Made by a program: the position numbers and the translations under genes
Notes under the pieces: generated by a model
Databases searched by the model: none
Seen by the model: the letters and a program-made list of their open reading frames with translations, nothing else
What the model was told of the DNA's origin: nothing
Shown: positions 1-64,000 of the stretch, one piece after another
Layout of the letters: each line of letters opens with the position of its first letter
How positions within the stretch are numbered: the first letter of the stretch is position 1
Assembly: GCA_947089095.1 (NCBI GenBank)
Contig: CAMUJB010000007.1
Coordinates: forward strand, 43,787-107,786
DNA length: 64,000 nt
Origin: an uncultured Clostridia bacterium
Lineage (GTDB): Bacteria; Bacillota; Clostridia; Lachnospirales; Lachnospiraceae
Direction of reading: 5' to 3'

Positions 1-899
1 CAAAGATACAGCCCCATACCAGTAGAATTAGAAACCCTCCTCCCATTCTGCCCGGTAAATCCTTTTTCAAAAATACGACATAAATCCCCTTTCGATATGC
101 CTAGCCCATTATCCTCTGCATACAAAACGATCTGCCCCTTTTTCTCTGCTGCAAAAAAATGCAGCACCGGCTGCTCGGTACGATACTTTACCGCATTACT
201 AATAATCTGATTCAAAATAAACTGCACCCACTTACTATCGGTATAAACACAATATTCCATCTCATCCACCAGAACCGTCATATTGCTTTGCCGAAGAAGA
301 TATTTATTCTCCCCAATCGCCTCATGTACCATATCCCCAAGCCTAACTTCCCGAATCAAATAATCTTTTTCTGTATGTTCACTGCGGGCATAATAGAGGG
401 CCTGCTCTGTAAACCGATTTACATTTTCCAACTCCGCCAGCAAATCCCTGGTAAACTCAAACCGATTATTTTCACATATCAGCTTTATTGCGGTAATCGG
501 CGTTTTTACCTCATGAATCCACTGTTCAATATATTCTTTATACTCCTTTCGCTCCCTCTGCACCTCACCAATCTTTTCAAGCATCGACTTTTCCGCCAGT
601 TTCATAACCTGATAAAATACCTGTTCCCCTGCTCTCTTTGGCACAGCAATCACCTCCGGTATTAAATACCGCTCCTCTAACTGCTCCGCCGTCTCTAACA
701 ACTGACGAAAATATCTTTTTCTTATACCATAAAGAACACAGACATAAAAAATAAAAACCACTGTCCAAACAACTACAATAAACAAAACAACCGAAACAAC
801 ATTCCCATTAGCCATTAAAAACAAAGCCAGCACCAGCATACCCAAAAGATTGATAAAAATAACCGGCAGCAGATTCTTCCAATACTGTCCTCCATTCAT
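1..899 (-). CDS. Sensor histidine kinase, BceS-like intramembrane-sensing type (partial; C-terminal end runs off window start)
   Basis: Manual minus-strand translation from ATG at 899 (ATGA overlap with RR stop). It gives 2 N-terminal TM helices, H-box IHEVKTPITAI, N-box LNQIISNAVKY, G1 EDNGLGI and G2 GMGLYL with no stops to position 1. It is absent from the ORF track because it has no in-window stop. The plus-strand ORF 159..665 is its antisense artefact. Confidence 0.75.
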   Translation of the reverse strand, partial: MNGGQYWKNLLPVIFINLLGMLVLALFLMANGNVVSVVLFIVVVWTVVFIFYVCVLYGIRKRYFRQLLETAEQLEERYLIPEVIAVPKRAGEQVFYQVMKLAEKSMLEKIGEVQRERKEYKEYIEQWIHEVKTPITAIKLICENNRFEFTRDLLAELENVNRFTEQALYYARSEHTEKDYLIREVRLGDMVHEAIGENKYLLRQSNMTVLVDEMEYCVYTDSKWVQFILNQIISNAVKYRTEQPVLHFFAAEKKGQIVLYAEDNGLGISKGDLCRIFEKGFTGQNGRRVSNSTGMGLYL

Positions 900-1549
900 A
901 ACAAATACCCCTGCCTATGCTTCGTCTTAATAAAATCCTTCAAACCGATTGCTGCCAGTTTCTCACGAATCCGAGTCATATTCACACTAAGAGCATTATC
1001 ATCTATATAGAGTCGATTATCCCAAAGAAAATCCACTATATCATTACGAGAACAAATCTTCCCCGCATTTTTAAAAAGATAAAAAAGAATCTTTAACTCA
1101 TTTTTCGTTAATTCCGCTTTTTGTCCCCGATACTCTATCCGACTGCTTTCTAAATACAAAACAGCCCCATTCCATCTAAAAACCTCCGCCTGCTTAAAAG
1201 CATACACCCGCCGCAGCAAAGCAGCAATCTTCGCAAGCAAAATAGCGGTATTATAAGGCTTTGTAATAAATGCATCTCCCCCCAGCATAATACTATTTAA
1301 CTCATCCATATCCGTATTGCTGCTCGTTACAAATACAATCGGCATATCCGAAAAAACCCGAATCTGCGAGCACAATTCAAACCCACTCTTCTCCGGCAGT
1401 TTGATATCCAAAAGAACCAAATGCGGTGCAAAAACCTTTAATTCCTCTATCGTCTTAGAAAAATCCGCAACCGCAGCCACTTCATATCCATTTCCGGCCA
1501 ATAAATTTTTTAACTGTGCCTGTATCCCCTGATCATCTTCTATTATCAT
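896..1549 (-). CDS. OmpR-family response regulator (receiver + winged-helix)
   Basis: MIIEDDQGIQ...LLDIKLPEKSGFELCSQIR receiver domain, with C-terminal ELTKNELKILFYL...RQGYLL wHTH. Start moved to the internal Met (MIIEDD) of ORF 896..1642. Confidence 0.85.
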   Translation of the reverse strand: MIIEDDQGIQAQLKNLLAGNGYEVAAVADFSKTIEELKVFAPHLVLLDIKLPEKSGFELCSQIRVFSDMPIVFVTSSNTDMDELNSIMLGGDAFITKPYNTAILLAKIAALLRRVYAFKQAEVFRWNGAVLYLESSRIEYRGQKAELTKNELKILFYLFKNAGKICSRNDIVDFLWDNRLYIDDNALSVNMTRIREKLAAIGLKDFIKTKHRQGYLL

Positions 1550-1753
1550 AATCCTATATCGATTCCATTCCATTCCTATTTCTCCCATCAGCAAACTTCC
1601 CTCTCTACACCTTTCAACATAATACCCATTATCAAAACCCAATTTTCTATCCTCTACTATCTCTGCAAACGCAAATTTATAAATGCAAACAAAACTATTC
1701 TTATCCTACTATACCACTTTTTCATCCCAAATAACACTTTTTTCTACACTTTT

Positions 1754-1914
1754 AGTCAAATCGGATATTCGCAATCCGCTTCGCTACTTGCTCATAACCT
1801 CATAGCTGCTACCGCAACTTTTCAGTGGGAGTCTGCACTCCCACTGAAACAAGGAAGTCCCCCGCTTCTAAGCCGCCAAGGCGAAAGCGGGGGACTTCCT
1901 TAATGAGGTTAAAA
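1754..1914 (+). repeat. Fam-B hairpin repeat, long form (gtcaaatcggatattcgcaatccgct...ggacttccttgatgaggttaaaa) with extra internal palindrome ttcagtgggagtctgcactcccactgaa
   Basis: Near-identical copies at 8710, 11412, 40200 and 63841. Long inverted repeat aacctcat(c)aaggaagtccc / gggacttccttgatgaggtt. Confidence 0.75.
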
Positions 1915-2094
1915 TAAAAACAAAAAACACATAACAAACACGGAACACTGGAATAAATAAATAAAATAAAAGAAAAGAAAAAAAATCATAAACCAACCAA
2001 TAAAAAAATATATCCAGCAAACACCCAAAATCAATCTAATTTCATAACAAAAAACAACAAAAGGTAAAAACAAAACATAAATTGTGCCATAATA

Positions 2095-2338
2095 CAGCCA
2101 GAGTGCATTAGGGGTACACGGTGACTTCGTAGGAAAGTTAGAGGCTCTTAGACTTCTGTCGATCCATTAGGATTTTTTGCCATTCTCGAATGGCAAAAAA
2201 AGGGGTGTGTTTAGCCCGCTGTACGGGCGAATTGCACCCCGATCCGTCCGGTTAGATACACCCAACACCAGAAGTCTTAGAGCCTCTAACTTTCCTACGA
2301 AGTCACCGTGTACCCCTAATGCACTCTGGCGTCCCCTC
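2095..2338 (+). repeat. Fam-A palindromic structured element, copy 1 (core variant A; arms perfectly complementary)
   Basis: Termini cagccagag...ctctggcgtcc. ~60-bp inverted arms (gtgacttcgtaggaaagttagaggctcttagacttctg / rc). Conserved core ggatttt-P1-aaaaa-ggggtgtgtttagcc-cgctgtacgggc-gaattgc-acccc-gatccgtccgg. Nine copies in the window. Confidence 0.85.
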
Positions 2339-2358
2339 CGAAATCCTCTTTCCCCCTC

Positions 2359-3852
2359 TTAAATCCTCCCATACCGCTTTGCAATACCCAAAATCTCTTC
2401 CTGCAATTCCTTTGACAAATCCTCTTCCGTCAAACGCCACCTCCAGTTCGTCCCCACTGTAGAAGGCGTATTAATCCGACATGTATTATCATACCCAAGA
2501 TAATCCTGCATTGGAATAATACAAGTCTTTGCATTACTTCGCATCACCAAAGCAATAAACGCCTTATACAACAACTCCTTCGGCGTATAAAGATCACAAA
2601 GATACTCCCTTGCCATCTGCTGCTCTGCCTTTGAAATCGACTCAAACCACCCGCAGATTGTCTCATTATCATGAGTCCCTGTATAAGCCACACTATTTTC
2701 CATATAATTATGAGGCAGATAGTCATTTGCCGATCCAGAATCTCTAGAATCAAAAGCAAACTCCAACACCTTCATTCCCGGAAATCCACTGTCTGCAACC
2801 AACTGCCGCACCGAATCCGTGACATACCCCAAATCCTCTGCAATTACCTCATGCCATCCAAGCCGCTGTTCTACACAGCGAAACAGCTCAATCCCAGGGC
2901 CTTTCTCCCAATGCCCAATCTTCGCCGATTCCGCACCATAAGGAATCGAATAATACTCATCAAATCCCCGAAAATGATCAATCCGCACAACATCATACAG
3001 CCGAAAACAATAAGCCAGTCTTGAAACCCACCATTCATATCCAGTCTGCTTATGATACTCCCAGCGATACAAAGGATTCCCCCAAAGCTGCCCGTCTGCC
3101 GAAAACCCATCCGGCGGACATCCTGCTACCGCACAAGGTACATTCTGCTCATCTAACTGGAACAATTCTGGATGTGCCCAAGTATCCGCACTGTCCATTG
3201 CCACATAGATAGGAATATCCCCAATCAAGGCAATCCCCTTCTGATTGGCATACGCCTTTAACTGCCTCCACTGTTCAAAAAACTTAAACTGCATATACTG
3301 CTGAAACTCTATCTCAAAATATAACTCCCTGCGATAATAATCCATCGCAAGTCCCCAACGCAGCCGAATATCCTCTGCCCACTGCGTCCATGCTACGCCC
3401 TCAAACCGATCCTTAACCGCCATAAACAACGCATAGTCCGAAAGCCACCACTTATTTTCCTCTACAAACCACAGATAATCCGCATTTTCACTGACCTTAC
3501 TGCGTTCATACGCCTTTCGAAGCAAAGGATACCGATTTTGATAGAGCTTCTCATAATCAATATCTTCTAACCGACTTCCAAAATCCGCCTCTTCACACTC
3601 CTCCTCTGTCAAAACCCCTTCCTCTATCAGTGCCTCCAAACTAATAAAATAAGGATTTCCTGCAAACGTAGAAAATGACTGATAAGGAGAATCTCCATAA
3701 CTGGTAGGTCCAAGCGGCAAAATCTGCCAATAGGTCTGTCCGGCTTCTTTCAGCCAGTCTACAAAATCATATGCACTCTTTGAAAAACAGCCAATCCCAT
3801 AACGGGAAGGCAAACTGGTAATGGGAAGTAAAATACCTGCTGAACGTTTCAT
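2359..3852 (-). CDS. malQ: 4-alpha-glucanotransferase (amylomaltase, GH77)
   Basis: N-terminus MKRSAGILLPITSLPSRYGIG..GQTYWQILPLGPTSYGDSPYQSFS is the canonical MalQ signature. 497 aa. Confidence 0.9.
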   Translation of the reverse strand: MKRSAGILLPITSLPSRYGIGCFSKSAYDFVDWLKEAGQTYWQILPLGPTSYGDSPYQSFSTFAGNPYFISLEALIEEGVLTEEECEEADFGSRLEDIDYEKLYQNRYPLLRKAYERSKVSENADYLWFVEENKWWLSDYALFMAVKDRFEGVAWTQWAEDIRLRWGLAMDYYRRELYFEIEFQQYMQFKFFEQWRQLKAYANQKGIALIGDIPIYVAMDSADTWAHPELFQLDEQNVPCAVAGCPPDGFSADGQLWGNPLYRWEYHKQTGYEWWVSRLAYCFRLYDVVRIDHFRGFDEYYSIPYGAESAKIGHWEKGPGIELFRCVEQRLGWHEVIAEDLGYVTDSVRQLVADSGFPGMKVLEFAFDSRDSGSANDYLPHNYMENSVAYTGTHDNETICGWFESISKAEQQMAREYLCDLYTPKELLYKAFIALVMRSNAKTCIIPMQDYLGYDNTCRINTPSTVGTNWRWRLTEEDLSKELQEEILGIAKRYGRI

Positions 3853-4734
3853 CTATCTTTCTCCTTTCATCTTTTGCATGATTTCTTCCTCTGTCTCTAT
3901 CAAAACTCCAAAATGATCCGATACCTTTGGTGCTCTTTCTCCATTAAACAGTACCTTAGAATACGAGATCGGCATCTCTTTATTACACCAAATCACATCC
4001 ATTCTCATTCCCTCCGGTCTGTCCTGCTCCTGAGAAAATTCTCTCCATCCATCAATACAGCCCTCTACTGTAATCCCGCTGTCCTTTTGCTCTGCCAGAT
4101 TATAAGTATCCAGCCATCCGTCCCCACTGATACAATCATAACCCTGTCCACGAAATTCCGCCGGACTGTTAAAGTCCCCCATCAGCCAGATCACAGATTC
4201 CTCCCCTTTCTGCTGCAGCCGAGTATTCAGCCGTTTCCACTGTGCCAAAAAAGGTTCTTCTTCATCTTCCCACCAGCCCATATGAACCGTATAGAACCAG
4301 TGATCACTCTTCTCTGTCCGCACGCCTAATACCCGGCGTGTTTTCCAATTTTTATAGTCCTGACAACCACTGATAAAAAAAGATTCCATCTCGGTTAGTT
4401 TTTGATTGATAGCCAATACGGCGATTCCCTCATCATAGATATCATATCCTATCTTTGCCGAGATCCAAGTCCAAGAACAGGGAATTCCCGCCTGATGCAG
4501 CCGAAATGCTGCCTGTGCAGCATGGTTATCCTGACGAATCGGCACGGCATCCGGGCAGGGAACCCAGCCCTGCAGCAGCTTTGCATCTGCAAAAGGTGCT
4601 GACAGAGACTGATTCACTTCCTGCAAAGCAATCAAATCGGGTTTTTCTTTCTGAATAACAGAAAGAAAGAAATCGAGCTTCTGCAGATAATTCTCTTCTT
4701 GAAGACTGTGTGTATTTAAAGTCAACAGCTTCAT
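3853..4734 (-). CDS. mapP: Endonuclease/exonuclease/phosphatase-family protein, probable maltose-6'-phosphate phosphatase
   Basis: EEP fold (LIALQEVNQ, GDFNS motifs). It sits between a Glc/Mal-family PTS permease and malQ, as mapP does in Enterococcus. Confidence 0.6.
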   Translation of the reverse strand: MKLLTLNTHSLQEENYLQKLDFFLSVIQKEKPDLIALQEVNQSLSAPFADAKLLQGWVPCPDAVPIRQDNHAAQAAFRLHQAGIPCSWTWISAKIGYDIYDEGIAVLAINQKLTEMESFFISGCQDYKNWKTRRVLGVRTEKSDHWFYTVHMGWWEDEEEPFLAQWKRLNTRLQQKGEESVIWLMGDFNSPAEFRGQGYDCISGDGWLDTYNLAEQKDSGITVEGCIDGWREFSQEQDRPEGMRMDVIWCNKEMPISYSKVLFNGERAPKVSDHFGVLIETEEEIMQKMKGER

Positions 4735-4789
4735 CTGTTCTATTCCCTCCTATTTTCTTAAACGAGATCACCCATTCTCGTTCTATTTT

Positions 4790-7060
4790 TTAAAGAATAT
4801 CGTTGATATCGGATTTTAATACATCTGCTTTCGGTCCATAGATTGCCTGAATTCCATTGTCCTTTTTCACCAACCCCAGTGCTCCTTCTGCTTTCCATGC
4901 AGCAGTATCTGCAACCTGTTCTGGATTCTTTACCGTTACTCTTAAACGTGTCATACAAGCATCCACTAAAATAATATTTTCCCGACCGCCTAATAACGCA
5001 ATAATCCGCTCTGGCTGGCTGTTTTGTCCGCCCTTTTTCGCAGAATCAGAAGCCGCTGCCTCTCCGCCTGATTCCTCATTTTCATCTGTATAATTTCCCA
5101 GACGTCCCGGCGTAGCAAATTGAAACTTTTCAATCATAAAGTAAGCAATCACATATCCAATCGCAAAGAAAGCAACGCAGCAGATAATAAAATGAATGAT
5201 ATCCCCGCCTAATCCTGCTTTTAATGACATCGGAACACGAGTTAAAAATTCTAAGTTTCCAAAAGAATGAAGCCGCAGATCGAAAATACCTGCCATTGCA
5301 AACGCACACCCCTGCAGTACAGCATAGACAATATAAAGCGGCAGTGCACAGAACATAAACATAAATTCCAAAGGCTCCGTTACACCGGTTAAAAATACTG
5401 CTAACACGGTTGAAACAAACATAGAACGATAATTCTTTTTCTTATCTTCATCCACCCGCCGATACATAGCAAGTGCCACTCCTAAAAGCAGACCAGTTGA
5501 ACCAATCATCTGTCCCACCTTAAAACGAGCCGGTGTTACCGTATTCAATAAATTTTCATAAGCAGCAATATTTCCTGCATCCTTAAAATTAATTAAATCC
5601 GTTACCCATGCCAGCCAAAGCGGATCTTGTCCAAATACTTCCGATCCCGCATTGATTCCGGTCTGAATTAGATAAGTTCCTCCGAAAGAAGTATAATTCA
5701 TCGGAATGGTCAGCATATGATGCAGACCAAAAGGCAGCAGAAGTCTCTCTAACGTTCCGTAGATAAACGGTGCCAAAACCGGAGAGGAGGAAGAAGAATT
5801 AGCAATCCATACACCAAACGAATTAATTCCTGTCTGTACAATCGGCCATATCACTGCCAAAACAAGAGAAATTCCTGTAGAATAAGCAATAACAGCTAAA
5901 GGTACAAACCGTTTCCCATTAAAAAATGATAACGCATCCGGCAATTTACGGAAATTATAAAACTTATTATAGACAACACCGCCTACAAATCCGGCAATAA
6001 TTCCTACAAATACTCCCATATTTAAAGCCGGTGCCCCCAGTACAGAAGTAAAATAATTTTCTACCAGCATTTCCTGTCCAAAAAGAGAAGTAACCACTGC
6101 TCCAGACTCATTTAACATTCCGCTGGTCACACCAAAAGCAGCTCCTGTAATACAGTTAATCAAAATAAATGAAATAATCGCTGCAAATGCACCTCCCGCA
6201 CGTTCTTTTGCCCAAGAACCGCCGATTGCAGCCGCAAATAAAATATGCAGATTGTTAATAATCGCCCATCCGATATTCTCCATTGTACTGCCGATTGTGA
6301 AAATAAAAGGAATCTCTGCCCCACCCATCTGAATCAGTTTTCCAAGGCTAAGCATCAGTCCTGCTGCTGGCATTACCGCAATAACCGTCATCAGCACTTT
6401 TCCCAATTTCTGCAGAAAATCAAAATTAATTCCCGCCTTCTTCTCCGAACCCCCCGAAGAAGCTGTCTTAGAAGCAGAAGTCTCCTGTTTCTTTTCAGAT
6501 ACCGTTTGCCCTGCACTCTTTGTTTCTGCCGAAACAACATCCCTACCTGTTTCCTTTTCTTCTACAGTCGCTGCCGTTTCCTCCGTTACCAGCAATACCG
6601 CATCCTTTCCTGCCCGTACCTTACCGGAACACACATCCATCTGCTTTCCGTCCATTCCGTCACACAAAAGCACCGGAGTAATTAAATTCAAATTTTTCCC
6701 CTTGATCAATTCTAAATCCGCTTCTGCTACCAAATCTCCTACTTTTACCAAATCCCCCTCTTTCTTATAGAGAGTAAATCCCTCTCCATTTAATCCAACC
6801 GTTTCCAGTCCGACATGTACCAGGACATCTAACCCGTCCTCCGATTGAAACCCATATGCATGATTTGTTGCAGCAATTGATGCAACAGTTCCGTTGACAG
6901 GACTATAAATCTTTCCGTCCTCCGGCAAAATGGCAGCTCCATCTCCCAATGCTTTCTCCGAAAACACTGGATCGGGCACTTCTTCCAATGCAACAATCGT
7001 TCCAGATAGTGGTGCAATAATTGAAATTTTGCCCTTTTCTTTTGTTGTGTTACTCATCAT
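4790..7060 (-). CDS. PTS glucose/maltose-family permease with domain order EIIA-EIIC-EIIB
   Basis: N-terminal EIIA-Glc (GDGAAILPEDGKIYSPVNGTV..HAYGF..GLDVLVHVGLETVGLNGEGF). Central multi-TM EIIC. C-terminal EIIB (IILVDACMTRLRVTV). Low-complexity linkers between domains. Confidence 0.85.
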   Translation of the reverse strand: MMSNTTKEKGKISIIAPLSGTIVALEEVPDPVFSEKALGDGAAILPEDGKIYSPVNGTVASIAATNHAYGFQSEDGLDVLVHVGLETVGLNGEGFTLYKKEGDLVKVGDLVAEADLELIKGKNLNLITPVLLCDGMDGKQMDVCSGKVRAGKDAVLLVTEETAATVEEKETGRDVVSAETKSAGQTVSEKKQETSASKTASSGGSEKKAGINFDFLQKLGKVLMTVIAVMPAAGLMLSLGKLIQMGGAEIPFIFTIGSTMENIGWAIINNLHILFAAAIGGSWAKERAGGAFAAIISFILINCITGAAFGVTSGMLNESGAVVTSLFGQEMLVENYFTSVLGAPALNMGVFVGIIAGFVGGVVYNKFYNFRKLPDALSFFNGKRFVPLAVIAYSTGISLVLAVIWPIVQTGINSFGVWIANSSSSSPVLAPFIYGTLERLLLPFGLHHMLTIPMNYTSFGGTYLIQTGINAGSEVFGQDPLWLAWVTDLINFKDAGNIAAYENLLNTVTPARFKVGQMIGSTGLLLGVALAMYRRVDEDKKKNYRSMFVSTVLAVFLTGVTEPLEFMFMFCALPLYIVYAVLQGCAFAMAGIFDLRLHSFGNLEFLTRVPMSLKAGLGGDIIHFIICCVAFFAIGYVIAYFMIEKFQFATPGRLGNYTDENEESGGEAAASDSAKKGGQNSQPERIIALLGGRENIILVDACMTRLRVTVKNPEQVADTAAWKAEGALGLVKKDNGIQAIYGPKADVLKSDINDIL

Positions 7061-7104
7061 AAACCCTCCATTCCTTAATTTTGATATATAATAATAAAAA
7101 AATT

Positions 7105-7170
7105 AATACATTGCATTGTGTTGCATAAATATTTGCACTAAAGTTTCATAAACTTTATGCAACATAACTG
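7105..7170. promoter_or_regulatory. Candidate LacI-type operator/promoter region in the malR / PTS divergent intergenic region
   Basis: AT-rich divergent region containing TGCA-palindromic half sites (tgcataaatatttgca, tttatgcaacataa). Assignment by eye only. Confidence 0.25.
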
Positions 7171-7386
7171 TACCGCATTTACTACAAAATTACAATAAAA
7201 ATTTCTAACTTTTTAGTATTTTCTATATATTGCATAATTATCCCCCTACTATTTTATGAAAAATGACGAAAAGGAAACTCGTCTTACGATTGACTTTTTT
7301 CCATTTTCTTTTTATAATCTATAAATAAATCAAAAAACAATCAAGCTTACAATAAATCAGAAAATATCAAAAAAGGAGCATCTATT

Positions 7387-8424
7387 ATGGCTGTTACAAT
7401 CCGAGATGTTGCTGCATTAGCAGGCGTATCTCCCTCCACTGTATCCAGAACCTGCAAAGATCACTCTTCGATCAGCAGAGAAACAAAAGAAAAAGTCCGA
7501 TTTGCGATGGCACAATTAGGATACGAACCTAATATTTCCGCCAATTCACAAACCGGACAATCTCCCCAGACAATCAGTATTATTCTTCCTCCTTCCTCCA
7601 GAGAAGTCTATGAAAATTCTTTCTACTTAGAGGCAATCCGAGGAATCAGCCAATTCTGCAACGGAAGAGAATATATCAGTACCATTGTAACGGGACAAGA
7701 CGAAGAAGAAATCCTGCGTGCCATTCAAACACTAGGAAAAGATGAGCAAATGGGGGGCTATATTATCCTCTATTCCAAACAAGACGATGCCATTATTGAC
7801 TACCTCTATAATGAGGGTCTGCTCTATGTCTTAATTGGCAAAGCAAAGCAGTTTGTCAACCAAACCATCTATATCGATAATGACAACCTTCTAGCAGGAA
7901 AAGAAGCCACCGAATATCTATACAGCTTAGGTCACAGACGAATTGCCTATGTCGGAAGCGAATATAATATGCTCTTTTCTGCAGAACGCAAAGCCGGTTA
8001 TCAATTAGCACTCTCGGAGCATCAAATACCGATTTTCCCCGATTACTGCATCGAAGTAGAACAGCTTTCTCTGGATCAGAATCCACTCTTCCATGCCCTG
8101 CTGAAACGAGAAGATCGCCCTACTGCCGTTGTCGCAAGTGATGATATTTTAGCTGTTGCACTAAAGCGGATCTGTGTACAGTGCGGTTTGTCTGTCCCAG
8201 AGGATCTCTCTATCGTTTCCTTTAATAATTCCCTGTTTGCACGGATTACATCCCCTCAATTAACTTCTATTGATATTAATTCACACCAACTGGGAATTGA
8301 AGCAGCTTCACAGCTTATTAATCATATTGAAAACCCTAATTTACTGGCAACAAAGATTATTGTTCCACATTCTCTTATTATAAGAGGTAGCTGCCGCCAA
8401 ATAGAAGTAGAAGAAACCCTTTAA
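7387..8424 (+). CDS. LacI-family transcriptional regulator (MalR-like), divergent from PTS-mapP-malQ
   Basis: N-terminal HTH VTIRDVAALAGVSPSTVSR, periplasmic-binding-protein-like sugar-binding domain. RBS aaaggag 8 nt upstream. Confidence 0.85.
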   Translation: MAVTIRDVAALAGVSPSTVSRTCKDHSSISRETKEKVRFAMAQLGYEPNISANSQTGQSPQTISIILPPSSREVYENSFYLEAIRGISQFCNGREYISTIVTGQDEEEILRAIQTLGKDEQMGGYIILYSKQDDAIIDYLYNEGLLYVLIGKAKQFVNQTIYIDNDNLLAGKEATEYLYSLGHRRIAYVGSEYNMLFSAERKAGYQLALSEHQIPIFPDYCIEVEQLSLDQNPLFHALLKREDRPTAVVASDDILAVALKRICVQCGLSVPEDLSIVSFNNSLFARITSPQLTSIDINSHQLGIEAASQLINHIENPNLLATKIIVPHSLIIRGSCRQIEVEETL

Positions 8425-8470
8425 AATAGGACTGAACCGGACACCGGACACCGAACGCCGGACGCATGAA

Positions 8471-8598
8471 GCAGAGAGGGTTTCTTTGCTGGGGCCGTTT
8501 GCACTAAGGCTTCCTCGCAGCGGACACATAAGGCACGAAAAAACCGTGCCTAAGTGCCGGCGGGAAGCAATACCCCTGCAAAGAAACCCTCTCTGCTC
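8471..8598 (+). repeat. Fam-C hairpin repeat, copy a
   Basis: Core tggggccgtttgcactaaggcttcctcgcagcggacacataaggcacgaaaaaaccgtgcctaagtgccggcgggaagcaatacccctgca. Complementary outer arms gcagagagggtttctttgc / gcaaagaaaccctctctgc. Copies at 9337(-), 63161(+) and 63946(-). Confidence 0.75.
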
Positions 8599-8709
8599 CA
8601 TACTGTATATTCCTAAATTCAAGTGTTCAAATTCGTCCTTCTGCATTTTCCCTATTGGGAATACAAAATAAATTTCTATGCTTTCAGAATTGTAGTAAAA
8701 TGAAAGAAG

Positions 8710-8829
8710 GTCAAATCGGATATTCGCAATCCGCTTCGCTGCTTGCTCATAACCTCATCAAGGAAGTCCCAACCCACCGCTTTCGCCTTGGCGGCTTAGA
8801 AACGGGGGACTTCCTTGATGAGGTTAAAT
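8710..8829 (+). repeat. Fam-B hairpin repeat, standard form
   Basis: ggtcaaatcggatattcgcaatccgcttcgctgcttgctcataacctcatcaaggaagtccc...gggggacttccttgatgaggttaaat. Confidence 0.75.
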
Positions 8830-8857
8830 AATAAAACAAAAACGGAGAAAAGAAAAT

Positions 8858-9310
8858 ATGGAAAAGTACACATATATCACTTTAAGGCAAAAGCCACAGA
8901 TAAAAGATACAGCAGCCGAATGGTTCCACTGTAAATGGGGCGTTCCCAAAGAAGCTTATCTGGAATGTATGAACGCTTATCTTAACAACGAAACGGAATA
9001 TGGCTGGTATCTTTGCTTAGATGAGAAAAAAATAATAGGAGGTCTTGGTGTAATTGAAAATGACTTCCACAATAGAAAAGATCTTGTTCCTAATGTCTGT
9101 GCAGTCTATACAGAAAAAGACTACCGATGTAGGGGGATAGCCGGACACTTGCTTAATATGGTGGTAGAGGATTTGAAATCCAAGTCCATAACGCCTATCT
9201 ATTTACTTACTGATCATACCAGCTTCTATGAGAAATATGGCTGGGAATTCTTATATATGGTTCAAGGAGATGGAGAACCCCATATGTCAAGAATGTATAT
9301 TCACAAATAA
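8858..9310 (+). CDS. GNAT-family N-acetyltransferase (150 aa)
   Basis: Acetyl-CoA binding motif region RCRGIAGHLLNMVVEDLK. RBS aacggagaaaag upstream. Flanked by inverted Fam-C repeats. Confidence 0.8.
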   Translation: MEKYTYITLRQKPQIKDTAAEWFHCKWGVPKEAYLECMNAYLNNETEYGWYLCLDEKKIIGGLGVIENDFHNRKDLVPNVCAVYTEKDYRCRGIAGHLLNMVVEDLKSKSITPIYLLTDHTSFYEKYGWEFLYMVQGDGEPHMSRMYIHK

Positions 9311-9336
9311 TTTCTAGCTTTCCGGTCGGAATACAC

Positions 9337-9477
9337 AGCAGGCAGGAGAGAGGGAATCTTTGCAGGGGTATTGCTTCCCGCCGGCACTTAGGTGCTGTTC
9401 TTTAGCACCTTATGTGTCCGCTGCGAGGAAGCCTTAGTGCAAACGGCCCCAGCAAAGAATCCCTCTCTCCTGCCTGC
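9337..9477 (-). repeat. Fam-C hairpin repeat, copy b (inverted relative to copy a)
   Basis: Reverse complement of the Fam-C core, with its own complementary outer arms gcaggcaggagagaggg / ccctctctcctgcctgc. Confidence 0.75.
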
Positions 9478-9506
9478 GTCCTCCCCCCTCCTATTTATGT
9501 CCTTTC

Positions 9507-9974
9507 TCACACAATATCCTCCACCAAACAATCCATTACCCTTCGAAGCCCCTCCAGTCCCACTTCCACCTGGCATCCTATCTTCCCGGCACTAAAAAAA
9601 ATCGTCTCAAACTCCCGCACCGTACAATGCACAACAGTAGGAAAAACCTTCTTCATCCCAATAGGAGAACACCCTCCATGCACATATCCTGTAAGTGGCA
9701 AAAGCTCCTTTGCCTTTACCATCTCAATTGACTTTTCCCCTACTGCCGCAGCCGCTTTTTTTAAATTCAATTCCTGATCCACTGGAATGACAAACACATA
9801 ATTCTTTTTTGACTTTCCCACCGTAACCAGTGTCTTAAACACCCGCTTTGGATTCTGCCCCAGCAAAGCCGCTACCTCCACTCCACTAAGCGTCCCATCA
9901 CCTGTATAATAATAACTTTTATAATTCACCTTTTTTTGCTCCAATACCCGCATTACATTTGTCTTTTCTCCCAT
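9507..9974 (-). CDS. ybaK: Cys-tRNA(Pro)/Cys-tRNA(Cys) deacylase YbaK
   Basis: 155 aa; MRVLEQKKVNY..., GGCSPIG motif typical of YbaK/ProX editing domain. Confidence 0.8.
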   Translation of the reverse strand: MGEKTNVMRVLEQKKVNYKSYYYTGDGTLSGVEVAALLGQNPKRVFKTLVTVGKSKKNYVFVIPVDQELNLKKAAAAVGEKSIEMVKAKELLPLTGYVHGGCSPIGMKKVFPTVVHCTVREFETIFFSAGKIGCQVEVGLEGLRRVMDCLVEDIV

Positions 9975-10008
9975 ATGCTTTCTCCCTTTTTCTATTACTA
10001 TATTACAT

Positions 10009-11361
10009 TTATCGTGTTACATTTTGAAGCCAACGATACGTCCGATACCGCCAAGTGGTAATCGGTATCTTAATTACTTCATCACTCAGTAAAATTATAT
10101 AGACCAAAGGTACCGAAAAATCCAGAAAAAAAGCTCCGACCGCTCCAAACGCTATCGAAATTCCCCACATAATGGAAACATCCAAAATCAGCCCAAATAA
10201 GGTATCTCCTCCTCCTCGAAAGATTCCGACTACCAAAGTAGTATTATAAGACTGCCCTATTACAAAATAAGACATGACTAGCATCATAACTCCAAGATAA
10301 TATCGGGACTCTTCCGATAAAGTAAATGCTGTCATTACAATCGGTCGGGCAAGCAGCACAACGACAGCTCCGGCAATTCCGGTAATTATACTTAGCTTTC
10401 GAAACCGCTTTCCATATTCTTTTGCTGTTTCTAATTTTCCCTCTCCTATCGCTTTTCCAATTAAAATCGCTGTAGTAGAAGAAACTCCAAATGCTACTAC
10501 TGTAGCAAGCTGCCGAACGACCTGTGCTACCGAATTTGCCGCTACAGCCGAGCTTCCCATATGTCCTAATATTGCTGCAATAGTAGAAACTCCTGCTCCC
10601 CACATCAGTTCATTAAAAATAACTGGTATGGAATACTTGACAAAATCTCGAAATAACAGAGAATCCCTTCGAAATAAAAAGGAAAAACGAAATGCCAATA
10701 CCTCGTTTTTTTTCCAATTATAAAAAATTACTACTACAAGTTCTGCTATTCGAGCCAGCAGTGTTCCTATTGCTGCACCTGCAACTCCCATTTTAGGAAA
10801 AGAACCCAGTCCAAATATAAAAAAACTGTTTCCAACAATGTTCGTTATCATAGAGATTAGATAAGTAACAGTTGCAATTGCTACCCGTTCCATTCCACGC
10901 ATGGTATTTAAATAGACCATAGTAATGGCAGAGACTGTATAAGAAAGTGCAACAATTCGAAGGTAACGTACTCCCTGTAAGATCACTTCTGCATCATCTG
11001 TAAAAATCATCATGATTCTTTTAGGCATACATTCGGTTATAACAGCAAAAAAGATTCCGACAAGTGCAGCAGTTTTCATTGCCATTCCAAATACAGCAGC
11101 AATCGAATCTTTATCCCCTTTTCCCCAATACTGAGCAATTAAAACCGAAGCCCCGGAAGTCAGCCCAAATAAAATCAGGCTCATAATAAACTGAACCTGA
11201 CTTCCTAAAGACGCTCCAGAAAGTACTTTTTCCCCGACTCGTCCAAGCATAATGACATCTACGGAAGAAATTCCGACATTAATCAGATTTTGAAGTGCCA
11301 TAGGAATAAGAAGGGTCAGCACTGCCCGATAAAATTGTTTCTTTTCCGTCTGTTCTGTCAT
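10009..11361 (-). CDS. MATE-family efflux transporter
   Basis: 450 aa, 12 predicted TM, N-terminus YRAVLTLLIPMALQNLINVGISSVDVIMLGRVGE typical of MatE. Confidence 0.85.
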   Translation of the reverse strand: MTEQTEKKQFYRAVLTLLIPMALQNLINVGISSVDVIMLGRVGEKVLSGASLGSQVQFIMSLILFGLTSGASVLIAQYWGKGDKDSIAAVFGMAMKTAALVGIFFAVITECMPKRIMMIFTDDAEVILQGVRYLRIVALSYTVSAITMVYLNTMRGMERVAIATVTYLISMITNIVGNSFFIFGLGSFPKMGVAGAAIGTLLARIAELVVVIFYNWKKNEVLAFRFSFLFRRDSLLFRDFVKYSIPVIFNELMWGAGVSTIAAILGHMGSSAVAANSVAQVVRQLATVVAFGVSSTTAILIGKAIGEGKLETAKEYGKRFRKLSIITGIAGAVVVLLARPIVMTAFTLSEESRYYLGVMMLVMSYFVIGQSYNTTLVVGIFRGGGDTLFGLILDVSIMWGISIAFGAVGAFFLDFSVPLVYIILLSDEVIKIPITTWRYRTYRWLQNVTR

Positions 11362-11411
11362 GTTTTTCTGTTTCCTTTCTAATACTTTTTACATTTCATA
11401 AATTAGATTTT

Positions 11412-11532
11412 AGTCAAATCGGATATTCGCAATCCGCTTTGCTACTTGCTCATAACCTCATCAAGGAAGTCCCAACCCACCGCTTTCGCCTTGGCGGCTT
11501 AGAAGCGGGGAACTTCCTTGATAAGGTTAAAA
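11412..11532 (+). repeat. Fam-B hairpin repeat, standard form; its terminal ggttaaaag supplies the TAA stop of the DUF445 gene
   Basis: Sequence identity to the other Fam-B copies. CDS 11527..12429 stop codon (rc of tta at 11527-11529) lies inside the element end. Confidence 0.75.
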
Positions 11533-12429
11533 GCATAGATTGATACATCCGATAATTAGTCCAATTAAAGCCCCCAAATTGATAATGGAATGAAGCTCCT
11601 TTTCCATAACGGAAAGGGTCAGTTTTTCAATCTCTTTTACATCCATAGTACGAATTTTTTCCTCGACAATCTGACTAATCGGAATATATTCCATTATAGT
11701 GCCAAAATAGTCTGTAATAATCCGCCGATAGAGAGATAACATCAGCTGTTCTAAATTTTCTTCTGTAACAGGCAGACCTTCCACTGTTTCGGCAATGGTT
11801 TTATCTGCAAAGCGATAGACTTCTTCTTTTGTTTTTTCCTCTATTAATGCTTTGCCATGTTCTTCTAGATATTGATTGAGTTCTTTTCTTATCATCTGTT
11901 CCATTCCGGCAATCATCTTATCATTTAACATCATAGCAAGTAAGGTGCCCTGTGTTTTCTGCCGAATTACTTCTGCTACCTTTTCTCCTACAATACTTCC
12001 AAAGTCCATCTCCGTTACTTTGTGATAGAGAAGCTCTCCTACGGTTTCTATCGTTTTTGTCAAAAACTGATCTACGGTTTCTTCTGAAGTCTGTTTTTCG
12101 GCAAATTCTTTTATTGTATTCTGATTGGTAATTCCTTTTTGATAAAAAACCGAAATTTGATTTTTTACTGTTTCCTGCATCTGCTCTGATAATAAAAGCT
12201 GCTCAAAATCTTTCTTTGTCAATAATACTTCTCCTACTGCTTCTCCCACTGCTTTTGCCAGCCGTTCCCTTCCTTTTGGAATAATTCCGGGAGTAAAGGG
12301 AAGCTGCCACTTTCCAAGATAGACTGGATACAACGGTCGAAACAGCATCTTTACTGCAATATAATTGGTAAAATATCCAATTGCAGCCCCTACCACAGGT
12401 CCTGCAAGCATTGTAATATCAAAAGCCAT
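11527..12429 (-). CDS. DUF445-family membrane-associated protein
   Basis: N-terminus MAFDITMLAGPVVGAAIGYFTNYIAVKMLFRP matches the DUF445/YheB-type family. Confidence 0.6.
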   Translation of the reverse strand: MAFDITMLAGPVVGAAIGYFTNYIAVKMLFRPLYPVYLGKWQLPFTPGIIPKGRERLAKAVGEAVGEVLLTKKDFEQLLLSEQMQETVKNQISVFYQKGITNQNTIKEFAEKQTSEETVDQFLTKTIETVGELLYHKVTEMDFGSIVGEKVAEVIRQKTQGTLLAMMLNDKMIAGMEQMIRKELNQYLEEHGKALIEEKTKEEVYRFADKTIAETVEGLPVTEENLEQLMLSLYRRIITDYFGTIMEYIPISQIVEEKIRTMDVKEIEKLTLSVMEKELHSIINLGALIGLIIGCINLCF

Positions 12430-12451
12430 TGCTGATTCTCCTCTTTTGCCC

Positions 12452-13717
12452 CTATTTTTCTTTCATTAATTCTTCTAGTGCAGTGATCTGTTCGGTTCCT
12501 TCCTGAATATCTGTACAGGTCACTTTCTGCCGATTTTCAATATAATAAACCTGAGCCATCTTTTCCCGCTTTGCATAGGCAATATAATCGGAAATCGTAT
12601 AGCGGGTACGTCTTCTAGTCTGTTCTACCAGCTTGCCCTGTTTTCGAAAATATTCGGAAAGCACAATTCCTGCCTGCCGCTCCTGATGTTCAAATACTAC
12701 CAGACAATCGACCAATACCGTATCAATCGTAATCTTTTGTCTGGTTAAAGCTAACATCAGCTGATCGACATGAATAGCAAATCCAATTGCTGCCGATTCT
12801 TTCCCAAACTGCTGCAGTAAGGAATTATAACGTCCCCCAGTTACCACTGCTTCTCCGGTTCCATAGGTATACCCTCGAAAGATAATTCCTGTATAATATT
12901 TATAATGTCCCAACATCCCCAGTTCAAAAGAAACATACTGTTCTAATCCATAATATTCCAAAATCCGATAGATTTTTTCCAAGCGAAGAATCGCCGCCAT
13001 AGAAGTTGGATTTGCTGTTAGTTTTCTTGCTTCTTTTAGACAGTCCGCCGTTCCGAAAAGATTGGACAATTCTAAAAAGGTGGTTCTGATTTTTTCCTCT
13101 ATTCCTTTTTGCAGCAGCATCTCTTCCATTCCAAAATAATTTTTATTTTCTATATATTCTCGAAGTGCGGTTTCCGTTTCCTCGTCCAGTCCGGCTTCTT
13201 CTAAAAGTCCGTTAAAAAATCCCACTTCTCCTAATTCCACCTGAAACTCGGTCAATCCTGCCGCCAGCATACATTTAATAACAATAGCGATCATCTCGCC
13301 TGCTGCATCGGTTGTCTCATCTCCGATCAGCTCACAGCCCATCTGTGTCGTTTCTTTTAACCGCCCTTGGTAGCTGTGATTATTAATATAGGTATTTCCG
13401 GTATAACAGAAACGAAGCGGCATATCCTCTGTCATAAAATATTTGCTTGCACAGCGGGCAATAGAAGGGGTTAAATCTGGACGAAGTACCAGAGTATTGC
13501 CCTCCCGATCAATAAATTTAAACATTTCATTGGAAACCACACTGCCCCGCTCTTTATTAAAAATATCAAAAAATTCAAAGGTTGGTGTCTGTATATCCTG
13601 ATATCCATGAGAACGAATCACTTGATGCAGACGTTTCTCTAATTCTAATTTTACTGCACATTCATGATTATAGATATCTCTGACTCCCTCAGGAGTATGT
13701 AATAGCTGATTTTTCAT
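12452..13717 (-). CDS. HisZ-like class-II aaRS paralogue (ATP phosphoribosyltransferase regulatory subunit-like), no hisG adjacent
   Basis: PEGVRD N-terminus and LRPDLTPSIAR motif resemble HisZ rather than catalytic HisS. 421 aa. Confidence 0.55.
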   Translation of the reverse strand: MKNQLLHTPEGVRDIYNHECAVKLELEKRLHQVIRSHGYQDIQTPTFEFFDIFNKERGSVVSNEMFKFIDREGNTLVLRPDLTPSIARCASKYFMTEDMPLRFCYTGNTYINNHSYQGRLKETTQMGCELIGDETTDAAGEMIAIVIKCMLAAGLTEFQVELGEVGFFNGLLEEAGLDEETETALREYIENKNYFGMEEMLLQKGIEEKIRTTFLELSNLFGTADCLKEARKLTANPTSMAAILRLEKIYRILEYYGLEQYVSFELGMLGHYKYYTGIIFRGYTYGTGEAVVTGGRYNSLLQQFGKESAAIGFAIHVDQLMLALTRQKITIDTVLVDCLVVFEHQERQAGIVLSEYFRKQGKLVEQTRRRTRYTISDYIAYAKREKMAQVYYIENRQKVTCTDIQEGTEQITALEELMKEK

Positions 13718-14277
13718 AATTTCTCCCTCTTTTTGTCTGTCTGATTTTCTCGACTGTTCAGATCTTTTTGCAGCATTGCCAGATAGTGAATCGGAACATT
13801 GCTTCTATGACCGATACGATAGGTTTTGTCGATCTCCTGATAGGTAAAGCTTTTCCTTCCTCCGGCTTTCATCCGAAGCCAAAACCGTTCCATATCCGCA
13901 AACGGCATATAATAACATTCCTCGACTGCGGTATAGTAAATCACCAAAAAAGCGATTCCCTCCTGCCGCTCAAATTCTCTCATAAAAGCAACCTGATGTT
14001 CATGCAGATTAGCAAGTGGAAACGTTTCCTTTGCACACTCCTTTGCATCAAAACAAATCGGAATTCCCTGTACTGCTCCAATATAATCTACGGTACTTTT
14101 CTGGTCAAAATAAGCCAACGTAATATGGCGGGTTTGTTTGTCAATGGTAATCGGTTTAATCGGAGTCGGAATCTTTTGAATTAAAGCTAACCCCTCCTCT
14201 AAATATACTTCATTGCTGTAGTTAATCAATTCCTCTAAAGAAGATCCTCTCAATCCTCTAGAATTCCAGGTTGCCAT
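13714..14277 (-). CDS. recU: Holliday-junction resolvase RecU
   Basis: 187 aa. IDYIGAVQGIPICFDAKE...LHEHQVAFMREFERQEGIAFLVIYY matches RecU catalytic core. Confidence 0.85.
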   Translation of the reverse strand: MATWNSRGLRGSSLEELINYSNEVYLEEGLALIQKIPTPIKPITIDKQTRHITLAYFDQKSTVDYIGAVQGIPICFDAKECAKETFPLANLHEHQVAFMREFERQEGIAFLVIYYTAVEECYYMPFADMERFWLRMKAGGRKSFTYQEIDKTYRIGHRSNVPIHYLAMLQKDLNSRENQTDKKREKL

Positions 14278-15272
14278 AAAAGCTGTTCTCCTTTTATAAA
14301 CTCTGCAAATCGTCTTGGATAAGGAGCCGTAAACTTCTTTTTTGAGAGATACGACAGCTCTCCGGCGATATCCGGCATTTCCAATCGATAGGCATGAAGA
14401 AGCTGGCTTCGAATCGAATAGCGTTCCTGATAAAAACGATTGATCTGCTGTTCGCCATACTTTGTATCTCCTATAATCGGATGTCCAATAGAAGCCAAGT
14501 GTGCCCGAATCTGATGAGAACGCCCTGTCACCAGCTTTACTTCTAAAAGACTGACTTTTTGATTCGATGCCAGCGGTCGATACTGCGTCTCAATCGGGAC
14601 CATATCTTCCCTTTCGAAGGCAGAAGCAGTCTCTTTTAAAGTAACAATATTACTTTCTTTTTCTTTCTTTAGATATCCCCGTATCACACATGCCTCTTTT
14701 ACTTCTCCTGCTGCAATACAAAGATAATATTTGCCGAGTTCTCTTGATTTTAATAGTTCTGCCATAGTCTGAAGCCCCAGCAGAGATTTTCCTGCAATTA
14801 AAATTCCGCTGGTATTTCGATCCAAACGATTACAGACAGAAGGAGAAAATCCTCTTAAATCCTCTTCTGTAAAAGAACCATTTGTCAGCAGATAAGCACG
14901 AAGCTGTTCTACCGCAGAAATATCTCCTTCCTTTGCCTTCTGTGATAACATCCCCACCGGCTTATTGATTAAAATAATATGGGCATCCTCATAGATAACC
15001 GACAGATTATTTTTTATTTGTTTTAGCTGCCGGATCGGTTTTTTTTCTGTAAAATTTGCGATCGTCTCATCGGAAAGAAATAACTGCACGGTATCTCCGG
15101 TCTCTAACTTTTTAGACCCTTCTGCCTTTTTTCCATTTACGGTAATATTTTTCTTTCGAAGCATTTTATAAAAAAAACTTTTCGGTGCCAAATTTAGATA
15201 TTTTGCCAGCATCTTATCCAGCCGCTGCCCAGCATCATTTTGCTTTACCACAATTTCCTGCATCCCGCACAC
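14250..15272 (-). CDS. RluA-family 23S rRNA pseudouridine synthase (S4 + catalytic domain)
   Basis: S4-like RLDKMLAKYL N-terminus. HRLDRNTSGILIAGKS catalytic Asp motif. Confidence 0.8.
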   Translation of the reverse strand: MCGMQEIVVKQNDAGQRLDKMLAKYLNLAPKSFFYKMLRKKNITVNGKKAEGSKKLETGDTVQLFLSDETIANFTEKKPIRQLKQIKNNLSVIYEDAHIILINKPVGMLSQKAKEGDISAVEQLRAYLLTNGSFTEEDLRGFSPSVCNRLDRNTSGILIAGKSLLGLQTMAELLKSRELGKYYLCIAAGEVKEACVIRGYLKKEKESNIVTLKETASAFEREDMVPIETQYRPLASNQKVSLLEVKLVTGRSHQIRAHLASIGHPIIGDTKYGEQQINRFYQERYSIRSQLLHAYRLEMPDIAGELSYLSKKKFTAPYPRRFAEFIKGEQLLWQPGILED

Positions 15273-15276
15273 TCCC

Positions 15277-15909
15277 TTACATAATTAAAGTAAGCAGAAT
15301 TTCTGCAATTCTCTGATCCTTCTTCTGCTGCTTTTCCTCTGTTTCTATCTGCCGCATCGTATCTAACCGATTGAAAAATACTTTTTTATCCTTAAAAATT
15401 TTTACTGTGGCTTTCTGACCATTTGTCATTAAATTTTGGGTTAAAAATGTCTCGGCATAGGCAGTATCATATTTTTCCGCCTCTGTATAACCGCAAACAC
15501 TGCTGTTATGAACCGCTACAAATAAAGTAGGAAGGGTCTTTTCTCCTGTTGTAATCACCAAATCCGTTAAAATCCGAACCTGTTTCGCATGCTCTAAGAC
15601 ACTTTGATATTGTTCAGATGAAGCGGACGGATAGGGTAAAAGAGCAAGAAAAGAAGCCGCAAACTTAGCAGTAGGAAGAGCACTTAAAATTGCCATAACC
15701 GTAAAAATATTATTTCTGGTTTTGGTGGTCAGATAACCGGTGAAAAAAAACACTGCTACCATACAAAGACATAAAGCAGTCGCTGTCCCAAGCCGCTTTT
15801 TCCGCATAGTTAGATAACCGTATTCCCCTTTTGCAATTTTCTTCTTTTCTTTTTTTCTTGTATTTTCCATTTTTTCTTTTCCTTTATCTAAAGAAACCGC
15901 AGCAGCCAA
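15277..15909 (-). CDS. Hypothetical membrane protein
   Basis: ORF with Lys-rich N-terminus and two hydrophobic segments. No recognisable family. Confidence 0.4.
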   Translation of the reverse strand: MAAAVSLDKGKEKMENTRKKEKKKIAKGEYGYLTMRKKRLGTATALCLCMVAVFFFTGYLTTKTRNNIFTVMAILSALPTAKFAASFLALLPYPSASSEQYQSVLEHAKQVRILTDLVITTGEKTLPTLFVAVHNSSVCGYTEAEKYDTAYAETFLTQNLMTNGQKATVKIFKDKKVFFNRLDTMRQIETEEKQQKKDQRIAEILLTLIM

Positions 15910-16646
15910 GAATGAGGCAGCAGCTTACAAAGCCAGTAAAATCCGTTCATGGTTCCTCCATAAACCGATACACTTCGCCGTCTTAAAGAATCCCGAAACG
16001 CCTTTTTGACTACTTTAACTGGATTGGCAAGAAACAGTTTCTTATAGAGAGCCACTTCTCCAGTCTCCTCAGCAATCCCAAAAAACTCCGTCCGCACAGG
16101 TCCGGGACAGACTGCCGTTACCGTAATTCCACGCCCCTTTAATTCCTCATTTAAAGCCCGAGAAAAACTCAGCACATAGGACTTTGTAGCAGCATAGACA
16201 GCAAACCGAGGCTGAGGCAGAAACGCTGCCGCAGAAGCAAGCTGAATGATTCGGGAATTTTCCGCCATATAGGGAAGCATTAGATTTGTCATGGCTGTAA
16301 GTGCCCGGCAGTTTACATCAATCATTCCCACTGCTTCTTTAACAGGCACTTCCTCACAGTCCCCAATCTTTCCAAATCCCGCACAATTTACCAGCATTTT
16401 TACCCGAGGCTGCTTCTCCTCTAAGATCTGCTCTAACTTCTCTATCCAATCGTCTTTTTCTAAATCCCATACAAAAGATACCAATGGAATCGTTCCCTCT
16501 TTTGCTAATTCTTCCAGTCGATCCTTCCGTCTTGCCACTACCCAGATCTCATCTACCGATTTTAACTTTTGATCGATCAATCGTACAAACTCTCTTCCCA
16601 ATCCAGAAGAAGCCCCGGTAACAACTGCAATCTTCTTTCTTTCCAT
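15888..16646 (-). CDS. SDR-family short-chain dehydrogenase/reductase
   Basis: TGASSGLG NAD(P)-binding motif near N-terminus. 252 aa. Confidence 0.8.
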   Translation of the reverse strand: MERKKIAVVTGASSGLGREFVRLIDQKLKSVDEIWVVARRKDRLEELAKEGTIPLVSFVWDLEKDDWIEKLEQILEEKQPRVKMLVNCAGFGKIGDCEEVPVKEAVGMIDVNCRALTAMTNLMLPYMAENSRIIQLASAAAFLPQPRFAVYAATKSYVLSFSRALNEELKGRGITVTAVCPGPVRTEFFGIAEETGEVALYKKLFLANPVKVVKKAFRDSLRRRSVSVYGGTMNGFYWLCKLLPHSWLLRFL

Positions 16647-16657
16647 TCTGTCAACCT

Positions 16658-18643
16658 CTATTTTCCTTTATTTTTATAATATCCTTTTTGATTTCTTTTA
16701 TCTGCTTTATCTGTTTGATTTCTTTTGTCTGCCTTTTGACTAATACCCGTCATTCGTTTAGCTGATTTCTTTTTTCCTCTCTTCTGTTCCTCTTCTCTTT
16801 TTTTCGCCCGTGCCTTTTGCATCCGTATCGCTGCTTCCCTTGGACGAATCAGGCATTTTTTATCAAATCCCACCAAATCCATCCGTCCTGCCTTTTTTAA
16901 CGCCTCCAAAACCAGCTCATAATTTGCCGGATTCCGATACTGAATCAAAGCCCGCTGCATTGCCTTTTCATGCGGATTCACTGGAACATACACCTTCTCC
17001 ATTGTACGGGGATCCAACCCAGTATAATACATAGCAGTCGATATTGTAGAAGGAGTCGGATAAAAATCCTGTACCTGCTCCGGCATATACCCCAAATCTC
17101 TTAGATACTCCGCCAATATAACCGCTTCTTTTAAAGTAGAACCCGGATGGGAAGACATTAGATAGGGAACCAAATACTGCTTCATTCCAAGCTGTTCATT
17201 CATCTTTCTATATTTTTCCGCAAATTTTTGATAAACTATATTTTTAGGTTTTCCCATCCTCTGCAGCACGGGATCGGCTACATGTTCTGGTGCGACTTTT
17301 AGCTGTCCGCTAATATGATATTGACAGAGTTCCTTTAAAAATTGATCGTTTGCATCTGCCATTACATAATCAAAACGAATTCCAGAACGAATAAAAACCT
17401 TTTTTACCCCAGGAAGTGCCCGAAGTTCTCTTAACAATTTTAAATAGTCCTGATGATCTACCATTAAATTTTTACAAGGCGTAGGAAATAAACACTGCTT
17501 CTTTGTACAGACCCCTTTCGTCAATTGTTTTTCACAGGAAGGATGCCGAAAATTTGCTGTCGGTCCTCCCACATCATGCAGATATCCCTTAAACTCCTTA
17601 TCCTGAATCAAACGTTTTGCTTCCTCTACAATTGAAGAATGACTTCTGGTCTGAACGATTCTGCCCTGGTGAAACGTCAGGGCACAAAAACTGCATCCGC
17701 CAAAACACCCCCGGTTGCTGACCAAACTAAACTTTACCTCCGCTATAGCAGGAACACCGCCTTCCTTCTGATACATCGGATGACAGTCTCTCTGATAAGG
17801 CAGGGCATAAATATCATCCATTTCCTGCATCGTAAGGGGTTTAGAAGGCGGATTCTGTACAACATACAGATGCTCTCCATAGGGCTCTACTAACCGCTTG
17901 CCGGAAAACGGATCGGTATTACAATACTGTGTGTAAAAACTTTTCGCATACTGTGTCTTATCCAACTTTATCTCCGAAAAAGAAGGCAGCACTTCTGCAT
18001 CATATACACTTTCTAAGCTCTTCGTCTTATAAACGGTTCCGTCAATAAACGTAATCTCTGAAACAGGTATCCCGCTCTGCAGTGCCTCCGCCAATTCCAC
18101 CACTGCATGTTCTCCCATCCCATACATTAAAATATCCGCCTGCGAATCCAATAAAATCGAACGCTTTACCCGATCCGACCAATAGTCATAATGCCCAAGC
18201 CTCCGAAGGGAAGCCTCAATCCCTCCTATCAAAATCGGCACATCCTTATAGACCTGCCGAATTAAATTCCCATACACAACCGTAGCATAATCGGGACGTT
18301 TCCCAATAACTCCGCCCGGAGTATAGGCATCTGTCTGTCTGCGTTTTTTTGACACGCTATAGTGATTTACCATAGAATCCATATTTCCGCCAGTTACCAA
18401 AAATCCAAGCCGAGGTCTTCCAAAAACAGTGATACTCTCTTTCTTCTTCCAGTCCGGCTGCGGCAATATTCCAACCCGAAATCCATGTGCCTCCAAAACC
18501 CGACTGATAATTGCATGTCCAAAAGAAGGGTGATCCACATAGGCATCTCCAATTACATAGACAAAATCCACCCATTCCCATCCCAACTGCACACAATCTT
18601 CCCAACATACGGGAAGATACTTCTTTTCCATTCCCATCCGCAT
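16658..18643 (-). CDS. YgiQ-family radical SAM protein (UPF0313)
   Basis: 661 aa. Radical-SAM cluster motif CFGGCSFC. YgiQ-type N-terminal domain and Lys/Arg-rich tail. Confidence 0.8.
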   Translation of the reverse strand: MRMGMEKKYLPVCWEDCVQLGWEWVDFVYVIGDAYVDHPSFGHAIISRVLEAHGFRVGILPQPDWKKKESITVFGRPRLGFLVTGGNMDSMVNHYSVSKKRRQTDAYTPGGVIGKRPDYATVVYGNLIRQVYKDVPILIGGIEASLRRLGHYDYWSDRVKRSILLDSQADILMYGMGEHAVVELAEALQSGIPVSEITFIDGTVYKTKSLESVYDAEVLPSFSEIKLDKTQYAKSFYTQYCNTDPFSGKRLVEPYGEHLYVVQNPPSKPLTMQEMDDIYALPYQRDCHPMYQKEGGVPAIAEVKFSLVSNRGCFGGCSFCALTFHQGRIVQTRSHSSIVEEAKRLIQDKEFKGYLHDVGGPTANFRHPSCEKQLTKGVCTKKQCLFPTPCKNLMVDHQDYLKLLRELRALPGVKKVFIRSGIRFDYVMADANDQFLKELCQYHISGQLKVAPEHVADPVLQRMGKPKNIVYQKFAEKYRKMNEQLGMKQYLVPYLMSSHPGSTLKEAVILAEYLRDLGYMPEQVQDFYPTPSTISTAMYYTGLDPRTMEKVYVPVNPHEKAMQRALIQYRNPANYELVLEALKKAGRMDLVGFDKKCLIRPREAAIRMQKARAKKREEEQKRGKKKSAKRMTGISQKADKRNQTDKADKRNQKGYYKNKGK

Positions 18644-18655
18644 CCTCTCCTACTG

Positions 18656-19309
18656 TCACGCAAATGTAAGTTCATTATAATCCTTTATATAATAATCAGC
18701 AAGTCTTTGTTTCTCTCCCGTCAAATCAGCCGAATACGGATCTTCTATTGCATACACCGTCATCCCTGCACGCTTTCCGGCAAGAATCCCCTGCGGCACA
18801 TCTTCAAACACCAGACACTCCTCCGGCTTTACTCCCACCAGCTTCGCTGCAGTCAGATAGACATCCGGTGCAGGTTTTCCGTTCTTTACTTCACATCCTG
18901 TTACCACCGCATCAAACCAATCCAAAATTCGATGTGCACGCAAAACCGTTTCCGCCAGCTCCCTCGAATTACTGGTAGCAATAGCCAGACGAATTCCCCG
19001 TTCCTTTAACCGCTTTAAAAACTCATAAGCCCCAGCCTTTAAAGGCACCTCAAAAGCATACTTATCATGTGCCATCTCATTCCAAGCCGCCTTCATTGCC
19101 TCCACCTCTTCTGGTATCTGAAACCGCTTCTTCATATAAACAGCCGTTTCCGTAAAACTCATCCCTTCAATACACTGTGCCAAATCTTCCGGCAATTCAA
19201 TCTGATAACGTCCCAAATATTCTATATCAATCGCCTTCCACATCCACATAGAATCCACCAACGTTCCGTCCAAATCAAATAGTGCCGCCTTTATCCTACT
19301 GTCAATCAT
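18656..19309 (-). CDS. HAD-IA family hydrolase (beta-phosphoglucomutase-like)
   Basis: Motif I FDLDGTLVDS at N-terminus. 217 aa. Confidence 0.75.
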   Translation of the reverse strand: MIDSRIKAALFDLDGTLVDSMWMWKAIDIEYLGRYQIELPEDLAQCIEGMSFTETAVYMKKRFQIPEEVEAMKAAWNEMAHDKYAFEVPLKAGAYEFLKRLKERGIRLAIATSNSRELAETVLRAHRILDWFDAVVTGCEVKNGKPAPDVYLTAAKLVGVKPEECLVFEDVPQGILAGKRAGMTVYAIEDPYSADLTGEKQRLADYYIKDYNELTFA

Positions 19310-19315
19310 TCCTCT

Positions 19316-20032
19316 TTATCCTTTCTTCTGCTGCTTTAACCTCTTAATTTCTTCCTCTGTCAAAGCCCGATACTCTCCCTTTTTCAACATCGGATCTAAC
19401 ACCAGATCCCCCATTGCCAAACGTTTCAAATACGTCACCCGCAGTCCGACTGCCTCAAACATCCGCTTTACCTGATGAAATTTCCCCTCATAAATCGTAA
19501 GTTCCACTTCCGACCTTCCCTCTCCCACACACAAAACCCGAAGAGAAGCCGGAAGAGTAACCACTCCCTCCTCCAATTCAATCCCTCTCTCAAACCATGC
19601 TGCCTGTTCTGCCCCAATCTCTCCGTCCAAAACAGCAAAATAAACCTTCCCCACATGTTTTTTAGGAGAAAGCAGCTGATGTGCCAGTTCTCCGTCATTT
19701 GTAATCAATAAAAGCCCTTCTGTATCTTTATCCAATCGTCCAACAGGAAATAAATCTTTCCTCCTTTTTTCACCAATATAATCCAATACCGTTTTCTCCC
19801 GCTTATCACAAGTTGCAGAAAGAACCCCTGCCGGCTTATACAGCATATAATACTCCTGCATCACATAAGCAACACCCTTTCCCTCTACCTCTACCCGATC
19901 CTCAGCCGTTACCTTCTCTTCTGCCTTTCTGCAGACACTGCCATTCACTGCAACAAGCCCTTTCCGTATAAAATCCTTTACCTCTTTGCGGGTTCCTACC
20001 CCCATATCCGCCAAATATTTATCCAACCGCAT
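19316..20032 (-). CDS. RsuA-family 16S rRNA pseudouridine synthase
   Basis: MRLDKYLADMGVGTRKE S4 domain. GRLDKDTEGLLLITNDG catalytic motif. Start taken at internal MRLDKYL. Confidence 0.75.
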   Translation of the reverse strand: MRLDKYLADMGVGTRKEVKDFIRKGLVAVNGSVCRKAEEKVTAEDRVEVEGKGVAYVMQEYYMLYKPAGVLSATCDKREKTVLDYIGEKRRKDLFPVGRLDKDTEGLLLITNDGELAHQLLSPKKHVGKVYFAVLDGEIGAEQAAWFERGIELEEGVVTLPASLRVLCVGEGRSEVELTIYEGKFHQVKRMFEAVGLRVTYLKRLAMGDLVLDPMLKKGEYRALTEEEIKRLKQQKKG

Positions 20033-20119
20033 CTGCCTGCCTTCTTTCTGCCCATAATCCCCCTCTTTCTTATCCGTTTGATTGTAACACAAAACCTAAA
20101 AACGAACAAGCCCCGGTTT

Positions 20120-20389
20120 CTATATCCATCTCAAAAGAAATCGAACCACACCACTGCACATGGCAACTTTAAAGCCAATTTCCATCAATCGCTCACCGAT
20201 CCCCGCATTAACTTGATATTGTATCCACAAATCCAAAGGCGGATCCTGATAAGGAATCCCCGCTTTTATCATAAAATAATACAAACCAATAAACAAAATA
20301 ATGATACCGGCTATGATACCAGCGTTTATAACTTGACAGAAATAACCCCTTCTTTTATCTTTCATAATAAATACCCTTTCCAAAACCAA
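20120..20389 (-). CDS. Hypothetical small membrane protein
   Basis: 89-aa ORF with one strong hydrophobic helix. No family recognised. Could be non-coding. Confidence 0.3.
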   Translation of the reverse strand: MVLERVFIMKDKRRGYFCQVINAGIIAGIIILFIGLYYFMIKAGIPYQDPPLDLWIQYQVNAGIGERLMEIGFKVAMCSGVVRFLLRWI

Positions 20390-20412
20390 ACCATTCTAAG
20401 TACACCATCACA

Positions 20413-21438
20413 TTATCTCATCTCTTGAAACGTCCCCGCCATTCCCCCTACAAAACTCCACTGCCGCTGCATATAAGATTTTAACTCTGCCGTACTCTGT
20501 CTATACTCCTCCAAAATTGCTTTCGGACGATCAAAATTTTTCGCTATTGCAGAAGCACCACAATATCCGCTTTCCATTCCCGCCGATATTCCTTCCCCCA
20601 TCGGATTCAAAAACCCTGCTGCCTCTCCTGCAAAAAGAACACGCCCTACCCCATAATCCACCTCACAGCCCGGTCGAATATGCGGCATCAGCCACTGTTC
20701 TTCCCTTATCTGCCTGCTGATTTGCAAACGATAGTTCTTCTTCATATAAGCAAGAAACCGTTCATCATAACAACGAATCAAATCTCTATTTTTAACCGCC
20801 ACTCCCAGCACCAGCAGATGATCTTTTACATTAAACCACGCATCATACTCCGAAAACTCCGGCTGCAGATAGGCATAAAAATAACACAGATCCAAATCGA
20901 TACTCCCCTCATAAAATGTCTGAAACGTAGTAATATATTCTGGAACTCTTCCTATAAGCTTTCGCTTTAATACCCCTACCACCCCTTCACAATCAAGAAC
21001 ATATCGAGCCTGTTCTCTATCATTCCCCTCACCATGCAGACAAACTTCTACCAATCCATCCTGTTCCCTACAAAAAAGAGCCGTCACACCGTCCCTAACC
21101 TCTGCCCCATATTCCTCTGCTTTCTTCGCCAACCATCCATCAAAATAGCTCCGCCACACATTTAACCCGTCCTGCTCAAAACAATACTCTCTTCCCCGGT
21201 CATCTGTCATAATCATTCCTCTATTTTCTACCGGAGTACACATAACAGACTCCGGCACATCTTCTCCAAAATAAGACTTTACAAGCCCTACTGCCTTCCT
21301 TATCAAAACACCCGAACAAGACTTATACCTAGGTATTTTAAACTTCTCCACCATAAGAACACGATATCCCTTTTCCGCTAAACACTTAGCAGCCGTACAC
21401 CCAGCAGGTCCTGCCCCAACCACTATCACATCATACAT
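20413..21438 (-). CDS. FAD-dependent oxidoreductase (geranylgeranyl-reductase-like)
   Basis: MYDVIVVGAGPAGCTAAKCLAEKG Rossmann GxGxxG. Start set at that Met, which has the RBS ggaaggg. Confidence 0.7.
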   Translation of the reverse strand: MYDVIVVGAGPAGCTAAKCLAEKGYRVLMVEKFKIPRYKSCSGVLIRKAVGLVKSYFGEDVPESVMCTPVENRGMIMTDDRGREYCFEQDGLNVWRSYFDGWLAKKAEEYGAEVRDGVTALFCREQDGLVEVCLHGEGNDREQARYVLDCEGVVGVLKRKLIGRVPEYITTFQTFYEGSIDLDLCYFYAYLQPEFSEYDAWFNVKDHLLVLGVAVKNRDLIRCYDERFLAYMKKNYRLQISRQIREEQWLMPHIRPGCEVDYGVGRVLFAGEAAGFLNPMGEGISAGMESGYCGASAIAKNFDRPKAILEEYRQSTAELKSYMQRQWSFVGGMAGTFQEMR

Positions 21439-21565
21439 CCATATCCCTTCCTTTCTTTTGTTCTTCACAACTCGACTACTCCCACTAAAACCAAACATAT
21501 CTCCTACCCAGTATACCATAAAAATCCTAATTTTAAATCCTCCAAAACATATCAAATTTTATCCC

Positions 21566-21805
21566 AAAGGGGACGCCAGAGAGTATTAAAAGCACGCTGT
21601 TCCGCTCTCCAGAAAACAGAAACTCTAAGACTTCTGAATTTCAATGCATCCAACCGGACGGACCGGCACGCAATTCGCCTCTGCAGGAGGCTAAACACGT
21701 GCCTTTTTCGGGCACAAGTGCCCGAAAATCCTACAGAATCGACAGAAGTCTAAGAGTTTCTAGTTTTCCTCCGAAGTCACAGCGTACTTTTAATACTCTC
21801 TGGCT
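21566..21805 (-). repeat. Fam-A palindromic structured element, copy 2 (core variant B, reverse orientation)
   Basis: rc of core ggattttcgggcacttgtgcccgaaaaaggcacgtgtttagcctcctgcagaggcgaattgcgtgccggtccgtccgg. Termini ggggacgccagag...ctctggcta. Confidence 0.85.
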
Positions 21806-22120
21806 ATATAATTCCACAATTTACGTTTCTTTTCTTTCGCGGTTGTATGGTTCTTCAATTTGTGTTTTTTCTCCTTGGTGGTTGTATGATTCTGCAATTT
21901 ACGTTTCTTCCCCTTTATGGTTATATGACTCTGCAATTTATGTTTCTCCTTAGCGGTTGTATGATTCTGCAATTTACATTTCTTCTCTTTCATGGTTGTA
22001 TAATTCTGCAATTTATGTTTCTTCCCCTTTGTGATTATATGACTCTGCAATTTATATTTCTTCTTGGCGGTTGTATGATTCCGCAATTTACGTTTCTTTT
22101 TCTTTGCAGATGTATAATTT
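21806..22120. repeat. Tandem-repeat array 1 (about 9 units of alternating 39 and 36 bp; unit ggttgtatgattctgcaatttacgtttcttc...)
   Basis: Direct repeats read from the sequence. Starts at the ctctggc terminus of Fam-A copy 2. No interspersed unique spacers. Confidence 0.85.
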
Positions 22121-22237
22121 TATTTTGATAAACTCTATTCCAATAAAAGTATCTATAATAAACTCTAATCAGCTAAATCCAAAAGAAAAATTATACTAAC
22201 AGCAAAGATAACCTCTGCTATTGGCAAAAAATAAAAA

Positions 22238-22510
22238 CATAAATTGCGGGAATACCAGCCAGAGGGAGAAAGTAAAATGGTATCGCAGTGACTTCGGAGG
22301 AAAGTTAGAAGGTCTTAGACTTCTGTCGATTTTGTAGGATTTTCGGGCACTTGTGCCCGAAAAAGGCACGTGTTTAGCCTCCTGCAGAGGCGAATTGCGT
22401 GCCGGTCCGTCCGGTTGGATACACCGAAATTCAGAAGTCTTAGACCTTCTTACTTTCCGTAGAGCGGAACTGCGATACCATTTTACTTTCTCCCTCTGGC
22501 GTCCTCCCCC
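22238..22510 (+). repeat. Fam-A palindromic structured element, copy 3 (core variant B, forward)
   Basis: cataaattgcgggaataccagccagag...core B...ctctggcgtcctccccc. Confidence 0.85.
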
Positions 22511-22532
22511 ACCATCCTCCCCCACCATCTGC

Positions 22533-23507
22533 TCAATACTCCCACTCCAACCTCTTATCCTCAAAATACCGCAAAATCCAATAAGGATTCACACTCTGCT
22601 CCACATAATGCTCCGTCCGAATATAAATCCCAAGGTGCAGATGCACCGCAAAATTCCCCACTGTCCCTTCCACCTTACTATATCCGCTGTCCCCCATAAA
22701 TCCAATTAATTCTCCTGCACAAACCCTATCCCCTTCCTTCCATTCTTTTGCATAACGATAGAGATGTGCATAATAAAAATATCCCCCATTCGGGCTGCGA
22801 ATCCCAATCCGATATCCGCCCTTTTCTAACCATCCAATCCGTTCCACCACTCCATCTGTCATACTGACAATCGGAAAATACCCCCGCTCATTATTCCCTG
22901 CCATAATATCACACCCCTCATGCACATGAGAAGCATCCCGATAAATCCGCTCACTTCCCCACCCATCGCTATAGTAAACTTCCGCTGCCCGCAGATTCCT
23001 GCTCTTAGGCACTGGAAAATAAACAATATCCGAAATCACCGCCCGATAAGCCGCCAGCAGCTTTTCATACTCCTCCTGCTGCCGTTCCTCATACCACGCT
23101 TTACAATCCTGAAAATAGGTAACCTCTCGCATCGAATCCGGCATAGCAGCAAATCGATCCAACTGAAACTCACTAATCCCCATCCACACCGCCAAAACCT
23201 CTTCAATAGGAATCTGATGCACCCTTTGAAATTCCTTTAAATCCGTAATTGCTTCTTCGCTCATCTGCATTTCCCGAAAATTCTCCGTCTCATAAGCACA
23301 GGCAGGAAGCCGGCATACTCCTCCACGAACCAGCAAATGATCCAATAAAATCACATTAAAAACAGCAAAAAAAATCAATACTCCAAAGAACCAATATAAA
23401 CCCGTCCGATTTTTCTGCCCTTTATACCTTCTTACCGAATAAGCCTGCACCCCTATTCCTCCCCATCTATCAAAAGCTCTGTCTAAAGCATTGTATTCTG
23501 CCCCCAA
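22533..23507 (-). CDS. M23-family peptidoglycan metalloendopeptidase
   Basis: HEGCDIMA...YAHL...GDSGYS..VHLHLGIYI (HxxxD / HxH LytM motifs). N-terminal TM anchor. Confidence 0.8.
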   Translation of the reverse strand: MGAEYNALDRAFDRWGGIGVQAYSVRRYKGQKNRTGLYWFFGVLIFFAVFNVILLDHLLVRGGVCRLPACAYETENFREMQMSEEAITDLKEFQRVHQIPIEEVLAVWMGISEFQLDRFAAMPDSMREVTYFQDCKAWYEERQQEEYEKLLAAYRAVISDIVYFPVPKSRNLRAAEVYYSDGWGSERIYRDASHVHEGCDIMAGNNERGYFPIVSMTDGVVERIGWLEKGGYRIGIRSPNGGYFYYAHLYRYAKEWKEGDRVCAGELIGFMGDSGYSKVEGTVGNFAVHLHLGIYIRTEHYVEQSVNPYWILRYFEDKRLEWEY

Positions 23508-23648
23508 AAAGAATATAACAGAAAAAACAACGGTAAAAAATAGAAAAAGCCGCCGATATCAGCAGAAATTTTATCTGCCGATATCAGCTGCTTTTATTTT
23601 TTTATATCCTTTATCTCTTAATCTTTCTTCTAGTTCTTTCTTCTAGTT

Positions 23649-24734
23649 TTAATCCTGATTCTCTTTTTCTTTTCCTTCGTCTTCTCCGAAAATAAATCGA
23701 TGCAGTTCTTCAATATTTTTTTCAAAATCTACATCTAATACCAACATGGCATTATACCAGCTATTGGTATATCCTCCGTCTACAGGAATTCGAAACTGTT
23801 CGATTTCACTAGAAAGCAGTCCCGATTCAAATGCTTTTGTTGCAATCGCCGTCATCTCTACCATATCTAAATCTGTCGTTACATAAGGCAGTACCGTCTC
23901 CATTAAAGAAAGTAATTCCGGCAGGCTTTGATCTTTAAACTTTTCATAAATTGCATTTAATACGATTCGCTGTTTCTGCGTCCGTCCAAAATCACTGGTT
24001 GCCAAACTTACCCGATTTCTGCAGTATCCCACTACCTGGCATCCGTTTAGTGTCTGTGTAGCACCCGGAATCAGATTTCGATAAGCCGGATTTGAGATAA
24101 AATTCGAGGTATTTTGAAAATTTGCTTCATCTGCATCAATATAGAGTGAAATTCCTCCCAGCTTATCAATTACTTTTTCCAGCATATTGTAGTTAATCGC
24201 TACATAACCATCCAGTTCCAAATCAAAATTGTGAGAAAATACATCATAGACCAATTGAATTCCGCCCTTTTGATAAGGAGTATTTAACTTATTATTGGAA
24301 TACCCCGGAATCTGTACCAGCATATCCCGCATAAAAGAAGTCAGTTTGATCTCTTTATGATTGGTATCCAATGTCACTACAATTAAAGTATCCGAAAGAT
24401 TTCCTGATTCCTGATCCAACCCTAACAACAGGATATTGGTTATTCCTTCTTTCGAACGCCCATCGGTCTCTTTATCAACAATCGTTTCCAATGTAGCCTC
24501 CGGTAAATGTGTATACTCTTCTACCGGTACAGTTTCAAAATAATCTTCTTGTACCACATGATCCGATCCGTCATCATAATTTGCCAGCGACATCAGATAA
24601 TAAACATAAAAAATAACCCCCATCAGGCATAAAATAATGATTAATGCCGCAATCATAAAGACTTTATACCATAACGGTTTTCTTGCAAAAGCCCCCTTTG
24701 ATCTTCCCATCGTTCTTTCGTTCGTTCTAGCCAT
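23649..24734 (-). CDS. LytR-CpsA-Psr (LCP) family cell-wall polymer transferase
   Basis: N-terminal TM, NILLLGLDQESGNLSDTLIVVTLD LCP core. Confidence 0.8.
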   Translation of the reverse strand: MARTNERTMGRSKGAFARKPLWYKVFMIAALIIILCLMGVIFYVYYLMSLANYDDGSDHVVQEDYFETVPVEEYTHLPEATLETIVDKETDGRSKEGITNILLLGLDQESGNLSDTLIVVTLDTNHKEIKLTSFMRDMLVQIPGYSNNKLNTPYQKGGIQLVYDVFSHNFDLELDGYVAINYNMLEKVIDKLGGISLYIDADEANFQNTSNFISNPAYRNLIPGATQTLNGCQVVGYCRNRVSLATSDFGRTQKQRIVLNAIYEKFKDQSLPELLSLMETVLPYVTTDLDMVEMTAIATKAFESGLLSSEIEQFRIPVDGGYTNSWYNAMLVLDVDFEKNIEELHRFIFGEDEGKEKENQD

Positions 24735-24796
24735 ACTGTCTCCTTTTTTCCGCCATAATTATAGCATCGTTTTTTATTCTATTCTATCACAATGTT

Positions 24797-26299
24797 CTAT
24801 GATAATTTTGCAATCACTTCTATCAGATACTCCCAAACCCGTGCCGTAGAGGAAATACTTAATCGTTCCCGTGTGGTATGAATCTCTTTCATATCTGGTC
24901 CTAAAGAAATCGCATCCAGCCTTGGACATTTTTCTAAAAGAATTCCACACTCCAATCCGGCATGAATTGCCTGAACAAGCGGCTCTTTTCCATACTTTTC
25001 TCTATAAATTTCTATCATTACATTCCGCAGCTTTGAATCGGTTCGATATTCCCAAGCAGGATAATCGCCCCTTGTACGATATTCTCCGCCTAAAAATTCT
25101 GTTATATAGCATAATTGACTGCTCAGTGCTTCCTTTCTGCTCCGCACACTGCTTCGAACGGAAGCGGTAACGGTTAAGTTCTCTTCATCTAGGGTTACGA
25201 TTCCAAGATTTAAAGAGGTTTCTACTAACCCCGGAATATTCAAGCTTCGGTTCTGTACCCCGTTTGGCAGATTTGCCAATAAATAAATTCCTTTCATTCG
25301 GGATGTTGGCTGCAGCTGTCTCTGTACAGAAGCCCCTTTTTTTATCAATTCTATCCGAAGATTTGGATCGGAACGTATATATTCCGCCTGATAAACCGCA
25401 GTACAGGTTTGAACTAAGTTTTCAAACTGTTCCGTCTCTTTTTCTTCTATTAATAAATGCAGCATACACTCTGCCGCAATTGCATTGTCCTTTTCTCCTC
25501 CCTGTATGCCGCAGATCCCATAAGAAATCTCCTGATCCAGTTCATAGAGCAGACGCCCTGCTAATTTAATGGCATTGGCACGTTCTTTATCAATCTCTGC
25601 ACCGGAGTGTCCGCCGGTCAGTCCGGTTATCTTTATCTGATAAGCGATTCCCTCTCCGTCCATATAATCAACAGGCAGGATGCAGTCTCCTCTTACTCCT
25701 CCGGCACAGCTAGTTAAAAAGATTCCCTCTTCTTCTGAATCTAAATTGATTAAATAGTCTCCCTTTAATCTGGATAGATCAATAGCGGAAGCCCCCAATA
25801 GTCCTATCTCTTCATCTACCGTCAGAACCGCTTCCAAATGCGGATGCGAAATAGAAGAATCCTCTAAAACAGCGAGAATATAAGCAACGGCAATTCCGTC
25901 ATCTCCTCCTAAACTGGTGCCTTCTGCATAGATCGCGTCTCCCTCTATTCCAAGACGAAGGGCATCTTTTGTAAAATCAATGGTACAGTCTTCCTCTTTT
26001 ACTGTTACCATATCCAGATGCCCCTGAAGTACAATTCCGGCATCCTGTTCCCTTCCTTTCGAAGCCTCTTTTATTATAATCACATTATTCCAATCATCCT
26101 GAATATAGGATAATCCATGTTCTTTTGCAAATGTTACACAGTAATCACTGATTGCTTTTGTATTTCCCGAACCATGCGGGATTTTCGAAATTTCTTCAAA
26201 ATAATAAAACACTCGTTCTGGTTTTAACGATTCCAGCAAAATAATACCTCCTTTCAAACACGCTATAGTAATATTGACACAAAATTCAAAAAAAATCAA
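24797..26299 (-). CDS. pepD: Aminoacyl-histidine (Xaa-His) dipeptidase, M20 family
   Basis: LKPERVFYYFEEISKIPHGSGN...GHLDMV; ~500 aa, PepD architecture. Confidence 0.8.
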   Translation of the reverse strand: MIFFEFCVNITIACLKGGIILLESLKPERVFYYFEEISKIPHGSGNTKAISDYCVTFAKEHGLSYIQDDWNNVIIIKEASKGREQDAGIVLQGHLDMVTVKEEDCTIDFTKDALRLGIEGDAIYAEGTSLGGDDGIAVAYILAVLEDSSISHPHLEAVLTVDEEIGLLGASAIDLSRLKGDYLINLDSEEEGIFLTSCAGGVRGDCILPVDYMDGEGIAYQIKITGLTGGHSGAEIDKERANAIKLAGRLLYELDQEISYGICGIQGGEKDNAIAAECMLHLLIEEKETEQFENLVQTCTAVYQAEYIRSDPNLRIELIKKGASVQRQLQPTSRMKGIYLLANLPNGVQNRSLNIPGLVETSLNLGIVTLDEENLTVTASVRSSVRSRKEALSSQLCYITEFLGGEYRTRGDYPAWEYRTDSKLRNVMIEIYREKYGKEPLVQAIHAGLECGILLEKCPRLDAISLGPDMKEIHTTRERLSISSTARVWEYLIEVIAKLS

Positions 26300-26372
26300 C
26301 CTATTTTACGAATAGCCCGTTCTGTTTTTGAATACATTAACAATAAAGAATTGAAAAAAGGCAGATCGATCT

Positions 26373-27293
26373 ATGGCTGTTTTCCTGATTCTCCTGTTCC
26401 TTATGCTGCTTTCTAATCCAGAAATTACGGTACTTGGGGCAAAGACCGGTTTAAATTTATGGTTAAATTCAGTCGTTCCCTCTCTGCTCCCCTTTCTGAT
26501 CTTCTCTAACCTTCTCTTTGAAGCAGATGCTGTCTCTTATTTGACTGCCCTGCTTTCTCCTCTATGCCGTCTTTTATTCGGCACCTCAAAAGATGGCAGC
26601 TTTGCTGTTATCTCCGGTTTTTTATGCGGATTCCCAATGGGAAGTAAAAGCTGCTTAGAATTGGTAAAACGTCAAAAAATAAAAAAAGAGGAAGCCGCTT
26701 ATCTAGTCAGCTTCTGTAATAATGCAAGTCCTGCTTTTGTGGTAAGTTTTATCTGTCAGGGTATTTTTTATGGTGAAAAAGAAATTTTGCTTCCGGTTCT
26801 ATTCTCCTTTTACGCTGCACCACTGATCACAGGTATCCTATTCGGCTTCTTTTTTAGAAAACGGCAGAATTTTTATCTTACCGTTCCTTCCGATCCCGCT
26901 TTACATAAAAAATCTTCTGTATTTCAATTTCAATATCTCGATCATGCAATTATGAATTCGTTTCAGACCATCGTAAGACTTGGCGGCTATATCACTTTCT
27001 TTGCTGTACTTTCTACTTTCCTTCAGTCAGCACAATGGCTTCCGATTCCACTCCGCATCTTTCTTACTGCTGTCATTGAACTGACAACAGGAGCAAGTCT
27101 ATTAGGAAAACTAAATCTCTCTTTAAAATTACGGGTTATCGCCGTTTGTGCCTGCGTCTCTTTCGGCAGCCTTTCTGGTTTCGCCCAATCCTATACTCTA
27201 TTAAAAGAAGGAGAAATTTCTGCAGTATACTATCTGATTGGAAAACTTATGGCATGTATCTTATGTACTATTTTTTTAAATATTTTACTATGA
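26373..27293 (+). CDS. YlbJ-like integral membrane protein (nucleoside-recognition/Gate domain)
   Basis: Polytopic membrane protein. Lies next to coaD-rsmD, as ylbJ does beside ylbI/ylbH in Bacillus. Confidence 0.5.
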   Translation: MAVFLILLFLMLLSNPEITVLGAKTGLNLWLNSVVPSLLPFLIFSNLLFEADAVSYLTALLSPLCRLLFGTSKDGSFAVISGFLCGFPMGSKSCLELVKRQKIKKEEAAYLVSFCNNASPAFVVSFICQGIFYGEKEILLPVLFSFYAAPLITGILFGFFFRKRQNFYLTVPSDPALHKKSSVFQFQYLDHAIMNSFQTIVRLGGYITFFAVLSTFLQSAQWLPIPLRIFLTAVIELTTGASLLGKLNLSLKLRVIAVCACVSFGSLSGFAQSYTLLKEGEISAVYYLIGKLMACILCTIFLNILL

Positions 27294-27295
27294 TT

Positions 27296-27925
27296 TTACT
27301 CATAATCTTCTGTTCTTCTTTCATAATTCTCTGCACCAGGCTCTGAAGAATTCTGTGCAGTCGGCACGGATTCTTCCTGCGGCAGCAGCTCAGAACGATT
27401 TTCTCGAATCCGCTCATATGTGGCTACCATTAATTTCTGAAAACTGTCATACTTCATCGCCGCACTTTCCAGAGTATCTGCTATAATATTCTGTGTATCC
27501 GCAAGCATATCATCTGTATACTGAATCGCTCCCATACGGATATTGTTGGCATCCATAGTTGCCGCATCCACAATTTCCTGTGCCTGCTGTGTCGCCATCT
27601 GCAGAATTTCATTTGCCCTTAGATAAGCCTGCTGCACCACTTCACTTTCATTGACCAGTTCATTGGTATGTGTCTTTGCATCCTGCAGAATTTTTGCTGC
27701 ATCCGACTGTGCTTTTGCCAGAATCTCATCCCGATTTCGTATAATACTCTGATACTTTTTTATCTCATCTGGTGTACGCAGCTTTAACTCTGTAATTAAT
27801 TCCAGAAATTGATCTTTATTTACAATAATCTTCGTATTAGATAACGGCTGCGGTTTACAGCCGTCAATAAAATCTTCAATTTCTTCGATTAGCTGCTCGA
27901 TTTTACTGGTATTATTTGTACTCAT
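27296..27925 (-). CDS. Hypothetical coiled-coil protein
   Basis: 209 aa, Gln/Ala-rich heptad-like region, no catalytic motifs. Confidence 0.4.
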   Translation of the reverse strand: MSTNNTSKIEQLIEEIEDFIDGCKPQPLSNTKIIVNKDQFLELITELKLRTPDEIKKYQSIIRNRDEILAKAQSDAAKILQDAKTHTNELVNESEVVQQAYLRANEILQMATQQAQEIVDAATMDANNIRMGAIQYTDDMLADTQNIIADTLESAAMKYDSFQKLMVATYERIRENRSELLPQEESVPTAQNSSEPGAENYERRTEDYE

Positions 27926-27940
27926 AAATAATATCTCCTT

Positions 27941-28432
27941 CTATCGAATCACTCCATATTTCTGATAGAGCCTTTCTACCACCAGTTCCGGCACAAATTT
28001 ACAGATCTCCCCGCCCATTCCGGCAACCTCTTTTACTGTACTTGAACTTAAATAGGCAAATTCTAAACGAGTTGTAAGAAAAACAGTCTCTATCTTTGAA
28101 TTCAATGCATGATTAATCTGTGACATCTGAAGCTCATACTCAAAATCGGTAATTGCACGAAGACCTCTTACAATCATATTTGCCTGCGATTGTGCAGCAA
28201 AATCTACTAACAGACCATCAAAAGACTGAATTGTTACATGCTTCAAGTGCTTTGTCACTTCTTTTAACATATTAACACGTTCTTCTACGGAAAACAATGG
28301 ACTTTTTGCCTTATTATTCAATACCCCCACAATTAACTCATCCGTAATGGCAAGAGAACGCTCAATAATATCGAGATGCCCAAATGTCACCGGATCAAAA
28401 CTACCCGGATAAACTGCACGATTCATACTCAT
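27941..28432 (-). CDS. coaD: Phosphopantetheine adenylyltransferase
   Basis: [18 protein letters not shown] nucleotidyltransferase HxGH motif. 163 aa. Confidence 0.9.
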
Positions 28433-28442
28433 TTCCTTTCTT

Positions 28443-29027
28443 TTATTCCTTATTTTTATTCTTTTCTTCTTCCGGTTCTTTTCTTAAAAAAATATGTTTG
28501 TTCGTTTTATAGAGTTTTTCTTTTTCTACAAAAAATCCCCATTCTTCCACTCCTTTTAACTGAGTAGTAAGAGCTGCCTCTATGATCAATAACGTATCTT
28601 CTTTTATCAGCTTTGAACTGTTCAGATACTGCAGTACCTGTTCTTCATATCCTTTTCGATAAGGCGGATCCATAAAGATCAGATCAAATTGGATTCCTCT
28701 TCCCTCTAAACGCCGAAGTGCCGTTAAAAAGTCACATTCCATCACCACTGCATCCTCTTTTAATTTTGTAAATTCCAAATTCTCTCGAATACATGCCGCT
28801 GCCCTTTTATTATTTTCTACAAAATATGCCTCTTTTGCCCCACGGCTTAATGCCTCAATCCCGATACTGCCGCTTCCGGCAAAGAGATCCAGTACCCTGC
28901 TGCCCGCAATTTCACTCTGCAGAATATTAAATAATGTTTCTTTTATCCGATCCGTTGTCGGTCTGGTATCGGTACCATCTATTGTCTTAAGTGGAAGTCT
29001 CCTCGCTCTCCCCGCTATTACTCTCAT
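28443..29027 (-). CDS. rsmD: 16S rRNA (guanine966-N2)-methyltransferase RsmD
   Basis: [13 protein letters not shown]..., [23 protein letters not shown] motif, DPPY motif. Confidence 0.85.
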
Positions 29028-29220
29028 TCCCTTCTCCTATCTTTCCCAAAAATAAACCGATATGATGATTAAGTATCCGATAATGATTATAACAGAAAAA
29101 TAGTTCCTTACAAGTATTTTTTTTGCAAGATCTCACTTTTATTTTTTTTTAATATGATTTATACTAGAATTAATCAAAAAAATCCCCCTATTCGAGATAG
29201 AAAGGCAGGTCATAACCATT

Positions 29221-30984
29221 ATGAGAAAACATACGCTAGAAACCCGCTGGACACAGCAAATTACAGAAACAAATGCCTGGCAGGAATACCCTCGCCCTAC
29301 TATGGTTCGCTCCTCTTATATAAACCTAAATGGTTACTGGGATTATAAAATCAGCAGACGTCACACCTTTCCCTCCGCCTATAGCGGAAAAATCCTAGTT
29401 CCATTCTCTCCCGAATCCAAACTATCCGGTGTACAGCGTCAGTTAAAACCAAATGAATATCTCTGGTACCACAGAACCCTTACCCCTTTATCATTTTCCA
29501 AACAAGAACGCCTCTATCTGCACTTTGGTGCAGTAGACCAATCCTGCACCGTTTACCTCAACCGCCGGAAAGTCGGTTCCCATCAGGGAGGCTATCTTCC
29601 TTTTTCGATTGACATTACGGAAGCGATGCGGCACGCTTCACCCAAAAAGTCTCTAGACTTATTCGTATGTGTAACCGATCCCAGTGACACCTCCTATCAC
29701 AGCCGGGGCAAACAAAAGCTCCGCAACGGCGGAATGTTTTATACTGCACAAAGCGGAATCTGGCAGACCGTCTGGATGGAACTTGTACCGGAAAATTTTA
29801 TCCGCTATGTCAAATTCACTCCTGACTACGATAAAAAAGAAGTAAAAGTAAAGATTGCTACAGAAAAAACCTGTCCTGCTGTATTACATCTAAAATTAGA
29901 ATCCGGCGATCTCTCTTATTCTTTTACAAGCAACCAAAGCTTTCGGATTCCGATTCGGGAATTTCACGCATGGAGTCCAGAGCATCCCTATCTGTACCAA
30001 GTAAAAATCACTACAAAGACAGACTGTATCTCCAGTTACTTTGCCCTAAGAAAATGTGAAATTCAAACCGATTCAAACGGAATCCGAAAAATCTTTCTTA
30101 ATAATCGCCCCTATCCGCAGATTGGCATCCTCGATCAGGGATACTGGCCAGACGGACTCTATACCCCGCCCTGTGAAGAAGCGATTTTATTTGATCTTTT
30201 GGCAATAAAAAAATTGGGATTTAATATGATCCGCAAACATGTAAAAATCGAATCGGAACGCTGGTACTATCACTGTGATCGGCTTGGTATTCTAGTCTGG
30301 CAGGATATGGTAAATGGCGGCTCACGCTACCACCGCTGGTTTGTTACTTACTTTGCCACTCTCTTTAACTGCCTGAATATCCGAATATTTGATCGTCCTC
30401 ATGCTTTATTTTCACGCAGACAAAAAGAAAGCCGAACCGAATGGACCAAAGAAGTCGTATCCACTGTCCGCACCTTATATCCTCATCCCTGCATTGTATG
30501 CTGGGTTCCATTTAACGAAGGATGGGGACAGTTTCGTGCACTTTCAGCAGCAGAATTGATTCGCAGTCTAGACAAAGAGCGGCTGATCGATCACGCCAGC
30601 GGCTGGTTTGATCAGGGAGGCGGCGATATAAAAAGTATTCACTACTATTTCTTCTCCCTGATTCTAAAACCGGAACGGCGTGCACTCGCTCTGACCGAAT
30701 TCGGCGGCTACACTTGGCATGTAAAAAAACACAGCTATTCCTCCAAAAAATTTGGCTATCGAACTTTTTACAGCAAAAATTCCCTGTCAAAAGGCTATGC
30801 CAAATTATTAGAAGACCTGATTTTTCCTGCATTTCAAAACGGACTTTCCGCCTCCGTCTATACCCAGCTTTCCGATGTAGAAGAGGAACTAAACGGCATC
30901 TTTACCTATGACAGAAAAATTCTGAAATTAGACAAAAAAACGGTTACCGAATGGAACCAAAAAATAAAAAATCTAATCGAGTAG
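29221..30984 (+). CDS. Glycoside hydrolase family 2-like protein
   Basis: 587 aa. N-terminal sugar-binding-like region and TIM-barrel segment (WQDMVNGG). Family assignment from overall similarity only. The last codons ATC GAG TAG lie inside a Fam-D repeat. Confidence 0.55.
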   Translation: MRKHTLETRWTQQITETNAWQEYPRPTMVRSSYINLNGYWDYKISRRHTFPSAYSGKILVPFSPESKLSGVQRQLKPNEYLWYHRTLTPLSFSKQERLYLHFGAVDQSCTVYLNRRKVGSHQGGYLPFSIDITEAMRHASPKKSLDLFVCVTDPSDTSYHSRGKQKLRNGGMFYTAQSGIWQTVWMELVPENFIRYVKFTPDYDKKEVKVKIATEKTCPAVLHLKLESGDLSYSFTSNQSFRIPIREFHAWSPEHPYLYQVKITTKTDCISSYFALRKCEIQTDSNGIRKIFLNNRPYPQIGILDQGYWPDGLYTPPCEEAILFDLLAIKKLGFNMIRKHVKIESERWYYHCDRLGILVWQDMVNGGSRYHRWFVTYFATLFNCLNIRIFDRPHALFSRRQKESRTEWTKEVVSTVRTLYPHPCIVCWVPFNEGWGQFRALSAAELIRSLDKERLIDHASGWFDQGGGDIKSIHYYFFSLILKPERRALALTEFGGYTWHVKKHSYSSKKFGYRTFYSKNSLSKGYAKLLEDLIFPAFQNGLSASVYTQLSDVEEELNGIFTYDRKILKLDKKTVTEWNQKIKNLIE

Positions 30985-31068
30985 GAAAGGTTACTTTCCC
31001 TACTCGCTGTCTCAGGCGTCCGTCAGCTCCGCTGACCTATTTCATTTAAACATTCATGTGCATAAAAA
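30975..31068 (+). repeat. Fam-D repeat, copy a (aatcgagtagg-hairpin-...gctgac...cataaaaa)
   Basis: Copies at 37750, 40424 (deletion form) and 49331. Contains hairpin gagtaggaaa..tttccctactc. Confidence 0.7.
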
Positions 31069-31120
31069 GGGACTGCTGCAAAATAATAAATTCCTATCCT
31101 ATTTTGCAGCAGCCCCTTTT
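31066..31120. terminator. Bidirectional intrinsic terminator between convergent GH2 and GNAT genes
   Basis: aaaagggactgctgcaaaat...attttgcagcagcccctttt: long GC stem flanked by A-run and T-run. Confidence 0.7.
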
Positions 31121-31123
31121 CCA

Positions 31124-31594
31124 CTATAAAATCACTTCCATCCCAACTTTCTGAGGCTTTAGCCCACAGGACTGATAAAATTTCATAGCAGATTCATTTA
31201 AGCTCCAGACATTTAAGGTTACATTATAACACTGATTCTGCCTTGCAAGTGCAAGCACTTCCTGATAAAGCTGCTTTCCTATATGTTGTCCTCTCTGCGT
31301 CTCCTCCACACAGAGATCATCAATATACAAAGTCTTTATATCCGTTAAAATATTATTTTCTTTTTGCTGCTGAAAAACACAAAAGGCATAACCCAAAACC
31401 TGCTGTTCCGAATCCACCGCTACTAAAATAGGTCTCTGATCATCACAAATCAATTCCTTTAACTGTTCATCCGTATATTTCTTTGCACCATACTTAAATA
31501 AATCCGGTCTTCCTCTATGATGCACCAGACACACCTGCATCAGCAACCGATTAATCCCCTCCATATCGCTTTCTTCCGCCCGTCTAATTTTCAT
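31124..31594 (-). CDS. GNAT-family N-acetyltransferase
   Basis: 156 aa. Q/RxxGxG/A-like motif ETQRGQHIGKQL. Confidence 0.8.
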   Translation of the reverse strand: MKIRRAEESDMEGINRLLMQVCLVHHRGRPDLFKYGAKKYTDEQLKELICDDQRPILVAVDSEQQVLGYAFCVFQQQKENNILTDIKTLYIDDLCVEETQRGQHIGKQLYQEVLALARQNQCYNVTLNVWSLNESAMKFYQSCGLKPQKVGMEVIL

Positions 31595-31637
31595 TGTTTA
31601 TTCCCTTCCTTTACTAACTGTTTCTTTCATTCCTTTT

Positions 31638-32294
31638 CTATTCCACTTCCGCTTCCGCCGATTCCACTACTAAAATACTCTCAATCACCGGCTGTTTCTC
31701 TTTTGGCAGCACCCCGCTCAACCCCTGCTCAGAAGCCTCTTTACAGATCGCATCCACAATCTCCATTCCCTCCGTAACATAACCAAACACAGCATAATCT
31801 CCGTCCAAATGAGGGCTGTCCTCATGCACAATAAAAAACTGCGAACTGGCACTGTCTGGTATCATAGAACGTGCCATAGAAATCGCACCCCGTGTATGCT
31901 TAAGCGGATTATCCACTCCATTATTCGGAAATTCTCCAACAATTTTCGTATTCGAACCGCCGTAACCATCCCCCTGCGGATCGCCTCCCTGTATCATAAA
32001 CCCGTCTATCACTCGATGAAAAGTAAGCCCATCATAAAAATTAGATTCCGCAAGCTGAATAAAATTTGTAACTGTAATCGGAGCACTATCTGCATCTAAC
32101 TCAGCATAAATAATTCCCTTATCCTTTACATGAATCTCTATCTGATGCTTCCCTGTTAGATAAGACTCCTCTGTACTAGATTCTGTTTCTGCAGAAGGCA
32201 CCTCCCCTTTTCCACAAGCAGTTATCCCTATTATACAAAATAAAACCAAAACCACAAAACCATATAATCCCTTTTTCTGATACAATTTTTTCAT
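31638..32294 (-). CDS. Cyclophilin-type peptidyl-prolyl isomerase lipoprotein
   Basis: Lipobox ITACG. FHRVIDGFMIQGGDP...HTRGAISMAR cyclophilin core. Confidence 0.85.
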   Translation of the reverse strand: MKKLYQKKGLYGFVVLVLFCIIGITACGKGEVPSAETESSTEESYLTGKHQIEIHVKDKGIIYAELDADSAPITVTNFIQLAESNFYDGLTFHRVIDGFMIQGGDPQGDGYGGSNTKIVGEFPNNGVDNPLKHTRGAISMARSMIPDSASSQFFIVHEDSPHLDGDYAVFGYVTEGMEIVDAICKEASEQGLSGVLPKEKQPVIESILVVESAEAEVE

Positions 32295-32421
32295 AAAATA
32301 CAGTTTTCCTCCTTTATCTAAAATCTAAAATCATAACTCTATCTAAATCATAAATCCTCTATCCAAAATAATAACTCCATTCTCTCTAAATTTATTCACA
32401 ATCTATCTTTAATTTTTTATC

Positions 32422-33045
32422 CTAATTCTTTTCATATATCTGAATCGTTGCATCAATCGAATCTACCACACTGACAATATGATATTTTAATACAAACAAT
32501 GCATTTGCCTCTTCTGGATATTTTTGCTTTACTTTTCGAAGAAGCGGAAGGATATATTGCCTGGTTTCTTCAATATATGCCTTTAATTTTTCCTTTGAAA
32601 ATGCCCCCGCCATACACGATACATTATGACAGCGATCAATTAGTTTCGTAATAGACGCTTCCCGATTTTCTAAAAGTTCATTATAATAACGATTCCTTGC
32701 GATCTCTTTTGTCTCACCTTCCATAACCCGAAATGTCATCAATTCTACACCTCGCCGCACAATATCATTTACTGGAAGTTCCTCCAAACTAATTCCGCAG
32801 TCTTCACAGACATCATGCAGTAAAATCGTTGCAATTATATTATCTTCTTTAATTCCAATACTAAGTGCATTGCACGCCATAGTAAGAGGATGAATAATAT
32901 AGGGTTCTCCTCCCTTACGCATCTGTCCCTCGTGTTTCTCTCTTGCAAAAGATAGTGCCTTTAATGTCTGTGTCATCTCTGCCCCAGAAGCATAACCTCG
33001 AATATAAGTATACATTTTATCTGGATAAAATACGGTTCTTTCCAT
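32422..33045 (-). CDS. HD-domain phosphohydrolase
   Basis: H...HD motif (IIHPL...LLHDVCED). 207 aa. Confidence 0.7.
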
Positions 33046-33162
33046 CTTCTATTTCCTTTATCGTTTTTATTATTGTTAATAGGTTAAAACAATTACTCTA
33101 CCAAAATCACTTTTTATAGTTTAGCATATTTTTTTTATATATTCAATATTCGATTTCAACTC

Positions 33163-33428
33163 CAAGGGGACGCCAGAGTGCTTTAGGGAGACGTGTTCCG
33201 CTCTCCAGAAAGCAGAAGTTCTAAGACTTCTGAATTTCCGTGCATCCCGCCGGACGGACCGGCACGCAATTCGCCTCTGCAGGAGGCTAAACACGTGCCT
33301 TTTTCGGGCACAAGTGCCCGAAAATCCTACAGAATCGACAGAAGTCTAAGAACTTCTAGCTTTCCTCCGAAGTCACAACGTCTCCCTAAAGCACTCTGGC
33401 TGTATTGTCTCACAATTTACGTTTCCTT
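33163..33428 (-). repeat. Fam-A palindromic structured element, copy 4 (variant B, reverse)
   Basis: ggggacgccagagtg...rc core B...ctctggctgtattgtctcacaatttacgtttc. Confidence 0.85.
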
Positions 33429-33545
33429 TCTCGATCCTCTATGAATACAGGAATCAACTTTTATGTTTTCTTTTCTCGATCCTCTATGGATACAGGAATC
33501 AATTTCTATGTTTTCCTTTTTCGAACCTCCATGGATACAGGAATC
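33429..33545. repeat. Tandem-repeat array 2 (about 2.7 units of 45 bp; tcgatcctctatggatacaggaatcaatttctatgttttcctttt)
   Basis: Direct repeats lying between the head-to-head Fam-A copies 4 and 5. Confidence 0.8.
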
Positions 33546-33555
33546 AAATAAAAAC

Positions 33556-33833
33556 TTATCGGCAGGAAAAAACAGCCAGAGTGGGGAAAAGATTCCTTGC
33601 CACTGTGACTTCGGAGAAAAGTTAGAAAGTCTTATGCTTTTGTCGATCCACTAGGATTTTTTGCCATTCTCGAATGGCAAAAAAAGGGGTGTGTTTAGCC
33701 CGCTGTACGGGCGAATTGCACCCCGATCCGTCCGGCTGGATGTATCTACATTCAAAAGCATTAGACTTTCTTACTTTTTGGAGAGCGGAACAGTGGCAAG
33801 GAATCTTTTCCCCACTCTAGCGTCCCCCCGCCC
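33556..33833 (+). repeat. Fam-A palindromic structured element, copy 5 (variant A, forward)
   Basis: cttatcggcaggaaaaaacagccagag...core A...ctctagcgtccccccgccc. Confidence 0.85.
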
Positions 33834-33871
33834 ACACTATAACACCAAAACCTTTACACCCTATCCCCCTT

Positions 33872-35170
33872 CTATAAAATATCAATATATTCCCCAGATA
33901 AAGCCTTATTCATACTGCGAACGGCACAAAATTTTCCGCACATCGAACAACTGTCCTCCTGCTCCGGTTTTCGCTCTTCCCGAATCTGCTTCGCCGTTTT
34001 TGGATCTATCGCACACTCCCACTGCTTTTCCCAATCCAATTCCCGCCGTGCCTGAGCCATTGCATCATCTAATTCCCTAGCCCCTCGAATCCCCTTTGCA
34101 ATATCAGCCGCATGAGCCGCAATTCGGGAAGCTATTATCCCCTGCCGCACATCCTCTAAATTCGGCAAAGCCAAATGCTCCGCCGGAGTTACATAGCACA
34201 AAAAAGAAGCTCCTGCCGCTGCCGCAATCGCTCCTCCAATCGCAGCCGTAATATGATCATACCCAGGTGCAATATCGGTTACCAAAGGTCCCAACACATA
34301 AAAAGGTGCCCCCATACAGATTGTCTGCTGGATCTTCATATTCGCTGCAATTTGATCCATCGGCATATGCCCAGGACCTTCCACCATTACCTGCACATCT
34401 CTCTCCCAAGCACGTTTTGTCAATTCTCCCAGCCGCACCAATTCTTCTATCTGACAGACATCCGAAGCATCCGCCAAACATCCCGGACGACAGGCATCTC
34501 CAAGAGAGATCGTAACATCATATTCCCGGCAAATTTCCAAAATTTCATCATAATACTGATAAAACGGATTTTCCTCTCCTGTCATACACATCCAGGCAAA
34601 TACCAAAGACCCTCCCCGTGATACAATATTCATTTTCCGCTTCTGCGTTCGAATCTGTTCGATTGTCTTTCTGGTAATCCCACAGTGCAAAGTTACAAAA
34701 TCTACTCCATCTTCTGCATGAAGCCGAATCACATCTAAAAAGTCCTGTGCACAAAGTGTCGCTAAATCCCGCTGATAGTGAATCACCGCATCATAAACCG
34801 GTACGGTTCCAATCATTGCCGGACATTCTGCCGTTAATTTTCTCCGAAACGGCTGTGTATCTCCATGGGAAGATAAATCCATAATCGAGTGAGCACCCAT
34901 TTCCACTGCTTTTTGTACCTTTTTCATCTCTGCTTCCTTATCTTTACAATCTTTCGAGACTCCCAGATTGACATTGATCTTTGTGCGAAGCATCGATCCA
35001 ATCCCTTCTGCATCTAAACAGGCATGACTTTTATTTGCACAGATCACAACTTTTCCCTCCGCTACAAGCGGCATCAGTTCCTCTGCTGTCATTTGTTCTT
35101 TAACCGCAACCGCTTTTAATTGTTCTGTAAGAATCCCTTTCCGTGCAGCTTCCATCTGTGTAGCATACAT
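33872..35170 (-). CDS. thiC: Phosphomethylpyrimidine synthase
   Basis: 432 aa; radical-SAM ThiC C-terminal CSMCGKFC cluster motif; high similarity to ThiC throughout. Confidence 0.9.
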
Positions 35171-35249
35171 TCTTTTTTCCTCCTGCCGATTTTTTTAGTT
35201 TTTATTTCTTCTCTTATCTAATGTGTTTCCTTCTTATTGTGCCTGTTTT

Positions 35250-36044
35250 CTAATTTTCTAAATTCCACATATGGTTCAATGGACCGTTTCCATGTCCAAG
35301 AAAAATCTCCTTCTGCAATGCTCCGCTGATATATTCTTTTGCCAGCCGCACGCTCTCTTCCAATTCCTTTCCCTTTGCTAAATTAGAAACAATCGCTGCA
35401 CTTAAGGTACATCCTGTTCCATGTGTATTAGAAACATAATATCGTTCTCCGCTTATCCAAATTTTCCGATTTTGTTTTATTTCATAAAGAAAATCATCTG
35501 CATCCTCTGCTGCATGTCCTCCCTTTAACAGAACACTGCATCCATACCGCTGACCCATTTCCACTGCCGCTGCCTCTCTCTCTGCTTTCCTTTGAATCGT
35601 TCTGTTCACTAATCGCTCTGCCTCTAAAAGATTAGGCGTAATCAGTCTTGCCATAGGAAACAATCTCTTTGTCAACTCGGTCTTTCCCTCTCTGTCTAAA
35701 AATTCCGTCCCGCTAGTAGAACCCATAACGGGATCGATAACAAGGTTGTCAGCCTGATAATAGGCAAGCCTTTCTGCAAGGATCGGAATCAAACGCTTAG
35801 AACCAATCATTCCAATCTTTACTGCATCTGGTACGATATCTGTAAAAATACTGTCTATCTGCTGCCTGAAACATTCCTCTGTCACCGGACAGACTGCAGA
35901 CACTCCTCTTGTATTCTGTGCGGTCAAAGCTGTAATCACACTCATTCCATAAACGCCATGCATCGTCATCGTCTTTAAGTCTGCCTGAATCCCCGCTCCG
36001 CCTGAACAGTCACTTCCCGCTATTGTAAGTGCCGTTTTTATCAT
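35250..36044 (-). CDS. thiD: Hydroxymethylpyrimidine/phosphomethylpyrimidine kinase
   Basis: ALTIAGSDCSGGAGIQADL motif. Start moved to the internal ATG at 36044, which has the RBS ggaggga and overlaps the thiE stop. Confidence 0.85.
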   Translation of the reverse strand: MIKTALTIAGSDCSGGAGIQADLKTMTMHGVYGMSVITALTAQNTRGVSAVCPVTEECFRQQIDSIFTDIVPDAVKIGMIGSKRLIPILAERLAYYQADNLVIDPVMGSTSGTEFLDREGKTELTKRLFPMARLITPNLLEAERLVNRTIQRKAEREAAAVEMGQRYGCSVLLKGGHAAEDADDFLYEIKQNRKIWISGERYYVSNTHGTGCTLSAAIVSNLAKGKELEESVRLAKEYISGALQKEIFLGHGNGPLNHMWNLEN

Positions 36045-36045
36045 A

Positions 36046-36696
36046 TTAGCTTCTCCCTCCAATTTCAAATAGCTGCTCACACCTTCTGCGAAGCCGCAAA
36101 ACAGCCGACTGTATCTCTTTTTGGGCAAAAACAGCTCGAATCACAGCGACTCCGCAAATCCCGGTTCCTGCAAGCTGAGCCAGATTTTCTTCTACAATCC
36201 CTCCAATCGCTATAACTGGAATAGAAACGGTCTGAACAATCTGCTGCAGTACTTCTATTTCGACAGCCTGTGCATCTGCTTTAGACTGTGTAGCAAAAAC
36301 AGCTCCAACCCCTAAATAATCCGCTCCCTGCCGTTGTGCCAGTACAGCCTGTTCCACTGTCTGCACCGATACCCCAAGAATCTTTTCTTTTCCTATCTTC
36401 TCCCTTACTAAAGAAGCCTCCATATCCGTCTGCCCCACATGTACGCCGTCCGCATCCAGACAACATGCCAATTCTACATGATCATTGATTAAAAAAGGAA
36501 CCTGATACTGCCTGCAAAGTCTTTGTACCTCCAACGCTTCCCTATAACACTCCTCTTTAGACAATTCCTTTTCCCGAAGCTGCAGCATGGTTACTCCTCC
36601 CTTTAATGCCTCCTCCACCTGCCAAATAAAAGGATGCTCTCTATCCGACCAGCCCCGATCCGTCACCGCATAGAGCAGCAAATCACCGCATCTCAT
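36046..36696 (-). CDS. thiE: Thiamine-phosphate synthase
   Basis: MRCGDLLLYAVTD N-terminus, TMP-TENI fold motifs. Confidence 0.85.
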   Translation of the reverse strand: MRCGDLLLYAVTDRGWSDREHPFIWQVEEALKGGVTMLQLREKELSKEECYREALEVQRLCRQYQVPFLINDHVELACCLDADGVHVGQTDMEASLVREKIGKEKILGVSVQTVEQAVLAQRQGADYLGVGAVFATQSKADAQAVEIEVLQQIVQTVSIPVIAIGGIVEENLAQLAGTGICGVAVIRAVFAQKEIQSAVLRLRRRCEQLFEIGGRS

Positions 36697-37504
36697 AATT
36701 TGCCCTCCTCTCCAACTCCTCTCCGCTCATCCGATAAACCGCATCAATAATCCGATTTCGATAAGAAGCATTTCCGTCTCCCTTTTCCATTCTCTCCCAT
36801 GCCACTTCTCCGGCAACCCCCATCACACAGACAGCAGCCGCACAAGCCTCCAATTTCCGCTCAGGATTTGCCGCCAAATAGGCAGCCGTCACAGCCGAAA
36901 GCTGACATCCGGTTCCTGTAATTCTGCTCATCTCGGGACGTCCGTTTCGAATAATATAACTATGCCTTTCATCCAAAACCAAATCAATCGCTCCCGTACA
37001 GACAAGAATACAATGTCTTTCTTTTGCAAATGCCTGAAAAATCAAGATCATTTCTTCCAGATTTTCTTCTGTCACCACATCCATTACATTGGCATCCACT
37101 CCCTGCGTATTTCCGCTTCCAAACACCAAAGCCTTTAGTTCCGAACTATTTCCCCGAATACAGTCAAAGGAAATCTCCCGCATCAGTGAAAGAGCCGTAT
37201 TGGTTCGAAACATACTAGCTCCAGCTCCCACCGGATCGAATACTACACAATGCCCCAATTTCACTGCCTGTTTCCCTGCAGCAAATATAGCCGGAACCGT
37301 ATGCTGATTCAACGTCCCAATATTAATCGTCAGCCCGTCACAAATCGAAGTAATCTCCGCCGCCTCTTCCAAATCATCCGCCATAATCGGACTTGCTTTA
37401 CAAGCAAGCAGCACATTTGCCACATCATTCACCGTTACATAATTTGTAATATTATGAATTAACGGCATCTTTCTCTCCACAGCTTCCAAACATTCTTTTA
37501 ACAT
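36683..37504 (-). CDS. thiM: Hydroxyethylthiazole kinase
   Basis: LIHNITNYVTVNDVANVLLACKASPIMADD is the ThiM signature. 273 aa. Confidence 0.85.
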   Translation of the reverse strand: MLKECLEAVERKMPLIHNITNYVTVNDVANVLLACKASPIMADDLEEAAEITSICDGLTINIGTLNQHTVPAIFAAGKQAVKLGHCVVFDPVGAGASMFRTNTALSLMREISFDCIRGNSSELKALVFGSGNTQGVDANVMDVVTEENLEEMILIFQAFAKERHCILVCTGAIDLVLDERHSYIIRNGRPEMSRITGTGCQLSAVTAAYLAANPERKLEACAAAVCVMGVAGEVAWERMEKGDGNASYRNRIIDAVYRMSGEELERRANYEMR

Positions 37505-37540
37505 ATCACATTCCTCCTTTTCTTGGAGAACCTCTAATCA

Positions 37541-37588
37541 AAGGAAATTCGGAATCCGCTCCGCTACTTCCTTGATAGGTTAAAAATA
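37541..37588 (+). repeat. Fam-B short (deletion) form: aaaggaaattcggaatccgctccgctacttccttgataggttaaaaa
   Basis: Shares both ends with Fam-B long copies. Sister short copies at 49195(-) and 63797(+). Confidence 0.6.
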
Positions 37589-37749
37589 AGCCGTCCCTTT
37601 CCCCGTCATACCAAACCTGCCATCCCTTCCGCCTGTCACAATGGAACCTCTACCCTCCTTCTACAATCAAACAAGAAAAATTTATCTTCCCCTGCTCATC
37701 TACCAAAATCTGTCAGCTTACTGAACGATTCCTTTGAACACCCATATAC

Positions 37750-37845
37750 CATCGAGTAGGAAAATTTCCTCTCCTTACTCGCTGCACCAAGCGTCCATCA
37801 GCTCCGCTAACATCATTCCCTTGGACGCCCGCATACATAAAAAAA
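37750..37845 (+). repeat. Fam-D repeat, copy b (inside the thi leader)
   Basis: atcgagtaggaaaatttcctctccttactcgctg...cagctccgctaac...gcatacataaaaaaa. Confidence 0.7.
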
Positions 37846-37980
37846 TGCAGACACGCAAAAAGCATATCTGCACCGTTCTTCCGCAAATGATGTCCCTACG
37901 TTGGCATTATCCAAATCAGGTTTTAAGGGTAAAAGCCTCACATGCTTACTCTCAGCCTATTCTAATAAGCTCCCCATATA
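37838..37980 (-). promoter_or_regulatory. TPP (THI-box) riboswitch with terminator-type expression platform, upstream of thiM-E-D-C
   Basis: Minus-strand aptamer GGGGAGC..GGCUGAGAG..ACCCUUAAAACCUGAUUUGGAUAAUGCCAACGUAGGGA matches the THI-element consensus. It is followed by the hairpin ugcagauaugcuuuuugcgugucugca + U7. Confidence 0.85.
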
Positions 37981-38019
37981 TTTCTATTATAACCTCTTTT
38001 TAAAAAAACACAATCCCCT

Positions 38020-38347
38020 TTTTCCAACAAAATCCTTTAACCCCTCCCAACACCATACCTCATTTGAACCTCTATTTTTTACTGAAATTATTCGAACCAA
38101 GTCCAATCAAATCCAACACCATACCTCATTTGAACTCCTATCTTTTACTGAAATTGGTCCAACCAAGTCCAATCAAATCCAACACCATACCTCATTTGAA
38201 CTCCTATCTTTTACTGAAATTGGTCCAACCAAGTCCAATCAAATCCAACACCATACCTCATTTGAACTCCTATCTTTTACTGAAATTGGTCCAACCAAGT
38301 CCAATCAAATCCAACATCGTACCTCATTTAAGCCTCTATCTTTTACT
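38020..38347. repeat. Tandem-repeat array 3 (about 4.7 units of 66 bp; caacaccatacctcatttgaactcctatcttttactgaaattggtccaaccaagtccaatcaaatc)
   Basis: Direct repeats abutting the 5' terminus of Fam-A copy 6. Confidence 0.85.
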
Positions 38348-38630
38348 CTATCGGCAGGATAAATCAGCCAGAACAAAGAAGCAATTTCTTGCTGACGTGA
38401 CTTCGGAGAAAAGTTAGAAAGTCTTACGCTTTTGTCGATCCACTAGGATTTTTTGCCATTCCCGAATGGCAAAAAAAGGGGTGTGTTTAGCCCGCTGCAC
38501 GGGCGAATTGCACCCCGGTCCGTCCGGCTGGATGCATCAAAATTCAAAAGCGTTAGACTTTCTTACTTTTCGGAGAGCGGAACGTCAGCAAGAAATTGCT
38601 TCTTTGTTCTAGCGTCCCCCACCCCCCATC
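38348..38630 (+). repeat. Fam-A palindromic structured element, copy 6 (variant A, forward)
   Basis: ctatcggcaggataaatcagccagaac...core A...ttctagcgtcccccacccccc. Confidence 0.85.
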
Positions 38631-38649
38631 CAATCATGAAAAAATCCCC

Positions 38650-48897: not shown

Positions 48898-49170
48898 AGT
48901 GGGGGGAGGACGCCAGAGTATGGCATTGCAGTACTGTTTCGCTCTACAGAAAGTAAGAAGCTCTAAGACTTCTGAATTTAGATGTATCCAACCGGACGGA
49001 CCGGGGTGCAATTCGCCCGTGCTGCGGGCTAAACACACCCCTTTTTTTGCCATTCAAGAATGGCAAAAAATCCTAATGAATCGACAGAAGTCTAAAAGCT
49101 TCTAACTTTCCTCCGAAGTCACAGTACTGCAATGCCATACTCTGGCTGTCTTTTTCCACAATATAGGTAT
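48898..49170 (-). repeat. Fam-A palindromic structured element, copy 8 (variant A, reverse)
   Basis: ggggggaggacgccagag...rc core A (P1 gccattcttgaatggc)...ctctggctgtctttttccacaatataggtattc. Confidence 0.85.
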
Positions 49171-49194
49171 TCTTTATTTCTCTTTTTTTGTTTT

Positions 49195-49240
49195 TTTAAC
49201 CTATCAAGGATGTAGTGGAGAGGATTCTGAATTTCCTTTG
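49195..49240 (-). repeat. Fam-B short form (reverse orientation)
   Basis: rc reads gtcaaaggaaattcagaatcctctccactacatccttgataggttaa. Confidence 0.55.
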
Positions 49241-49330
49241 ACTTAATAAAATAAAAGGCAGTTATCTTATCTTTTGATAACTGCCCAAACTAATGGTGAA
49301 TAAAATTTGTTATATTCTTTCTATTTTTAT

Positions 49331-49437
49331 AATCGAGTAGGGAAGGCTGCCTCCTCTACTCGCCGTGCTAAATGTCTGTCAGTTCTGCTGACATCGTTCC
49401 TTGAGATATCTGTGTACATAAAAAAATTCCCTGTAAA
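49331..49437 (+). repeat. Fam-D repeat, copy d, immediately beside tRNA-Leu
   Basis: aatcgagtagggaaggctgcctcctctactcgccg...tctgctgacatcg...gtacataaaaaaa. Confidence 0.7.
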
Positions 49438-49470
49438 CATTTCGTCTACAGAGAACGCCCCTGCCAAGAG

Positions 49471-49553
49471 TGCCGCAGGCCGGACTTGAACCGGCACGAG
49501 GTCGCCCCCGCTAGATTTTGAGTCTAGTGCGTCTGCCATTCCGCCACTGCGGC
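49471..49553 (-). tRNA. tRNA-Leu (anticodon CAA), class II with long variable arm
   Basis: Manual cloverleaf: acceptor GCCGCAG/CUGCGGC, anticodon stem CUAGA/UCUAG, loop CUCAAAA, T-arm GCCGG-UUCAAGU-CCGGC, discriminator A. No encoded CCA. Confidence 0.9.
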
Positions 49554-49703
49554 AATTCCTTAACACTTGATAAGTCTATCATAGAAATAAATCCTTGTCA
49601 ACTCTTTTTTTACAAATTTCGAAATTTGCTTGATATGGTTTTTTACAAATTTATTGTATTGTTTTTTTGAGAATTTTTCTGTAACTTTTTTTACAGTTAT
49701 AAA

Positions 49704-52076
49704 CTACTCTTCTGCCTGCATCTGCTCTATTAGGGATTGTTTTTTCTGCCTATGAATCACCCAAGCGGTCAGGATAAATTCTATACTAAACAGTCCCAAG
49801 ATAAACAGTCCCATTTCAAGGATAGGAAATTGATATGGAACAATTTTGCCGCTAAAAGATCGCTTGCTCAGTTCCCTGCATACCATAACTGCAATTGGAA
49901 GCCCCATAAATAAGACTGTCAAAATAACAAAACAGGTATAACAAAGCCCCTCACAAATATTCATTTGATATAGTTGTTTCTTTGTCAGACCAATCGAGCA
50001 CAAGATACTGTTTTCCCGTTTTCGAAACATCTGATTGGAAAGTGTCGTATTGATTAAATTAATAACTCCAAACAGGAAAATCAACCAAGAAAATGCCTGC
50101 ATACTCCCAAAAATAAAAGAATTTTGCCATTTCTCATATTCAATATGTGCCTCAATAGTATCCAATCCAATATTGCTGTGGTTAGACAGGATTTTTTGCA
50201 GTCCGTTTTTCACGCTCTCTGATTTTTCTGAATCACTGACAATACTCCAAGAATAGTCAAAATTTTTAATTTCAGGCAGAATTTCTTGAAATAGTGCCTC
50301 TGGTGCAAACATAGAAACACTGTCAAGAAAAAGTGCACCATGCCCATTTCCAATCTTAGTTACATCAAATAAACCACATATCGTAACAGTCGTGGTTTTT
50401 TGACCCAAAGACAGTTCCATAACTGCCCCTACCGTCATATCATCATAATGTTTATAATAATTTGTACCCAAAATAACGCTGTGTGAATCCTTCGGCATCG
50501 TACCAGATATCAGTGCAGCTTCTACTGACAAAACATTTTCGTGAGTCAGCATATCGCACATACCTACGGAAGCATTTTTAGAAGTCCGAAATGCTGCATG
50601 TACAGATCTGCGTGTAACCAGCACCTCTGCTACCCCATCCACAGATAAAATTTCCTGCCGCAGCTTTTCATTCAGCGGATTATCGATACTCATAATTTCC
50701 GTCTCTGACTGTTCCGAAGCCAAATAGATTTTATAATCTCCGTCCGAAAAAAACAGCCTTGCCGCCTGCTCCGGCGATCGAGTCAGCAGCATAGAAGATA
50801 CAATTAAAAGAATCATTCCACCCAAACTTAAAGATGCTACAATACTAACCGCCTTTCTGCGATCACGCAGAAAATTCGCTATCCCCATAGATACAGGATT
50901 TAATTTTATATGTTTCTTCCGACTGTATATTTTTTCCTGTCCCATAGAAAAACGCATTGCTTCCAGCGGTGAAATTCCGGCAGCTATTTTAACTGGTCTA
51001 CGAACAGAAACAACCACCATAAACCAGCAGATCCATACTGTGAAAAAAACAACCATCCCATAAGAAACAATATGAACACCCTTTGGGAATAAAACCAATC
51101 CTGCACAGACTCCCAAAAAAACTCCAAACAAAATTCCCATACTGCCAAGCTGTCGGCTCTCTCTCTTTACTATGCCCCGAAGCTGTTTTGGCGTTGTGCC
51201 AATTGTACGAAGCTGTCCATAACTTCGAATCTTATTATTGACAGAGATACGAAAAATACTCTGAATAACAACATAGCCGCCAATCAGTACAAGAATTGCA
51301 GCACCACCAACTGTAACAAAATCAATCGACCTTGAATAATAAATGAAATAATTACTGTTTATTCCCGCAGGAGGCAGATCATATTGAGCGGCAATCTCTT
51401 TGCAGCGGGCAGTTATAATCTCCTGACCAAGCTGCCGATCATTCTGAAAATGTACATAAGCACGATATCCAACCGGATTAAAACCTGCCCATTCTGTCAA
51501 TGTCTCCTTTGAAACAACAAAGACGCAGATATTTTCCTCTTTCTCACTCATACCCCTCATAATACCAGTCACCATATATTCCCCTTGAAAACTTTCCGTA
51601 TCCAACAGAACCGTTTCACCAATTCCAGCATTAGAGCCATAAGCAGAAAGAAAATATTCGCTGACAACAACTTCATTTGCCTGTTTCGGAAGCCGCCCTT
51701 TTACCAATTCCATCTGACTGCGGGCAATATACATCATCTCACTGTCACAGTACACATACGATGCATGATATCCTCGTTCCGAGTGCTCCTGCCCCAACAG
51801 ATAATATTCACCCACGCGGACAAACTCTGGCAAACCTTTTAAAACTGCCACATCCGATTCATCAACACCAGTAAAAACCGCCTCATAAGTATCAGCCACC
51901 TGACGGCGTTGCATCTGTGTAATTGAAACAGATGTAATTCCTGCAAAACAAATCAAAAATGCCGCCAATCCAACCGCAACCACTACCATCAGATTCCTGC
52001 GTCTCTCACTTTTCAGACTCCTTTTTGCTAACTTCTTTACAACAGCACGGGTATCATTTTCAAAAGGCCAAGTCAT
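49704..52076 (-). CDS. FtsX-family ABC transporter permease (MacB/BceB-like, two FtsX domains), no adjacent ATPase
   Basis: 790 aa, 10 predicted TM segments, large extracytoplasmic loops. Confidence 0.8.
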   Translation of the reverse strand: MTWPFENDTRAVVKKLAKRSLKSERRRNLMVVVAVGLAAFLICFAGITSVSITQMQRRQVADTYEAVFTGVDESDVAVLKGLPEFVRVGEYYLLGQEHSERGYHASYVYCDSEMMYIARSQMELVKGRLPKQANEVVVSEYFLSAYGSNAGIGETVLLDTESFQGEYMVTGIMRGMSEKEENICVFVVSKETLTEWAGFNPVGYRAYVHFQNDRQLGQEIITARCKEIAAQYDLPPAGINSNYFIYYSRSIDFVTVGGAAILVLIGGYVVIQSIFRISVNNKIRSYGQLRTIGTTPKQLRGIVKRESRQLGSMGILFGVFLGVCAGLVLFPKGVHIVSYGMVVFFTVWICWFMVVVSVRRPVKIAAGISPLEAMRFSMGQEKIYSRKKHIKLNPVSMGIANFLRDRRKAVSIVASLSLGGMILLIVSSMLLTRSPEQAARLFFSDGDYKIYLASEQSETEIMSIDNPLNEKLRQEILSVDGVAEVLVTRRSVHAAFRTSKNASVGMCDMLTHENVLSVEAALISGTMPKDSHSVILGTNYYKHYDDMTVGAVMELSLGQKTTTVTICGLFDVTKIGNGHGALFLDSVSMFAPEALFQEILPEIKNFDYSWSIVSDSEKSESVKNGLQKILSNHSNIGLDTIEAHIEYEKWQNSFIFGSMQAFSWLIFLFGVINLINTTLSNQMFRKRENSILCSIGLTKKQLYQMNICEGLCYTCFVILTVLFMGLPIAVMVCRELSKRSFSGKIVPYQFPILEMGLFILGLFSIEFILTAWVIHRQKKQSLIEQMQAEE

Positions 52077-52326
52077 AATCCACCGCCTCCTGAACCCAAA
52101 CTCCTATCCCTCTCAATCCCCACAACCCCCACAATTTACTCCACCGAACAGCACCATCCCGCCATCTCCTGAAAACATTCCAAACAATCCTCTGCAATAC
52201 TTTCATCTTAACCTAAGACACTCCTTTCTAAACAATTTACCTTATAGAGCCTATTATAAAATCCAAATATCACAGAAATGTCCGAATGAAACCATTCTCG
52301 TTTCATTTTTTATGACCCCATTCTTT

Positions 52327-52995
52327 CTATCTTCTATCCTCTATCTTCCCCTTTTCACAAAACGATTTCTCGTTTCGTTTCTCACAGGACTGTTTCGAAA
52401 AAATACAACCGCAGTAATTCTGCCGATAAAGTCCATACTCCCTTGAAAGTTCAATAGAACGCTGGTATCCATTCTTCTTCTTAAAATCAGAAAAAAGATA
52501 AGGTACACCATACTCTTCTGAAAGAACCGCACCAATTTCATTTAACTTCTCTGCATTTTTCAAAGGACTAATACTCAAAGTAGTTGTAAAATAATCAAAT
52601 CCCCCCTGCTGTGCCATCCGAGCTGTCTCCTCTAATCTTAACCTATAACAGCGAAAACACCTCTCTCCGCCTTCCCTTTCCCCTTCTAATCCCTTTACCG
52701 CATCAAAAAATCGCTCCTGTCTATACTCTCCCTCCAAAAAATGCACCGGATACCGAAACGGCATAGCAGCAATCAACCGCTTCTCCTCCTCTACCCGATA
52801 CCGATATTCCTTCTCAGGAGAAATATTCGGATTAAAATAAAACACCGTAATTTCAAAATAATTCGATAAATACTCCATTACATAACTAGAACAAGGGGCA
52901 CAACAACTATGTAAAAGAAGTCTCTTTCCTATCCCCTCCTGTTCCTGTATTTTTTCCAATATCCGTTCCAATGTCTTCTGATAATTCTCAGCCAT
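52327..52995 (-). CDS. queH: Epoxyqueuosine reductase QueH (DUF208)
   Basis: LLLHSCCAPCSSYV...YFNPNISP...CFRCYRL...YCGCIF Cys pattern typical of QueH. Confidence 0.75.
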   Translation of the reverse strand: MAENYQKTLERILEKIQEQEGIGKRLLLHSCCAPCSSYVMEYLSNYFEITVFYFNPNISPEKEYRYRVEEEKRLIAAMPFRYPVHFLEGEYRQERFFDAVKGLEGEREGGERCFRCYRLRLEETARMAQQGGFDYFTTTLSISPLKNAEKLNEIGAVLSEEYGVPYLFSDFKKKNGYQRSIELSREYGLYRQNYCGCIFSKQSCEKRNEKSFCEKGKIEDRR

Positions 52996-53130
52996 ACTCC
53001 TAAACTACATCCTTCCTAATTCAAAATCCCATCTCTATCCACACACCAAAAAATATCATACCACTCCTCATTCCACCAAACCACCCCAAAATTCCCTCCC
53101 ATTCCCACCTGAATAAAAAATAAAAATCAA

Positions 53131-53405
53131 ATCTATCGCCAGAAAGAACCAGCTGGAGTTTGGAAGCCCTTTCTCTATGCAGTGACTTCGGAGAAAAGTT
53201 AGAAAGTCTTATGCCTCTGTCGATCTCCTAGGATTTTTGCCATCTTCTGATGGCAAAAAAGGGGTGTGTTTAGCCCGCTGCACGGGCGAATTGCACCCCG
53301 GTCCGTCCGGTTGGATATATTTTCATTCAGAGGCATTAGACTTTCTTACTTTTCGGAGAGCGGAACAGCATAGAGAAAGGGCTTCCAAACTCCAGCGTCC
53401 TCTAC
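53131..53405 (+). repeat. Fam-A palindromic structured element, copy 9 (variant A with P1 gccatc-ttct-gatggc)
   Basis: aatctatcgccagaaagaaccagctggag...core A...actccagcgtcctctacacc. Confidence 0.85.
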
Positions 53406-53506
53406 ACCATCCCCCCAGCTTTTCCATCCTAATATCCACACACCATCCCCCCCAGCTTTCCCATCTCAGTATCCACACCATTCCCCTCAACCTTCACTTT
53501 TCTCTA

Positions 53507-55015
53507 TCAAGAAATCCCATACAACTTCTCATACTTTTCCGTAAGATACCCCACAAAATAATCGGGATTAAATTCCTCCCCAGTAGCTTCCTTTAAAATC
53601 TCCCGTGCCTCCTTAAAAGCACCATACTGATGCACATACCGATGCAAAAACTCCCGTACAGCCCCAATATTTCCCTTAGAAAGCTCCGCCTCCACATCCA
53701 TCTCACTCTTCATCTTAGCATAAATCTGAGCCGCAAAAGCATTTCCAAGTGCATAAGAAGGAAAATACCCAATATCCCCCATAGACCAATGTACATCCTG
53801 CAAAATCCCCACCGTATCATTCTCTGGTACCACTCCCAAATACTCCTGATACTTCTCCTTCCAAAGCCGAGGCAGTTCCTCCACCTCCACTTCCCCATTT
53901 ATCATCAGCTTTTCCAATTCATACCGAACCATAATATGCAAACAATACGTCAGCTCATCTGCCTCCGTTCGAATCTCATCTGCCCGAACCCGATTAATTG
54001 CCGCTACAAACTGATCCAAAGAAACCTCCCCCAACTGTTCTGGAAACGTTTCTACTAACTTTCCATAAATAGGCACCCAAAAAGCCCGGCTCCTCCCAAT
54101 CATATTTTCCATCAGCCGAGACTGTGACTCATGAATCCCACAGGAAGCCCCTTCTCCCAACACGGTCTGCGTATACCGATCCGCAATCCCCTGTTCATAA
54201 ATCGCATGTCCGCTCTCATGAATTGTAGAAAAAATTGCCCCTGCCAAATTCTCCTCATAATAATGAGTCGTAATCCGTACATCATGATTATGCCAAGCCG
54301 TTGTAAAAGGATGTTCACTTTCCGCAATCACTCCGCGATTCAAATCAAATCCAATATACTCCGCCAAAAACCGATTAAACTCCTTCTGCTTCTCAATATC
54401 ATACTTCTGATACAAAAAAGAATCCTCAATCTGCGGCTTCTTTTGAATCTTTCGAAGCAGCGGAAGAATCCCCGCCTTTAGCTTTTCAAAAAATACGTCT
54501 AACACTTCCACGGAAAAATCCTCTTCATAATCATCTAAAAGCACATCATACCCGTTTAATTTCTCTGTCGCACCATAAGAAGCAAACTTTTTGCAGTATG
54601 CGATCACTTCCTTTAAATAAGGAGCAAAGATTGAAAAATCATTTTCTTTTTTTGCCCTCTGCCATGCCTTCTGCGACTTTGACTTCAGTTCCGCATAAGC
54701 CCGCTTCTCCTCCTTAGGAATTGCTTCTGTTTTTCTCAAATTTTTCTTTATTTTTCGAATAATCGCCTGCTCCGTCTCTTCCTGTTCCTTTGTCTCTTTT
54801 GTTTTAGACTCATAGTCCTCTAAAATCTTCTTTACCTGCGGATTAGTCAGACACAGAAAATCCTCTTCCGATAAAATCCCGATTACCTTTGCCGTATACT
54901 CTCCTGCTTCCTTTGGTGCAAGAGTTGCATCGTCCCAATCTAATAGGGCAAGTGCTGTCTGTAAAGCCATATGTTTTTCCAAATAAGGCACTAACTGTTC
55001 AAAAAGCTGACTCAT
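53507..55015 (-). CDS. M32-family carboxypeptidase (Taq-type)
   Basis: HESGHAIYEQG HExxH. N-terminus LVPYLEKHMALQTALALLDWD typical of M32. Confidence 0.85.
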   Translation of the reverse strand: MSQLFEQLVPYLEKHMALQTALALLDWDDATLAPKEAGEYTAKVIGILSEEDFLCLTNPQVKKILEDYESKTKETKEQEETEQAIIRKIKKNLRKTEAIPKEEKRAYAELKSKSQKAWQRAKKENDFSIFAPYLKEVIAYCKKFASYGATEKLNGYDVLLDDYEEDFSVEVLDVFFEKLKAGILPLLRKIQKKPQIEDSFLYQKYDIEKQKEFNRFLAEYIGFDLNRGVIAESEHPFTTAWHNHDVRITTHYYEENLAGAIFSTIHESGHAIYEQGIADRYTQTVLGEGASCGIHESQSRLMENMIGRSRAFWVPIYGKLVETFPEQLGEVSLDQFVAAINRVRADEIRTEADELTYCLHIMVRYELEKLMINGEVEVEELPRLWKEKYQEYLGVVPENDTVGILQDVHWSMGDIGYFPSYALGNAFAAQIYAKMKSEMDVEAELSKGNIGAVREFLHRYVHQYGAFKEAREILKEATGEEFNPDYFVGYLTEKYEKLYGIS

Positions 55016-55082
55016 AATAAACTCCTTTCTTTTTTAGCAAAACCGGAAAGCAGCCTTTTCTTCTCACTGCTTTCCGGTTATT

Positions 55083-55535
55083 TTAAAAGTATTTCTTACT
55101 TCCCCAAAGATTATTCCTTTTTAAATCCAAATATTCGTTATAAGCTTTTTCTAAAATCTGCTTTTCATTTGAAAATTTTAATAAGTGGTAAGCCTCATGA
55201 AATTTATAATAACCTGAATCCATGAAAAACTCTTCCCGCTGTGGTTTGCTGTAATAGCTGTCCGACATCATCAGATACCAGTGTACATCTTTCTCTACCA
55301 TATCAGCAGGAGTTGCAAACGTATATTGGCTTTTTCCTACATATTTAATTATATTTCCCTTTACTCCTGATTCCTCCAATACTTCACGTAACGCAGTCTC
55401 CTTATACTCTTCTCCAGCCTCTACAGTCCCTTTTGGTAATACCCATCCCTCATATTTATTCTTATAATTTTTATATAAGAGTAAAATCTTACCTCGAAAA
55501 ATAACCACACCGCCACAGCTCGTTGCTTCAATCAT
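55083..55535 (-). CDS. NUDIX hydrolase
   Basis: Nudix box GTVEAGEEYKETALREVLEESGV. Start placed at MIEATSCGG. Confidence 0.75.
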   Translation of the reverse strand: MIEATSCGGVVIFRGKILLLYKNYKNKYEGWVLPKGTVEAGEEYKETALREVLEESGVKGNIIKYVGKSQYTFATPADMVEKDVHWYLMMSDSYYSKPQREEFFMDSGYYKFHEAYHLLKFSNEKQILEKAYNEYLDLKRNNLWGSKKYF

Positions 55536-55645
55536 TGCAATTCCTCCTGTCCTTTGGTGTGAAACCAAAACTAGGATAAGTATACCTCAATTGACAGAAT
55601 TATGCAAGTAAATCCAAAAATATATAGAAATTTTCTGTTACTATT

Positions 55646-58414
55646 TTAGGATTCTTCCTGATCGAGAGAATACCATGTCCGAAACAGCTTATCTGCTATC
55701 GCCGCCGCTTTTGTACTTCCTGCTCCTCCCTCTTCTACAATCACACTCACTGCAATCTCTGGTTCCTCTGCAGGAGCAAACCCTACAAACCAAGAATGTG
55801 CCTCTTTCTTTACATCCCACTCTGCCGTTCCGGTCTTTCCTGCCACGGTATAATCCTCCGATGCAGCACGGCTTCCGGTTCCTTCTTCAACACACAGCAT
55901 CATCCATTCTGTCAGTCTCTCTGCTTCTTCCTGGCTAATTGGTTCTCTGTACTTTTTTGGTCTATATTTCTTTACAGTAAATCCATGTGCATCTGTTATC
56001 TGATCTACAAAATAAGGCTTCATCATTACTCCGTCATTGGCAATCGCTGCTGCTATCATCGCCTGATGAAGCGGCGTCATCTCTGCCGTTCCCTGTCCGA
56101 TTGCCGTCTGCATCTTCTCCCAGTCAGGTGAATCCTGCTTCCATTCAAATTGACTCGATACATAAGATAGGGCAATCGGTAAATCCTGATTCAGTAAAAA
56201 ACTCTCACAAAGATCCGTAAACCGCTCTGCTGAAAGCTTTGATGCAATACTGGCAAAAGCCCCATTGCAGGATTTCGCAAAAGCCGTTTCAAAGGAAATT
56301 GTTCCATGTGCTTTTTTATGATAACACTGAATAACAGCCCCCTGATACTCATAGGAACCCTCACAAGTATAGGAAAAATCAGAAATTTCTTCTGGAAATT
56401 CTCTGGCATACTCCAATGCCGTTAAAATCTTAAATGTAGAACCAGGCGGATAACGCCCCTGCGTAGCACGATTTAATAGATAACTCTGCTCGGTATCAGG
56501 ATTTTCCGAAAGCGATTCCCAGATCTCTTCTATTTGATTGGGATTATAATCCGGTTTTGAAACCATTGCAAGCACCTTTCCAGTAGAAGGCTCCATCACT
56601 ACTACAGCCCCCTTTTCCTCTCCCAATGCTTCCCAAGCCGCTTTCTGAAGCGGATAATTTAACGTAGTCACAACTTGATTTCCTTTTTCTTTCTCTCCCT
56701 TTACTTCAGCCGCTATCTTTTCATAAATCGGAGCATCGGAAGTCAAAAGCTGAAAATTATAGATCTTTTCCAGTCCGTCCTTTCCACTCTGTGAATATCC
56801 AACCACATGAGAAAACAGATTGCCAAACGGATACTCTCTTACCTCTGTCCCGTCTGCTTCTACCTTTGTCTCTGCCAGAATCTCTCCGTCCGCTGACAGA
56901 ATCGATCCCCGCACAACTTTTTTAGCAAACTCTTCCTGCCGCAGATTATAGGGATTATTCACGACTTCCTTACTCTCCGCTAAAAGAAAATATCCCAGAT
57001 AACACGGCATCAAAATAAACAATCCGGTAAAAAGATACATAACCAGATAGAATTCCCGATTGCTGTTTCTTTTTTTTATTTGTATTTCTAACTCTATACT
57101 CTGCCCACAATCTGCCCTTACATCTGAATTTACATTTGCATTTGCATCAGAAATATACAATCCCTGTATAATCCCATACATAATCAGGGAACTCAGCATC
57201 GAACTTCCCCCATAACTGACAAACGGAATCGTTACTCCAGTAGAAGGAATTAACTTCATCGCCCCGCCAATCGTTAAAAATACTTGGATCCCATATTCAC
57301 AGGCAAGCCCTAATGCCATATATCGATAAAAACGGTGATGCATCTGAATTGCTGCATTTAAAATTAGCAAAAGACAGCCCAAGCAGATAAAAATAACACA
57401 GATCGCTACTAATCCTCCCATCTCTTCTGCAATTGCCGAAAAGAAAAAATCTTCCTCTACAACCGGAATCTGTGAAGGAGAGCCCTTATTGAGTCCGACT
57501 CCTAACCATCCTCCCGTTCCGATTGCAAAAAGAGATTGTGCTATCTGATACCCTTTGCTTTCAATTACAGACCATGGATCTAACCATGCAGTCACTCTGG
57601 TCTGAATATGAGAAAATAGCTGATATGCTGTATAGGAAGCCGCTGCCCCCGCCGCCAGTCCGCCAAACAGATAAATCGGCTTTTTTGTAGCGACATAGAC
57701 CATAAATACAAAGACCAATGAAAAGATCAATGCACTCCCTAAATCAGTTGAAGCAACCAAAATCAAGATATGTATTGCTGCTAAAATTCCTGTTTTTACT
57801 ACCTGCTTCCAGTCATTTCTTACCTCAAACATAGCAGCAATAAAAAATACATAGCTGATTTTTACAAATTCGGACGGCTGAAAAGAAACACCCAGCAGTG
57901 CAATCGATAACTTTGCACCATAACTGGTCTCTGCCAAAATTAAAACAACCAAAAGCAGCAGTGCCCCGGCAATTCCATAGAGCCATGCAAACTTTCTCAA
58001 TGCCTTCCACTTTTTCATAATATAGGGAATTACTGCCATAAAAACCGTACCCAATGCCAAGATTAAAAACTGCCGATTGGCCTTCCCTATCGAAAGTCTT
58101 GCCAGCATAATAAATCCTATCACCATTAACATGCAAACCAAACTGGTTAAAATCTGCGATCCCTCTGGATAAGCTGTATGGAATAACGTCTCCATTAAAA
58201 TCAGATAAACTAACTCTGCCCCATATAAAAGAATTAAATTTTCATTGCCTGTAGAAAGAAACAAGGATAAAAAACCTAAAAAATGAACAGAAAACAGACA
58301 AATATTTAACACCGCCAGCTTTCTTTTTCTATAATAGGCAAAAGAATAATACGTATATACCATAATCAGCAGAATAATCAGATATTTTGAAAATTCCTCT
58401 ATCAGATGAATCAT
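55646..58414 (-). CDS. Fusion protein: SEDS glycosyltransferase (FtsW/RodA-like) + class B PBP transpeptidase
   Basis: N-terminal ~10 TM SEDS region. C-terminal transpeptidase with SxxK (STFK), SxN and KTGTAE motifs. 922 aa single ORF. Confidence 0.8.
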   Translation of the reverse strand: MIHLIEEFSKYLIILLIMVYTYYSFAYYRKRKLAVLNICLFSVHFLGFLSLFLSTGNENLILLYGAELVYLILMETLFHTAYPEGSQILTSLVCMLMVIGFIMLARLSIGKANRQFLILALGTVFMAVIPYIMKKWKALRKFAWLYGIAGALLLLVVLILAETSYGAKLSIALLGVSFQPSEFVKISYVFFIAAMFEVRNDWKQVVKTGILAAIHILILVASTDLGSALIFSLVFVFMVYVATKKPIYLFGGLAAGAAASYTAYQLFSHIQTRVTAWLDPWSVIESKGYQIAQSLFAIGTGGWLGVGLNKGSPSQIPVVEEDFFFSAIAEEMGGLVAICVIFICLGCLLLILNAAIQMHHRFYRYMALGLACEYGIQVFLTIGGAMKLIPSTGVTIPFVSYGGSSMLSSLIMYGIIQGLYISDANANVNSDVRADCGQSIELEIQIKKRNSNREFYLVMYLFTGLFILMPCYLGYFLLAESKEVVNNPYNLRQEEFAKKVVRGSILSADGEILAETKVEADGTEVREYPFGNLFSHVVGYSQSGKDGLEKIYNFQLLTSDAPIYEKIAAEVKGEKEKGNQVVTTLNYPLQKAAWEALGEEKGAVVVMEPSTGKVLAMVSKPDYNPNQIEEIWESLSENPDTEQSYLLNRATQGRYPPGSTFKILTALEYAREFPEEISDFSYTCEGSYEYQGAVIQCYHKKAHGTISFETAFAKSCNGAFASIASKLSAERFTDLCESFLLNQDLPIALSYVSSQFEWKQDSPDWEKMQTAIGQGTAEMTPLHQAMIAAAIANDGVMMKPYFVDQITDAHGFTVKKYRPKKYREPISQEEAERLTEWMMLCVEEGTGSRAASEDYTVAGKTGTAEWDVKKEAHSWFVGFAPAEEPEIAVSVIVEEGGAGSTKAAAIADKLFRTWYSLDQEES

Positions 58415-58435
58415 ACTCTACTACCTCCCTTGTAC

Positions 58436-64000: not shown

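Follow-up and report, generated by a model that had tools for sequence, protein, structure and literature searches.

Along the 64-kb stretch of DNA analyzed here (the window), a non-coding inverted-repeat unit recurs between genes, and the question it raises is whether these copies are remnants of a mobile element or repeated sites with a function of their own. A sequence-only reading had labelled them MITE-like and had offered, as an alternative, a repeated functional RNA or DNA site; the latter is the reading favored by our data. On balance, we consider it more likely than not that the nine copies form a divergent branch of the TwoAYGGAY-type structured-RNA repeat family, one that is specific to this lineage and has been amplified on a massive scale.

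The number of copies was determined with a profile made from the copies themselves (nhmmer, E<1e-5), which returned exactly the nine elements counted earlier, with a unit length of 237-255 nt. Their alignment has a mean column identity of 77% and their RNA fold a z-score of -14.8, so that the repeat signal is far beyond chance. The termini CAGCCAGAG ... CTCTGGCGTCCYC, the inverted arms of about 60 bp (cttagacttctg/cagaagtcttag) and the conserved central core that had been described are all present in the sequence, the core being about 110 nt long instead of about 90 nt. The starts first given for the longer copies lie about 17 nt upstream of the profile starts, since they take in a conserved 5' flank. 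The elements and the tandem repeats that accompany them are listed below. The strand given for each copy is that of the Rfam-sense core, and A and B are the two subtypes, A being directed into the start of the downstream gene and B lying antisense just past a stop codon.

2095-2334, plus strand: copy 1, nhmmer 231 bits, 17-bp variable segment, A-like 5' flank
21570-21806, minus strand: copy 2, subtype A, left member of divergent doublet 1
21817-22119: tandem repeat, 39 nt x 7.9, spacer of doublet 1
22256-22504, plus strand: copy 3, right member of doublet 1, a hybrid with a 23-bp variable segment and an A-like 5' flank
33167-33403, minus strand: copy 4, subtype A, left member of doublet 2, directed into an HD-domain gene
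33422-33556: tandem repeat, 45 nt x 3, spacer of doublet 2, its final unit being the conserved B 5' flank
33572-33826, plus strand: copy 5, subtype B, right member of doublet 2, 3' end 46 nt from the thiC stop codon
38047-38347: tandem repeat, 66 nt x 4.6, 5' of copy 6
38365-38618, plus strand: copy 6, subtype B, 3' end 32 nt from the stop codon of a NAPRTase gene
43002-43252, plus strand: copy 7, subtype B, flanked by PilM/FtsA-like and MVP-like genes
48908-49149, minus strand: copy 8, subtype A, the sole window copy over the Rfam threshold
53150-53400, plus strand: copy 9, subtype B, downstream of an M32 peptidase gene
53404-53478: tandem repeat, 37 nt x 2.1, separating copy 9 from the stop codon of the upstream gene

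As had been claimed, all nine copies are intergenic, with a minus-strand gene on either side (of the 13 gaps of this kind that measure 100 nt or more, 7 are occupied), and no transposase is found among the ten flanking genes in a Pfam scan. The 3' end of copy 2 is directed into a downstream FAD-oxidoreductase gene, and that of copy 3 lies 29 nt from the stop codon of an M23 peptidase gene (both Pfam). Copy 1 is placed like a B copy, its 3' end lying 24 nt from the stop codon of a convergent malQ-like gene (2359-3852, minus strand; Pfam). Its arms are palindromised ("flipped"), since the two arms are exactly complementary save at one U.U site, and the usual asymmetric G.A loops are thereby erased. 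The 39-nt repeat unit in doublet 1 includes the reverse complement of the A 5'-flank motif GAAACGTAAATTG, and the repeat at 38047-38347 differs in copy number between strains by multiples of 66 nt.

The window belongs to the same species as the metagenome-assembled genome (MAG) MGBC128194, a mouse-gut Lachnospiraceae species. The genome-wide expansion of a non-coding repeat that had been predicted was borne out in this MAG, where 181 further matches were found in 754 kb; the density is about 1 copy per 7 kb.

A search of Rfam, suggested in the sequence-only reading, identified the match as TwoAYGGAY (RF01731), a motif described by Weinberg et al. (2010) from human gut and Clostridiales (PMC2864571). 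A catalogued counterpart therefore does exist, as a known RNA family and not as an IS-derived MITE with a known transposase. Copy 8 matched RF01731 at 48942-49117 with 70.5 bits, the gathering threshold being 43 bits, and the other 8 of the 9 window copies scored below it; for two copies in an 801-nt stretch no RF01731 match was found at E<=10. Among the MAG copies, three of seven sufficiently complete ones were over threshold (67.4, 54.7, and 50.4 bits). All RF01731 matches with an assignable subtype are of type A, the third MAG match being a partial, untypable copy, and none of the B-type copies tested reached the gathering threshold.

Each copy folds into an interrupted stem of about 60 bp capped by two consecutive hairpins that share this basal stem (RNAalifold, RNAfold). 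At the base of the rod is a conserved 7-bp clamp, GCCAGAG/CUCUGGC, followed by a helix of 17 bp in subtype A or 23 bp in subtype B that is free in sequence and keeps its pairing (95.5% Watson-Crick, with a column conservation of only 30-50%). Above it, a conserved helix of about 35 bp is broken by tandem G.A motifs, as reported for the TwoAYGGAY family (PMC4333381), by a GGA/GGA loop and by two U.U mismatches. At the apex, the two hairpins are linked by invariant unpaired nucleotides, and their loops are UUCUCGAA or CUUG and CUGCA or CUGUA. Conservation is highest in the interior, the termini being conserved over 7-9 bp only and the sub-terminal part being the most variable. The purine-purine oppositions GUGAC/GGAAC and CGGAG/CGGAG are conserved in more than 90% of copies.

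The pairing is maintained by compensatory changes. In the nine window copies, 42 of 93 pairs are compensatory, and both apical hairpins show compensatory haplotypes. In 52 B copies, 98.9% of cells are paired, although copies diverge by about 17%, as compared to 86.2% in shuffles and 42-50% in slid controls; double changes occur at 49 of 81 pairs, a number reached by 0 of 500 shuffles. At positions with predominantly Watson-Crick pairs, G.U exceeds A.C by 66:12 in subtype A and 53:20 in subtype B. Moreover, the sense fold is the stabler one in 93% of 106 copies (mean difference 10.2 kcal/mol, p = 7e-18; 8.8 kcal/mol in subtype B), it is the sense strand that carries the purine-rich G.A loops, and the favored strand is identical in the two subtypes. 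Because G.U exceeds A.C and the Rfam-sense strand folds about 10 kcal/mol better, the pairing constraint acts on one strand, and the constrained molecule is most likely RNA. G.T is the most tolerated mismatch also in single-stranded DNA, and therefore strand asymmetry alone leaves room for a folded ssDNA form.

The copies are located at operon boundaries, and their arrangement follows strict rules. All 45 close neighboring pairs are divergent (45/45), and the typed ones comprise 20 A/B, 4 B/B, and 0 A/A pairs. For A, the gene beyond the 3' end runs in the same direction as the element in 35 of 46 cases; for B it is convergent in 38 of 54, at a median distance of 84 nt from its stop codon. Tandem repeats, which often separate the two members of a close pair, were found 5' of the element in 32 cases and 3' of it in 12, the upstream units measuring 13-67 nt. 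In 106 copies, the flanking motifs are conserved and subtype-specific. Subtype A has an extended -10-like motif (position weight matrix) that ends 1 nt before the element, with a full TGnNANNNT match in only 22 of 50 A copies, and a tail consisting of GUCC-UCUUUGG and then U-rich sequence. No -10 element is recognisable in the 5' flank of subtype B, and a simple sigma-70 scan showed no enrichment.

According to the mechanism that we propose, transcription would run outward from the 5' side and, in doublets, divergently from the repeat-rich spacer, giving discrete rod-shaped RNAs with a predicted length of about 240-255 nt. In subtype A, the putative transcription unit has the -10-like motif before the element and a small hairpin with a U-rich stretch after it, whereas in subtype B it would run antisense toward the 3' end of the upstream gene. 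The probable role of the conserved internal loops and the apical junction is that of a protein-binding platform, and the variable helix may be a spacer for which only double-strandedness is needed.

Hairpins of about -130 kcal/mol or stronger form on both strands, with T-rich tails next to them in the gene-sense direction, and a cis role as operon punctuation is therefore also probable: B might act as a terminator or 3' protector of the upstream mRNA, and A would stand at the head of the next unit. That the elements are nothing but host-selected punctuation, acting only in cis as gene-sense terminators, 3'/5' stabilisers or RNase III sites, seems to us unlikely. The position of B past stop codons would suit this explanation, as would the UCUUUUCC stretch (complement of B's conserved 5' flank) that follows its reverse complement in gene sense, the occurrence of B at one site in place of the ordinary terminator of a sister species, and a perfect basal duplex of 24-30 bp that would be suitable for RNase III. 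A simple terminator scan calls none of these hairpins, their stem and loop exceeding its limits. Against punctuation alone, the strand favored in B (53:20; 8.8 kcal/mol) is antisense to the neighboring gene, the opposite of what selection for a gene-sense hairpin would produce; a plain terminator does not need an invariant apical domain of 110 nt; and copy 8, of subtype A, is followed 38 nt downstream by a conserved promoter (TTGCAA-N17-TAGAAT) that belongs to the next gene itself.

Comparison of strains and species showed that the copies are old, fixed among strains, and slower-evolving than the neighboring intergenic DNA. Five sites were compared, and at none of them does any of the nine other strains with a covering contig lack the element; divergence from these strains amounts to 0.74% for the elements, 0.88% for coding sequence, and 1.55% for the remaining intergenic DNA. 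In a sister species three orthologous sites are empty, that of copy 7 consisting of only 18 nt and that of copy 9 of a 131-nt gap with an ordinary terminator. Presence/absence differences are seen only between species, and the family colonised intergenic gaps in the host species. Between any copy and its closest non-orthologous counterpart, the similarity does not exceed 95% (median 89.7%).

A within-species compensatory change was found in copy 7, where the paired positions 43022/43231 are A-U in the window and C-G in other strains. Besides copy 1, one MAG copy has perfectly complementary arms, and these two cases point to DNA-level conversion from arm to arm, which could contribute to the maintenance of pairing. 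A further conceivable, if rather improbable, explanation is that of a self-propagating RNA-structured repeat with a single-stranded hairpin intermediate (RNA or ssDNA), whose arms would be kept complementary by templated arm-to-arm copying and which would have settled at operon boundaries as two forms, each with its own orientation. Such copying would agree with the palindromised arms of copy 1 and with the switch from A-U to C-G. If this explanation were true, an operon would be bracketed as A -> genes <- B and its primary transcript would have complementary 5' and 3' ends; the elements would then be a new kind of bacterial mobile element and, at the same time, a genome-wide punctuation system.

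The MITE label given to the elements at first is not supported by the data. A classical MITE would be a deletion derivative of an IS, moved in trans by a transposase, with the hairpin as a by-product devoid of RNA function, and we regard this origin as quite unlikely. It would account for an intergenic, non-coding, high-copy inverted-repeat unit and for the empty orthologous sites in the sister species, in which IS110-type and IS605-type genes lie nearby. No target-site duplication was found in the flanks of 106 copies, which are instead conserved by subtype, and no transposase or multi-copy ORF in 818 kb, part of the genome (tblastn with IS200 and IS608 TnpA sequences; repeated ORFs in 754 kb). 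The short conserved termini around a conserved interior, the absence of near-identical copies, a polymorphism below that of other intergenic DNA, and the lack of insertion polymorphism among the nine strains all argue against it. So does the co-variation of the arms on one strand, with its G.U excess and 98.9% pairing, since transposase-bound terminal repeats need no such pairing.

About equally poor are the prospects of a REPIN-like or attC-like ssDNA hairpin, spread or maintained by a single-copy HUH/RAYT-type enzyme or recombinase. The strand-specific fold, the paired, sequence-free segment between conserved boxes, and the two copies with palindromised arms would fit, and a preprint (10.64898/2026.09.22.753630) links the TwoAYGGAY loci of Pseudomonas to REP arrays. 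Nevertheless, A and B are opposite relative to genes, hence probably to the direction of replication, and share the same favored strand; structured RNAs typically have features such as the tandem G.A, GGA/GGA, and U.U motifs and the invariant nucleotides of the junction; and no Y1 transposase was found with the IS200 and IS608 TnpA queries in 818 kb, part of the genome. Finally, CsrA/Rsm-titrating sponges, as proposed in print for canonical TwoAYGGAY RNAs (PMC4333381; preprint 10.64898/2026.09.22.753630), are highly improbable here in spite of several GGA triplets per copy (e.g., UAGGAU and UUGGAU at the junction), considering that AYGGAY occurs in 0 of 106 sense strands, that GGA density on this strand is only 23-27 per kb, and that GGA is absent from the terminal loops of both hairpins. 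The absence of AYGGAY loops weakens the sponge idea for this branch and moves the focus to the G.A/U.U stem motifs and the apical junction.

TwoAYGGAY has reportedly been an orphan RNA motif since 2010. The host carries a stripped-down version of it, devoid of AYGGAY loops and extra hairpins, at a density several-fold above that of the richest Pseudomonas genome reported, and with unusually clean rules (two subtypes, 45/45 divergent doublets, a fixed position relative to start and stop codons, a sequence-free paired segment). The orientation rules yield concrete predictions for RNA-seq, Term-seq, and protein pull-downs, which makes this genome a good place to work out the role of the family. 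A second high-copy repeat of the same genome weakly resembles the orphan gut motif Clostridiales-1, a resemblance which hints that several orphan gut RNA motifs may be amplified intergenic repeats.

Among known systems, Correia elements of Neisseria and enterobacterial ERIC sequences are stem-loop MITEs that affect mRNAs; they are co-transcribed with neighboring genes and can supply promoters, terminators, and RNase III sites, and they have target-site duplications or defined terminal repeats and little conservation of internal structure. Like these units of 100-250 bp, the present elements are inverted repeats at gene boundaries, but they lack the duplication and have an invariant apical domain, a strand-specific fold, and two oppositely oriented subtypes. 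With REP/REPIN sequences they share the character of short intergenic hairpin-forming repeats in hundreds of copies, with inverted doublets, preserved pairing, and no recognisable internal transposase. However, a REP is a palindrome of 20-40 nt and a REPIN consists of two REPs, whereas the present unit is a 250-nt multi-domain fold; REP/REPIN have RAYT transposases, none of which was found in the 818 kb searched here, and the conserved purine-rich internal loops point to RNA.

With TwoAYGGAY, the elements share the basal stem with tandem G.A and the two consecutive hairpins on top. The present elements differ from the canonical motif by the absence of AYGGAY from either loop and by a stem about 30 bp longer, owing to the variable paired segment and the conserved clamp. 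Flanks that differ by subtype are new as well, and so is a density of about 1 copy per 7 kb. In Pseudomonas, a September 2026 preprint (10.64898/2026.09.22.753630) describes TwoAYGGAY extended by three hairpins and a 3' pseudoknot, with a median of 11-23 and a maximum of 202 copies per genome, 68% divergent doublets, AYGGAY loops, and 5-6-nt upstream repeats, behaving as a mobile repeat by a mechanism that is not given. Judging from size and copy number, this extended form probably corresponds to R200, an intergenic repeat described in P. fluorescens SBW25 (PMC2718517). Both forms are multi-copy and intergenic, and in both, doublets with a spacing of a few hundred bp are divergent more often than not, repeat arrays lie 5' of the element, copy number is lineage-specific, and a spread like that of a mobile element is suspected. 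In contrast to the Pseudomonas form, the present elements have an elongated stem, upstream units of 13-67 nt, exclusively divergent doublets (45/45), two gene-context subtypes, and a far higher density. The same preprint (10.64898/2026.09.22.753630) reports Bacillota matches that lack the extension and have an elongated basal stem, and it is with this form, with its elongated stem and no extra hairpins, that the present elements agree.

A search of the window with a profile built from the copies returned exactly nine elements (E<1e-5) and no further degenerate ones, so that the nine-copy repeat described in the sequence-only reading is real; the termini, arms and core listed there were all found in the copies, by sequence and alignment.

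Elements returned by the profile search (strand given by the asymmetric core)
2095-2334, plus strand, element
21570-21806, minus strand, element
22256-22504, plus strand, element
33167-33403, minus strand, element
33572-33826, plus strand, element
38365-38618, plus strand, element
43002-43252, plus strand, element
48908-49149, minus strand, element
53150-53400, plus strand, element

As had been claimed, each of the nine is intergenic, with co-directional minus-strand genes on both sides; of the 13 gaps of this kind that measure 100 nt or more, seven are occupied. The ten neighbouring genes are ordinary on the basis of Pfam (response regulator, FAD-dependent oxidoreductase, malQ, thiC, thiM, NAPRTase and M23 peptidase among them), and no transposase was found among them. 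Of about 49 genes in the window, all but six are encoded by the minus strand. The window has a very strong and uniform GC skew (-0.16 to -0.47, in 2-kb windows), which is at its most extreme where element-bearing intergenic regions are included; there, G-rich runs come after the stop codons, in the gene sense. A TPP riboswitch upstream of the thiM operon (37876-37986, minus strand) and a tRNA-Leu(CAA) (49470-49553, minus strand) are ordinary. The window also encodes an MVP-like protein of 812 aa (40475-42913, minus strand), with MVP_shoulder, Vault_3 and Band_7 domains, which resembles the major vault protein. This protein is common across Lachnospiraceae, and a 67%-identical homologue sits amid many short unannotated genes, including RecT, SSB, Dam and GIY-YIG, in a setting that looks prophage-like.

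When a 20-base core pattern was scanned over one genome per species, the blocks among the matches listed, at least 120, all came from one MAG, MGBC128194, of an uncultured mouse-gut Lachnospiraceae. The identity between the window and contigs of this MAG (98.5-99.1%) indicates that they belong to the same species. In agreement with the genome-wide expansion that had been proposed, 754 kb of MAG blocks contained 181 non-overlapping element matches, 110 of them full length, and many MAG contigs end inside an element. These blocks were chosen for holding a match, and the unbiased density is that of the window (9 per 64 kb); if the window is typical, there would be several hundred elements per genome. 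No element match was observed in plasmids, phages and viral contigs, nor in 884 kb from 80 metagenome loci that surround NAPRTase homologues (71-77% amino-acid identity).

The sense strand of the element, which is the one matching the orientation of the Rfam family TwoAYGGAY (RF01731), opens with CA-GCCAGAG and a variable-sequence segment of 17 or 23 nt, followed by GUGACUUCGGAGGAAAGUUAGAAGNUCUUAGACUUCUG, UCGAUCCAYUAGGAUUUU and hairpin 1; AAAAAGG then leads into hairpin 2 (GUGUUUAGCC...GGCGAAUUGC), which is followed by CCGGUCCGUCCGGUUGGAUAC. The 3' arm includes GGAGAGCGGAAC and then the complement of the variable segment, ending with CUCUGGC-GUCC. The arms are not a plain palindrome: inside them are conserved non-canonical oppositions, namely tandem G.A (GUGAC/GGAAC), a GGA/GGA loop and two U.U mismatches (GUUAG/CUUAC and CUUAG/CUUAG). 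This fold is under constraint. The folding energy of one copy was -141.9 kcal/mol (z = -14.8 vs. shuffles), and of the 93 pairs predicted for the nine window copies, 42 remain paired although both partners have changed. When 52 copies of the longer subtype were examined, standard pairs made up 98.9% of cells, as compared to 86.2% in column shuffles and 42-50% with slid partners; double changes occur in 49 of 81 pairs, and the covariation score was 0.375 vs. 0.126 in shuffles, none of 500 shuffles reaching such covariation. In the variable segment, 2062 of 2159 positions (95.5%) are Watson-Crick paired, although column conservation is only 30-50%. Since a first full-length set of 132 matches contained 13 reverse-strand duplicates, counts were redone on non-redundant copies.

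Copies fall into two subtypes. Subtype A (17-bp variable helix, ~240 nt) has a conserved 5' flank, AAACGTAAATTGTGGRANAATA, which reads TRTGn followed by RANAAT, an extended -10-like motif that ends 1 nt before the element and is complete in 22 of 50 copies. On the 3' side of subtype A, the flank UCC-UCUUU-GGRA could fold into a small hairpin, with U-rich sequence after it. Subtype B (23-bp helix, ~253 nt) carries CTAYCGGCAGGAAAAGA as 5' flank, with no -10-like element in it, and a C-rich 3' flank. The classes are not absolute: copy 22256 pairs a B-length helix with an A-like flank, and copy 2095 is A-like by sequence and positioned like a B. The gene 3' of subtype A was co-directional in 35 of 46 cases (start codon at a median of 140 nt), and the gene 3' of subtype B was convergent in 38 of 54 (stop codon at a median of 84 nt). 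All 45 neighbouring pairs less than 2 kb apart are divergent, and the typed ones comprise 20 A/B, four B/B and no A/A pairs, with gaps of 75-1121 nt. Taken together, the divergent pairing and the gene contexts of the subtypes indicate that operons are bracketed in the form A -> genes <- B. The vicinity of the elements is enriched in tandem repeats (unit length 13-67 nt), of which 32 lie 5' and 12 lie 3' of an element; those of the window are duplicated 5'-flank motifs. A 66-nt tandem repeat (38047-38347) varies in unit number among strains: between NAPRTase and thiM there are 1145 nt in the window vs. 1013 nt in three strains (L212-L214), and a MAG contig (L052, 4775-4943) has two more units (132 nt) than the window. 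A scan of 18 kb with sigma-70 and terminator consensus sequences gave no enrichment and no calls at elements, and was uninformative. A sigma-54-like reading of the 5' flanks was rejected by eye, the spacing being off by one or two bases. The variable segment as a guide was also rejected, because its longest exact match to the 1.5-kb flanks of its own element was 8.0 nt, as compared to 8.1 nt for segments of other copies.

The elements thus lie at operon boundaries and obey orientation rules. Either strand forms a very stable hairpin, with a T-rich tail after it in the gene sense, and a role in cis, in termination or protection, is therefore probable as well. Such punctuation as the sole role of the element is unlikely in our estimate. 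At Watson-Crick-dominated positions of 97 non-redundant copies, the ratio of G.U to A.C was 66:12 for subtype A (p = 3e-10) and 53:20 for subtype B (p = 1e-4), an asymmetry stronger than when reverse-strand duplicates were included. Of 106 copies, 93% fold more stably as the sense strand than as the complement (mean difference 10.2 kcal/mol, p = 7e-18), in subtype A and subtype B alike. Considering that A and B are oppositely oriented to their neighbour genes, a mutation bias linked to genes or replication would push the subtypes in opposite ways, which was not seen. The strand asymmetry and the purine-rich internal loops therefore point to a folded RNA of the Rfam sense, leaving some narrow room for a folded single DNA strand; a hairpin element acting as single-stranded DNA, similar to REPINs or attC sites, is a rather poor candidate. 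These data demonstrate a selectively maintained, strand-specific multi-domain fold.

We slightly favour, on balance, a reading that combines RNA and cis functions. Transcription would probably proceed outward from the repeat-rich 5' side and give rod-shaped RNAs of ~240-255 nt, whose conserved G.A/U.U loops and apical junction would bind protein and whose variable helix would be a spacer required only to be double-stranded. In cis, B would probably terminate or protect the upstream mRNA, and A would head the next unit.

Non-orthologous copies are never more than 95% alike (nearest-neighbour median 89.7%, all-pairs median 83%), and therefore no recent burst is visible. Doublets (two neighbouring divergent elements, often with a repeat-rich spacer) were rejected as recent inverted duplications, full-length similarity being 0.782 for partners vs. 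0.782 for non-partners; partners are slightly more alike in the core only (0.883 vs. 0.851, p = 0.027). In nine other strains (~99% identity), the element was present in every contig covering an element site, and the pooled divergence from the window amounted to 0.74% for elements, as against 0.88% for coding sequence and 1.55% for intergenic DNA outside the elements, the nine strains not being independent samples. Two of the 15 polymorphic element sites, 43022 and 43231, are pairing partners (A-U in the window, C-G in five other strains) and represent a within-species compensatory double substitution in one element.

The sister species, a syntenic relative (85% amino-acid identity in the MVP-like protein), shares ~12 kb of synteny and has no element. 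Where the window has 397 nt between the PilM-like and MVP-like genes, the sister species has 18 nt; for the M32/QueH gap the lengths are 511 nt and 131 nt, the shorter gap holding an ordinary terminator and having no similarity to the longer one; between tRNA-Leu and the following gene they are 678 nt and 228 nt, and here the flanks are conserved. The conserved TTGCAA-N17-TAGAAT promoter of the gene after tRNA-Leu lies 38 nt past the 3' end of an A copy. In a relative with 73% M23 peptidase identity, the M23 stop codon is immediately followed by part of an element in antisense orientation; this diverged copy has different termini and keeps the CUUAG, GGAGA-type and CCGG...CCGG-UGGAUA motifs. 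The element is absent in relatives at 78-81% identity; the family is therefore older than the species and patchy among relatives, and it is strongly expanded in the present species. In copy 2095-2334 and in a MAG copy (L054, 3313-3554) the 3' arm is overwritten by the complement of the 5' arm, and this exact complementarity erases the asymmetric G.A loops. The sequences of these two copies suggest templated arm-to-arm conversion in DNA, which may help to keep the arms paired.

The repeat had been described in the sequence-only reading as MITE-like. Conservation is highest in the element interior and lowest in the sub-terminal helix, the reverse of what is expected of transposase-bound terminal repeats. 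No partner enzyme was found in 818 kb by tblastn with IS200 and IS608 TnpA queries, and an all-against-all comparison of 525 ORFs gave no repeated ORFs. We regard a transposase-driven MITE as improbable, and nothing observed accounts for the spread of the family. The interpretation as a MITE was only partly right; the repeat belongs to a known RNA family.

Two other repeat families are present nearby. The second one, a high-copy intergenic hairpin repeat (AACCTCATCAAGGAAGTCCCCCGCTTCTAAGCCGCCAAGGCGAAAGCGG...GGGACTTCCTTGATGAGGTT), gave 62 BLAST matches in 818 kb, some pairs being 96% alike, and one copy matches Rfam Clostridiales-1 (RF01699) weakly (24.8 bits, gathering score 48). The third, a hairpin (CGAGTAGGGAAAG...CTTTCCCTACTCG) with T-rich sequence after it, resembles a terminator; it gave 10 BLAST matches in 818 kb and is also found in a related species, at a different site.

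Copies of the second and third repeat families (window, unless a database locus is named)
1750-1917, second family
8710-8832, second family
11413-11535, second family
40196-40363, second family
63853-63919, second family
L051 752-923, second family
30974-31068, third family
37749-37843, third family
49330-49424, third family
L202 9881-9991, third family

Between the MVP-like and NAPRTase genes, the sister species (L208, 12976-15734) carries an IS110-type gene (Transposase_20), an IS605 TnpB gene and a TnpA-like fragment, where the window carries the second family. Two-copy repeats (8458-8610 / 63147-63299, 82% identity; 9357-9403 / 63950-63996, 89%) lie near second-family copies.

As a search of Rfam, suggested in the sequence-only reading, revealed, copy 48942-49117 (minus strand) matches RF01731 TwoAYGGAY with 70.5 bits (E = 8e-10). 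Scores of 50-67 bits were obtained for three of seven sufficiently complete copies from small MAG loci, and two other window copies gave no RF01731 match, even in an 801-nt search. The matches with an assignable subtype are all subtype A, the third MAG match being a partial copy. Like TwoAYGGAY, whose basal stem is reported to contain tandem G.A motifs (PMC4333381), the element has a basal stem with such motifs and two hairpins; unlike it, it has no eponymous AYGGAY loops. CsrA-type motifs were rejected for the present branch, since AYGGAY occurs in the sense strand of none of 106 copies and the ATGGAT of the B 5' flank in only ~12% of copies, and a CsrA sponge is hardly credible. According to a preprint of September 2026 (10.64898/2026.09.22.753630), TwoAYGGAY is multi-copy in Pseudomonas (median 11-23 per genome, maximum 202), divergent doublets are enriched (68%) and repeats adjoin, and in the matches from Bacillota an elongated basal stem replaces the extra hairpins. 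The window element is of this Bacillota type, divergent and far denser than the Pseudomonas form. Within the known, functionally orphan TwoAYGGAY family it represents a new variant, elongated, hyper-abundant and lacking the AYGGAY loops, and its orientation rules are new constraints on what this family does.

Follow-up and report, generated by a model that had tools for sequence, protein, structure and literature searches.

The question raised by this locus is whether the core at positions 2161–2262 (+), which a first-pass annotation had taken for a candidate structured RNA or single-stranded DNA (ssDNA), belongs to a unit selected for its fold. The core, delimited from the sequence, the copy alignment and per-pair counts, reads as that annotation had described it, and it forms the tip of a larger unit, a branched hairpin of about 240 nt (234–254 nt across copies) with conserved flanks. 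The whole copy, c1, occupies positions 2096–2334 (+) of the 64-kb window, by which we mean the entire stretch of DNA analyzed. It is 239 nt long, represents the short form of the element and was located with nhmmer and with the covariance model (CM) R1, which scored it at 239 bits. In the predicted fold (dG -167.6 kcal/mol, z = -20), positions 2097–2158 pair with 2269–2330 (+) as a basal stem. Taken as a whole, the best explanation, which we hold with moderate confidence, is that the c1 core belongs to an intergenic element of the TwoAYGGAY class (Rfam RF01731), present in many copies on a mouse-gut Lachnospiraceae chromosome.

The element begins with an outer stem of about 35 bp, hypervariable in sequence and fully paired, which a symmetric GGA x GGA internal loop separates from the inner stem. 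The latter is conserved, measures about 24 bp and is bordered by a fixed asymmetric bulge. The tip carries the hairpins P1 and P2, which a short GGA/UCC helix holds together. In c1, P1 pairs 2175–2184 with 2189–2198 (+) around the loop CUCG; the outer part of P2 pairs 2202–2209 with 2233–2240 (+), and its inner part 2214–2218 with 2224–2228 (+) around the loop CUGUA. The conserved junction strands within 2161–2262 (+) are UAGGAUUUU and (A/G)UCCGUCCGGYUGGAU. Across copies, P1 loops are variable (CUCG, CUUG, UUCU and others), P2 loops are CUGYA, and P2 has an internal UUUA/GAAU loop. The alternative P1 hairpins of the first-pass annotation hold as hairpins, but the strings written for them overlapped by 2 nt; the correct forms are TTTTGCCATT-CTCG-AATGGCAAAA and CGGGCA-CTTG-TGCCCG. 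The segments that it had called invariant and single-stranded are indeed conserved (90–100% in 109 copies), but they are probably paired in part, with TG/TG wobble pairs extending P2 and GGA with UCC closing the junction. A GAA/UUC double mutant at L108:6357-6605 (a single case) supports this junction helix. Two hairpins from single-sequence folds were rejected, P0 (AUCC-ACUA-GGAU), the 5' side of which is not conserved, and P3 (GUCC-GGYU-GGAU), which shows no covariation and has 8–10% unpaired cells. A pseudoknot between the junction UCCGG and CCGGA of the 3' arm was also rejected, as the partner varies freely.

The window contains nine copies, all mutually homologous (nhmmer E 1e-67 to 1e-79; CM 213–294 bits), spaced 4.6–20 kb and lying between multi-gene housekeeping operons. 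Copy c2 (21571–21805, -; nhmmer, CM) is a short form with core variant B, co-oriented with the genes and ending 16 nt upstream of the ORF start at 21555. Upstream of it lies an array of about eight 39-nt tandem units (21817–22119, -; TRF and sequence), every one of which repeats the 5'-flank motif GAAACGTAAATTG... Its divergent partner c3 (22257–22504, +; nhmmer, CM), also of variant B, has its 3' end 29 nt from the stop of the ORF at 22533–23507 (-). A second divergent pair is made up of c4 (33168–33401, -; nhmmer, CM), a short variant B form co-oriented with the genes, and c5 (33574–33825, +; nhmmer, CM), a 252-nt long form with variant A located 47 nt from the thiC stop. The 45-nt tandem array upstream of c5 (33422–33547, +; TRF, flank listing) has a unit that includes the long-form 5'-flank motif CCTCTATGGAT..GAATCAAC. 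The long form c6 (38366–38617, +; CM) is 33 nt from the NAPRTase stop, downstream of 4.6 units of a 66-nt tandem repeat (38047–38347, +; TRF). The remaining copies are the long forms c7 (43004–43252, +; CM and RF01731) and c9 (53151–53400, +; CM) and the short form c8 (48908–49147, -; CM and RF01731), and a 37-nt C-rich tandem repeat (53404–53478; TRF) is found 3' of c9. The ORFs overlapping copies at 22196–22564, 33661–34080 and 37901–38362 span repeats and hairpins, and a coding reading of them was rejected as spurious.

Alignment of the nine copies reproduced the division into variant A (c1 and c5–c9) and variant B (c2–c4) and the third P1 type of c9 (GCCATC/GATGGC), as well as the two reported exchanges in P2, GGGGTG/CACCCC vs GGCACG/CGTGCC in the outer part and GCCCG/CGGGC vs GCCTC/GAGGC in the inner part. 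The pattern lies far outside chance expectation and is stronger than the first-pass annotation had described. When 109 copies were aligned with MAFFT, blind to structure, 98.7% of the cells in the helices were paired, compared to 86.2% in shuffles and at most 47% with slid partners, and the covariation score was 0.371 vs 0.138, with none of 500 shuffles as high. In a model-fitted alignment of 111 copies, 98.0% of the cells were paired and two-sided changes were present at 61 of 91 pairs; over the two alignments, slid controls stayed at or below 48% paired. The copies are paralogues with common ancestry, so that cell counts of this kind make independent events look more numerous than they are. 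The basal stems account for the bulk of the covariation (45 of 59 pairs), the outer stem varying at nearly all positions with up to four pair types per column, while 8 of the 11 bp of P1 and 6 of those of P2 (8+5 bp) covary. Complementarity is kept by two-sided changes in nearly every variable pair. The heavy covariation in every helix named by the first-pass annotation supports its claim of selection on a folded single strand. That variants A and B might be just two clonal lineages, an objection the annotation had raised against itself, does not fit these data, since the types of P1, P2-outer and P2-inner recombine freely and are mixed among copies. Further compensatory variants (GGCGTG/CACGCC, GGGATG/CATCCC, GGTACG/CGTACC, GGTGCG/CGCACC, GCCCC/GGGGC, GCCTG/CAGGC, GTCATC/GATGAC and CAGGCAC/GTGCCTG) are present as well.

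Its statement that a double-stranded DNA palindrome needs no such compensation was, by comparison, too strong. Copy c1 is atypical, its 3' arm being the exact complement of the 5' arm (it matches the reverse complement of the 5'-arm profile), and the copy at L056:3315-3554 likewise has an exact-complement 3' arm, the normal bulges having been erased. Because the 3' arms were rewritten in these two copies, arm-to-arm copying at the DNA level does occur and can mimic compensation. One could go further and suppose a selfish quasi-palindrome without any selected fold, in which complementarity comes purely from DNA-level template switching or arm-to-arm conversion. We regard this as very improbable. 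Conversion would erase asymmetric features, but 109 of 111 copies have retained the GGA x GGA loop, the C bulge and the GAGCGGAAC segment, and the unpaired core segments are 90–100% conserved. An asymmetry between G·U and A·C pairs, seen in both orientations though nearly gone in antisense copies, also argues against it.

The element is not new in kind; it belongs to a known Rfam family that the first-pass annotation did not recognize. TwoAYGGAY, a candidate structured RNA family, was described in 2010 (Weinberg et al., PMC2864571). At the RF01731 gathering threshold of 43 bits, the model matched c8 (70.5 bits, 48942–49117) and c7 (63.7 bits, 43039–43213), as well as six more copies out of about 35 in 18 loci (55.5–78.5 bits). 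The eight matching copies (55–78 bits) include both core variants and a second species (L043), and the alignment covers the full model, positions 1–168. In short searches at E<=1-10, c1, c4, c5 and c6 gave no RF01731 match; they are clear homologues of c7 and c8 by nhmmer and CM, and the sequence filters of the model, which with filters detects only about one fifth of the copies, are probably the reason for these misses. The membership of c1 in the family thus follows from its homology to c7 and c8. The two-hairpin architecture of the family is present, with P1 and P2 lying inside the GGA/UCC helix and a basal stem that measures about 59 bp. Bacillota members are reported to have an elongated basal stem without the Pseudomonadota-type extension (bioRxiv 10.64898/2026.09.22.753630), and the stem found here is of that type; extra hairpins and a 3' pseudoknot are absent from the consensus. 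The family is named after the AYGGAY sequence of both terminal loops, on which the CsrA-sponge proposal also rests (PMC4333381). Neither AYGGAY nor GGA occurs in the P1 or P2 terminal loops among the core haplotypes parsed from 66 copies, and no GGA is visible in these loops in the 109-copy alignment either; GGA sites in the element are confined to the junction strands (UAGGAU, UUGGAU) and the internal loop of the stem.

Which strand is folded can be judged from the wobble pairs. Folding of the sense strand gives a structure more stable by 9 kcal/mol, with G·U at 775 vs 417 and A·C at 61 vs 125. Among minority states, G·U:A·C was 95:8 in gene-co-oriented copies and 65:50 in antisense copies, where the asymmetry is nearly gone, and the sense effect is about 4-fold once the orientation effect is removed. 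At pairs 48-216 and 49-215, GC, GU and AU were seen with at most one non-standard cell each and virtually no AC. This tolerance of G·U and avoidance of A·C on one strand further supports selection on a folded single strand and favors the strand modeled by Rfam. The asymmetry does not separate RNA from ssDNA, because ssDNA hairpins tolerate G·T wobble as well. Judging from the sequence, the unit under selection is most likely the fold of the Rfam-modeled strand, acting as RNA.

The copies fall into two length subtypes with opposite orientation bias, the short form being mostly co-oriented with genes and the long form mostly antisense, with exceptions on both sides (14 long copies co-oriented, 14 short copies antisense). 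Typical doublets consist of a long antisense and a short co-oriented copy (14 of 23). Short copies have a 5' flank, represented in c1 by AAACATAAATTGTGCCATAATAC at 2071–2095 (+; flank listing and logo), that resembles an extended -10 promoter element (TRTG-N-hexamer) and ends 2 nt before the element; the strict extended -10 pattern was found in only 18 of 44 short copies. The flank survey found no recognizable promoter at long-form copies. A two-hexamer sigma-70 scan of the 5' flanks found nothing above chance and did not call the c1 flank motif, and flank motifs revealed no conserved tetranucleotide target common to both subtypes. A canonical sigma-70 promoter or a simple terminator at the flanks was therefore rejected, neither being above chance.

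These arrangements bring in the possibility that the element acts only in cis in the transcripts of neighboring operons, in the manner of REP/BIME, ERIC or Correia-like repeats: as a terminator, insulator or 3'-end stabilizer, with the short form donating a promoter and no trans-acting RNA involved. Long copies lie antisense at 25–107 nt past stop codons, and the A run at the 5' edge of 36 of 55 long-form copies yields a hairpin followed by a U run in the gene direction. The short form, mostly co-oriented and upstream of the next gene, has its -10-like motif, and the predominant doublet type would fit the same division of labor. The weak G·U:A·C asymmetry in antisense copies would also be expected if both strands matter. 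However, a terminator or stabilizer needs no conserved two-hairpin core, GGA x GGA loop or invariant junction strands, and the core features persist from species to species, as does the overall architecture between phyla. The exceptional copies in the opposite orientations (14 of each subtype) and the wide range of spacings between short copies and the start codon that follows (16 to about 500 nt) also argue against it. The terminator scan called none of the element hairpins, although branched hairpins are by definition outside what it can score. On this evidence we think a purely cis-acting role quite unlikely.

In a sample consisting of the window and about 0.75 Mb of a conspecific MAG, the element was found at 181 places, with at least 170 copies in the sampled genome, or about one copy per 4–7 kb of sampled DNA, located between housekeeping operons. 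Neighboring copies were divergent in all 44 pairs, with a median gap of about 215 nt. Tandem arrays were present in 39% of upstream windows, compared to 10% of downstream and 3% of random windows, with upstream units of 13–114 nt, and assemblies break at copies. Among the matches listed in the genome scan, one MAG dominated and one further species (L043) appeared; the metagenome scan gave 22 loci, which were real only in a few contigs of ERZ7796xx assemblies. A phage origin was rejected, as the core pattern had no match in viral contigs. Guide-like or flank-derived outer stems were also rejected, since comparison of the 5' variable arms of 111 copies with about 0.82 Mb gave only chance-level matches of 14–16 nt outside elements.

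Presence or absence of the element differs at orthologous sites among related species. The block of about 630 nt comprising c6, its array and a C-rich tail is absent at the orthologous site of a relative (L121), and no target-site duplication was visible in this single comparison of filled and empty junctions. Copy c7 is absent in another relative (L122), where an 812-aa vault-like gene is missing too. After thiC, at the c5 position, a related species (L121) also has the element, with a different outer stem. A CM search of the orthologous loci in relatives L121–L126 found no full copies and one truncated copy at a contig end.

Such gain and loss, together with the high copy number, would suit a non-autonomous DNA transposon of REPIN or MITE type, in which the fold is an ssDNA hairpin for a transposase encoded elsewhere (an IS200/IS605-type Y1 enzyme or RAYT) and RNA is incidental. 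The strictly divergent doublets, the conserved terminal motifs AGCCAGAG...CTCTGGCGTCC outside the variable stem, the breaking of assemblies at copies and the tolerance of G·T in ssDNA point the same way, and a mobile-element-like expansion has been suggested for TwoAYGGAY (bioRxiv 10.64898/2026.09.22.753630). We nevertheless consider this reading unlikely. Within the 64-kb window no gene for a transposase, integrase or reverse transcriptase was found: 48 ORFs of at least 120 aa (all such minus-strand ORFs except one overlapping c3 included) matched only housekeeping Pfam families or none. No duplication marks the c6 junction, and the outer stem, where terminal inverted repeats would be expected, shows the lowest conservation of the whole element. 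The positions that vary have come close to saturation, whereas the core stays conserved in over 100 copies, which gives the look of old copies under purifying selection and not of a recent burst. Moreover, IS200/IS605 ends consist of two small subterminal hairpins, not a single 240-nt branched hairpin. For the ribozyme or IS200/IS605 end proposed in the first-pass annotation, nothing in support was found.

REP, BIME and REPIN sequences with their RAYTs are likewise high-copy extragenic palindromes in inverted pairs between convergent or co-directional genes and may serve as terminators or mRNA stabilizers, but REPs are sequence-conserved simple stems of 20–40 nt (PMC2817692), whereas the present unit of 240 nt is branched and combines a core that is conserved with an outer stem that is free in sequence, and the DNA examined showed no RAYT. 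It is a single 234–254-nt hairpin and not two inverted 20–40-nt REPs or IS200/IS605 subterminal hairpins. Correia, ERIC, BOX and RUP elements share with it an intergenic location, a length of 100–300 nt, long hairpins and strain-variable presence, and they can bear promoters or terminators and affect neighboring genes. MITEs are characterized by conserved terminal inverted repeats and by target-site duplications, whereas here the paired termini vary in sequence, every helix shows compensatory change and the one filled/empty comparison (c6 vs L121) shows no duplication; in these respects the element departs from a classical MITE. Like IS200/IS605 ends and integron attC sites, it conserves structure and not sequence and forms an imperfect hairpin with fixed extrahelical features able to mark one strand. 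It differs from both in its size and branched core, in the lack of a neighboring TnpA, TnpB or integrase and in not being organized in cassettes; the wide spacing of its copies between housekeeping operons, with no integrase in the window, is unlike that of attC arrays.

With TwoAYGGAY the element shares two adjacent hairpins on a common elongated basal stem with tandem G·A-type loops, known taxa that include Clostridiales and the gut, and many copies per genome in divergent doublets with 5'-side repeat arrays and 3'-side repeats. In Pseudomonas, TwoAYGGAY also has many copies, an excess of divergent doublets and upstream repeat arrays, and in P. fluorescens SBW25 copies adjoin REP arrays (bioRxiv 10.64898/2026.09.22.753630). 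The present element differs in that its terminal loops have neither AYGGAY nor GGA, P2 has its internal loop, the upstream units are 13–114 nt instead of 5–6-mers, the doublets are divergent in 44 of 44 cases vs 68% in Pseudomonas (bioRxiv 10.64898/2026.09.22.753630), and the copies divide into two length subtypes whose orientation biases are opposite.

If, as we prefer, the selected unit is the RNA fold of the Rfam-modeled strand, the -10-like motif of the short form could start transcription at the base of the stem, in copies mostly co-oriented with genes. The long basal duplex, free in sequence and strict in pairing, would then be a context-independent processing or stability stem for the core, possibly an RNase III-type substrate. 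Long-form antisense copies past stop codons could terminate the upstream gene through the reverse-complement hairpin and U run. Copies may have spread by a mobile-element-like process using a factor encoded elsewhere, and template switching from one arm to the other at the DNA level may account mechanically for part of the compensation. Some such homogenization of the arms is favored, because keeping about 60 bp paired by selection in more than 170 separate copies would be demanding. A CsrA-sponge role, proposed for canonical TwoAYGGAY RNAs, is unlikely for this element, as its loops are without GGA.

A bolder reading, which we rate as a long shot, is that the element is an autonomous non-coding mobile unit, that is, a structured-RNA gene with its own promoter-like 5' flank and end-forming stem that spreads between operons as divergent pairs and whose RNA fold is under purifying selection in each of hundreds of copies. 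The hypervariable, perfectly paired outer duplex might then be a processing substrate or even a specificity determinant. If this were true, the loss of the GGA loops would show that the ancestral TwoAYGGAY function was not CsrA titration, and function would lie in the common stem-junction architecture, for example in recruiting a protein that also mediates copying.

The finding also has a practical side, as the repeats fragment metagenome assemblies of the species and Rfam annotates a minority of the copies. With unusually dense within-genome covariation, an absolute divergent-doublet rule, orientation-tied subtypes and examples of arm conversion, the dataset allows a direct test, in a gut Firmicute, of whether this is a mobile element, an RNA gene or both. 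For 16 years TwoAYGGAY has stood as an orphan RNA family, and the sequestration of CsrA/Rsm by GGA-containing loops is, to our knowledge, the only function proposed for it. In this lineage at least 170 copies retain the complete scaffold under strong structural constraint but have no GGA in either loop, which suggests that the conserved function resides in the scaffold instead of the loops, or else that it has diverged.

The roughly 100-nt segment at 2161–2262, whose description in the first-pass annotation was borne out on re-reading, is the tip of a ~240-nt element and no free-standing motif. By repeat search, by nhmmer and by covariance model alike, the window has exactly nine copies: c1 (2096–2334, +), c2 (21571–21805, −), c3 (22257–22504, +), c4 (33168–33401, −), c5 (33574–33825, +), c6 (38366–38617, +), c7 (43004–43252, +), c8 (48908–49147, −) and c9 (53151–53400, +). 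Upon folding, each gave one long branched hairpin with a dG of −131 to −168 kcal/mol, and the fold of c1 had a z-score of −20 versus shuffles. When the core pattern was scanned in one genome per species, at least 120 loci were found, and nearly all among the matches listed came from a single MAG, MGBC128194, an uncultured Lachnospiraceae of the mouse gut catalogue; the window is ~99% identical to its contigs, which break within element copies. The window and ~0.75 Mb of loci together held 181 distinct element places. The core pattern was rare in the metagenomes scanned and absent from the viral contigs searched, and the variable arms had no match elsewhere in 0.82 Mb.

In 109 full copies aligned by MAFFT without regard to structure, 98.7% of pair cells were standard pairs, compared to 86.2% in shuffles and at most 47% with slid partners, and the covariation score was 0.371 versus 0.138, a level that none of 500 shuffles reached. 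When 111 copies were fitted to a covariance model derived from 26 gapless ones, 98.0% of cells were paired and 61 of 91 pairs had changed on both sides. The three stems earlier noted for compensatory changes held, covarying pairs numbering 8 of 11 in the tip hairpin P1 and, in the tip hairpin P2, 4 of 8 (outer) and 2 of 5 (inner). The majority of covariation lay outside 2161–2262, in a basal stem with an outer part of 35 bp (31 covarying, at most four pair types per column) and an inner part of 24 bp (14 covarying). The two-hairpin junction is closed by a short, nearly invariant GGA/UCC helix, supported by one GAA/UUC double mutant. Two small hairpins from single-sequence folds, P0 and P3, were unsupported in the model-fitted alignment. 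The core variants A and B are not two clonal lineages: P1, P2-outer and P2-inner types occurred in mixed combinations, with additional compensatory variants (GGCGTG/CACGCC, GGGATG/CATCCC, GGTACG/CGTACC, GGTGCG/CGCACC, GCCCC/GGGGC, GCCTG/CAGGC, GTCATC/GATGAC, CAGGCAC/GTGCCTG, CGGACAC/GTGTCCG).

Part of this compensation is probably mechanical, by arm-to-arm copying. In c1 (2269–2330) and L056:3315–3554, a copy from the genome scans, the 3ʹ arm is perfectly complementary to the 5ʹ arm, which erases the family's asymmetric loops and bulges and leaves c1 with a 61-bp stem that has just one bulge; this arm replacement looks like a signature of DNA-level template switching (correction) in a quasi-palindrome. 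The copy first studied is thus atypical in its arms and typical in its core. That the family is an unselected quasi-palindrome is highly improbable, however, as 109 of 111 copies retain the conserved asymmetric features (GGA × GGA loop, single C bulge, GAGCGGAAC), which speaks for a folded molecule specific to one strand rather than a mere palindrome. The earlier proposal of selection on a folded single strand, as structured RNA or ssDNA, was supported in substance.

The strand modelled in Rfam folded ~9 kcal/mol better than its complement, with 775 versus 417 G·U pairs and 61 versus 125 A·C oppositions. GC skew is strongly negative throughout the window (−0.16 to −0.47) and the minus strand carries nearly all genes; as such bias can affect mismatch-type statistics, it was controlled for. 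Counting minority states alone, at Watson-Crick-dominated pairs, we found G·U:A·C at 95:8 in copies whose sense coincides with the coding (G-rich) strand, compared to 65:50 in those lying opposite. If mutational bias alone were at work, the ratio would flip from one orientation class to the other. The data fit a ~4-fold sense-strand preference combined with a ~3-fold orientation effect; the latter could come from biased mutation or from the antisense hairpin being used. Pairs 48–216 and 49–215 were GC, GU and AU, with at most one non-standard cell each and virtually no AC. Strand asymmetry and asymmetric features are compatible with both RNA and ssDNA; the selected object would be the sense-strand fold, most likely as RNA, given the family precedent and a promoter-like flank.

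This kind of element is already known as TwoAYGGAY (Rfam RF01731, gathering score 43), and the present lineage is a distinct variant. RF01731 matched c8 (70.5 bits) and c7 (63.7 bits) across the full model, and 6 of ~35 copies in 18 MAG loci (55–78 bits), taking in variant-B copies (both at L028) and a second-species copy (L043). Even in short searches it left c1, c4, c5 and c6 unreported; as their homology to c7 and c8 is unmistakable, we attribute the misses to a putative filter effect, probably of the model's sequence filters. The family dates from 2010, when it was reported from human gut, Clostridiales and gamma-proteobacteria as a likely RNA, function unknown (PMC2864571), and a CsrA sponge was later proposed because both loops carry AYGGAY (PMC4333381). 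Here, however, GGA was found in no P1 or P2 loop variant: P1 loops are variable (CUCG, CCCG, CUUG, UUCU and others) and P2 loops CUGYA-like, so that, judged by the loops, a CsrA-sponge role is unlikely for this lineage. A September 2026 preprint (bioRxiv 10.64898/2026.09.22.753630) reports Pseudomonas members as multi-copy, enriched in divergent doublets (68%, with a median spacing of 249 bp) and flanked by repeat arrays, describes an elongated basal stem in Bacillota members, and suggests mobile-element-like expansion.

The genomic behaviour here is the same as in Pseudomonas and more extreme. All 44 neighbour pairs less than 2 kb apart were divergent (median gap ~215 nt), none convergent or tandem. 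Upstream, 39% of 300-nt windows contained tandem arrays with periods of 13–114 nt, compared to 10% of windows downstream and 3% of random ones; the window has a 39-nt array upstream of c2, a 45-nt array upstream of c5 and a 66-nt array upstream of c6, and the c2 and c5 units repeat the conserved 5ʹ-flank motif of the adjoining copy. Short-form copies (234–241 nt; 5ʹ flank AGAAACGTAAATTGTGGAACAATAC, 3ʹ flank TCTTTGGGA...) were co-oriented with genes in 31 cases and antisense in 14. Their 5ʹ flank, which in one copy reads TGTGGTATAAT, is similar to an extended −10 element whose end falls 2 nt short of the copy; the strict pattern TRTG-N-nAnWAT fitted 18 of 44, and a two-hexamer scan left the promoter-like flank unconfirmed. 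Short-form copies may bring a promoter. Long-form copies (247–254 nt; 5ʹ flank ...TATCGGCAGGAAAAAAC, C-rich 3ʹ tail) were antisense in 51 cases and co-oriented in 14, lying 25–107 nt past a stop codon, and 14 of 23 doublets, the commonest kind, paired a long antisense with a short co-oriented copy. A hairpin with a U run in the gene direction was present at 36 of 55 long-form copies, and the antisense ones may double as terminators of the upstream gene. A purely cis-acting terminator or insulator would use these features, and we consider it quite unlikely as a full account; a trans function would be carried by the conserved two-hairpin core and junction. The 3ʹ flanks of plus-strand copies (22502–22529, 53404–53478; c1, c3, c5–c9) are strongly C-rich and G-poor, sometimes tandemly repeated in 13-nt and 37-nt units, giving G runs on the gene strand between stop codon and hairpin that could form a putative Rho-loading site or G-quadruplex.

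Related species, with NAPRTase at 91–95% amino-acid and flanking genes at ~76–85% nucleotide identity, differ in their copies. In one locus (L121), the interval from the NAPRTase stop to the promoter of the thi riboswitch is without the ~630-nt block of C-rich tail, c6 and 66-nt array, and comparison of this empty site with the filled one revealed no visible target duplication. Either gain of the c6 block, or its loss in relatives, took place between the stop of the upstream gene and the promoter of the TPP riboswitch (37876–37986, −; 67.7 bits) ahead of the thiM-thiE-thiD-thiC operon. L121 carries an element directly after thiC, as does the window (c5), with a different outer stem and the contig ending inside it. 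Downstream of its thi riboswitch terminator is a solitary GGACGCCAGA (L121:3018–3032), which reverse-complements the motif at the element's 3ʹ end and could be a remnant or recognition site. Another locus, L122, is without c7 and the adjoining gene (40475–42913, −) for an 812-aa protein with Major Vault Protein shoulder, Vault_3 and SPFH/Band 7 domains, unusual for a bacterium; there a PilM/FtsA-like gene directly adjoins the NAPRTase gene, and L125 has the vault-like gene. A core-only relic (L097:4963–5029) retains P1 and P2, with P2 inner pairs broken and no basal stem, indicating that some copies do degenerate.

Two other repeat families occur in the window. One (1750–1917, 8710–8832, 11413–11535, 40196–40363, 63853–63919), with no Rfam match, forms a long, GC-rich hairpin AAGGAAGTCCCCCGC...GCGGGGGACTTCCTT with GATGAGGTTAAAA after it, and in some MAG loci (L007, L053, L114) adjoins the 5ʹ edge of a TwoAYGGAY-type copy. 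At 1859–1917 its loop segment is reverse-complemented relative to the other copies, with flank orientation unchanged, which suggests hairpin-mediated inversion. The other, of ~95 nt (30974–31068, 37749–37843, 49330–49424), reads on the minus strand as a small GGA-looped hairpin (GTCAGC-GGA-GCTGAC), next GGACGCC and finally a 12-bp hairpin CGAGTAGGGAAAG...CTTTCCTACTCG, and has a GCGTCC/GGACGC motif in common with the main element's 3ʹ end (CTCTGGCGTCC). Beside one copy of this ~95-nt family, a tRNA-Leu(CAA) gene (49470–49553, −) separates c8 from an FtsX-like permease gene.

Of the window's minus-strand ORFs reaching 120 aa, all except one were compared with Pfam; they were ordinary chromosomal genes (including polA, hisS, ruvAB, recU, thiC/D/E/M, a PBP and malQ) or had no match, and no transposase, integrase or reverse transcriptase was among them. 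A mobile element recognised as ssDNA is, in our view, an unlikely alternative to RNA; spread would need a factor encoded elsewhere. The element is a multi-copy, structurally constrained, strand-asymmetric, intergenic member of the TwoAYGGAY class, with gains and losses between species. Its long basal duplex, free in sequence and strict in pairing, would suit an end-forming or stabilising stem for any transcriptional context.

Follow-up and report, generated by a model that had tools for sequence, protein, structure and literature searches.

On balance, we favor the reading that Fam-C, a hairpin repeat found on both sides of a small GNAT N-acetyltransferase gene in a mouse-gut Lachnospiraceae bacterium, is a structured repeat without an earlier description, present in high copy number and restricted to one lineage, and that its doublet around the GNAT gene is fortuitous and did not move the gene. 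The window that we analyzed is a 64,000-nt stretch of DNA. The same locus is found on contig L048 of the reference MAG MGBC128194, at 99 to 100% identity.

Two inverted Fam-C copies bracket the GNAT gene

The genes neighboring the GNAT block are lacI, ybaK, MATE, and PTS genes, with a LacI-family regulator gene on the left and ybaK on the right (Table 1). A preliminary description of this DNA had reported a 150-aa GNAT gene flanked by Fam-C copies in opposite orientation, and we found both to be correct. The gene is in the ORF list and matches Pfam GNAT families, and the arms at positions 8460 to 8613 and 9328 to 9481 form a 154-nt inverted repeat that is 88% complementary. The repeats were real, but their limits had been drawn too narrowly (8471 to 8598 and 9337 to 9477); the full limits are 8460 to 8606 and 9335 to 9481. 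Nor is the GNAT gene a lone plus-strand gene, as had been stated, since the LacI-family gene is also on the plus strand.

Fam-C copy 1 lies 35 nt from the lacI stop codon. On the minus strand it reads ACAG...CGTCC, and it faces the 3' end of lacI and points away from GNAT. An array of 7-nt units adjoins and overlaps its CGTCC end, and the length of this array differs among strains (a 7-nt indel in contig L003 and a 14-nt gap in L048 and L055). GNAT and ybaK converge, and copy 2 fills the interval that separates them, 25 nt from the ybaK stop codon.

The spacer upstream of GNAT is hypervariable in conspecific strains, with about 89% identity versus 99 to 100% elsewhere. A consensus scan of this spacer detected nothing that resembles a promoter on the plus strand; a GNAT promoter, if there is one, would have to fall within it. 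The GNAT gene has its own ribosome-binding site, inside the bracketed segment. The preliminary description had also placed a Fam-B copy between the Fam-C flanks, and it is indeed there, unrelated to Fam-C and located between the spacer and the ribosome-binding site. This insertion is polymorphic: Fam-B is present in the window, L001, L002, and L004 and absent from L003, L048, and L055.

A second divergent doublet, formed by Fam-C copies 3 and 4, lies at the right end of the window. It contains an 88-aa orphan ORF (63327 to 63593, minus strand) and a further Fam-B copy (63853 to 63919). Copy 3 is 181 nt upstream of a 202-aa minus-strand ORF (62358 to 62966).

Table 1. Features of the GNAT locus and of the second Fam-C doublet, in window coordinates
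Feature	Position	Strand	Basis or remark
LacI-family regulator gene, left backbone	7387..8424	+	ORF; Pfam LacI and Peripla_BP_3; syntenic in sister species
7-nt unit array, four units (CCGGACA, CCGGACA, CCGAACG, CCGGACG)	8437..8464	none	Sequence; strain indels
Fam-C copy 1, 147-nt rod hairpin	8460..8606	-	Inverted repeat, fold, covariation, termini scan
Conserved leader of Fam-C copy 1, ~20 nt	8607..8627	-	Family alignment
Spacer upstream of GNAT	8628..8709	+	Conspecific strain comparison
Fam-B hairpin repeat	8710..8828	none	Perfect 21-bp stem, 8750-8770 with 8806-8826
GNAT N-acetyltransferase gene, 150 aa	8858..9310	+	ORF, Pfam, NCBIfam, structure match
Leader of Fam-C copy 2	9315..9334	+	Begins ~5 nt past GNAT stop codon
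Fam-C copy 2, folded strand codirectional with GNAT	9335..9481	+	Inverted repeat, fold, termini scan
ybaK (Cys-tRNA(Pro) deacylase), right backbone	9507..9974	-	ORF, Pfam, NCBIfam; synteny
Fam-C copy 3, left member of second divergent doublet	63149..63295	-	
Fam-C copy 4, right member of second doublet, cut by window end	63950..64000	+	

Fam-C combines a near-invariant core with a variable, compensated stem

Each Fam-C copy is also a hairpin by itself, with an outer stem of 29 to 31 bp and a fold of -80 to -99 kcal/mol (z of about -9 to -10 versus shuffles). In the consensus fold, the element is a 147-nt rod with a single terminal loop. It runs from ACAG to CGTCC and has a leader of about 20 nt on its inner side, the consensus of which on the folded strand is GTTCCGGTTGGAATAnACAG. 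The near-invariant apical core of about 90 nt has a mean identity of 93%, and the arms of the hypervariable, fully compensated basal stem of about 20 bp have a mean identity of 50%. The length of the element is fixed, and matches to the tail motif all carry the core at a constant 153 nt. A 26-mer of the core occurred three times in the window and not once in 100 shuffles.

The outer arms had been described as varying while remaining self-complementary, and the larger family bears this out. Among 39 copies, both sides had changed in 23 of the 29 outer-stem pairs, and 95% of the cells were paired. For the whole structure, 97.4% of cells were paired and both-side changes were found in 33 of 53 pairs; neither value was reached in any of 500 shuffles. 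Only 2 stem cells were changed on one side, versus 354 double changes. We also compared one Fam-C copy with its ortholog in a sister species (L025 versus L026). Its 29 stem pairs held 5 compensated changes and 1 single change, and we counted 1 change in 36 unpaired core positions and 7 in 41 flank positions. Across all of the approximately 40 old copies, the unpaired core positions are strongly conserved.

Two accounts of this architecture were rejected. An arm identity of 50% points to common descent, and on this ground we rejected the arms as acquired, spacer-like sequence. Insertion of the core into preexisting empty hairpins (GGACG, palindrome, CTGT) was rejected because approximately 486 kb contained no such hairpin. 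Searches of Rfam, both at the gathering score and at an E value of ≤10, returned no family for Fam-C or Fam-B and only spurious miRNA-like hairpins.

Fam-C is abundant in one lineage and is often found as divergent doublets

Among about 185,000 species genomes, only 2 contained a 20-mer of the Fam-C core. In MAG MGBC128194, it lies in 34 stretches, with about 40 copies. A two-part core pattern had no match in viral contigs or in JGI metagenomes, and a search with the pseudo-ORF that the core encodes returned three protein clusters only. BLAST combined with a scan for the termini (ACAG, a stem with 19 or more of 22 positions paired, and CGTCC) recovered all Fam-C copies in the collected sequence. 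In the window, the termini scan yielded only 3 complete Fam-C and 5 Fam-A elements, with none in 20 shuffles; it also yielded a 332-nt divergent pair in a sister species (L053).

MGBC128194 and the window together hold 14 Fam-C doublets and 9 singletons. All 14 doublets have the same relative orientation, divergent on the strand that tolerates wobble pairs (see below). Their core-to-core spacers measure 144 to 780 nt, mostly 144 to 290 nt of AT-rich DNA, and are mutually unrelated, 11 of the 14 containing no gene. A single small gene is enclosed by 3 of the 14 homotypic doublets and by one Fam-C/Fam-A pair. Besides GNAT, the enclosed genes are two orphans within other Fam-C doublets (88 and 86 aa) and one orphan of 184 aa in the Fam-C/Fam-A pair. 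By a rough back-of-envelope estimate, this looks like more gene-enclosing doublets than independent insertions would give. Doublets lie between convergent, tandem, and divergent genes alike, and we therefore rejected the idea that Fam-C is a 3'-UTR element of converging genes.

Fam-C shares termini, leader, and strand bias with TwoAYGGAY-type repeats

The TwoAYGGAY RNA is Rfam family RF01731 (Weinberg 2010, PMC2864571). Its doublet habit was reported in 2026 in Pseudomonas; 68% of the TwoAYGGAY doublets are divergent, and the median spacing is 249 bp (bioRxiv 10.64898/2026.09.22.753630). In the window-wide gathering scan, the only RF01731 match was the Fam-A copy at positions 48942 to 49117; between positions 8400 and 9560, there was no match even at an E value of ≤10.

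On the GGACG-to-CTGT strand, the Fam-C mismatches are 33 A:C versus 3 G:U, and thus it is the opposite (ACAG...CGTCC) strand that tolerates wobble pairs. The same test applied to Fam-A on the Rfam sense strand gave 75 G:U versus 7 A:C. G:U pairs are far fewer in Fam-C than in the TwoAYGGAY-type copies, at 1.6% of stem cells versus about 7% in Fam-A. For an RNA, a share of 1.6% is small, and it agrees with the element being maintained as a DNA palindrome.

On their wobble-tolerant strands, Fam-C and Fam-A both begin ...GGAATAnACAGC and end GCGTCC. The ACAG(C)...(G)CGTCC ends and the GGAATAnACAG leader are common to Fam-C and the TwoAYGGAY-type copies of the same genome. Like Fam-C, TwoAYGGAY is intergenic, has tens of copies per genome and, as reported for its Bacillota copies, a long basal stem, and forms outward doublets a few hundred base pairs apart, with repeat arrays beside the copies. 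In contrast, TwoAYGGAY consists of two apical hairpins with AYGGAY loops on a stem (236 to 254 nt here), whereas Fam-C is one 147-nt rod. Taken together, the termini, leader, variable basal stem, wobble bias, and doublet habit suggest that Fam-C is a sibling of the TwoAYGGAY-type repeats that carries another apical module.

By eye, the Fam-C core has no A[CT]GGA[CT] motif on either strand. Without an AYGGAY loop, the Csr/Rsm-sponge idea proposed for TwoAYGGAY is not transferable to Fam-C. We found no conserved sigma-70 promoter upstream of the Fam-C leader and no U-tract past the hairpin on the folded strand.

The GNAT gene is generic, and its block is a lineage-specific insertion

The GNAT gene had been judged AT-richer than its neighbors. 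Its GC content is lower, but marginally so (0.377 versus 0.415 ± 0.030 in 48 window ORFs; z, -1.27), and its GC3 (z, -0.12) and codon choice (z, -1.0) are ordinary relative to the window ORFs. We concluded that its composition is ordinary. The suggestion of an antibiotic or xenobiotic acetyltransferase found no backing. There was no match to a resistance equivalog for AAC(6'), streptothricin, or other acetyltransferases: the best NCBIfam matches reached 16 to 21 bits versus cutoffs of 125 to 180, and the highest, at 21 bits, had a cutoff of 125. The Pfam matches are to generic GNAT families only, and the closest PDB entry is an unnamed, uncharacterized GNAT (E = 1e-17).

Homologues of the gene, at 70 to 83% nucleotide identity, were found in four other genomic contexts. 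Neither Fam-C nor any flanking inverted repeat was found at these homologues (L005 to L013 and L056). One candidate for a near-identical GNAT, P0002, proved to be a homologue that is only 70% identical, is internally duplicated, and lies in an acetyltransferase gene cluster. Plasmid and phage collections gave no match except a Fam-B fragment. We concluded that the GNAT is a generic, widely conserved Lachnospiraceae acetyltransferase and an ordinary accessory gene.

The GNAT block is present in all conspecific contigs and absent from L049 to L054 and L057 to L059. In all of the sister lineages examined, it is missing from the junction of ybaK and lacI, which contains nothing, a methyltransferase pair, or a 5'-nucleotidase. 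In L053 and L054, ybaK and lacI are separated by 64 nt with a terminator hairpin, and in L051/L052 and L049/L050, other cargo lies between them. Because the block is absent from the sister junctions, which hold other cargo, we concluded that it is a lineage-specific insertion and that the junction is an insertion hot spot. We found no intermediate state, either a doublet without GNAT or GNAT without the doublet; five further YbaK homologues included in this search showed other contexts or the same block. An ordinary composition, together with relatives that carry the gene here without the repeats, had been named as evidence against a mobilized cassette. We found the ordinary composition, and in the relatives the gene itself is absent.

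Alternative readings of the Fam-C doublet

Fam-C might instead act at the level of DNA, as a REP/REPIN- or MITE-like single-stranded or cruciform hairpin that a transposase or nucleoid protein recognizes; RNA would then play no part, and GNAT would merely be located between two such sites. We regard this as possible, if unlikely. The stems are near-pure Watson-Crick, as the ratio of one-side to double changes indicates. In the orthologous pair described above, 5 of 6 changed pairs were compensated, which suggests arm-to-arm templated correction of DNA. Assemblies break mid-hairpin in Fam-C, as would fit such a structure. In addition, one doublet member is absent in the sister species (L025 versus L026), with AAAAAC microhomology at the boundaries, which is typical of palindrome deletion. 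We rejected insertion with an inverted target duplication in this case, since deletion between the AAAAAC microhomologies is a simpler account. Two results argue against a purely DNA-level element: the mismatches are strand asymmetric (33 versus 3), in the same sense as in the RNA-annotated sibling family, and the unpaired core is strongly conserved in all of the old copies. Nor did we notice a RAYT or IS200-type gene in the part of the genome covered.

According to the preliminary description, the locus resembles a repeat-flanked cassette. As a composite mobile element, it would have the Fam-C copies as long terminal inverted repeats, and copy 1, GNAT, and copy 2 would have been inserted whole by a trans-acting enzyme, which we consider doubtful. 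The 154-nt, 88% complementary arms do bracket cargo, and the whole unit is present or absent between relatives at a hot spot for foreign genes. Other doublets also hold single small orphan genes. The variable arms of the GNAT-flanking copies are 79% identical, at the 98th percentile of a family with a mean of 50%, which could reflect a joint origin with the gene. In the other doublets, however, partner arms are no more alike than those of random pairs (P = 0.45), and 11 of 14 doublets are gene-free, with unrelated spacers. Comparison of the two copies around GNAT shows several differing pairs in their apical hairpins. By eye, there is no target-site duplication outside the CGTCC ends (left, ...CCGAACGCC; right, TCCCCCCTCC; no direct repeat), and no recombinase or transposase was seen beside the Fam-C copies examined. 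The outermost parts of the element are variable, the opposite of terminal repeats bound by a transposase. GNAT relatives elsewhere are without Fam-C flanks, and the unit of Fam-C ends plus GNAT was not found at the homologues (L005 to L013 and L056), in other doublets, or in plasmids or phages. What is supported of the cassette is a lineage-specific block with similar arms; Fam-C as the vehicle, a target-site duplication, a distinct composition, and occurrence at other loci are not supported. Since Fam-C is usually paired around noncoding DNA, we concluded that the repeats are probably not the vehicle that moved GNAT.

As in MITEs and composite transposons, inverted repeats surround a gene that is absent from relatives, but the outermost part of Fam-C is variable, no target-site duplication is visible, the doublets have no common internal sequence, and the cargo is never seen elsewhere with these ends. 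Integron attC sites, like Fam-C, are imperfect hairpins conserved in structure and variable in sequence, with one functional strand and a position beside small promoterless or short genes. However, attC sites stand one behind each gene, all in one orientation, in arrays next to intI, whereas Fam-C copies are inverted and scattered and have a conserved core; we found no integrase or cassette array at the GNAT locus. The REP, BIME, and REPIN elements of Proteobacteria (e.g., PMC3116915) are likewise high-copy intergenic palindromes past gene ends that often form inverted doublets, with a short conserved motif at the hairpin foot. They differ in size and pairing: REPs are 20 to 40 nt long, and REPIN partners lie tens of nucleotides apart and pair, whereas Fam-C is 147 nt long with a sequence-conserved apical core, and its partners do not share arm sequence and are separated by 140 to 780 nt.

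It is improbable, in our estimate, that the outward ACAG...CGTCC doublets are the ends of an unrecognized insertion unit that captures or delivers single small genes, the empty doublets being its cargo-less form.

We give very little credence to an insulator or terminator pair. In that reading, the GGACG-to-CTGT strand would form a very strong hairpin with a moderately U-rich tail, CUGUnUAUU, which would end transcription from lacI and ybaK and protect the DNA in between. About half of the copies do have a gene that ends 11 to 58 nt away and reads into GGACG to CTGT. The ancestral bidirectional terminator is gone, and between positions 8300 and 9700 there is no canonical terminator outside the Fam-C copies and one terminator-like match inside copy 2. 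In contrast, the wobble bias identifies the other strand as the one that folds, about 40% of the copies have a gene start rather than a gene end on the GGACG side, and the CUGUnUAUU tail is not a true U-tract.

Finally, an inverton, a phase switch in which the GNAT segment would be turned around by recombination of its inverted flanks, has almost nothing to recommend it beyond 150-nt inverted repeats around potentially promoter-bearing segments of 140 to 800 nt. There is no invertase gene next to the segment, and since GNAT brings along its own ribosome-binding site, inversion would make little difference. The orientation of GNAT relative to lacI and ybaK is constant in the window and five independent conspecific contigs spanning both flanks (L001, L002, L003, L048, and L055), a small sample and hence weak evidence.

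A proposed account of Fam-C and its meaning

In the account that we favor, that of a structured repeat whose doublet around GNAT is fortuitous, one Fam-C strand would fold, most likely as RNA. Sequence-specific recognition of the core may be what retains the copies. The arms would need only to pair, and their match may be restored quickly, probably at the DNA level with one arm as the template for the other. We suppose that the elements settle intergenically just past stop codons, often as outward-facing pairs separated by a short stretch of AT-rich DNA. Between ybaK and lacI, copy 1, the spacer, GNAT, and copy 2 would have taken the place of the ancestral 64-nt bidirectional terminator. A GNAT transcript would enter copy 2 on the folded strand and acquire a very stable 3' hairpin, which would probably end or stabilize it.

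As a resistance or xenobiotic cassette, the GNAT block is an ordinary find, and the Fam-C bracket is the more useful part. Fam-C is a new variant of a TwoAYGGAY-like multicopy element, with a different core and no Rfam match. The TwoAYGGAY-type basal framework thus carries at least two apical modules within one Bacillota genome. Since doublets are also formed by Fam-C, which is without AYGGAY loops, doublet formation depends on the shared framework and not on the proposed Csr-binding loops. The combination of near-neutral arm divergence, almost complete compensation, and a frozen core in Fam-C sets limits on models for the maintenance of such repeats.

The GNAT gene lies within an inverted pair of Fam-C hairpins

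The bracketing of the GNAT gene is real. As claimed in the preliminary description, the gene lies between two copies of the hairpin repeat Fam-C in opposite orientation, with a copy of the unrelated hairpin repeat Fam-B between them. Each arm of the resulting inverted repeat is itself a hairpin, with an outer stem of 29 to 31 bp and a 78-nt center. The window has three occurrences of a 26-mer from the Fam-C center, and 100 shuffles gave none. A fourth Fam-C copy is truncated at the window end. GNAT is not the lone plus-strand gene that it had been taken for; the LacI-family gene is likewise on the plus strand. It is only slightly AT-richer than its neighbors (GC of 0.377 versus 0.415 ± 0.030 for the window's genes; z = −1.27), and neither GC3 (z = −0.12) nor synonymous-codon usage (z = −1.0) sets it apart from them.

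Coordinates of features at the GNAT locus and of related repeats
Feature	Sequence	Position (strand)	Remarks
LacI-family gene	Window	7387..8424 (+)	
7-nt array	Window	8437-8464	CCGGACA ×4, against CGTCC end of Fam-C copy 1
Inverted repeat around GNAT	Window	8460-8613 / 9328-9481	154-nt arms, 88% complementary
Divergent patch	Window	8610-8709	~100 nt upstream of GNAT
Fam-B	Window	8710-8828	Inside GNAT bracket
GNAT ORF	Window	8858..9310 (+)	150 aa; Pfam GNAT domains
Fam-B, other copies	Window	1750-1917; 11413-11531; 40196-40363; 63853-63919	
Fam-A divergent doublet	Window	21605-21775(−)/22293-22464(+)	
Tandem array, 39 nt ×7	Window	21752-22096	Spacer of Fam-A doublet 21605-22464
Fam-A divergent doublet	Window	33168-33403(−)/33572-33825(+)	
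Tandem array, 45 nt ×3	Window	33422-33556	Spacer of Fam-A doublet 33168-33825
Tandem array, 66 nt ×5	Window	37981-38376	Directly upstream of Fam-A copy at 38402
Three-copy repeat	Window	30974-31068; 37749-37843; 49330-49424	
TPP riboswitch	Window	37876-37986	Adjoins one copy of three-copy repeat
tRNA	Window	49471-49553	Near another copy of three-copy repeat
Region holding 88-aa orphan ORF	Window	63149-64000	Inside second window doublet, upstream of 202-aa ORF
Region holding 184-aa Cys-rich orphan ORF	L014	1205-2500	Between Fam-A and Fam-C copies, downstream of 314-aa ORF
Region holding 86-aa Cys/Gly-rich orphan ORF	L033	1899-2780	Inside Fam-C doublet
332-nt ACAG...CGTCC divergent doublet	L053	8704-9460	lacI-PTS intergenic region; members 92 nt apart

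Fam-C has an invariant center and covarying arms

We aligned 39 copies of Fam-C. We found that the ~90-nt center is almost invariant (mean pairwise identity, 93%) and that the ~20-bp stem around it is different in nearly every copy (arm identity, 50%). Beyond the variable arms conservation resumes, with GGACG on one side and CTGT plus a ~20-nt tail on the other, and the length is fixed. The earlier observation that the outer arms vary and are nevertheless self-complementary held across the copies, with 95% of outer-stem cells paired and both-side changes in 23 of 29 pairs. When all of the structure is counted, the paired share of cells is 97.4%, and covariation is seen in 33 of 53 pairs; none of 500 shuffles and no slid control came near these values.

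On the strand that runs from GGACG to CTGT, stem mismatches are A:C in 33 cases and G:U in 3, so the opposite strand is the wobble-tolerant one; 29 of the 39 copies also fold better on that opposite strand. We checked this test on the window's Fam-A repeats, which resemble TwoAYGGAY RNA (Rfam RF01731). Only one of nine Fam-A copies reaches the TwoAYGGAY gathering score, and its strand is known. On the Rfam-sense strand of Fam-A, we found 75 G:U and 7 A:C.

One Fam-C copy is orthologous between two sister species (L025 and L026). Among its 29 outer pairs, five changed on both sides and one on one side. Unpaired core positions changed in 1 of 36 cases and flank positions in 7 of 41. Had the paired positions changed independently and as fast as the flanks, we estimate that ~8 pairs with a single change and 0.3 compensated pairs would have resulted, and thus compensation is coupled. 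This is due either to strong selection or, more simply, to templated correction in DNA, with one arm of the palindrome correcting the other. The second doublet member is missing from L026 in what looks like a deletion, with AAAAAC microhomology at the boundaries and a 16-nt remnant left. In all copies the core evolves several-fold more slowly than the flanks, which argues that every Fam-C copy is under constraint.

Fam-C shares a basal framework with TwoAYGGAY-type repeats

The folded strands of Fam-A and Fam-C start ...GGAATAnACAGC and have GCGTCC at the 3′ end. A blind scan of the window for ACAG, a stem with 19 or more of 22 positions paired, and CGTCC recovered all three of the complete Fam-C copies (147 nt), five Fam-A copies (236 to 254 nt), and nothing else; 20 shuffles gave no match. 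Therefore, the basal framework of Fam-C is that of TwoAYGGAY-type repeats, and its apical module is different. Fam-C is not a member of RF01731, since it lacks the AYGGAY loops, as judged by reading the core sequence, and does not match the Rfam model; we found no Rfam family for it.

In the sister species L053, the same scan found one pair of 332-nt elements. The corresponding intergenic region of the window has no repeat, so these elements occupy different intergenic sites across related species. The window also holds a three-copy repeat in which a short hairpin is followed by CTGT...GCGTCC, short motifs also seen at the termini of Fam-A and Fam-C; this repeat may represent a remnant or minimal version of the framework.

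In the GTDB collection, a Fam-C core 20-mer matched only two species genomes: the mouse-gut Lachnospiraceae MAG MGBC128194, in 34 stretches (~40 copies), and a close sister, with one copy. One MAG locus (L048) is the GNAT locus itself at 99 to 100% identity, and the exact GNAT protein is found on conspecific metagenome contigs beside the same genes. A diverged subfamily (core identity, 77 to 80%) lies at a different site in the more distant sister L053. Viral contigs, JGI metagenomes, and plasmids gave no Fam-C match. The left ~45 nt of Fam-B (8704-8754) are 88 to 98% identical to unannotated human-fecal "Bacteriophage sp." contigs, and thus its range is far wider than that of Fam-C.

Fam-C copies form divergent doublets

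We found 14 Fam-C doublets, along with 9 singletons and 13 copies too near a contig end to classify. In the sequence examined, relative orientation is identical in all 14, divergent on the folded strand. The core-to-core spacers (144 to 780 nt, mostly 144 to 290) are AT-rich and mutually unrelated, and the doublets lie between convergent, tandem, and divergent genes; three contain a Fam-B copy. Some Fam-C copies are preceded by tandem arrays (~37- to 66-nt units) in which the leader sequence of the element itself recurs (L032, 5313-5805; L029, upstream of 233).

In Pseudomonas, 68% of TwoAYGGAY doublets are divergent, with a median spacing of 249 bp, and copies have repeat arrays upstream; the authors termed the doublet habit "mobile-element-like" and left it unresolved (bioRxiv 10.64898/2026.09.22.753630, September 2026). 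The arrays linked to Fam-A in the window echo those upstream arrays. The GNAT bracket is a single case of a family-wide arrangement.

The GNAT block is an insertion that Fam-C is unlikely to have carried

The backbone RluD-RecU-HisZ-DUF445-MATE-YbaK/LacI-PTS is syntenic in sister species (YbaK, 75 to 81% identical). At their YbaK/LacI junction the GNAT block is absent, and we found a 64-nt stretch containing a bidirectional terminator hairpin (L053 and L054), a Dam-like methyltransferase and a 235-aa gene (L051 and L052), or a 5′-nucleotidase/LysM gene (L049, L050, and L057). No inverted repeats flank any of these inserts. The GNAT block is therefore an insertion specific to this lineage, and the junction is a hot spot.

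Conspecific contigs show no variation in the block except for two features. The 7-nt array varies in unit number by strain (7- and 14-nt indels); similar short repeats with GGAC lie directly beside copies in L024 and L043. The patch upstream of GNAT has ~89% identity among conspecific contigs, compared with 99 to 100% elsewhere, and is a local divergence hot spot adjoining the Fam-B insertion site. Fam-B itself is polymorphic here: the window, L001, L002, and L004 carry it, and L003, L048, and L055 do not.

The absence of the whole block from relatives speaks for a cassette carried by its Fam-C pair, as do the arms of the two flanking copies, which are 79% identical (98th percentile); however, their apical hairpins differ, and in other doublets the arms of the two partners resemble each other no more than those of random pairs do (P = 0.45). 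Three of the homotypic doublets, and also one Fam-C/Fam-A pair, each enclose a single small gene, which, roughly judged, seems above chance, but 11 of the 14 Fam-C doublets have no plausible gene. The small orphan genes in L014, L033, and the second window doublet had no Pfam match. The outermost parts of Fam-C are the variable ones, and reading the sequence by eye revealed no target duplication outside its ends at the GNAT locus. GNAT has more than 8,000 homologues (the best 120 are 76 to 87% identical), and the ones examined are spread over four contexts unrelated to one another (CstA...rpoB, TPR...GrpB-AddB, GDPD...integrase, and an acetyltransferase-gene cluster) without Fam-C, Fam-B, or a flanking inverted repeat. 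We therefore consider it improbable that the Fam-C pair was the vehicle for GNAT. The gene matched no resistance equivalog and no defense system, and among solved structures the nearest is that of an unnamed GNAT. The proposed mobilized resistance cassette is mostly not supported.

The 197 nt that separate the GNAT stop codon from that of ybaK are taken up by the leader and Fam-C copy 2. Outside the Fam-C copies, a scan of the locus found no canonical terminator; the sole terminator-like match is within copy 2. The ancestral terminator of the junction appears to be gone. We found no conserved promoter before the Fam-C leader. The GNAT transcript would end in, or pass through, the predicted ~−99-kcal/mol hairpin of copy 2's folded strand, and the ybaK and lacI transcripts would encounter complementary versions of the Fam-C hairpins. 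We concluded that GNAT is an ordinary accessory gene and that the divergent doublet around it is typical of an undescribed repeat whose relation to TwoAYGGAY lies in its framework.

Follow-up and report, generated by a model that had tools for sequence, protein, structure and literature searches.

Tandem arrays upstream of TwoAYGGAY-like RNA elements in a Lachnospiraceae genome are probably non-coding minisatellites

Introduction

A stretch of 64,000 nucleotides from an uncultured Clostridia bacterium of the family Lachnospiraceae (contig CAMUJB010000007.1, positions 43,787 to 107,786; hereafter the window) carries several copies of an interspersed element, Fam-A, some of which are flanked by tandem repeats. 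A preliminary description of the sequence placed these arrays at one specific end of the element and stated that all their periods are multiples of three, so that long open reading frames (ORFs) run through them. Replication slippage at a fixed element end, hypervariable peptide-coding appendages and protein-binding iterons had been put forward as explanations. Here we ask what kind of sequence the arrays are and why they gather at this element. To our knowledge, the TwoAYGGAY RNAs, to which Fam-A is related, have had no known function since 2010.

Results

Fam-A resembles TwoAYGGAY RNA

Nine full copies of Fam-A were located in the window by blastn and an nhmmer profile. They are listed here together with one leader sequence; the classes are explained below.

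2095, + strand: Fam-A copy 1 (blastn, nhmmer)
21572..21805, − strand: Fam-A copy 2, class A (nhmmer, 225.9 bits), with its 5′ end facing array 1
21806..21829, − strand: class A 5′ leader GAAACGTAAATTGTGGAATTATAT, directly upstream of copy 2
22256..22503, + strand: Fam-A copy 3, the divergent partner of copy 2 (RF01731, nhmmer)
33169..33402, − strand: Fam-A copy 4, class A, left arm of a divergent doublet (nhmmer; blastn, 88% to copy 2)
33573..33824, + strand: Fam-A copy 5, class B, right arm of the doublet (nhmmer, 262.5 bits)
38365..38616, + strand: Fam-A copy 6, a class B-like singleton with its 5′ end facing array 3 (nhmmer, 258.4 bits)
43003, + strand: Fam-A copy 7 (blastn, nhmmer)
48909–49148, − strand: Fam-A copy 8 (blastn, nhmmer)
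53150–53399, + strand: Fam-A copy 9 (blastn, nhmmer)

Fam-A is a Lachnospiraceae relative of the TwoAYGGAY RNA (Rfam RF01731). The gathering score of that family was reached by two of the nine copies. Copy 8 matched at 48942–49117 on the − strand with 70.5 bits in an Rfam scan of the window, and copy 3 matched at 22293–22465 on the + strand with 75.1 bits, against a gathering score of 43, when a small stretch was searched. Whole-window Rfam scans missed most copies, and copy 3 was found only with the small search space. The other seven, which are 75–88% identical to copies 3 and 8, were not reported by cmscan; copies 2, 4 and 5 went unreported even in the small search space. Copies 2 and 3 share 87.8% identity over 221 nt. 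The copies thus pass or resemble the covariance model although the motif that names the family is missing: none of the nine carries AYGGAY in its two hairpin loops, which read TT/CTTG and CTGCA/GCAGCAC.

The first hairpin is a near-perfect palindrome with a loop of 2–4 nt. In the Rfam sense orientation, stem mismatches comprise 419 G·U and 171 A·C pairs, an excess which points to selection at the RNA level on that strand, though the common descent of the copies is a caveat. The notion that the outer stem is hypervariable in every copy had to be softened, as the stems follow class-specific consensus sequences whose differences are compensated. The gtgacttcgg arm of the element forms the 5′ side of the RNA in the orientation of the Rfam model. 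All three arrays first described adjoin that side, as had been claimed, and so lie upstream of the RNA.

Elements fall into two classes and pair divergently

A wider sample was drawn from a core-pattern scan of species-representative genomes, with matches from the MAG uncultured Lachnospiraceae MGBC128194, which is 98.5–99% identical to the window. Together with the window and nine metagenome loci, this gave at least 128 full elements (window, L001–L130). In this genome the element is present more than 100 times. The core-pattern scan of metagenomes returned nine loci only, none of them with further array alleles of the window loci. Lachnospiraceae bacterium 28-4 (76% identical) was compared for empty sites and synteny, and its gene order was not conserved.

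Among the matches listed, all 25 pairs of elements lying within 2.5 kb of each other are divergent, with spacers of 132–1122 bp. As the 5′ ends of such close elements face each other, the spacer between them is a shared upstream region. The elements form two classes, A and B, each with its own 5′ leader, outer-stem consensus and 3′ tail, and doublets mostly combine an A arm and a B arm around a common spacer (both among the matches listed). Class A has the 5′ flank GAAATAAAGCAGAGG..GAAACGTAAATTGTGGnACAATA/CAGCCAGAGTGCAT and the 3′ tail GCGTCCTCTTTGGG; class B has the 5′ flank CCTCTATGGATnnATGAATCAAC-N8-TAYCGGCAGGAAAARA/CAGCYAGAG and a C-rich 3′ tail.

The class A leader explains a junction, ctctggctRtNt..CACAATTTACGTTTC, whose conservation had been noted at copies 2 and 4. 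It is indeed conserved: it corresponds to this leader and is present at copies 1, 2 and 4 of the window and at about 30 or more copies in the same-species MAG. The sequence CAGCCAGAG follows the leader directly. At copy 2 the leader contains a TRTGn and a NANNAT stretch, and class A leaders appear, by sequence, to resemble an extended −10 promoter (TRTGn plus NANAAT, with a perfect TGTGGTATAAT at locus L075). Scans for two-hexamer promoters and for terminators around arrays 1 and 2 gave nothing above shuffled sequences.

A second interspersed repeat, GGGACTTCCTTGATGAGGTTAAA, has seven matches in the window where none is expected, at 1891–1913, 8748–8828, 11451–11531, 40337–40359 and 63893–63915. 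Two of these sites are inverted pairs about 35 bp apart, and one match lies just upstream of copy 1. The repeat also occurs inside some doublet spacers of the sister MAG (L024, L035).

Arrays adjoin the elements and consist of abutting units

TRF recovered all three arrays of the preliminary description, together with a fourth that it had not listed:

21817..22122, no strand: array 1 (TRF 21817–22119; period 39, 7.9 copies)
22123..22254, no strand: unique AT-rich remainder of the spacer, 132 bp, between array 1 and copy 3
33422..33547, no strand: array 2 (TRF, 45 bp × 2.8), filling the 170-bp spacer of copies 4 and 5
38047..38347, no strand: array 3 (TRF, 66 bp × 4.6)
53404..53478, no strand: fourth Fam-A-attached array (TRF score 115; 37 bp × 2.1, C-rich)

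Cut manually at a CAATTT anchor, array 1 consists of eight units of 39, 39, 39, 36, 39, 39, 36 and 39 nt, arranged head to tail as CAATTTAYRTTTCTTC...GGTTGTATGATTCTG; TRF also reports higher-order periods of 75 and 114 bp. When the array is read on the − strand, every unit is a degenerate version of the class A leader of copy 2 (GAAACGTAAATTG...). In array 2, each unit contains the class B leader box CCTCTATGGATACAGGAATCAA. The alignment of array 3 shows three identical central units and diverged edge units. This array lies between copy 6 and the promoter region of a thi operon on the − strand that is headed by a TPP riboswitch. The fourth array begins 4 nt past the 3′ end of copy 9. Identical repeats parted by unique spacers of similar length, the hallmark of CRISPR, were absent from the arrays; the units abut, in agreement with the earlier exclusion of CRISPR.

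Several features of the surroundings were recorded alongside. The GC skew of the + strand is strongly negative across the whole window (−0.16 to −0.47), its long ORFs lie nearly all on the − strand, and the array sequences keep the skew of the window regardless of the orientation of the adjacent element. The TPP riboswitch (37876–37986, − strand, 67.7 bits) precedes a run of thiM, TMP-TENI, Phos_pyr_kin and thiC on the − strand. A promoter-like sequence, TTGTGT-N17-TATAAT, was read there by eye, with array 3 directly upstream of it. Many Logan contigs of the window species begin about 62 nt upstream of thiM.

Arrays favour the 5′ side of the element

Only four arrays in the window reach a TRF score of 100, and all four touch a Fam-A copy, an association that exceeds chance. 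In 121 sequences, among the matches listed, the density of strong arrays per kb of non-coding DNA is 0.65 in the 300 bp upstream of an element; downstream it falls to 0.30, and everywhere else to 0.07. The 700-bp flanks hold 54 TRF array rows upstream and 25 downstream. An array within 300 bp was found upstream of 26/50 doublet arms and downstream of 6/47 (P = 4e-5); for singletons the counts were 14/54 and 7/72 (P = 0.03). These three comparisons, too, are among the matches listed, as is the count of strong arrays that end within 25 nt of the 5′ boundary of the element (11 of 20).

Part of this bias is trivial, because the 3′ ends abut genes more closely: long open frames cover 74% of the proximal 300 bp on the 3′ side and 43% on the 5′ side (among the matches listed). 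The densities per non-coding kb nevertheless argue for a strong association with the element and for a 5′ preference that is real but partial. The preference is intrinsic to the element rather than tied to the direction of replication: judged by GC skew, a single replichore carries both array 1, which adjoins copy 2 on the right, and array 3, which adjoins copy 6 on the left. The claim of one specific end thus holds as a tendency towards the 5′ side and fails as a rule, since the window itself has repeats on the 3′ side, namely the array at 53404–53478 and a 13-bp × 2.2 repeat after copy 3 (22502–22529).

Short C-rich tandem repeats directly follow the 3′ end of some elements. At L116 (30 bp × 3) and L028 (42 bp × 2.2), the 3′-side units take in the 3′ terminus of the element itself, CTCTRGCGTCC. 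About 250 nt downstream of the element at L040/L123 lies a Gly/Pro-rich repeat of 63 bp that looks coding. The MAG and a metagenome contig differ there by one unit, and the repeat is apparently a separate VNTR unrelated to Fam-A.

Array copy number differs between same-species assemblies

Strain alleles were taken from long contigs of independent same-species assemblies, found via flanking housekeeping proteins. All three listed arrays differ by whole units between these assemblies while their flanks stay the same, which is the behaviour of a VNTR or minisatellite and bears out the suggestion of replication slippage. The spacer of copies 2 and 3 measures 405 bp with 7 units in L157, 449 bp with 8 units in the window, L160 and L161, and 599 bp with 12 units in L156 and L159; in L158 it has at least 12 units and an N gap. 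Its unique tail of 132 bp is constant in length in all strains. The extra units of array 1 are interior duplications of 75-bp blocks of two units (39 + 36), and in L157 the first unit is 34 nt long. Identical alleles of array 1 were recovered from independent assemblies.

The spacer of copies 4 and 5 is 170 bp in the window and seven assemblies and 125 bp in L139 (eight assemblies), where array 2 has 1.8 instead of 2.8 units, that is, one 45-bp unit fewer. For array 3 the window strain has 4.6 units, and L146 and the MAG have 2.6; the public assemblies are short-read, and this last difference involves identical units that an assembler could collapse.

Compared with L160, array 1 and the adjacent unique spacer each differ by about 2%, all array differences being transitions. 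The array and its unique neighbour are thus equally diverged, which argues that the array is under no extra constraint. The window is 100% identical to NODE_149 of ENA ERZ13657768 over 5.8 kb. An exact look-up of the FAD oxidoreductase flanking copy 2 found no record; the contig of a 99% relative of this protein breaks inside copy 2.

Periods divisible by three are a coincidence, and the arrays do not look coding

All periods had been described as multiples of three, and this does not hold. In the window the array at copy 9 has a 37-bp period, and one unit of array 1 in L157 measures 34 nt. As an independent set we took 17 strong 5′-side arrays with the window's own excluded (among the matches listed). 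Their periods are 66, 29, 64, 40, 35, 63, 63, 31, 20, 51, 45, 28, 27, 37, 51, 48 and 72/74. Eight or nine are multiples of three (binomial P = 0.17 or 0.075), and the remaining 8–9 (64, 40, 35, 31, 29, 28, 37, 20) include long, clean counter-examples (35 bp × 8.3, 31 bp × 9.5, 64 bp × 5.2 and 20 bp × 7.1). When the window arrays are added, the proportion rises to 11–12 of 20 (P = 0.04–0.01, among the matches listed), and a weak but real trend may still exist. Array periods at other genomic copies of the element are thus not significantly enriched for multiples of three, whereas the two element ends are unequal, with the 5′ end favoured. The multiple-of-three periods of the three listed arrays are a coincidence and no sign of hidden peptides.

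The same holds for the ORFs. That the arrays encode small repetitive peptides is suggested by the divisible periods of the three listed arrays, by ORFs of 93–153 codons through arrays 1 and 3, and by the fact that gene callers have called ORFs there in public assemblies. However, variable columns of the array 1 units are spread evenly over the codon phases (8/7/6), with 36 transitions and 5 transversions among the substitutions. Every array has two or three of its six frames open simultaneously, which a period divisible by three brings about automatically. The ORFs of array 1 lie almost wholly within the repeats: one begins with TTG and ends inside the element, the other begins with an ATG inside the array, and no ATG start outside the repeats was found for either. 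Array ORFs had no significant Pfam match. The 34-nt first unit in L157 would break any reading frame, and about half of the sister arrays (among the matches listed) have periods not divisible by three. By period, third-position bias, start codon and Pfam homologues, the arrays do not behave as coding tandem repeats, and we reject both the peptide-coding candidate and the hypervariable appendages of the preliminary description.

Public gene calls of 73–167 aa lie inside doublets or arrays at L136 (1850–2353), L156 (6737–7108) and L160/L161 (6724–6958). They are probably spurious ORFs made by the repeats.

Units often derive from the leader and share no general motif

The leader box recurs in register through the array at six loci (among the matches listed), as an A box at window copy 2, L003, L075 and L113 and as a B box at window copy 5 and L029. 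Upstream of copy 2, A-box matches lie at −291, −216, −177, −102 and −24; upstream of copy 5, B-box matches lie at −137, −92 and −47. At copy 2 and L003 the units contain the leader together with the initial 5–15 nt of the stem. Other arrays have no leader box (L063, L067, L041, L023 and window copy 6). The statement that unit sequences differ between arrays is therefore accurate in that units are locus-specific, and needs amending in that several of them copy the same conserved leader boxes.

No k-mer common to 18 arrays (among the matches listed) was found beyond shuffled sequences, the most widespread 8-mer occurring in 3/18, and strain substitutions fall inside the candidate motifs. A motif common to every unit and across arrays, as iterons would have, is not apparent in these sequences, and protein-binding iterons are not supported. 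ViennaRNA predicted no stable RNA fold for the arrays on either strand, with z-scores from −0.2 to +0.9 (array 1, +0.92 and +0.38; array 2, +0.40 and −0.19). An AYGGAY-presenting hairpin in each 45-bp unit, with a 6-bp stem drawn by eye, was dropped on the same grounds, ViennaRNA finding no stable fold. The upstream 5-mers of the Pseudomonas type were not enriched: per 200 nt, the upstream flank had 0.79, the downstream flank 0.75 and the interval 500–700 nt upstream 1.33.

Discussion

Our analysis indicates that the arrays are probably VNTRs, non-coding minisatellites in the DNA upstream of structured-RNA elements that resemble TwoAYGGAY. An array arises when a piece of the upstream region is duplicated head to tail; in about half of the cases, the duplicated piece takes in the leader box along with a few nucleotides from the start of the element stem. 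An established array gains or loses whole units, singly or as blocks, at interior positions between strains, and its substitutions, mostly transitions, accumulate at about the rate of neighbouring non-coding DNA. The ongoing change in copy number is probably due to ordinary slipped-strand mispairing or unequal recombination. We infer that the concentration of arrays at the elements stems from hairpin-prone local DNA: the element is an imperfect palindrome of about 250 nt, a doublet would act as a large inverted repeat with the spacer as its loop, and such palindromic DNA may stall replication and favour template slippage. Simple fork stalling leaves the 5′ preference unexplained. Any effect on the expression of the flanking RNAs, through extra leader- or promoter-like modules or altered spacing, would be a by-product, possibly exploited.

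Four other explanations were weighed, and we judge them in the order in which they follow, from more to less likely. Arrays under selection for regulation, each unit being a promoter or operator module whose copy number tunes or phase-varies transcription of the flanking RNAs as in a contingency locus, are unlikely. The conserved leader box in register at six loci speaks for them, as do the promoter-like look of the class A leader, the placement of the arrays in just the upstream stretch that divergent RNA genes have in common, and the polymorphic copy number. Yet the internal units of array 1 lack the TG and CAGCC features of the proximal leader, the boxless arrays are many and no motif is common to all, strains carry substitutions inside the box (for example ACAGGAAT to ACATAAAT), and the promoter scan did not rise above chance. 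It is rather improbable that the arrays are footprints of element mobility, left when the 5′ end is repeatedly inserted, excised or abortively copied and the leader and the first element bases are thereby duplicated. The make-up of the units at window copy 2 and L003 would fit, as would the duplicated 3′ ends at L116 and L028 and the high copy number with its doublet architecture, for which mobility has also been suggested in Pseudomonadota (10.64898/2026.09.22.753630); against this, neither a transposase nor a target-site duplication nor an empty site was found, all examined elements occupy the same loci in every strain, and the changes in copy number seen today fall within the arrays rather than at the boundary of the element.

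We consider it very unlikely that the arrays are transcribed 5′ extensions of the RNA carrying multiple protein-binding sites (GGA or AYGGAY, bound by a CsrA-like protein). Extra AYGGAY hairpins have been proposed to bind protein in Pseudomonadota. The element loops lack AYGGAY, so that such motifs would need to lie elsewhere, and the 45-bp unit does contain ATGGAT, a match to AYGGAY, and CAGGAAT. However, no array is predicted to fold stably on either strand, AYGGAY is missing from most arrays (among the matches listed), the CAGG of the second unit of the 45-bp array is mutated in five assemblies, and GGA in array 3 occurs only on the strand opposite to copy 6. Encoded peptides, given the results on codon phase, frames, starts and family matches above, are scarcely credible.

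The arrays can be set beside several known systems. Bacterial intergenic VNTRs or minisatellites, such as the MIRU of mycobacteria, have units of 20–100 bp, whole-unit polymorphism, a homogenised centre and degenerate edges. The Fam-A arrays share the unit size, the whole-unit polymorphism and the homogenised centre with degenerate edges, and differ in being tied to a specific element family, mostly at one end. What we describe is ordinary VNTR behaviour at an unusual, still enigmatic element. Like REPINs and BIMEs, Fam-A has palindromic units in inverted pairs, is intergenic, occurs in many copies and has associated tandem arrays; unlike them, it has no identified RAYT-type transposase, its units are much longer, and its G·U bias points to a role at the RNA level.

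The pneumococcal BOX element has the structure boxA-(boxB)n-boxC, in which the outer modules are inverted and fold together (PMC3049150, PMC1315331). Its central array has a 45-bp unit whose number varies by strain and serves as a VNTR marker, longer arrays vary more, and slippage or unequal crossover has been invoked (PMC3049150, PMC1315331). A Fam-A doublet is likewise an interspersed composite with inverted end modules and a variable tandem centre. However, boxB is one conserved module at all loci, whereas the length and sequence of the Fam-A unit are specific to each locus, and the outer modules of Fam-A are structured-RNA genes of about 250 nt rather than 50-nt boxes. End modules and a tandem centre are therefore present, but a BOX-type common repeated unit is not.

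The closest comparison is with the TwoAYGGAY loci of Pseudomonadota, which have a high and variable copy number, form divergent doublets in 68% of cases, and carry repeats upstream of the 5′ end in the form of 5–6-nt GMTBT(T) motifs, while their long arrays are REP arrays of 100–200 nt on the 3′ side (10.64898/2026.09.22.753630). Fam-A is alike in its RF01731 match, its high and variable copy number, its 5′-upstream repeats and its excess of divergent doublets (25/25 here, among the matches listed). It differs in having 5′ arrays of 20–66-nt, locus-specific units, in its loops without AYGGAY, and in that GMTBT(T) repeats are not enriched upstream of it. For copies in Bacillota, the main text of the preprint gives an elongated basal stem only (10.64898/2026.09.22.753630), and Fam-A has such a stem.

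These results extend to Bacillota an association of repeats and doublets that has just been reported for Pseudomonadota, where the repeats and divergent doublets were taken as a hint of mobile-element-like behaviour (10.64898/2026.09.22.753630). As the two hallmarks occur here without AYGGAY in the loops, the architecture of the locus seems more fundamental to the family than the motif in its loops. In practical terms, the arrays are polymorphic markers within a mouse-gut Lachnospiraceae species, and short-read assemblies break or collapse at them and acquire spurious ORF calls from them. A bolder reading, which we hold to be unlikely overall, is that the divergent A + B doublet and its expandable leader array form one genetic unit that characterises this RNA family, and no other, in different phyla. 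In that case the array would be either a contingency-type switch, in which the number of promoter or operator modules sets the output or balance of the two RNAs, or the footprint of a copying mechanism at the 5′ end of the RNA gene. If true, either version would tie the copy-number explosions of TwoAYGGAY RNAs to a concrete process at the level of DNA.

Follow-up and report, generated by a model that had tools for sequence, protein, structure and literature searches.

The hairpin element at positions 22258-22500 (+) of a 64-kb stretch of Lachnospiraceae DNA (hereafter, the window) raises the question of what is formed, or recognized, where its two long arms stop being reverse complements of each other. 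A preliminary description had placed an internal bubble at this point, with a tetraloop-like core on either side, and had argued from the conserved, orientation-specific asymmetry that one particular strand is the functional form. An alignment of the nine copies of the element found in the window bears out the basic observation. In copy 1 (2097-2330, +), described as a perfect palindrome, the arms are complementary throughout the bubble region (an inverted repeat of 62 nt, 98% complementary), whereas in the other eight copies they are non-complementary over 11-12 nt. The 5' arm of these eight copies reads GTGACTTCGGAG[G/A]AAA[G/A][T/C]TAGA, and the 3' arm reads ...CTTT[C/T][C/T][G][G/T/A]AGAGCG[G/A]AAC. 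The consensus strings first given for the two arms hold as a pattern but need amending: the T variant (CGTAGG) occurs in copy 1 only, and the sequence upstream of AGAGCGGAAC in the 3' arm is more variable than had been stated. One copy has AGAGCGAAAC, and otherwise the eight copies carry AGAGCGGAAC.

Identity and copies of the element

The element is a hairpin of ~235-250 nt, with six copies on the plus strand of the window and three on the minus strand. Copies begin with GCCAGAG and end with CTCTGGC, which is followed by an invariant GTCC. Two subtypes occur: S copies have a 24-bp outer stem and conserved flanks (AAACGTAAATTGTGGAACAATACA on the 5' side and GTCCTCTTTGG on the 3' side), and in L copies the outer stem measures 30 bp and is preceded by an A-run, with C-rich sequence flanking the 3' side. 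Besides copy 1 and the element under study (copy 3; 22258-22500, +; GCCAGAG...CTCTGGC), the window holds S copies at 21575-21804 (copy 2, -), 33172-33400 (copy 4, -), and 48912-49146 (copy 8, -), and L copies at 33575-33821 (copy 5, +), 38367-38613 (copy 6, +), 43005-43248 (copy 7, +), and 53152-53396 (copy 9, +). Copies 2 and 3 are divergent partners, as are copies 4 and 5, and copy 2 lies 19 nt upstream of a co-oriented ORF. The element folds into a very long hairpin, with a predicted minimum free energy (MFE) of -151 kcal/mol for copy 3 (z = -16.4 versus shuffles).

When copy 3 was searched alone against Rfam, it matched RF01731 (TwoAYGGAY) at 22293-22465 (+; model positions 1-168) with 75.1 bits and an E value of 5e-13. 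Since this covariance-model score is above the gathering score of the model (43 bits), the element belongs by covariance model to TwoAYGGAY, which the preliminary description had not recognized. Scans of the whole window, in both gathering and E-value modes, reported only copy 8 among the nine (70.5 bits at 48942-49117), the speed filters of these scans having removed the others. TwoAYGGAY was described in 2010 as a multi-copy, intergenic family of gut Clostridia (Weinberg et al., PMC2864571). The likeness extends to the strand, the score (70-75 bits), the multi-copy intergenic habit, and the architecture, i.e., two successive hairpins on one long basal stem, all three of which show compensatory changes in the RNAalifold analysis.

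The AYGGAY motif was not found in the terminal hairpin loops, and no loop GGA was seen in any of 54 copies. Instead, the loop of hairpin 1 reads UUCUCGAA or CUUG and that of hairpin 2 reads CUGUA or CUGCA, and the sequences UAGGAU (98%) and UUGGAU (70%) sit in junction strands, not in loops. In addition, the helix runs 32 bp past the model (26 bp in the S type). Given the covariance model, the architecture, and the habitat, together with the missing AYGGAY loops, we regard the element as a lineage variant of the known TwoAYGGAY family. A coding role was considered and rejected, as ORFs that overlap the element lack conservation and its stems covary. So was the possibility that a core cassette had been inserted into unrelated host terminator hairpins, as the outer stems share a subtype consensus and conserved ends.

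For a broader comparison, copy 3 was aligned not only with the eight other copies of the window but also with 53 others in a larger alignment, which comprises 54 distinct full-length copies plus copy 1 from the window, a mouse-gut Lachnospiraceae metagenome-assembled genome (MAG), and related contigs. The additional copies were retrieved from a genome collection by a core motif outside the bubble, and then from a metagenome collection by a second, stricter core motif. Among the genome-collection matches listed, the true ones came from the Lachnospiraceae MAG MGBC128194 (mouse gut) and one other Lachnospiraceae MAG, and half of the listed rows were chance matches in unrelated phyla that arose from the variable gap in the motif. 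The stricter motif returned 11 metagenome stretches, and the real ones all belong to the same clade. Because the additional copies were selected by an exact match to a 17-base core motif, and most of them come from one MAG, they represent one young subfamily and are not independent. Apart from the doublets described below, the MAG loci share no synteny with the window. Likewise, since the pair counts given below come from related copies of essentially two genomes, p-values based on them are not exact.

Anatomy and conservation of the bubble

The 5' strand of the outer stem (22258-22289, +) pairs with 22469-22500. Its GCCAGAG ends are conserved, and its middle varies fast with compensatory changes. 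The 5' bubble strand GTGACTTCGGA (22288-22298, +) starts with a G and a U that pair outward and continues through a tandem G·A, a mini-helix, and a 3x3 loop. Opposite it, the 3' bubble strand GTAGAGCGGAAC (22459-22470, +) runs through the 3x3 loop, the mini-helix, a bulge, the tandem G·A, and the outward pairs. Further inward, the inner stem (5' strand at 22299-22325, +, paired with 22432-22458) consists of helical segments of 7, 9, and 9 bp. It encloses the core (22326-22431, +), in which the RNAalifold and Rfam alignments place the junction UAGGAU, hairpin 1, hairpin 2 with an invariant internal loop (GUUUAGCC/GGCGAAUUGC), a small CCGG hairpin, and the junction UUGGAU. The unpaired, invariant tail GTCC (22501-22504, +) closes the element on the 3' side.

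Counted over the larger alignment, the bubble resolves into an ordered series of pairs. The outer helix is extended by two covarying pairs, G22288-C22470 (GC 51, AU 2, GU 1) and U22289-A22469 (UA 47, CG 4, UG 3). These are followed by a tandem G·A/A·G (G22290·A22468 in 54/54 copies and A22291·G22467 in 50/54), for which we infer a sheared geometry. Next comes a mini-helix of 4 bp (C22292-G22466, U22293·G22464, U22294-A22463, and C22295-G22462), with C22465 bulged beside the paired C22292-G22466 (a C in 52/54 copies) and one C-G to U-A double change at C22295-G22462. The series ends in a symmetric 3x3 loop, with 5'-GGA (22296-22298) over 5'-GNA (22459-22461). In this loop, G22296 opposes A22461 in all 54 copies, G22297·N22460 is GG in 42, GU in 6, and GA in 4, and A22298·G22459 is AG in 47 and AA in 6. 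The inner helix then begins at G22299-C22458 and covaries richly: 99.4% of its cells are paired, and 11 of its 25 pairs show changes on both sides. Its segments are separated by two near-invariant U·U mismatches (22306/22451 in 51/54 copies and 22316/22441 in 53/54) that lie ~10 bp apart, so that non-canonical features recur about once per helical turn.

The pair counts, the opposition counts, and the base-pair probabilities agree on this structured layout. The bubble as first described is real in that the strands are non-complementary, but it is not an open 12-nt loop: a 2x2 tandem G·A is followed by the 4-bp helix that carries the bulged C, and then by the 3x3 purine loop. Neither of the two tetraloop-like cores holds up. 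The sequence cUUCGg has no local stem (its flanks would oppose A·A and G·G), and its CUUC instead finds its partner in GAG(C)G on the other side of the helix (p = 0.93-0.99); when the UUCG segment was folded alone (-3.2 kcal/mol), the MFE structure left UUCG unclosed as a tetraloop. The proposed GCGG core belongs to the same cross-strand helix and to the tandem G·A. The "bubble" is a highly conserved, strand-specific non-Watson-Crick segment of a long basal stem.

The same nucleotides can be drawn as a kink-turn in the inner half of the bubble, with the inner stem as the C helix, G22459-N-A22461 as the 3-nt bulge, and G22462·A22298 and A22463·G22297 as tandem sheared pairs, to which an L7Ae-family protein (YbxF/YlxQ in Bacillota) might bind. 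The sequence signature does fit at 22296-22299/22458-22463 (a GA 5' of the C helix and, opposite, a 3-nt bulge followed by GA), the four G/A positions are 96-98% conserved, and the middle base of the bulge is the most variable. The plain-helix register, however, gains four pairs at p = 0.93-0.99, and it is in this register that the outer closing pairs covary. Moreover, the C-G to U-A variant at 22295/22462 supports the plain helix and would destroy a kink-turn G, and the Rfam consensus has GuAgu at this place, not GNAGA. Both the pairing probabilities and the covariation disfavor the kink-turn register, and we keep it as a minor, improbable rival.

The bubble strands are the best-conserved parts of the element, in a strand-specific manner and far beyond chance. 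Over 53 copies (copy 1 excluded), consensus identity reaches 98.1% for the 5' strand GTGACTTCGGA (10 of 11 columns at ≥96%, i.e., at least 96%) and 93.8% for the 3' strand GNAGAGCGGAAC. Across 53 copies, the GTCC tail stands at 0.995, the inner stem at 0.85-0.89, the core at 0.88, and the variable outer stem at 0.55. The preliminary description had asked whether the bubble stays fixed while the flanking arms drift, and this is what we find (0.98/0.94 versus 0.55), as opposed to equal variability of the two. The low identity of the outer stem does not reflect a loss of pairing, as it is still ~95% Watson-Crick paired (across copies, 1316 oppositions are Watson-Crick, 36 are G·U, 16 are A·C, and 12 are of other kinds). 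For the basal helix as a whole, 98.4% of cells in the larger alignment are paired, whereas shifting the partner by 1-3 columns lowers this share to 40-50%, and both sides have changed in 26 of 45 pairs. The RNAalifold consensus, in turn, shows compensatory changes in 42 of 93 pairs.

Copy 1 offers a natural variant without the bubble. Approximately 24 nt of its 3' arm (~2285-2308) are the exact complement of the 5' arm, so that the second U·U mismatch is kept but the first one has disappeared together with the two non-canonical modules. We take this pattern to be the mark left when a quasi-palindrome is corrected on a hairpin template. Among 55 copies, copy 1 is the only one palindromized in this way; it shows that such correction takes place and that the bubble as a rule persists in spite of it. 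Such correction could also keep the fast-drifting outer stem complementary without selection.

These data bear on the notion that the bubble has no function of its own, i.e., that it is a scar of the founder copy, retained through the youth of the copies or through gene conversion, and that the mismatch merely spares a long palindrome the instability of a perfect one. It is true that all copies come from one narrow clade and that conversion events do occur. Nevertheless, an outer stem at 55% identity and the many compensatory changes in the inner stem argue that the copies are not young. Breaking a palindrome needs no fixed sequence, and the GGA over GNA is conserved in the Rfam consensus for the whole family as well (UauGGAA...GuAg). 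Moreover, although hairpin-templated correction would remove the bubble, a single copy of 55 has lost it in this way, which speaks for purifying selection on the bubble. We rate a scar as highly unlikely.

Functional strand and molecule

In a helix, transition mutations yield G·U or A·C with equal likelihood on a given strand. Read in the Rfam orientation, the G·U:A·C ratio is 78:14 in the conserved stems (one invariant U·G excluded) and 36:16 in the outer stem, and by subtype it is 42:4 (S) and 53:20 (L). When the two strands were folded separately, as the preliminary description had suggested, the strand in the Rfam orientation was the more stable in 45 of 49 copies with RNA parameters (by 10.6 kcal/mol on average) and in 42 of 49 with DNA parameters (by 3.4 kcal/mol, with the bubble simply open). 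The Rfam match lies on the strand favored by both the G·U bias and the stability (plus for copy 3). The complement would have C·U in place of G·A, A·C in place of G·U, and A·A in place of U·U, none of which is a stable equivalent, and for this reason the DNA arms look asymmetric. The claim of a conserved, orientation-specific asymmetry that singles out one functional strand is therefore sustained by concordant lines (a bubble that stays fixed while the arms drift, the G·U bias, the stability, and the Rfam strand). The loss of the bubble in copy 1 through palindrome correction points the same way, and we consider it very probable that the module is strand-specific and that its single-stranded form in the Rfam orientation is the functional one.

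It is also probable, if with somewhat less assurance, that the functional molecule is RNA rather than single-stranded DNA (ssDNA). Since ssDNA tolerates G·T wobble as well, the G·U bias by itself is compatible with a function of the DNA strand. The opposite strand may matter too: L copies, with their A-run on the 5' side, are often found opposite the 3' end of a convergent gene, and on the strand of that gene they would appear as a terminator, with a U-run behind the hairpin. S copies, for their part, usually lie 120-220 nt upstream of a co-oriented gene, and their 5' flank contains an extended -10-like TGnAACAAT, which possibly, as a weak candidate, represents an extended -10 promoter. A consensus promoter/terminator scan around copy 3 found nothing above background and did not call TGnAACAAT.

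An alternative is a DNA-level signal, in which the unit would spread via an ssDNA hairpin and the bubble would mark the strand for a transposase or recombinase. Strands are marked in this manner by the extrahelical bases of integron attC sites and by the imperfect palindromes that IS200/IS605 and REP/RAYT enzymes act upon. The window carries nine copies in 64 kb, more than 60 pieces were found in one MAG among the matches listed, and assemblies tend to break at copies of the element, which then sit at contig ends. An S copy and an L copy can form a divergent doublet around a conserved spacer, parts of which have been amplified into tandem arrays of 39-66 nt units, and such doublets with flanking arrays are read as pointing to mobile-element-like expansion in a recent preprint (bioRxiv 10.64898/2026.09.22.753630). 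In addition, copy 1 indicates that intrastrand hairpin-templated DNA events happen, and the strand bias persists with DNA parameters (42/49).

Several observations weigh against the DNA-level signal. No transposase, integrase, or reverse transcriptase is encoded among the ~49 ORFs of the window, where the neighbor genes are unrelated housekeeping genes, and no copies of the element were found in phage, plasmid, and viral collections. Known ssDNA recognition hairpins are smaller than the element by a factor of ten. Folding with DNA parameters leaves the bubble open and gives a small strand difference (3.4 kcal/mol), and the invariant tandem U·G/G·U, the G·A motifs, and the 75-bit covariance match fit a folded RNA better. 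Neither target-site duplications nor empty sites were found: a search for empty sites or strain polymorphism via the ThiC neighbor returned related contigs that either match the window exactly or stop within the repeat. We therefore hold a DNA-level signal to be quite unlikely.

Integron attC sites and REP/REPIN sequences resemble the element in their strand-distinguishing conserved mismatches, dispersed intergenic copies, and a part of the stem in which structure is more conserved than sequence. They differ in that the present element is much larger, has a complex conserved core, and matches an RNA-family covariance model, with no integrase or RAYT nearby and no cassette organization. A related idea, which we consider very unlikely, is that the bubble is a strand-marking site for a copying machinery and that TwoAYGGAY are large, structured, non-autonomous mobile elements with a single-stranded (DNA or RNA) hairpin intermediate. 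If so, the conserved mismatches would play the role of the attC extrahelical bases, and hairpin-templated repair would keep the outer stem paired.

Candidate roles of the module and its place in the family

Our best explanation, to which we assign a probability of roughly 55%, is that the element is a lineage variant of TwoAYGGAY acting as a single strand and that the bubble serves its RNA as a platform for recognition. Three conserved GGA triplets, together with purine-purine pairs, would lie in a widened helix between a fast-evolving outer duplex of 24-30 bp and a conserved inner RNA, and a protein would bind at the module or measure from it. The density of the element counts against this explanation: nine copies in 64 kb, beside unrelated housekeeping genes, resemble a selfish or all-purpose repeat more closely than a regulator with a task of its own. 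Tandem sheared G·A pairs and purine-rich symmetric loops are common protein-binding or packing modules of RNA. The bubble shares with them the 5'-GA/5'-GA between Watson-Crick pairs and the 3x3 GGA/GNA loop, with a geometry that is read here from sequence only. Whether the module serves as a platform for protein recognition or for processing in particular is, in our estimate, an evenly balanced proposition.

The leading candidate for a specific partner is CsrA, a dimeric regulator that reads GGA, although we name it only tentatively and with more doubt than confidence. Each element has three to five conserved GGA triplets, of which three are assigned to the bubble and two more to the junctions, among them those at 22296-98 (94%), 22337-39 (98%), and 22466-68 (93%), and GGA is modestly enriched (6.5 per element versus 4.0 in shuffles). 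The related MAG contains an ORF of the CsrA family (Pfam, 61.4 bits), and no CsrA is encoded in the window. CsrA usually binds GGA in hairpin loops. Two features of the element touch on this point and speak against CsrA: the GGA triplets of the bubble lie inside a long rigid helix, and the loops of this lineage are without AYGGAY. Several conserved GGA triplets per RNA are likewise a property of the CsrB/RsmY-type CsrA sponges, which differ from the element in that its GGA are mostly helical or in junctions, not in loops, and in that its genomic copies are very many. To our knowledge, no sponge of the CsrB/RsmY type has been identified in Bacillota, where FliW antagonizes CsrA. Binding of CsrA to GGA is a published hypothesis for TwoAYGGAY (PMC4333381).

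As a second candidate, the module might determine how far RNase III cuts into the element from the outer duplex. Taken as a complete account, the outer duplex would be an RNase III substrate, and the bubble and the periodic U·U mismatches would stop trimming and release a defined inner RNA. It is well established that RNase III requires roughly two helical turns of regular duplex and that internal loops block the enzyme. The outer duplex of 24-30 bp, ~95% Watson-Crick paired, has the right length; the tandem G·A, the 3x3 loop, and the two U·U mismatches are spaced by about one helical turn; and the inner RNA and the GTCC tail are conserved while the sequence of the outer stem drifts. Against this account, plain mismatches would suffice as a stop, with no need for 94-98% identity and a fixed G·A geometry, and the conserved GCCAGAG/CTCTGGC ends and GTCC tail would be unexplained if they were trimmed off. 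We thus regard a processing boundary as unlikely to be the whole explanation.

Part of the module has been seen before. The conserved, purine-rich ends of the Rfam model, drawn as unpaired, lie inside the bubble: in copy 3, the 5' end UauGGAA aligns to UUCGGAG and the 3' end GuAguuu to GUAGAGC, so that UauGGAA ... GuAg corresponds to the 3x3 loop, i.e., to the inner half of the bubble. The outer half (tandem G·A plus C bulge) falls outside the model. Tandem GAs in the TwoAYGGAY stem were reported by RMDetect, as cited in PMC4333381, where an outer, poorly conserved stem was also noted for Rfam 11, and CaCoFold lengthened a TwoAYGGAY helix (PMC7657543). The main text of the preprint mentioned above gives Bacillota matches of TwoAYGGAY an elongated basal stem and does not describe the bubble itself (bioRxiv 10.64898/2026.09.22.753630). 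The extended Pseudomonadota TwoAYGGAY elements presented there resemble ours in having structure beyond the model, copy expansion, divergent doublets, and 5' arrays of fixed orientation. As far as that text describes them, they differ in that ours show no extra hairpins and no 3' pseudoknot, in the units of their 5' arrays (5-6 nt, versus 39-66 nt here), and in their doublets, which here pair two distinct subtypes, S with L.

What is already known, then, is the inner half of the bubble in the form of "unpaired" model ends, and the present work adds detail on an orphan family rather than a new system. New here are the base-by-base layout of the module, the extreme degree to which it is conserved when set against the outer stem, and the quantitative evidence for the strand, as well as the S/L doublet organization in a Lachnospiraceae and a natural copy without the bubble.

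For annotation, the elements matter in that they are dense (9 per 64 kb), break assemblies, and escape default Rfam scans of long sequences. For the family, which has been an orphan since 2010, dozens of copies with a drifting outer stem and near-fixed strands of 11-12 nt amount to a natural experiment, and this set of copies points to the functional strand and to the nucleotides most likely to contact a partner. As this lineage shows, the AYGGAY loops that gave the family its name are dispensable, whereas it has the basal purine loop of the Rfam model in common with the family. The search for a binding protein would accordingly shift from the loops to the basal module.

Internal loop of the second core hairpin

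Core hairpin 2 of the TwoAYGGAY elements carries an invariant internal loop, GUUUAGCC / GGCGAAUUGC, located at 22373-22398 in the window and at the equivalent site in all copies. This loop, which contains a tandem U·G/G·U as well as a UUUA-over-GAAU loop, matches the bubble (i.e., the conserved, strand-specific non-Watson-Crick stretch in the basal stem) in degree of conservation, its invariance being partly forced because the same motif served to fetch the copies.

Divergent doublets and adjoining tandem arrays

Some copies occur as divergent doublets, each composed of one S-type element (24-bp outer stem) and one L-type element (30-bp outer stem). Such doublets were found in the window at 21575-22500 and 33172-33821, and among the further loci at L007, L058, L066, L071, L081, L088, L095, and L112. 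The doublet spacer is conserved between the window and the related mouse-gut Lachnospiraceae MAG (75-77% identity, ~680 nt). Read on the strand of the two co-directional genes between which it lies, a doublet looks like a terminator, followed by the spacer and then by a leader hairpin.

Copies in the window are also directly flanked by tandem arrays with unit lengths of 39, 45, 66, and 37 nt (21817-22119, 33422-33547, 38047-38347, and 53404-53478, respectively). The 39-nt units, upstream of copy 2 (21575-21804, minus strand), repeat the S-type 5' flank (GAAACGTAAATTG..., minus-strand reading), and in the 45-nt array the repeated sequence is the 5' extension of L-type elements (CCTCTATGGATACAGGAATCAAC). 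The 66-nt array, together with copy 6 (38367-38613, plus strand), lies immediately upstream of a TPP riboswitch (37876-37986, minus strand, 67.7 bits), downstream of which is a thiamine operon encoding thiazole kinase, TMP synthase, HMP-P kinase, and ThiC.

Other repeats and genes in the window

A second dispersed repeat family of ~59 nt (CCACCGCTTTCGCCTTGGCGGCTTAGAAGCGGGGGACTTCCTTGATGAGGTTAAA), without an Rfam match, is present in both orientations at 1859-1917, 8774-8832, 11477-11535, 40305-40363, and 63853-63919, and also in L013, where it adjoins a TwoAYGGAY copy. The third family, of ~95 nt (30974-31068, 37749-37843, and 49330-49424), consists of a hairpin, CGAGTAGGGAAAG...CTTTCCCTACTCG, followed by GGCGTCCGTCAGC...GCTGAC, and carries the GGCGTCC motif that TwoAYGGAY copies also show at their invariant 3' tail. 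Two copies of a further repeat of ~150 nt (8458-8613 and, inverted, 9328-9481) enclose a small GNAT acetyltransferase gene within the 714 nt between them; the third (63147-63299) is close to the window end. The window additionally contains a tRNA-Leu(CAA) (49470-49553, minus strand) and an 812-aa ORF (40475-42913, minus strand) for a major-vault-protein-like protein, here on a bacterial chromosome; its Pfam domains are MVP_shoulder (80 bits) and Vault_3.

Contig ends and a CsrA-family ORF in the related MAG

Contigs very often start or end inside a TwoAYGGAY element, as in many MAG loci (e.g., L006, L010, L012, L023, L039, L087, and L105) and in L125 and L133; short-read assemblies are fragmented by this repeat. 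The palindrome of L125 runs on into the contig's flanks, and this extension is probably a fold-back artefact. In L039, a CsrA-family ORF (412-726, minus strand; Pfam, 61.4 bits) neighbors a phage-integrase-family ORF (818-1423, minus strand), which suggests that this CsrA copy is the cargo of a mobile element.
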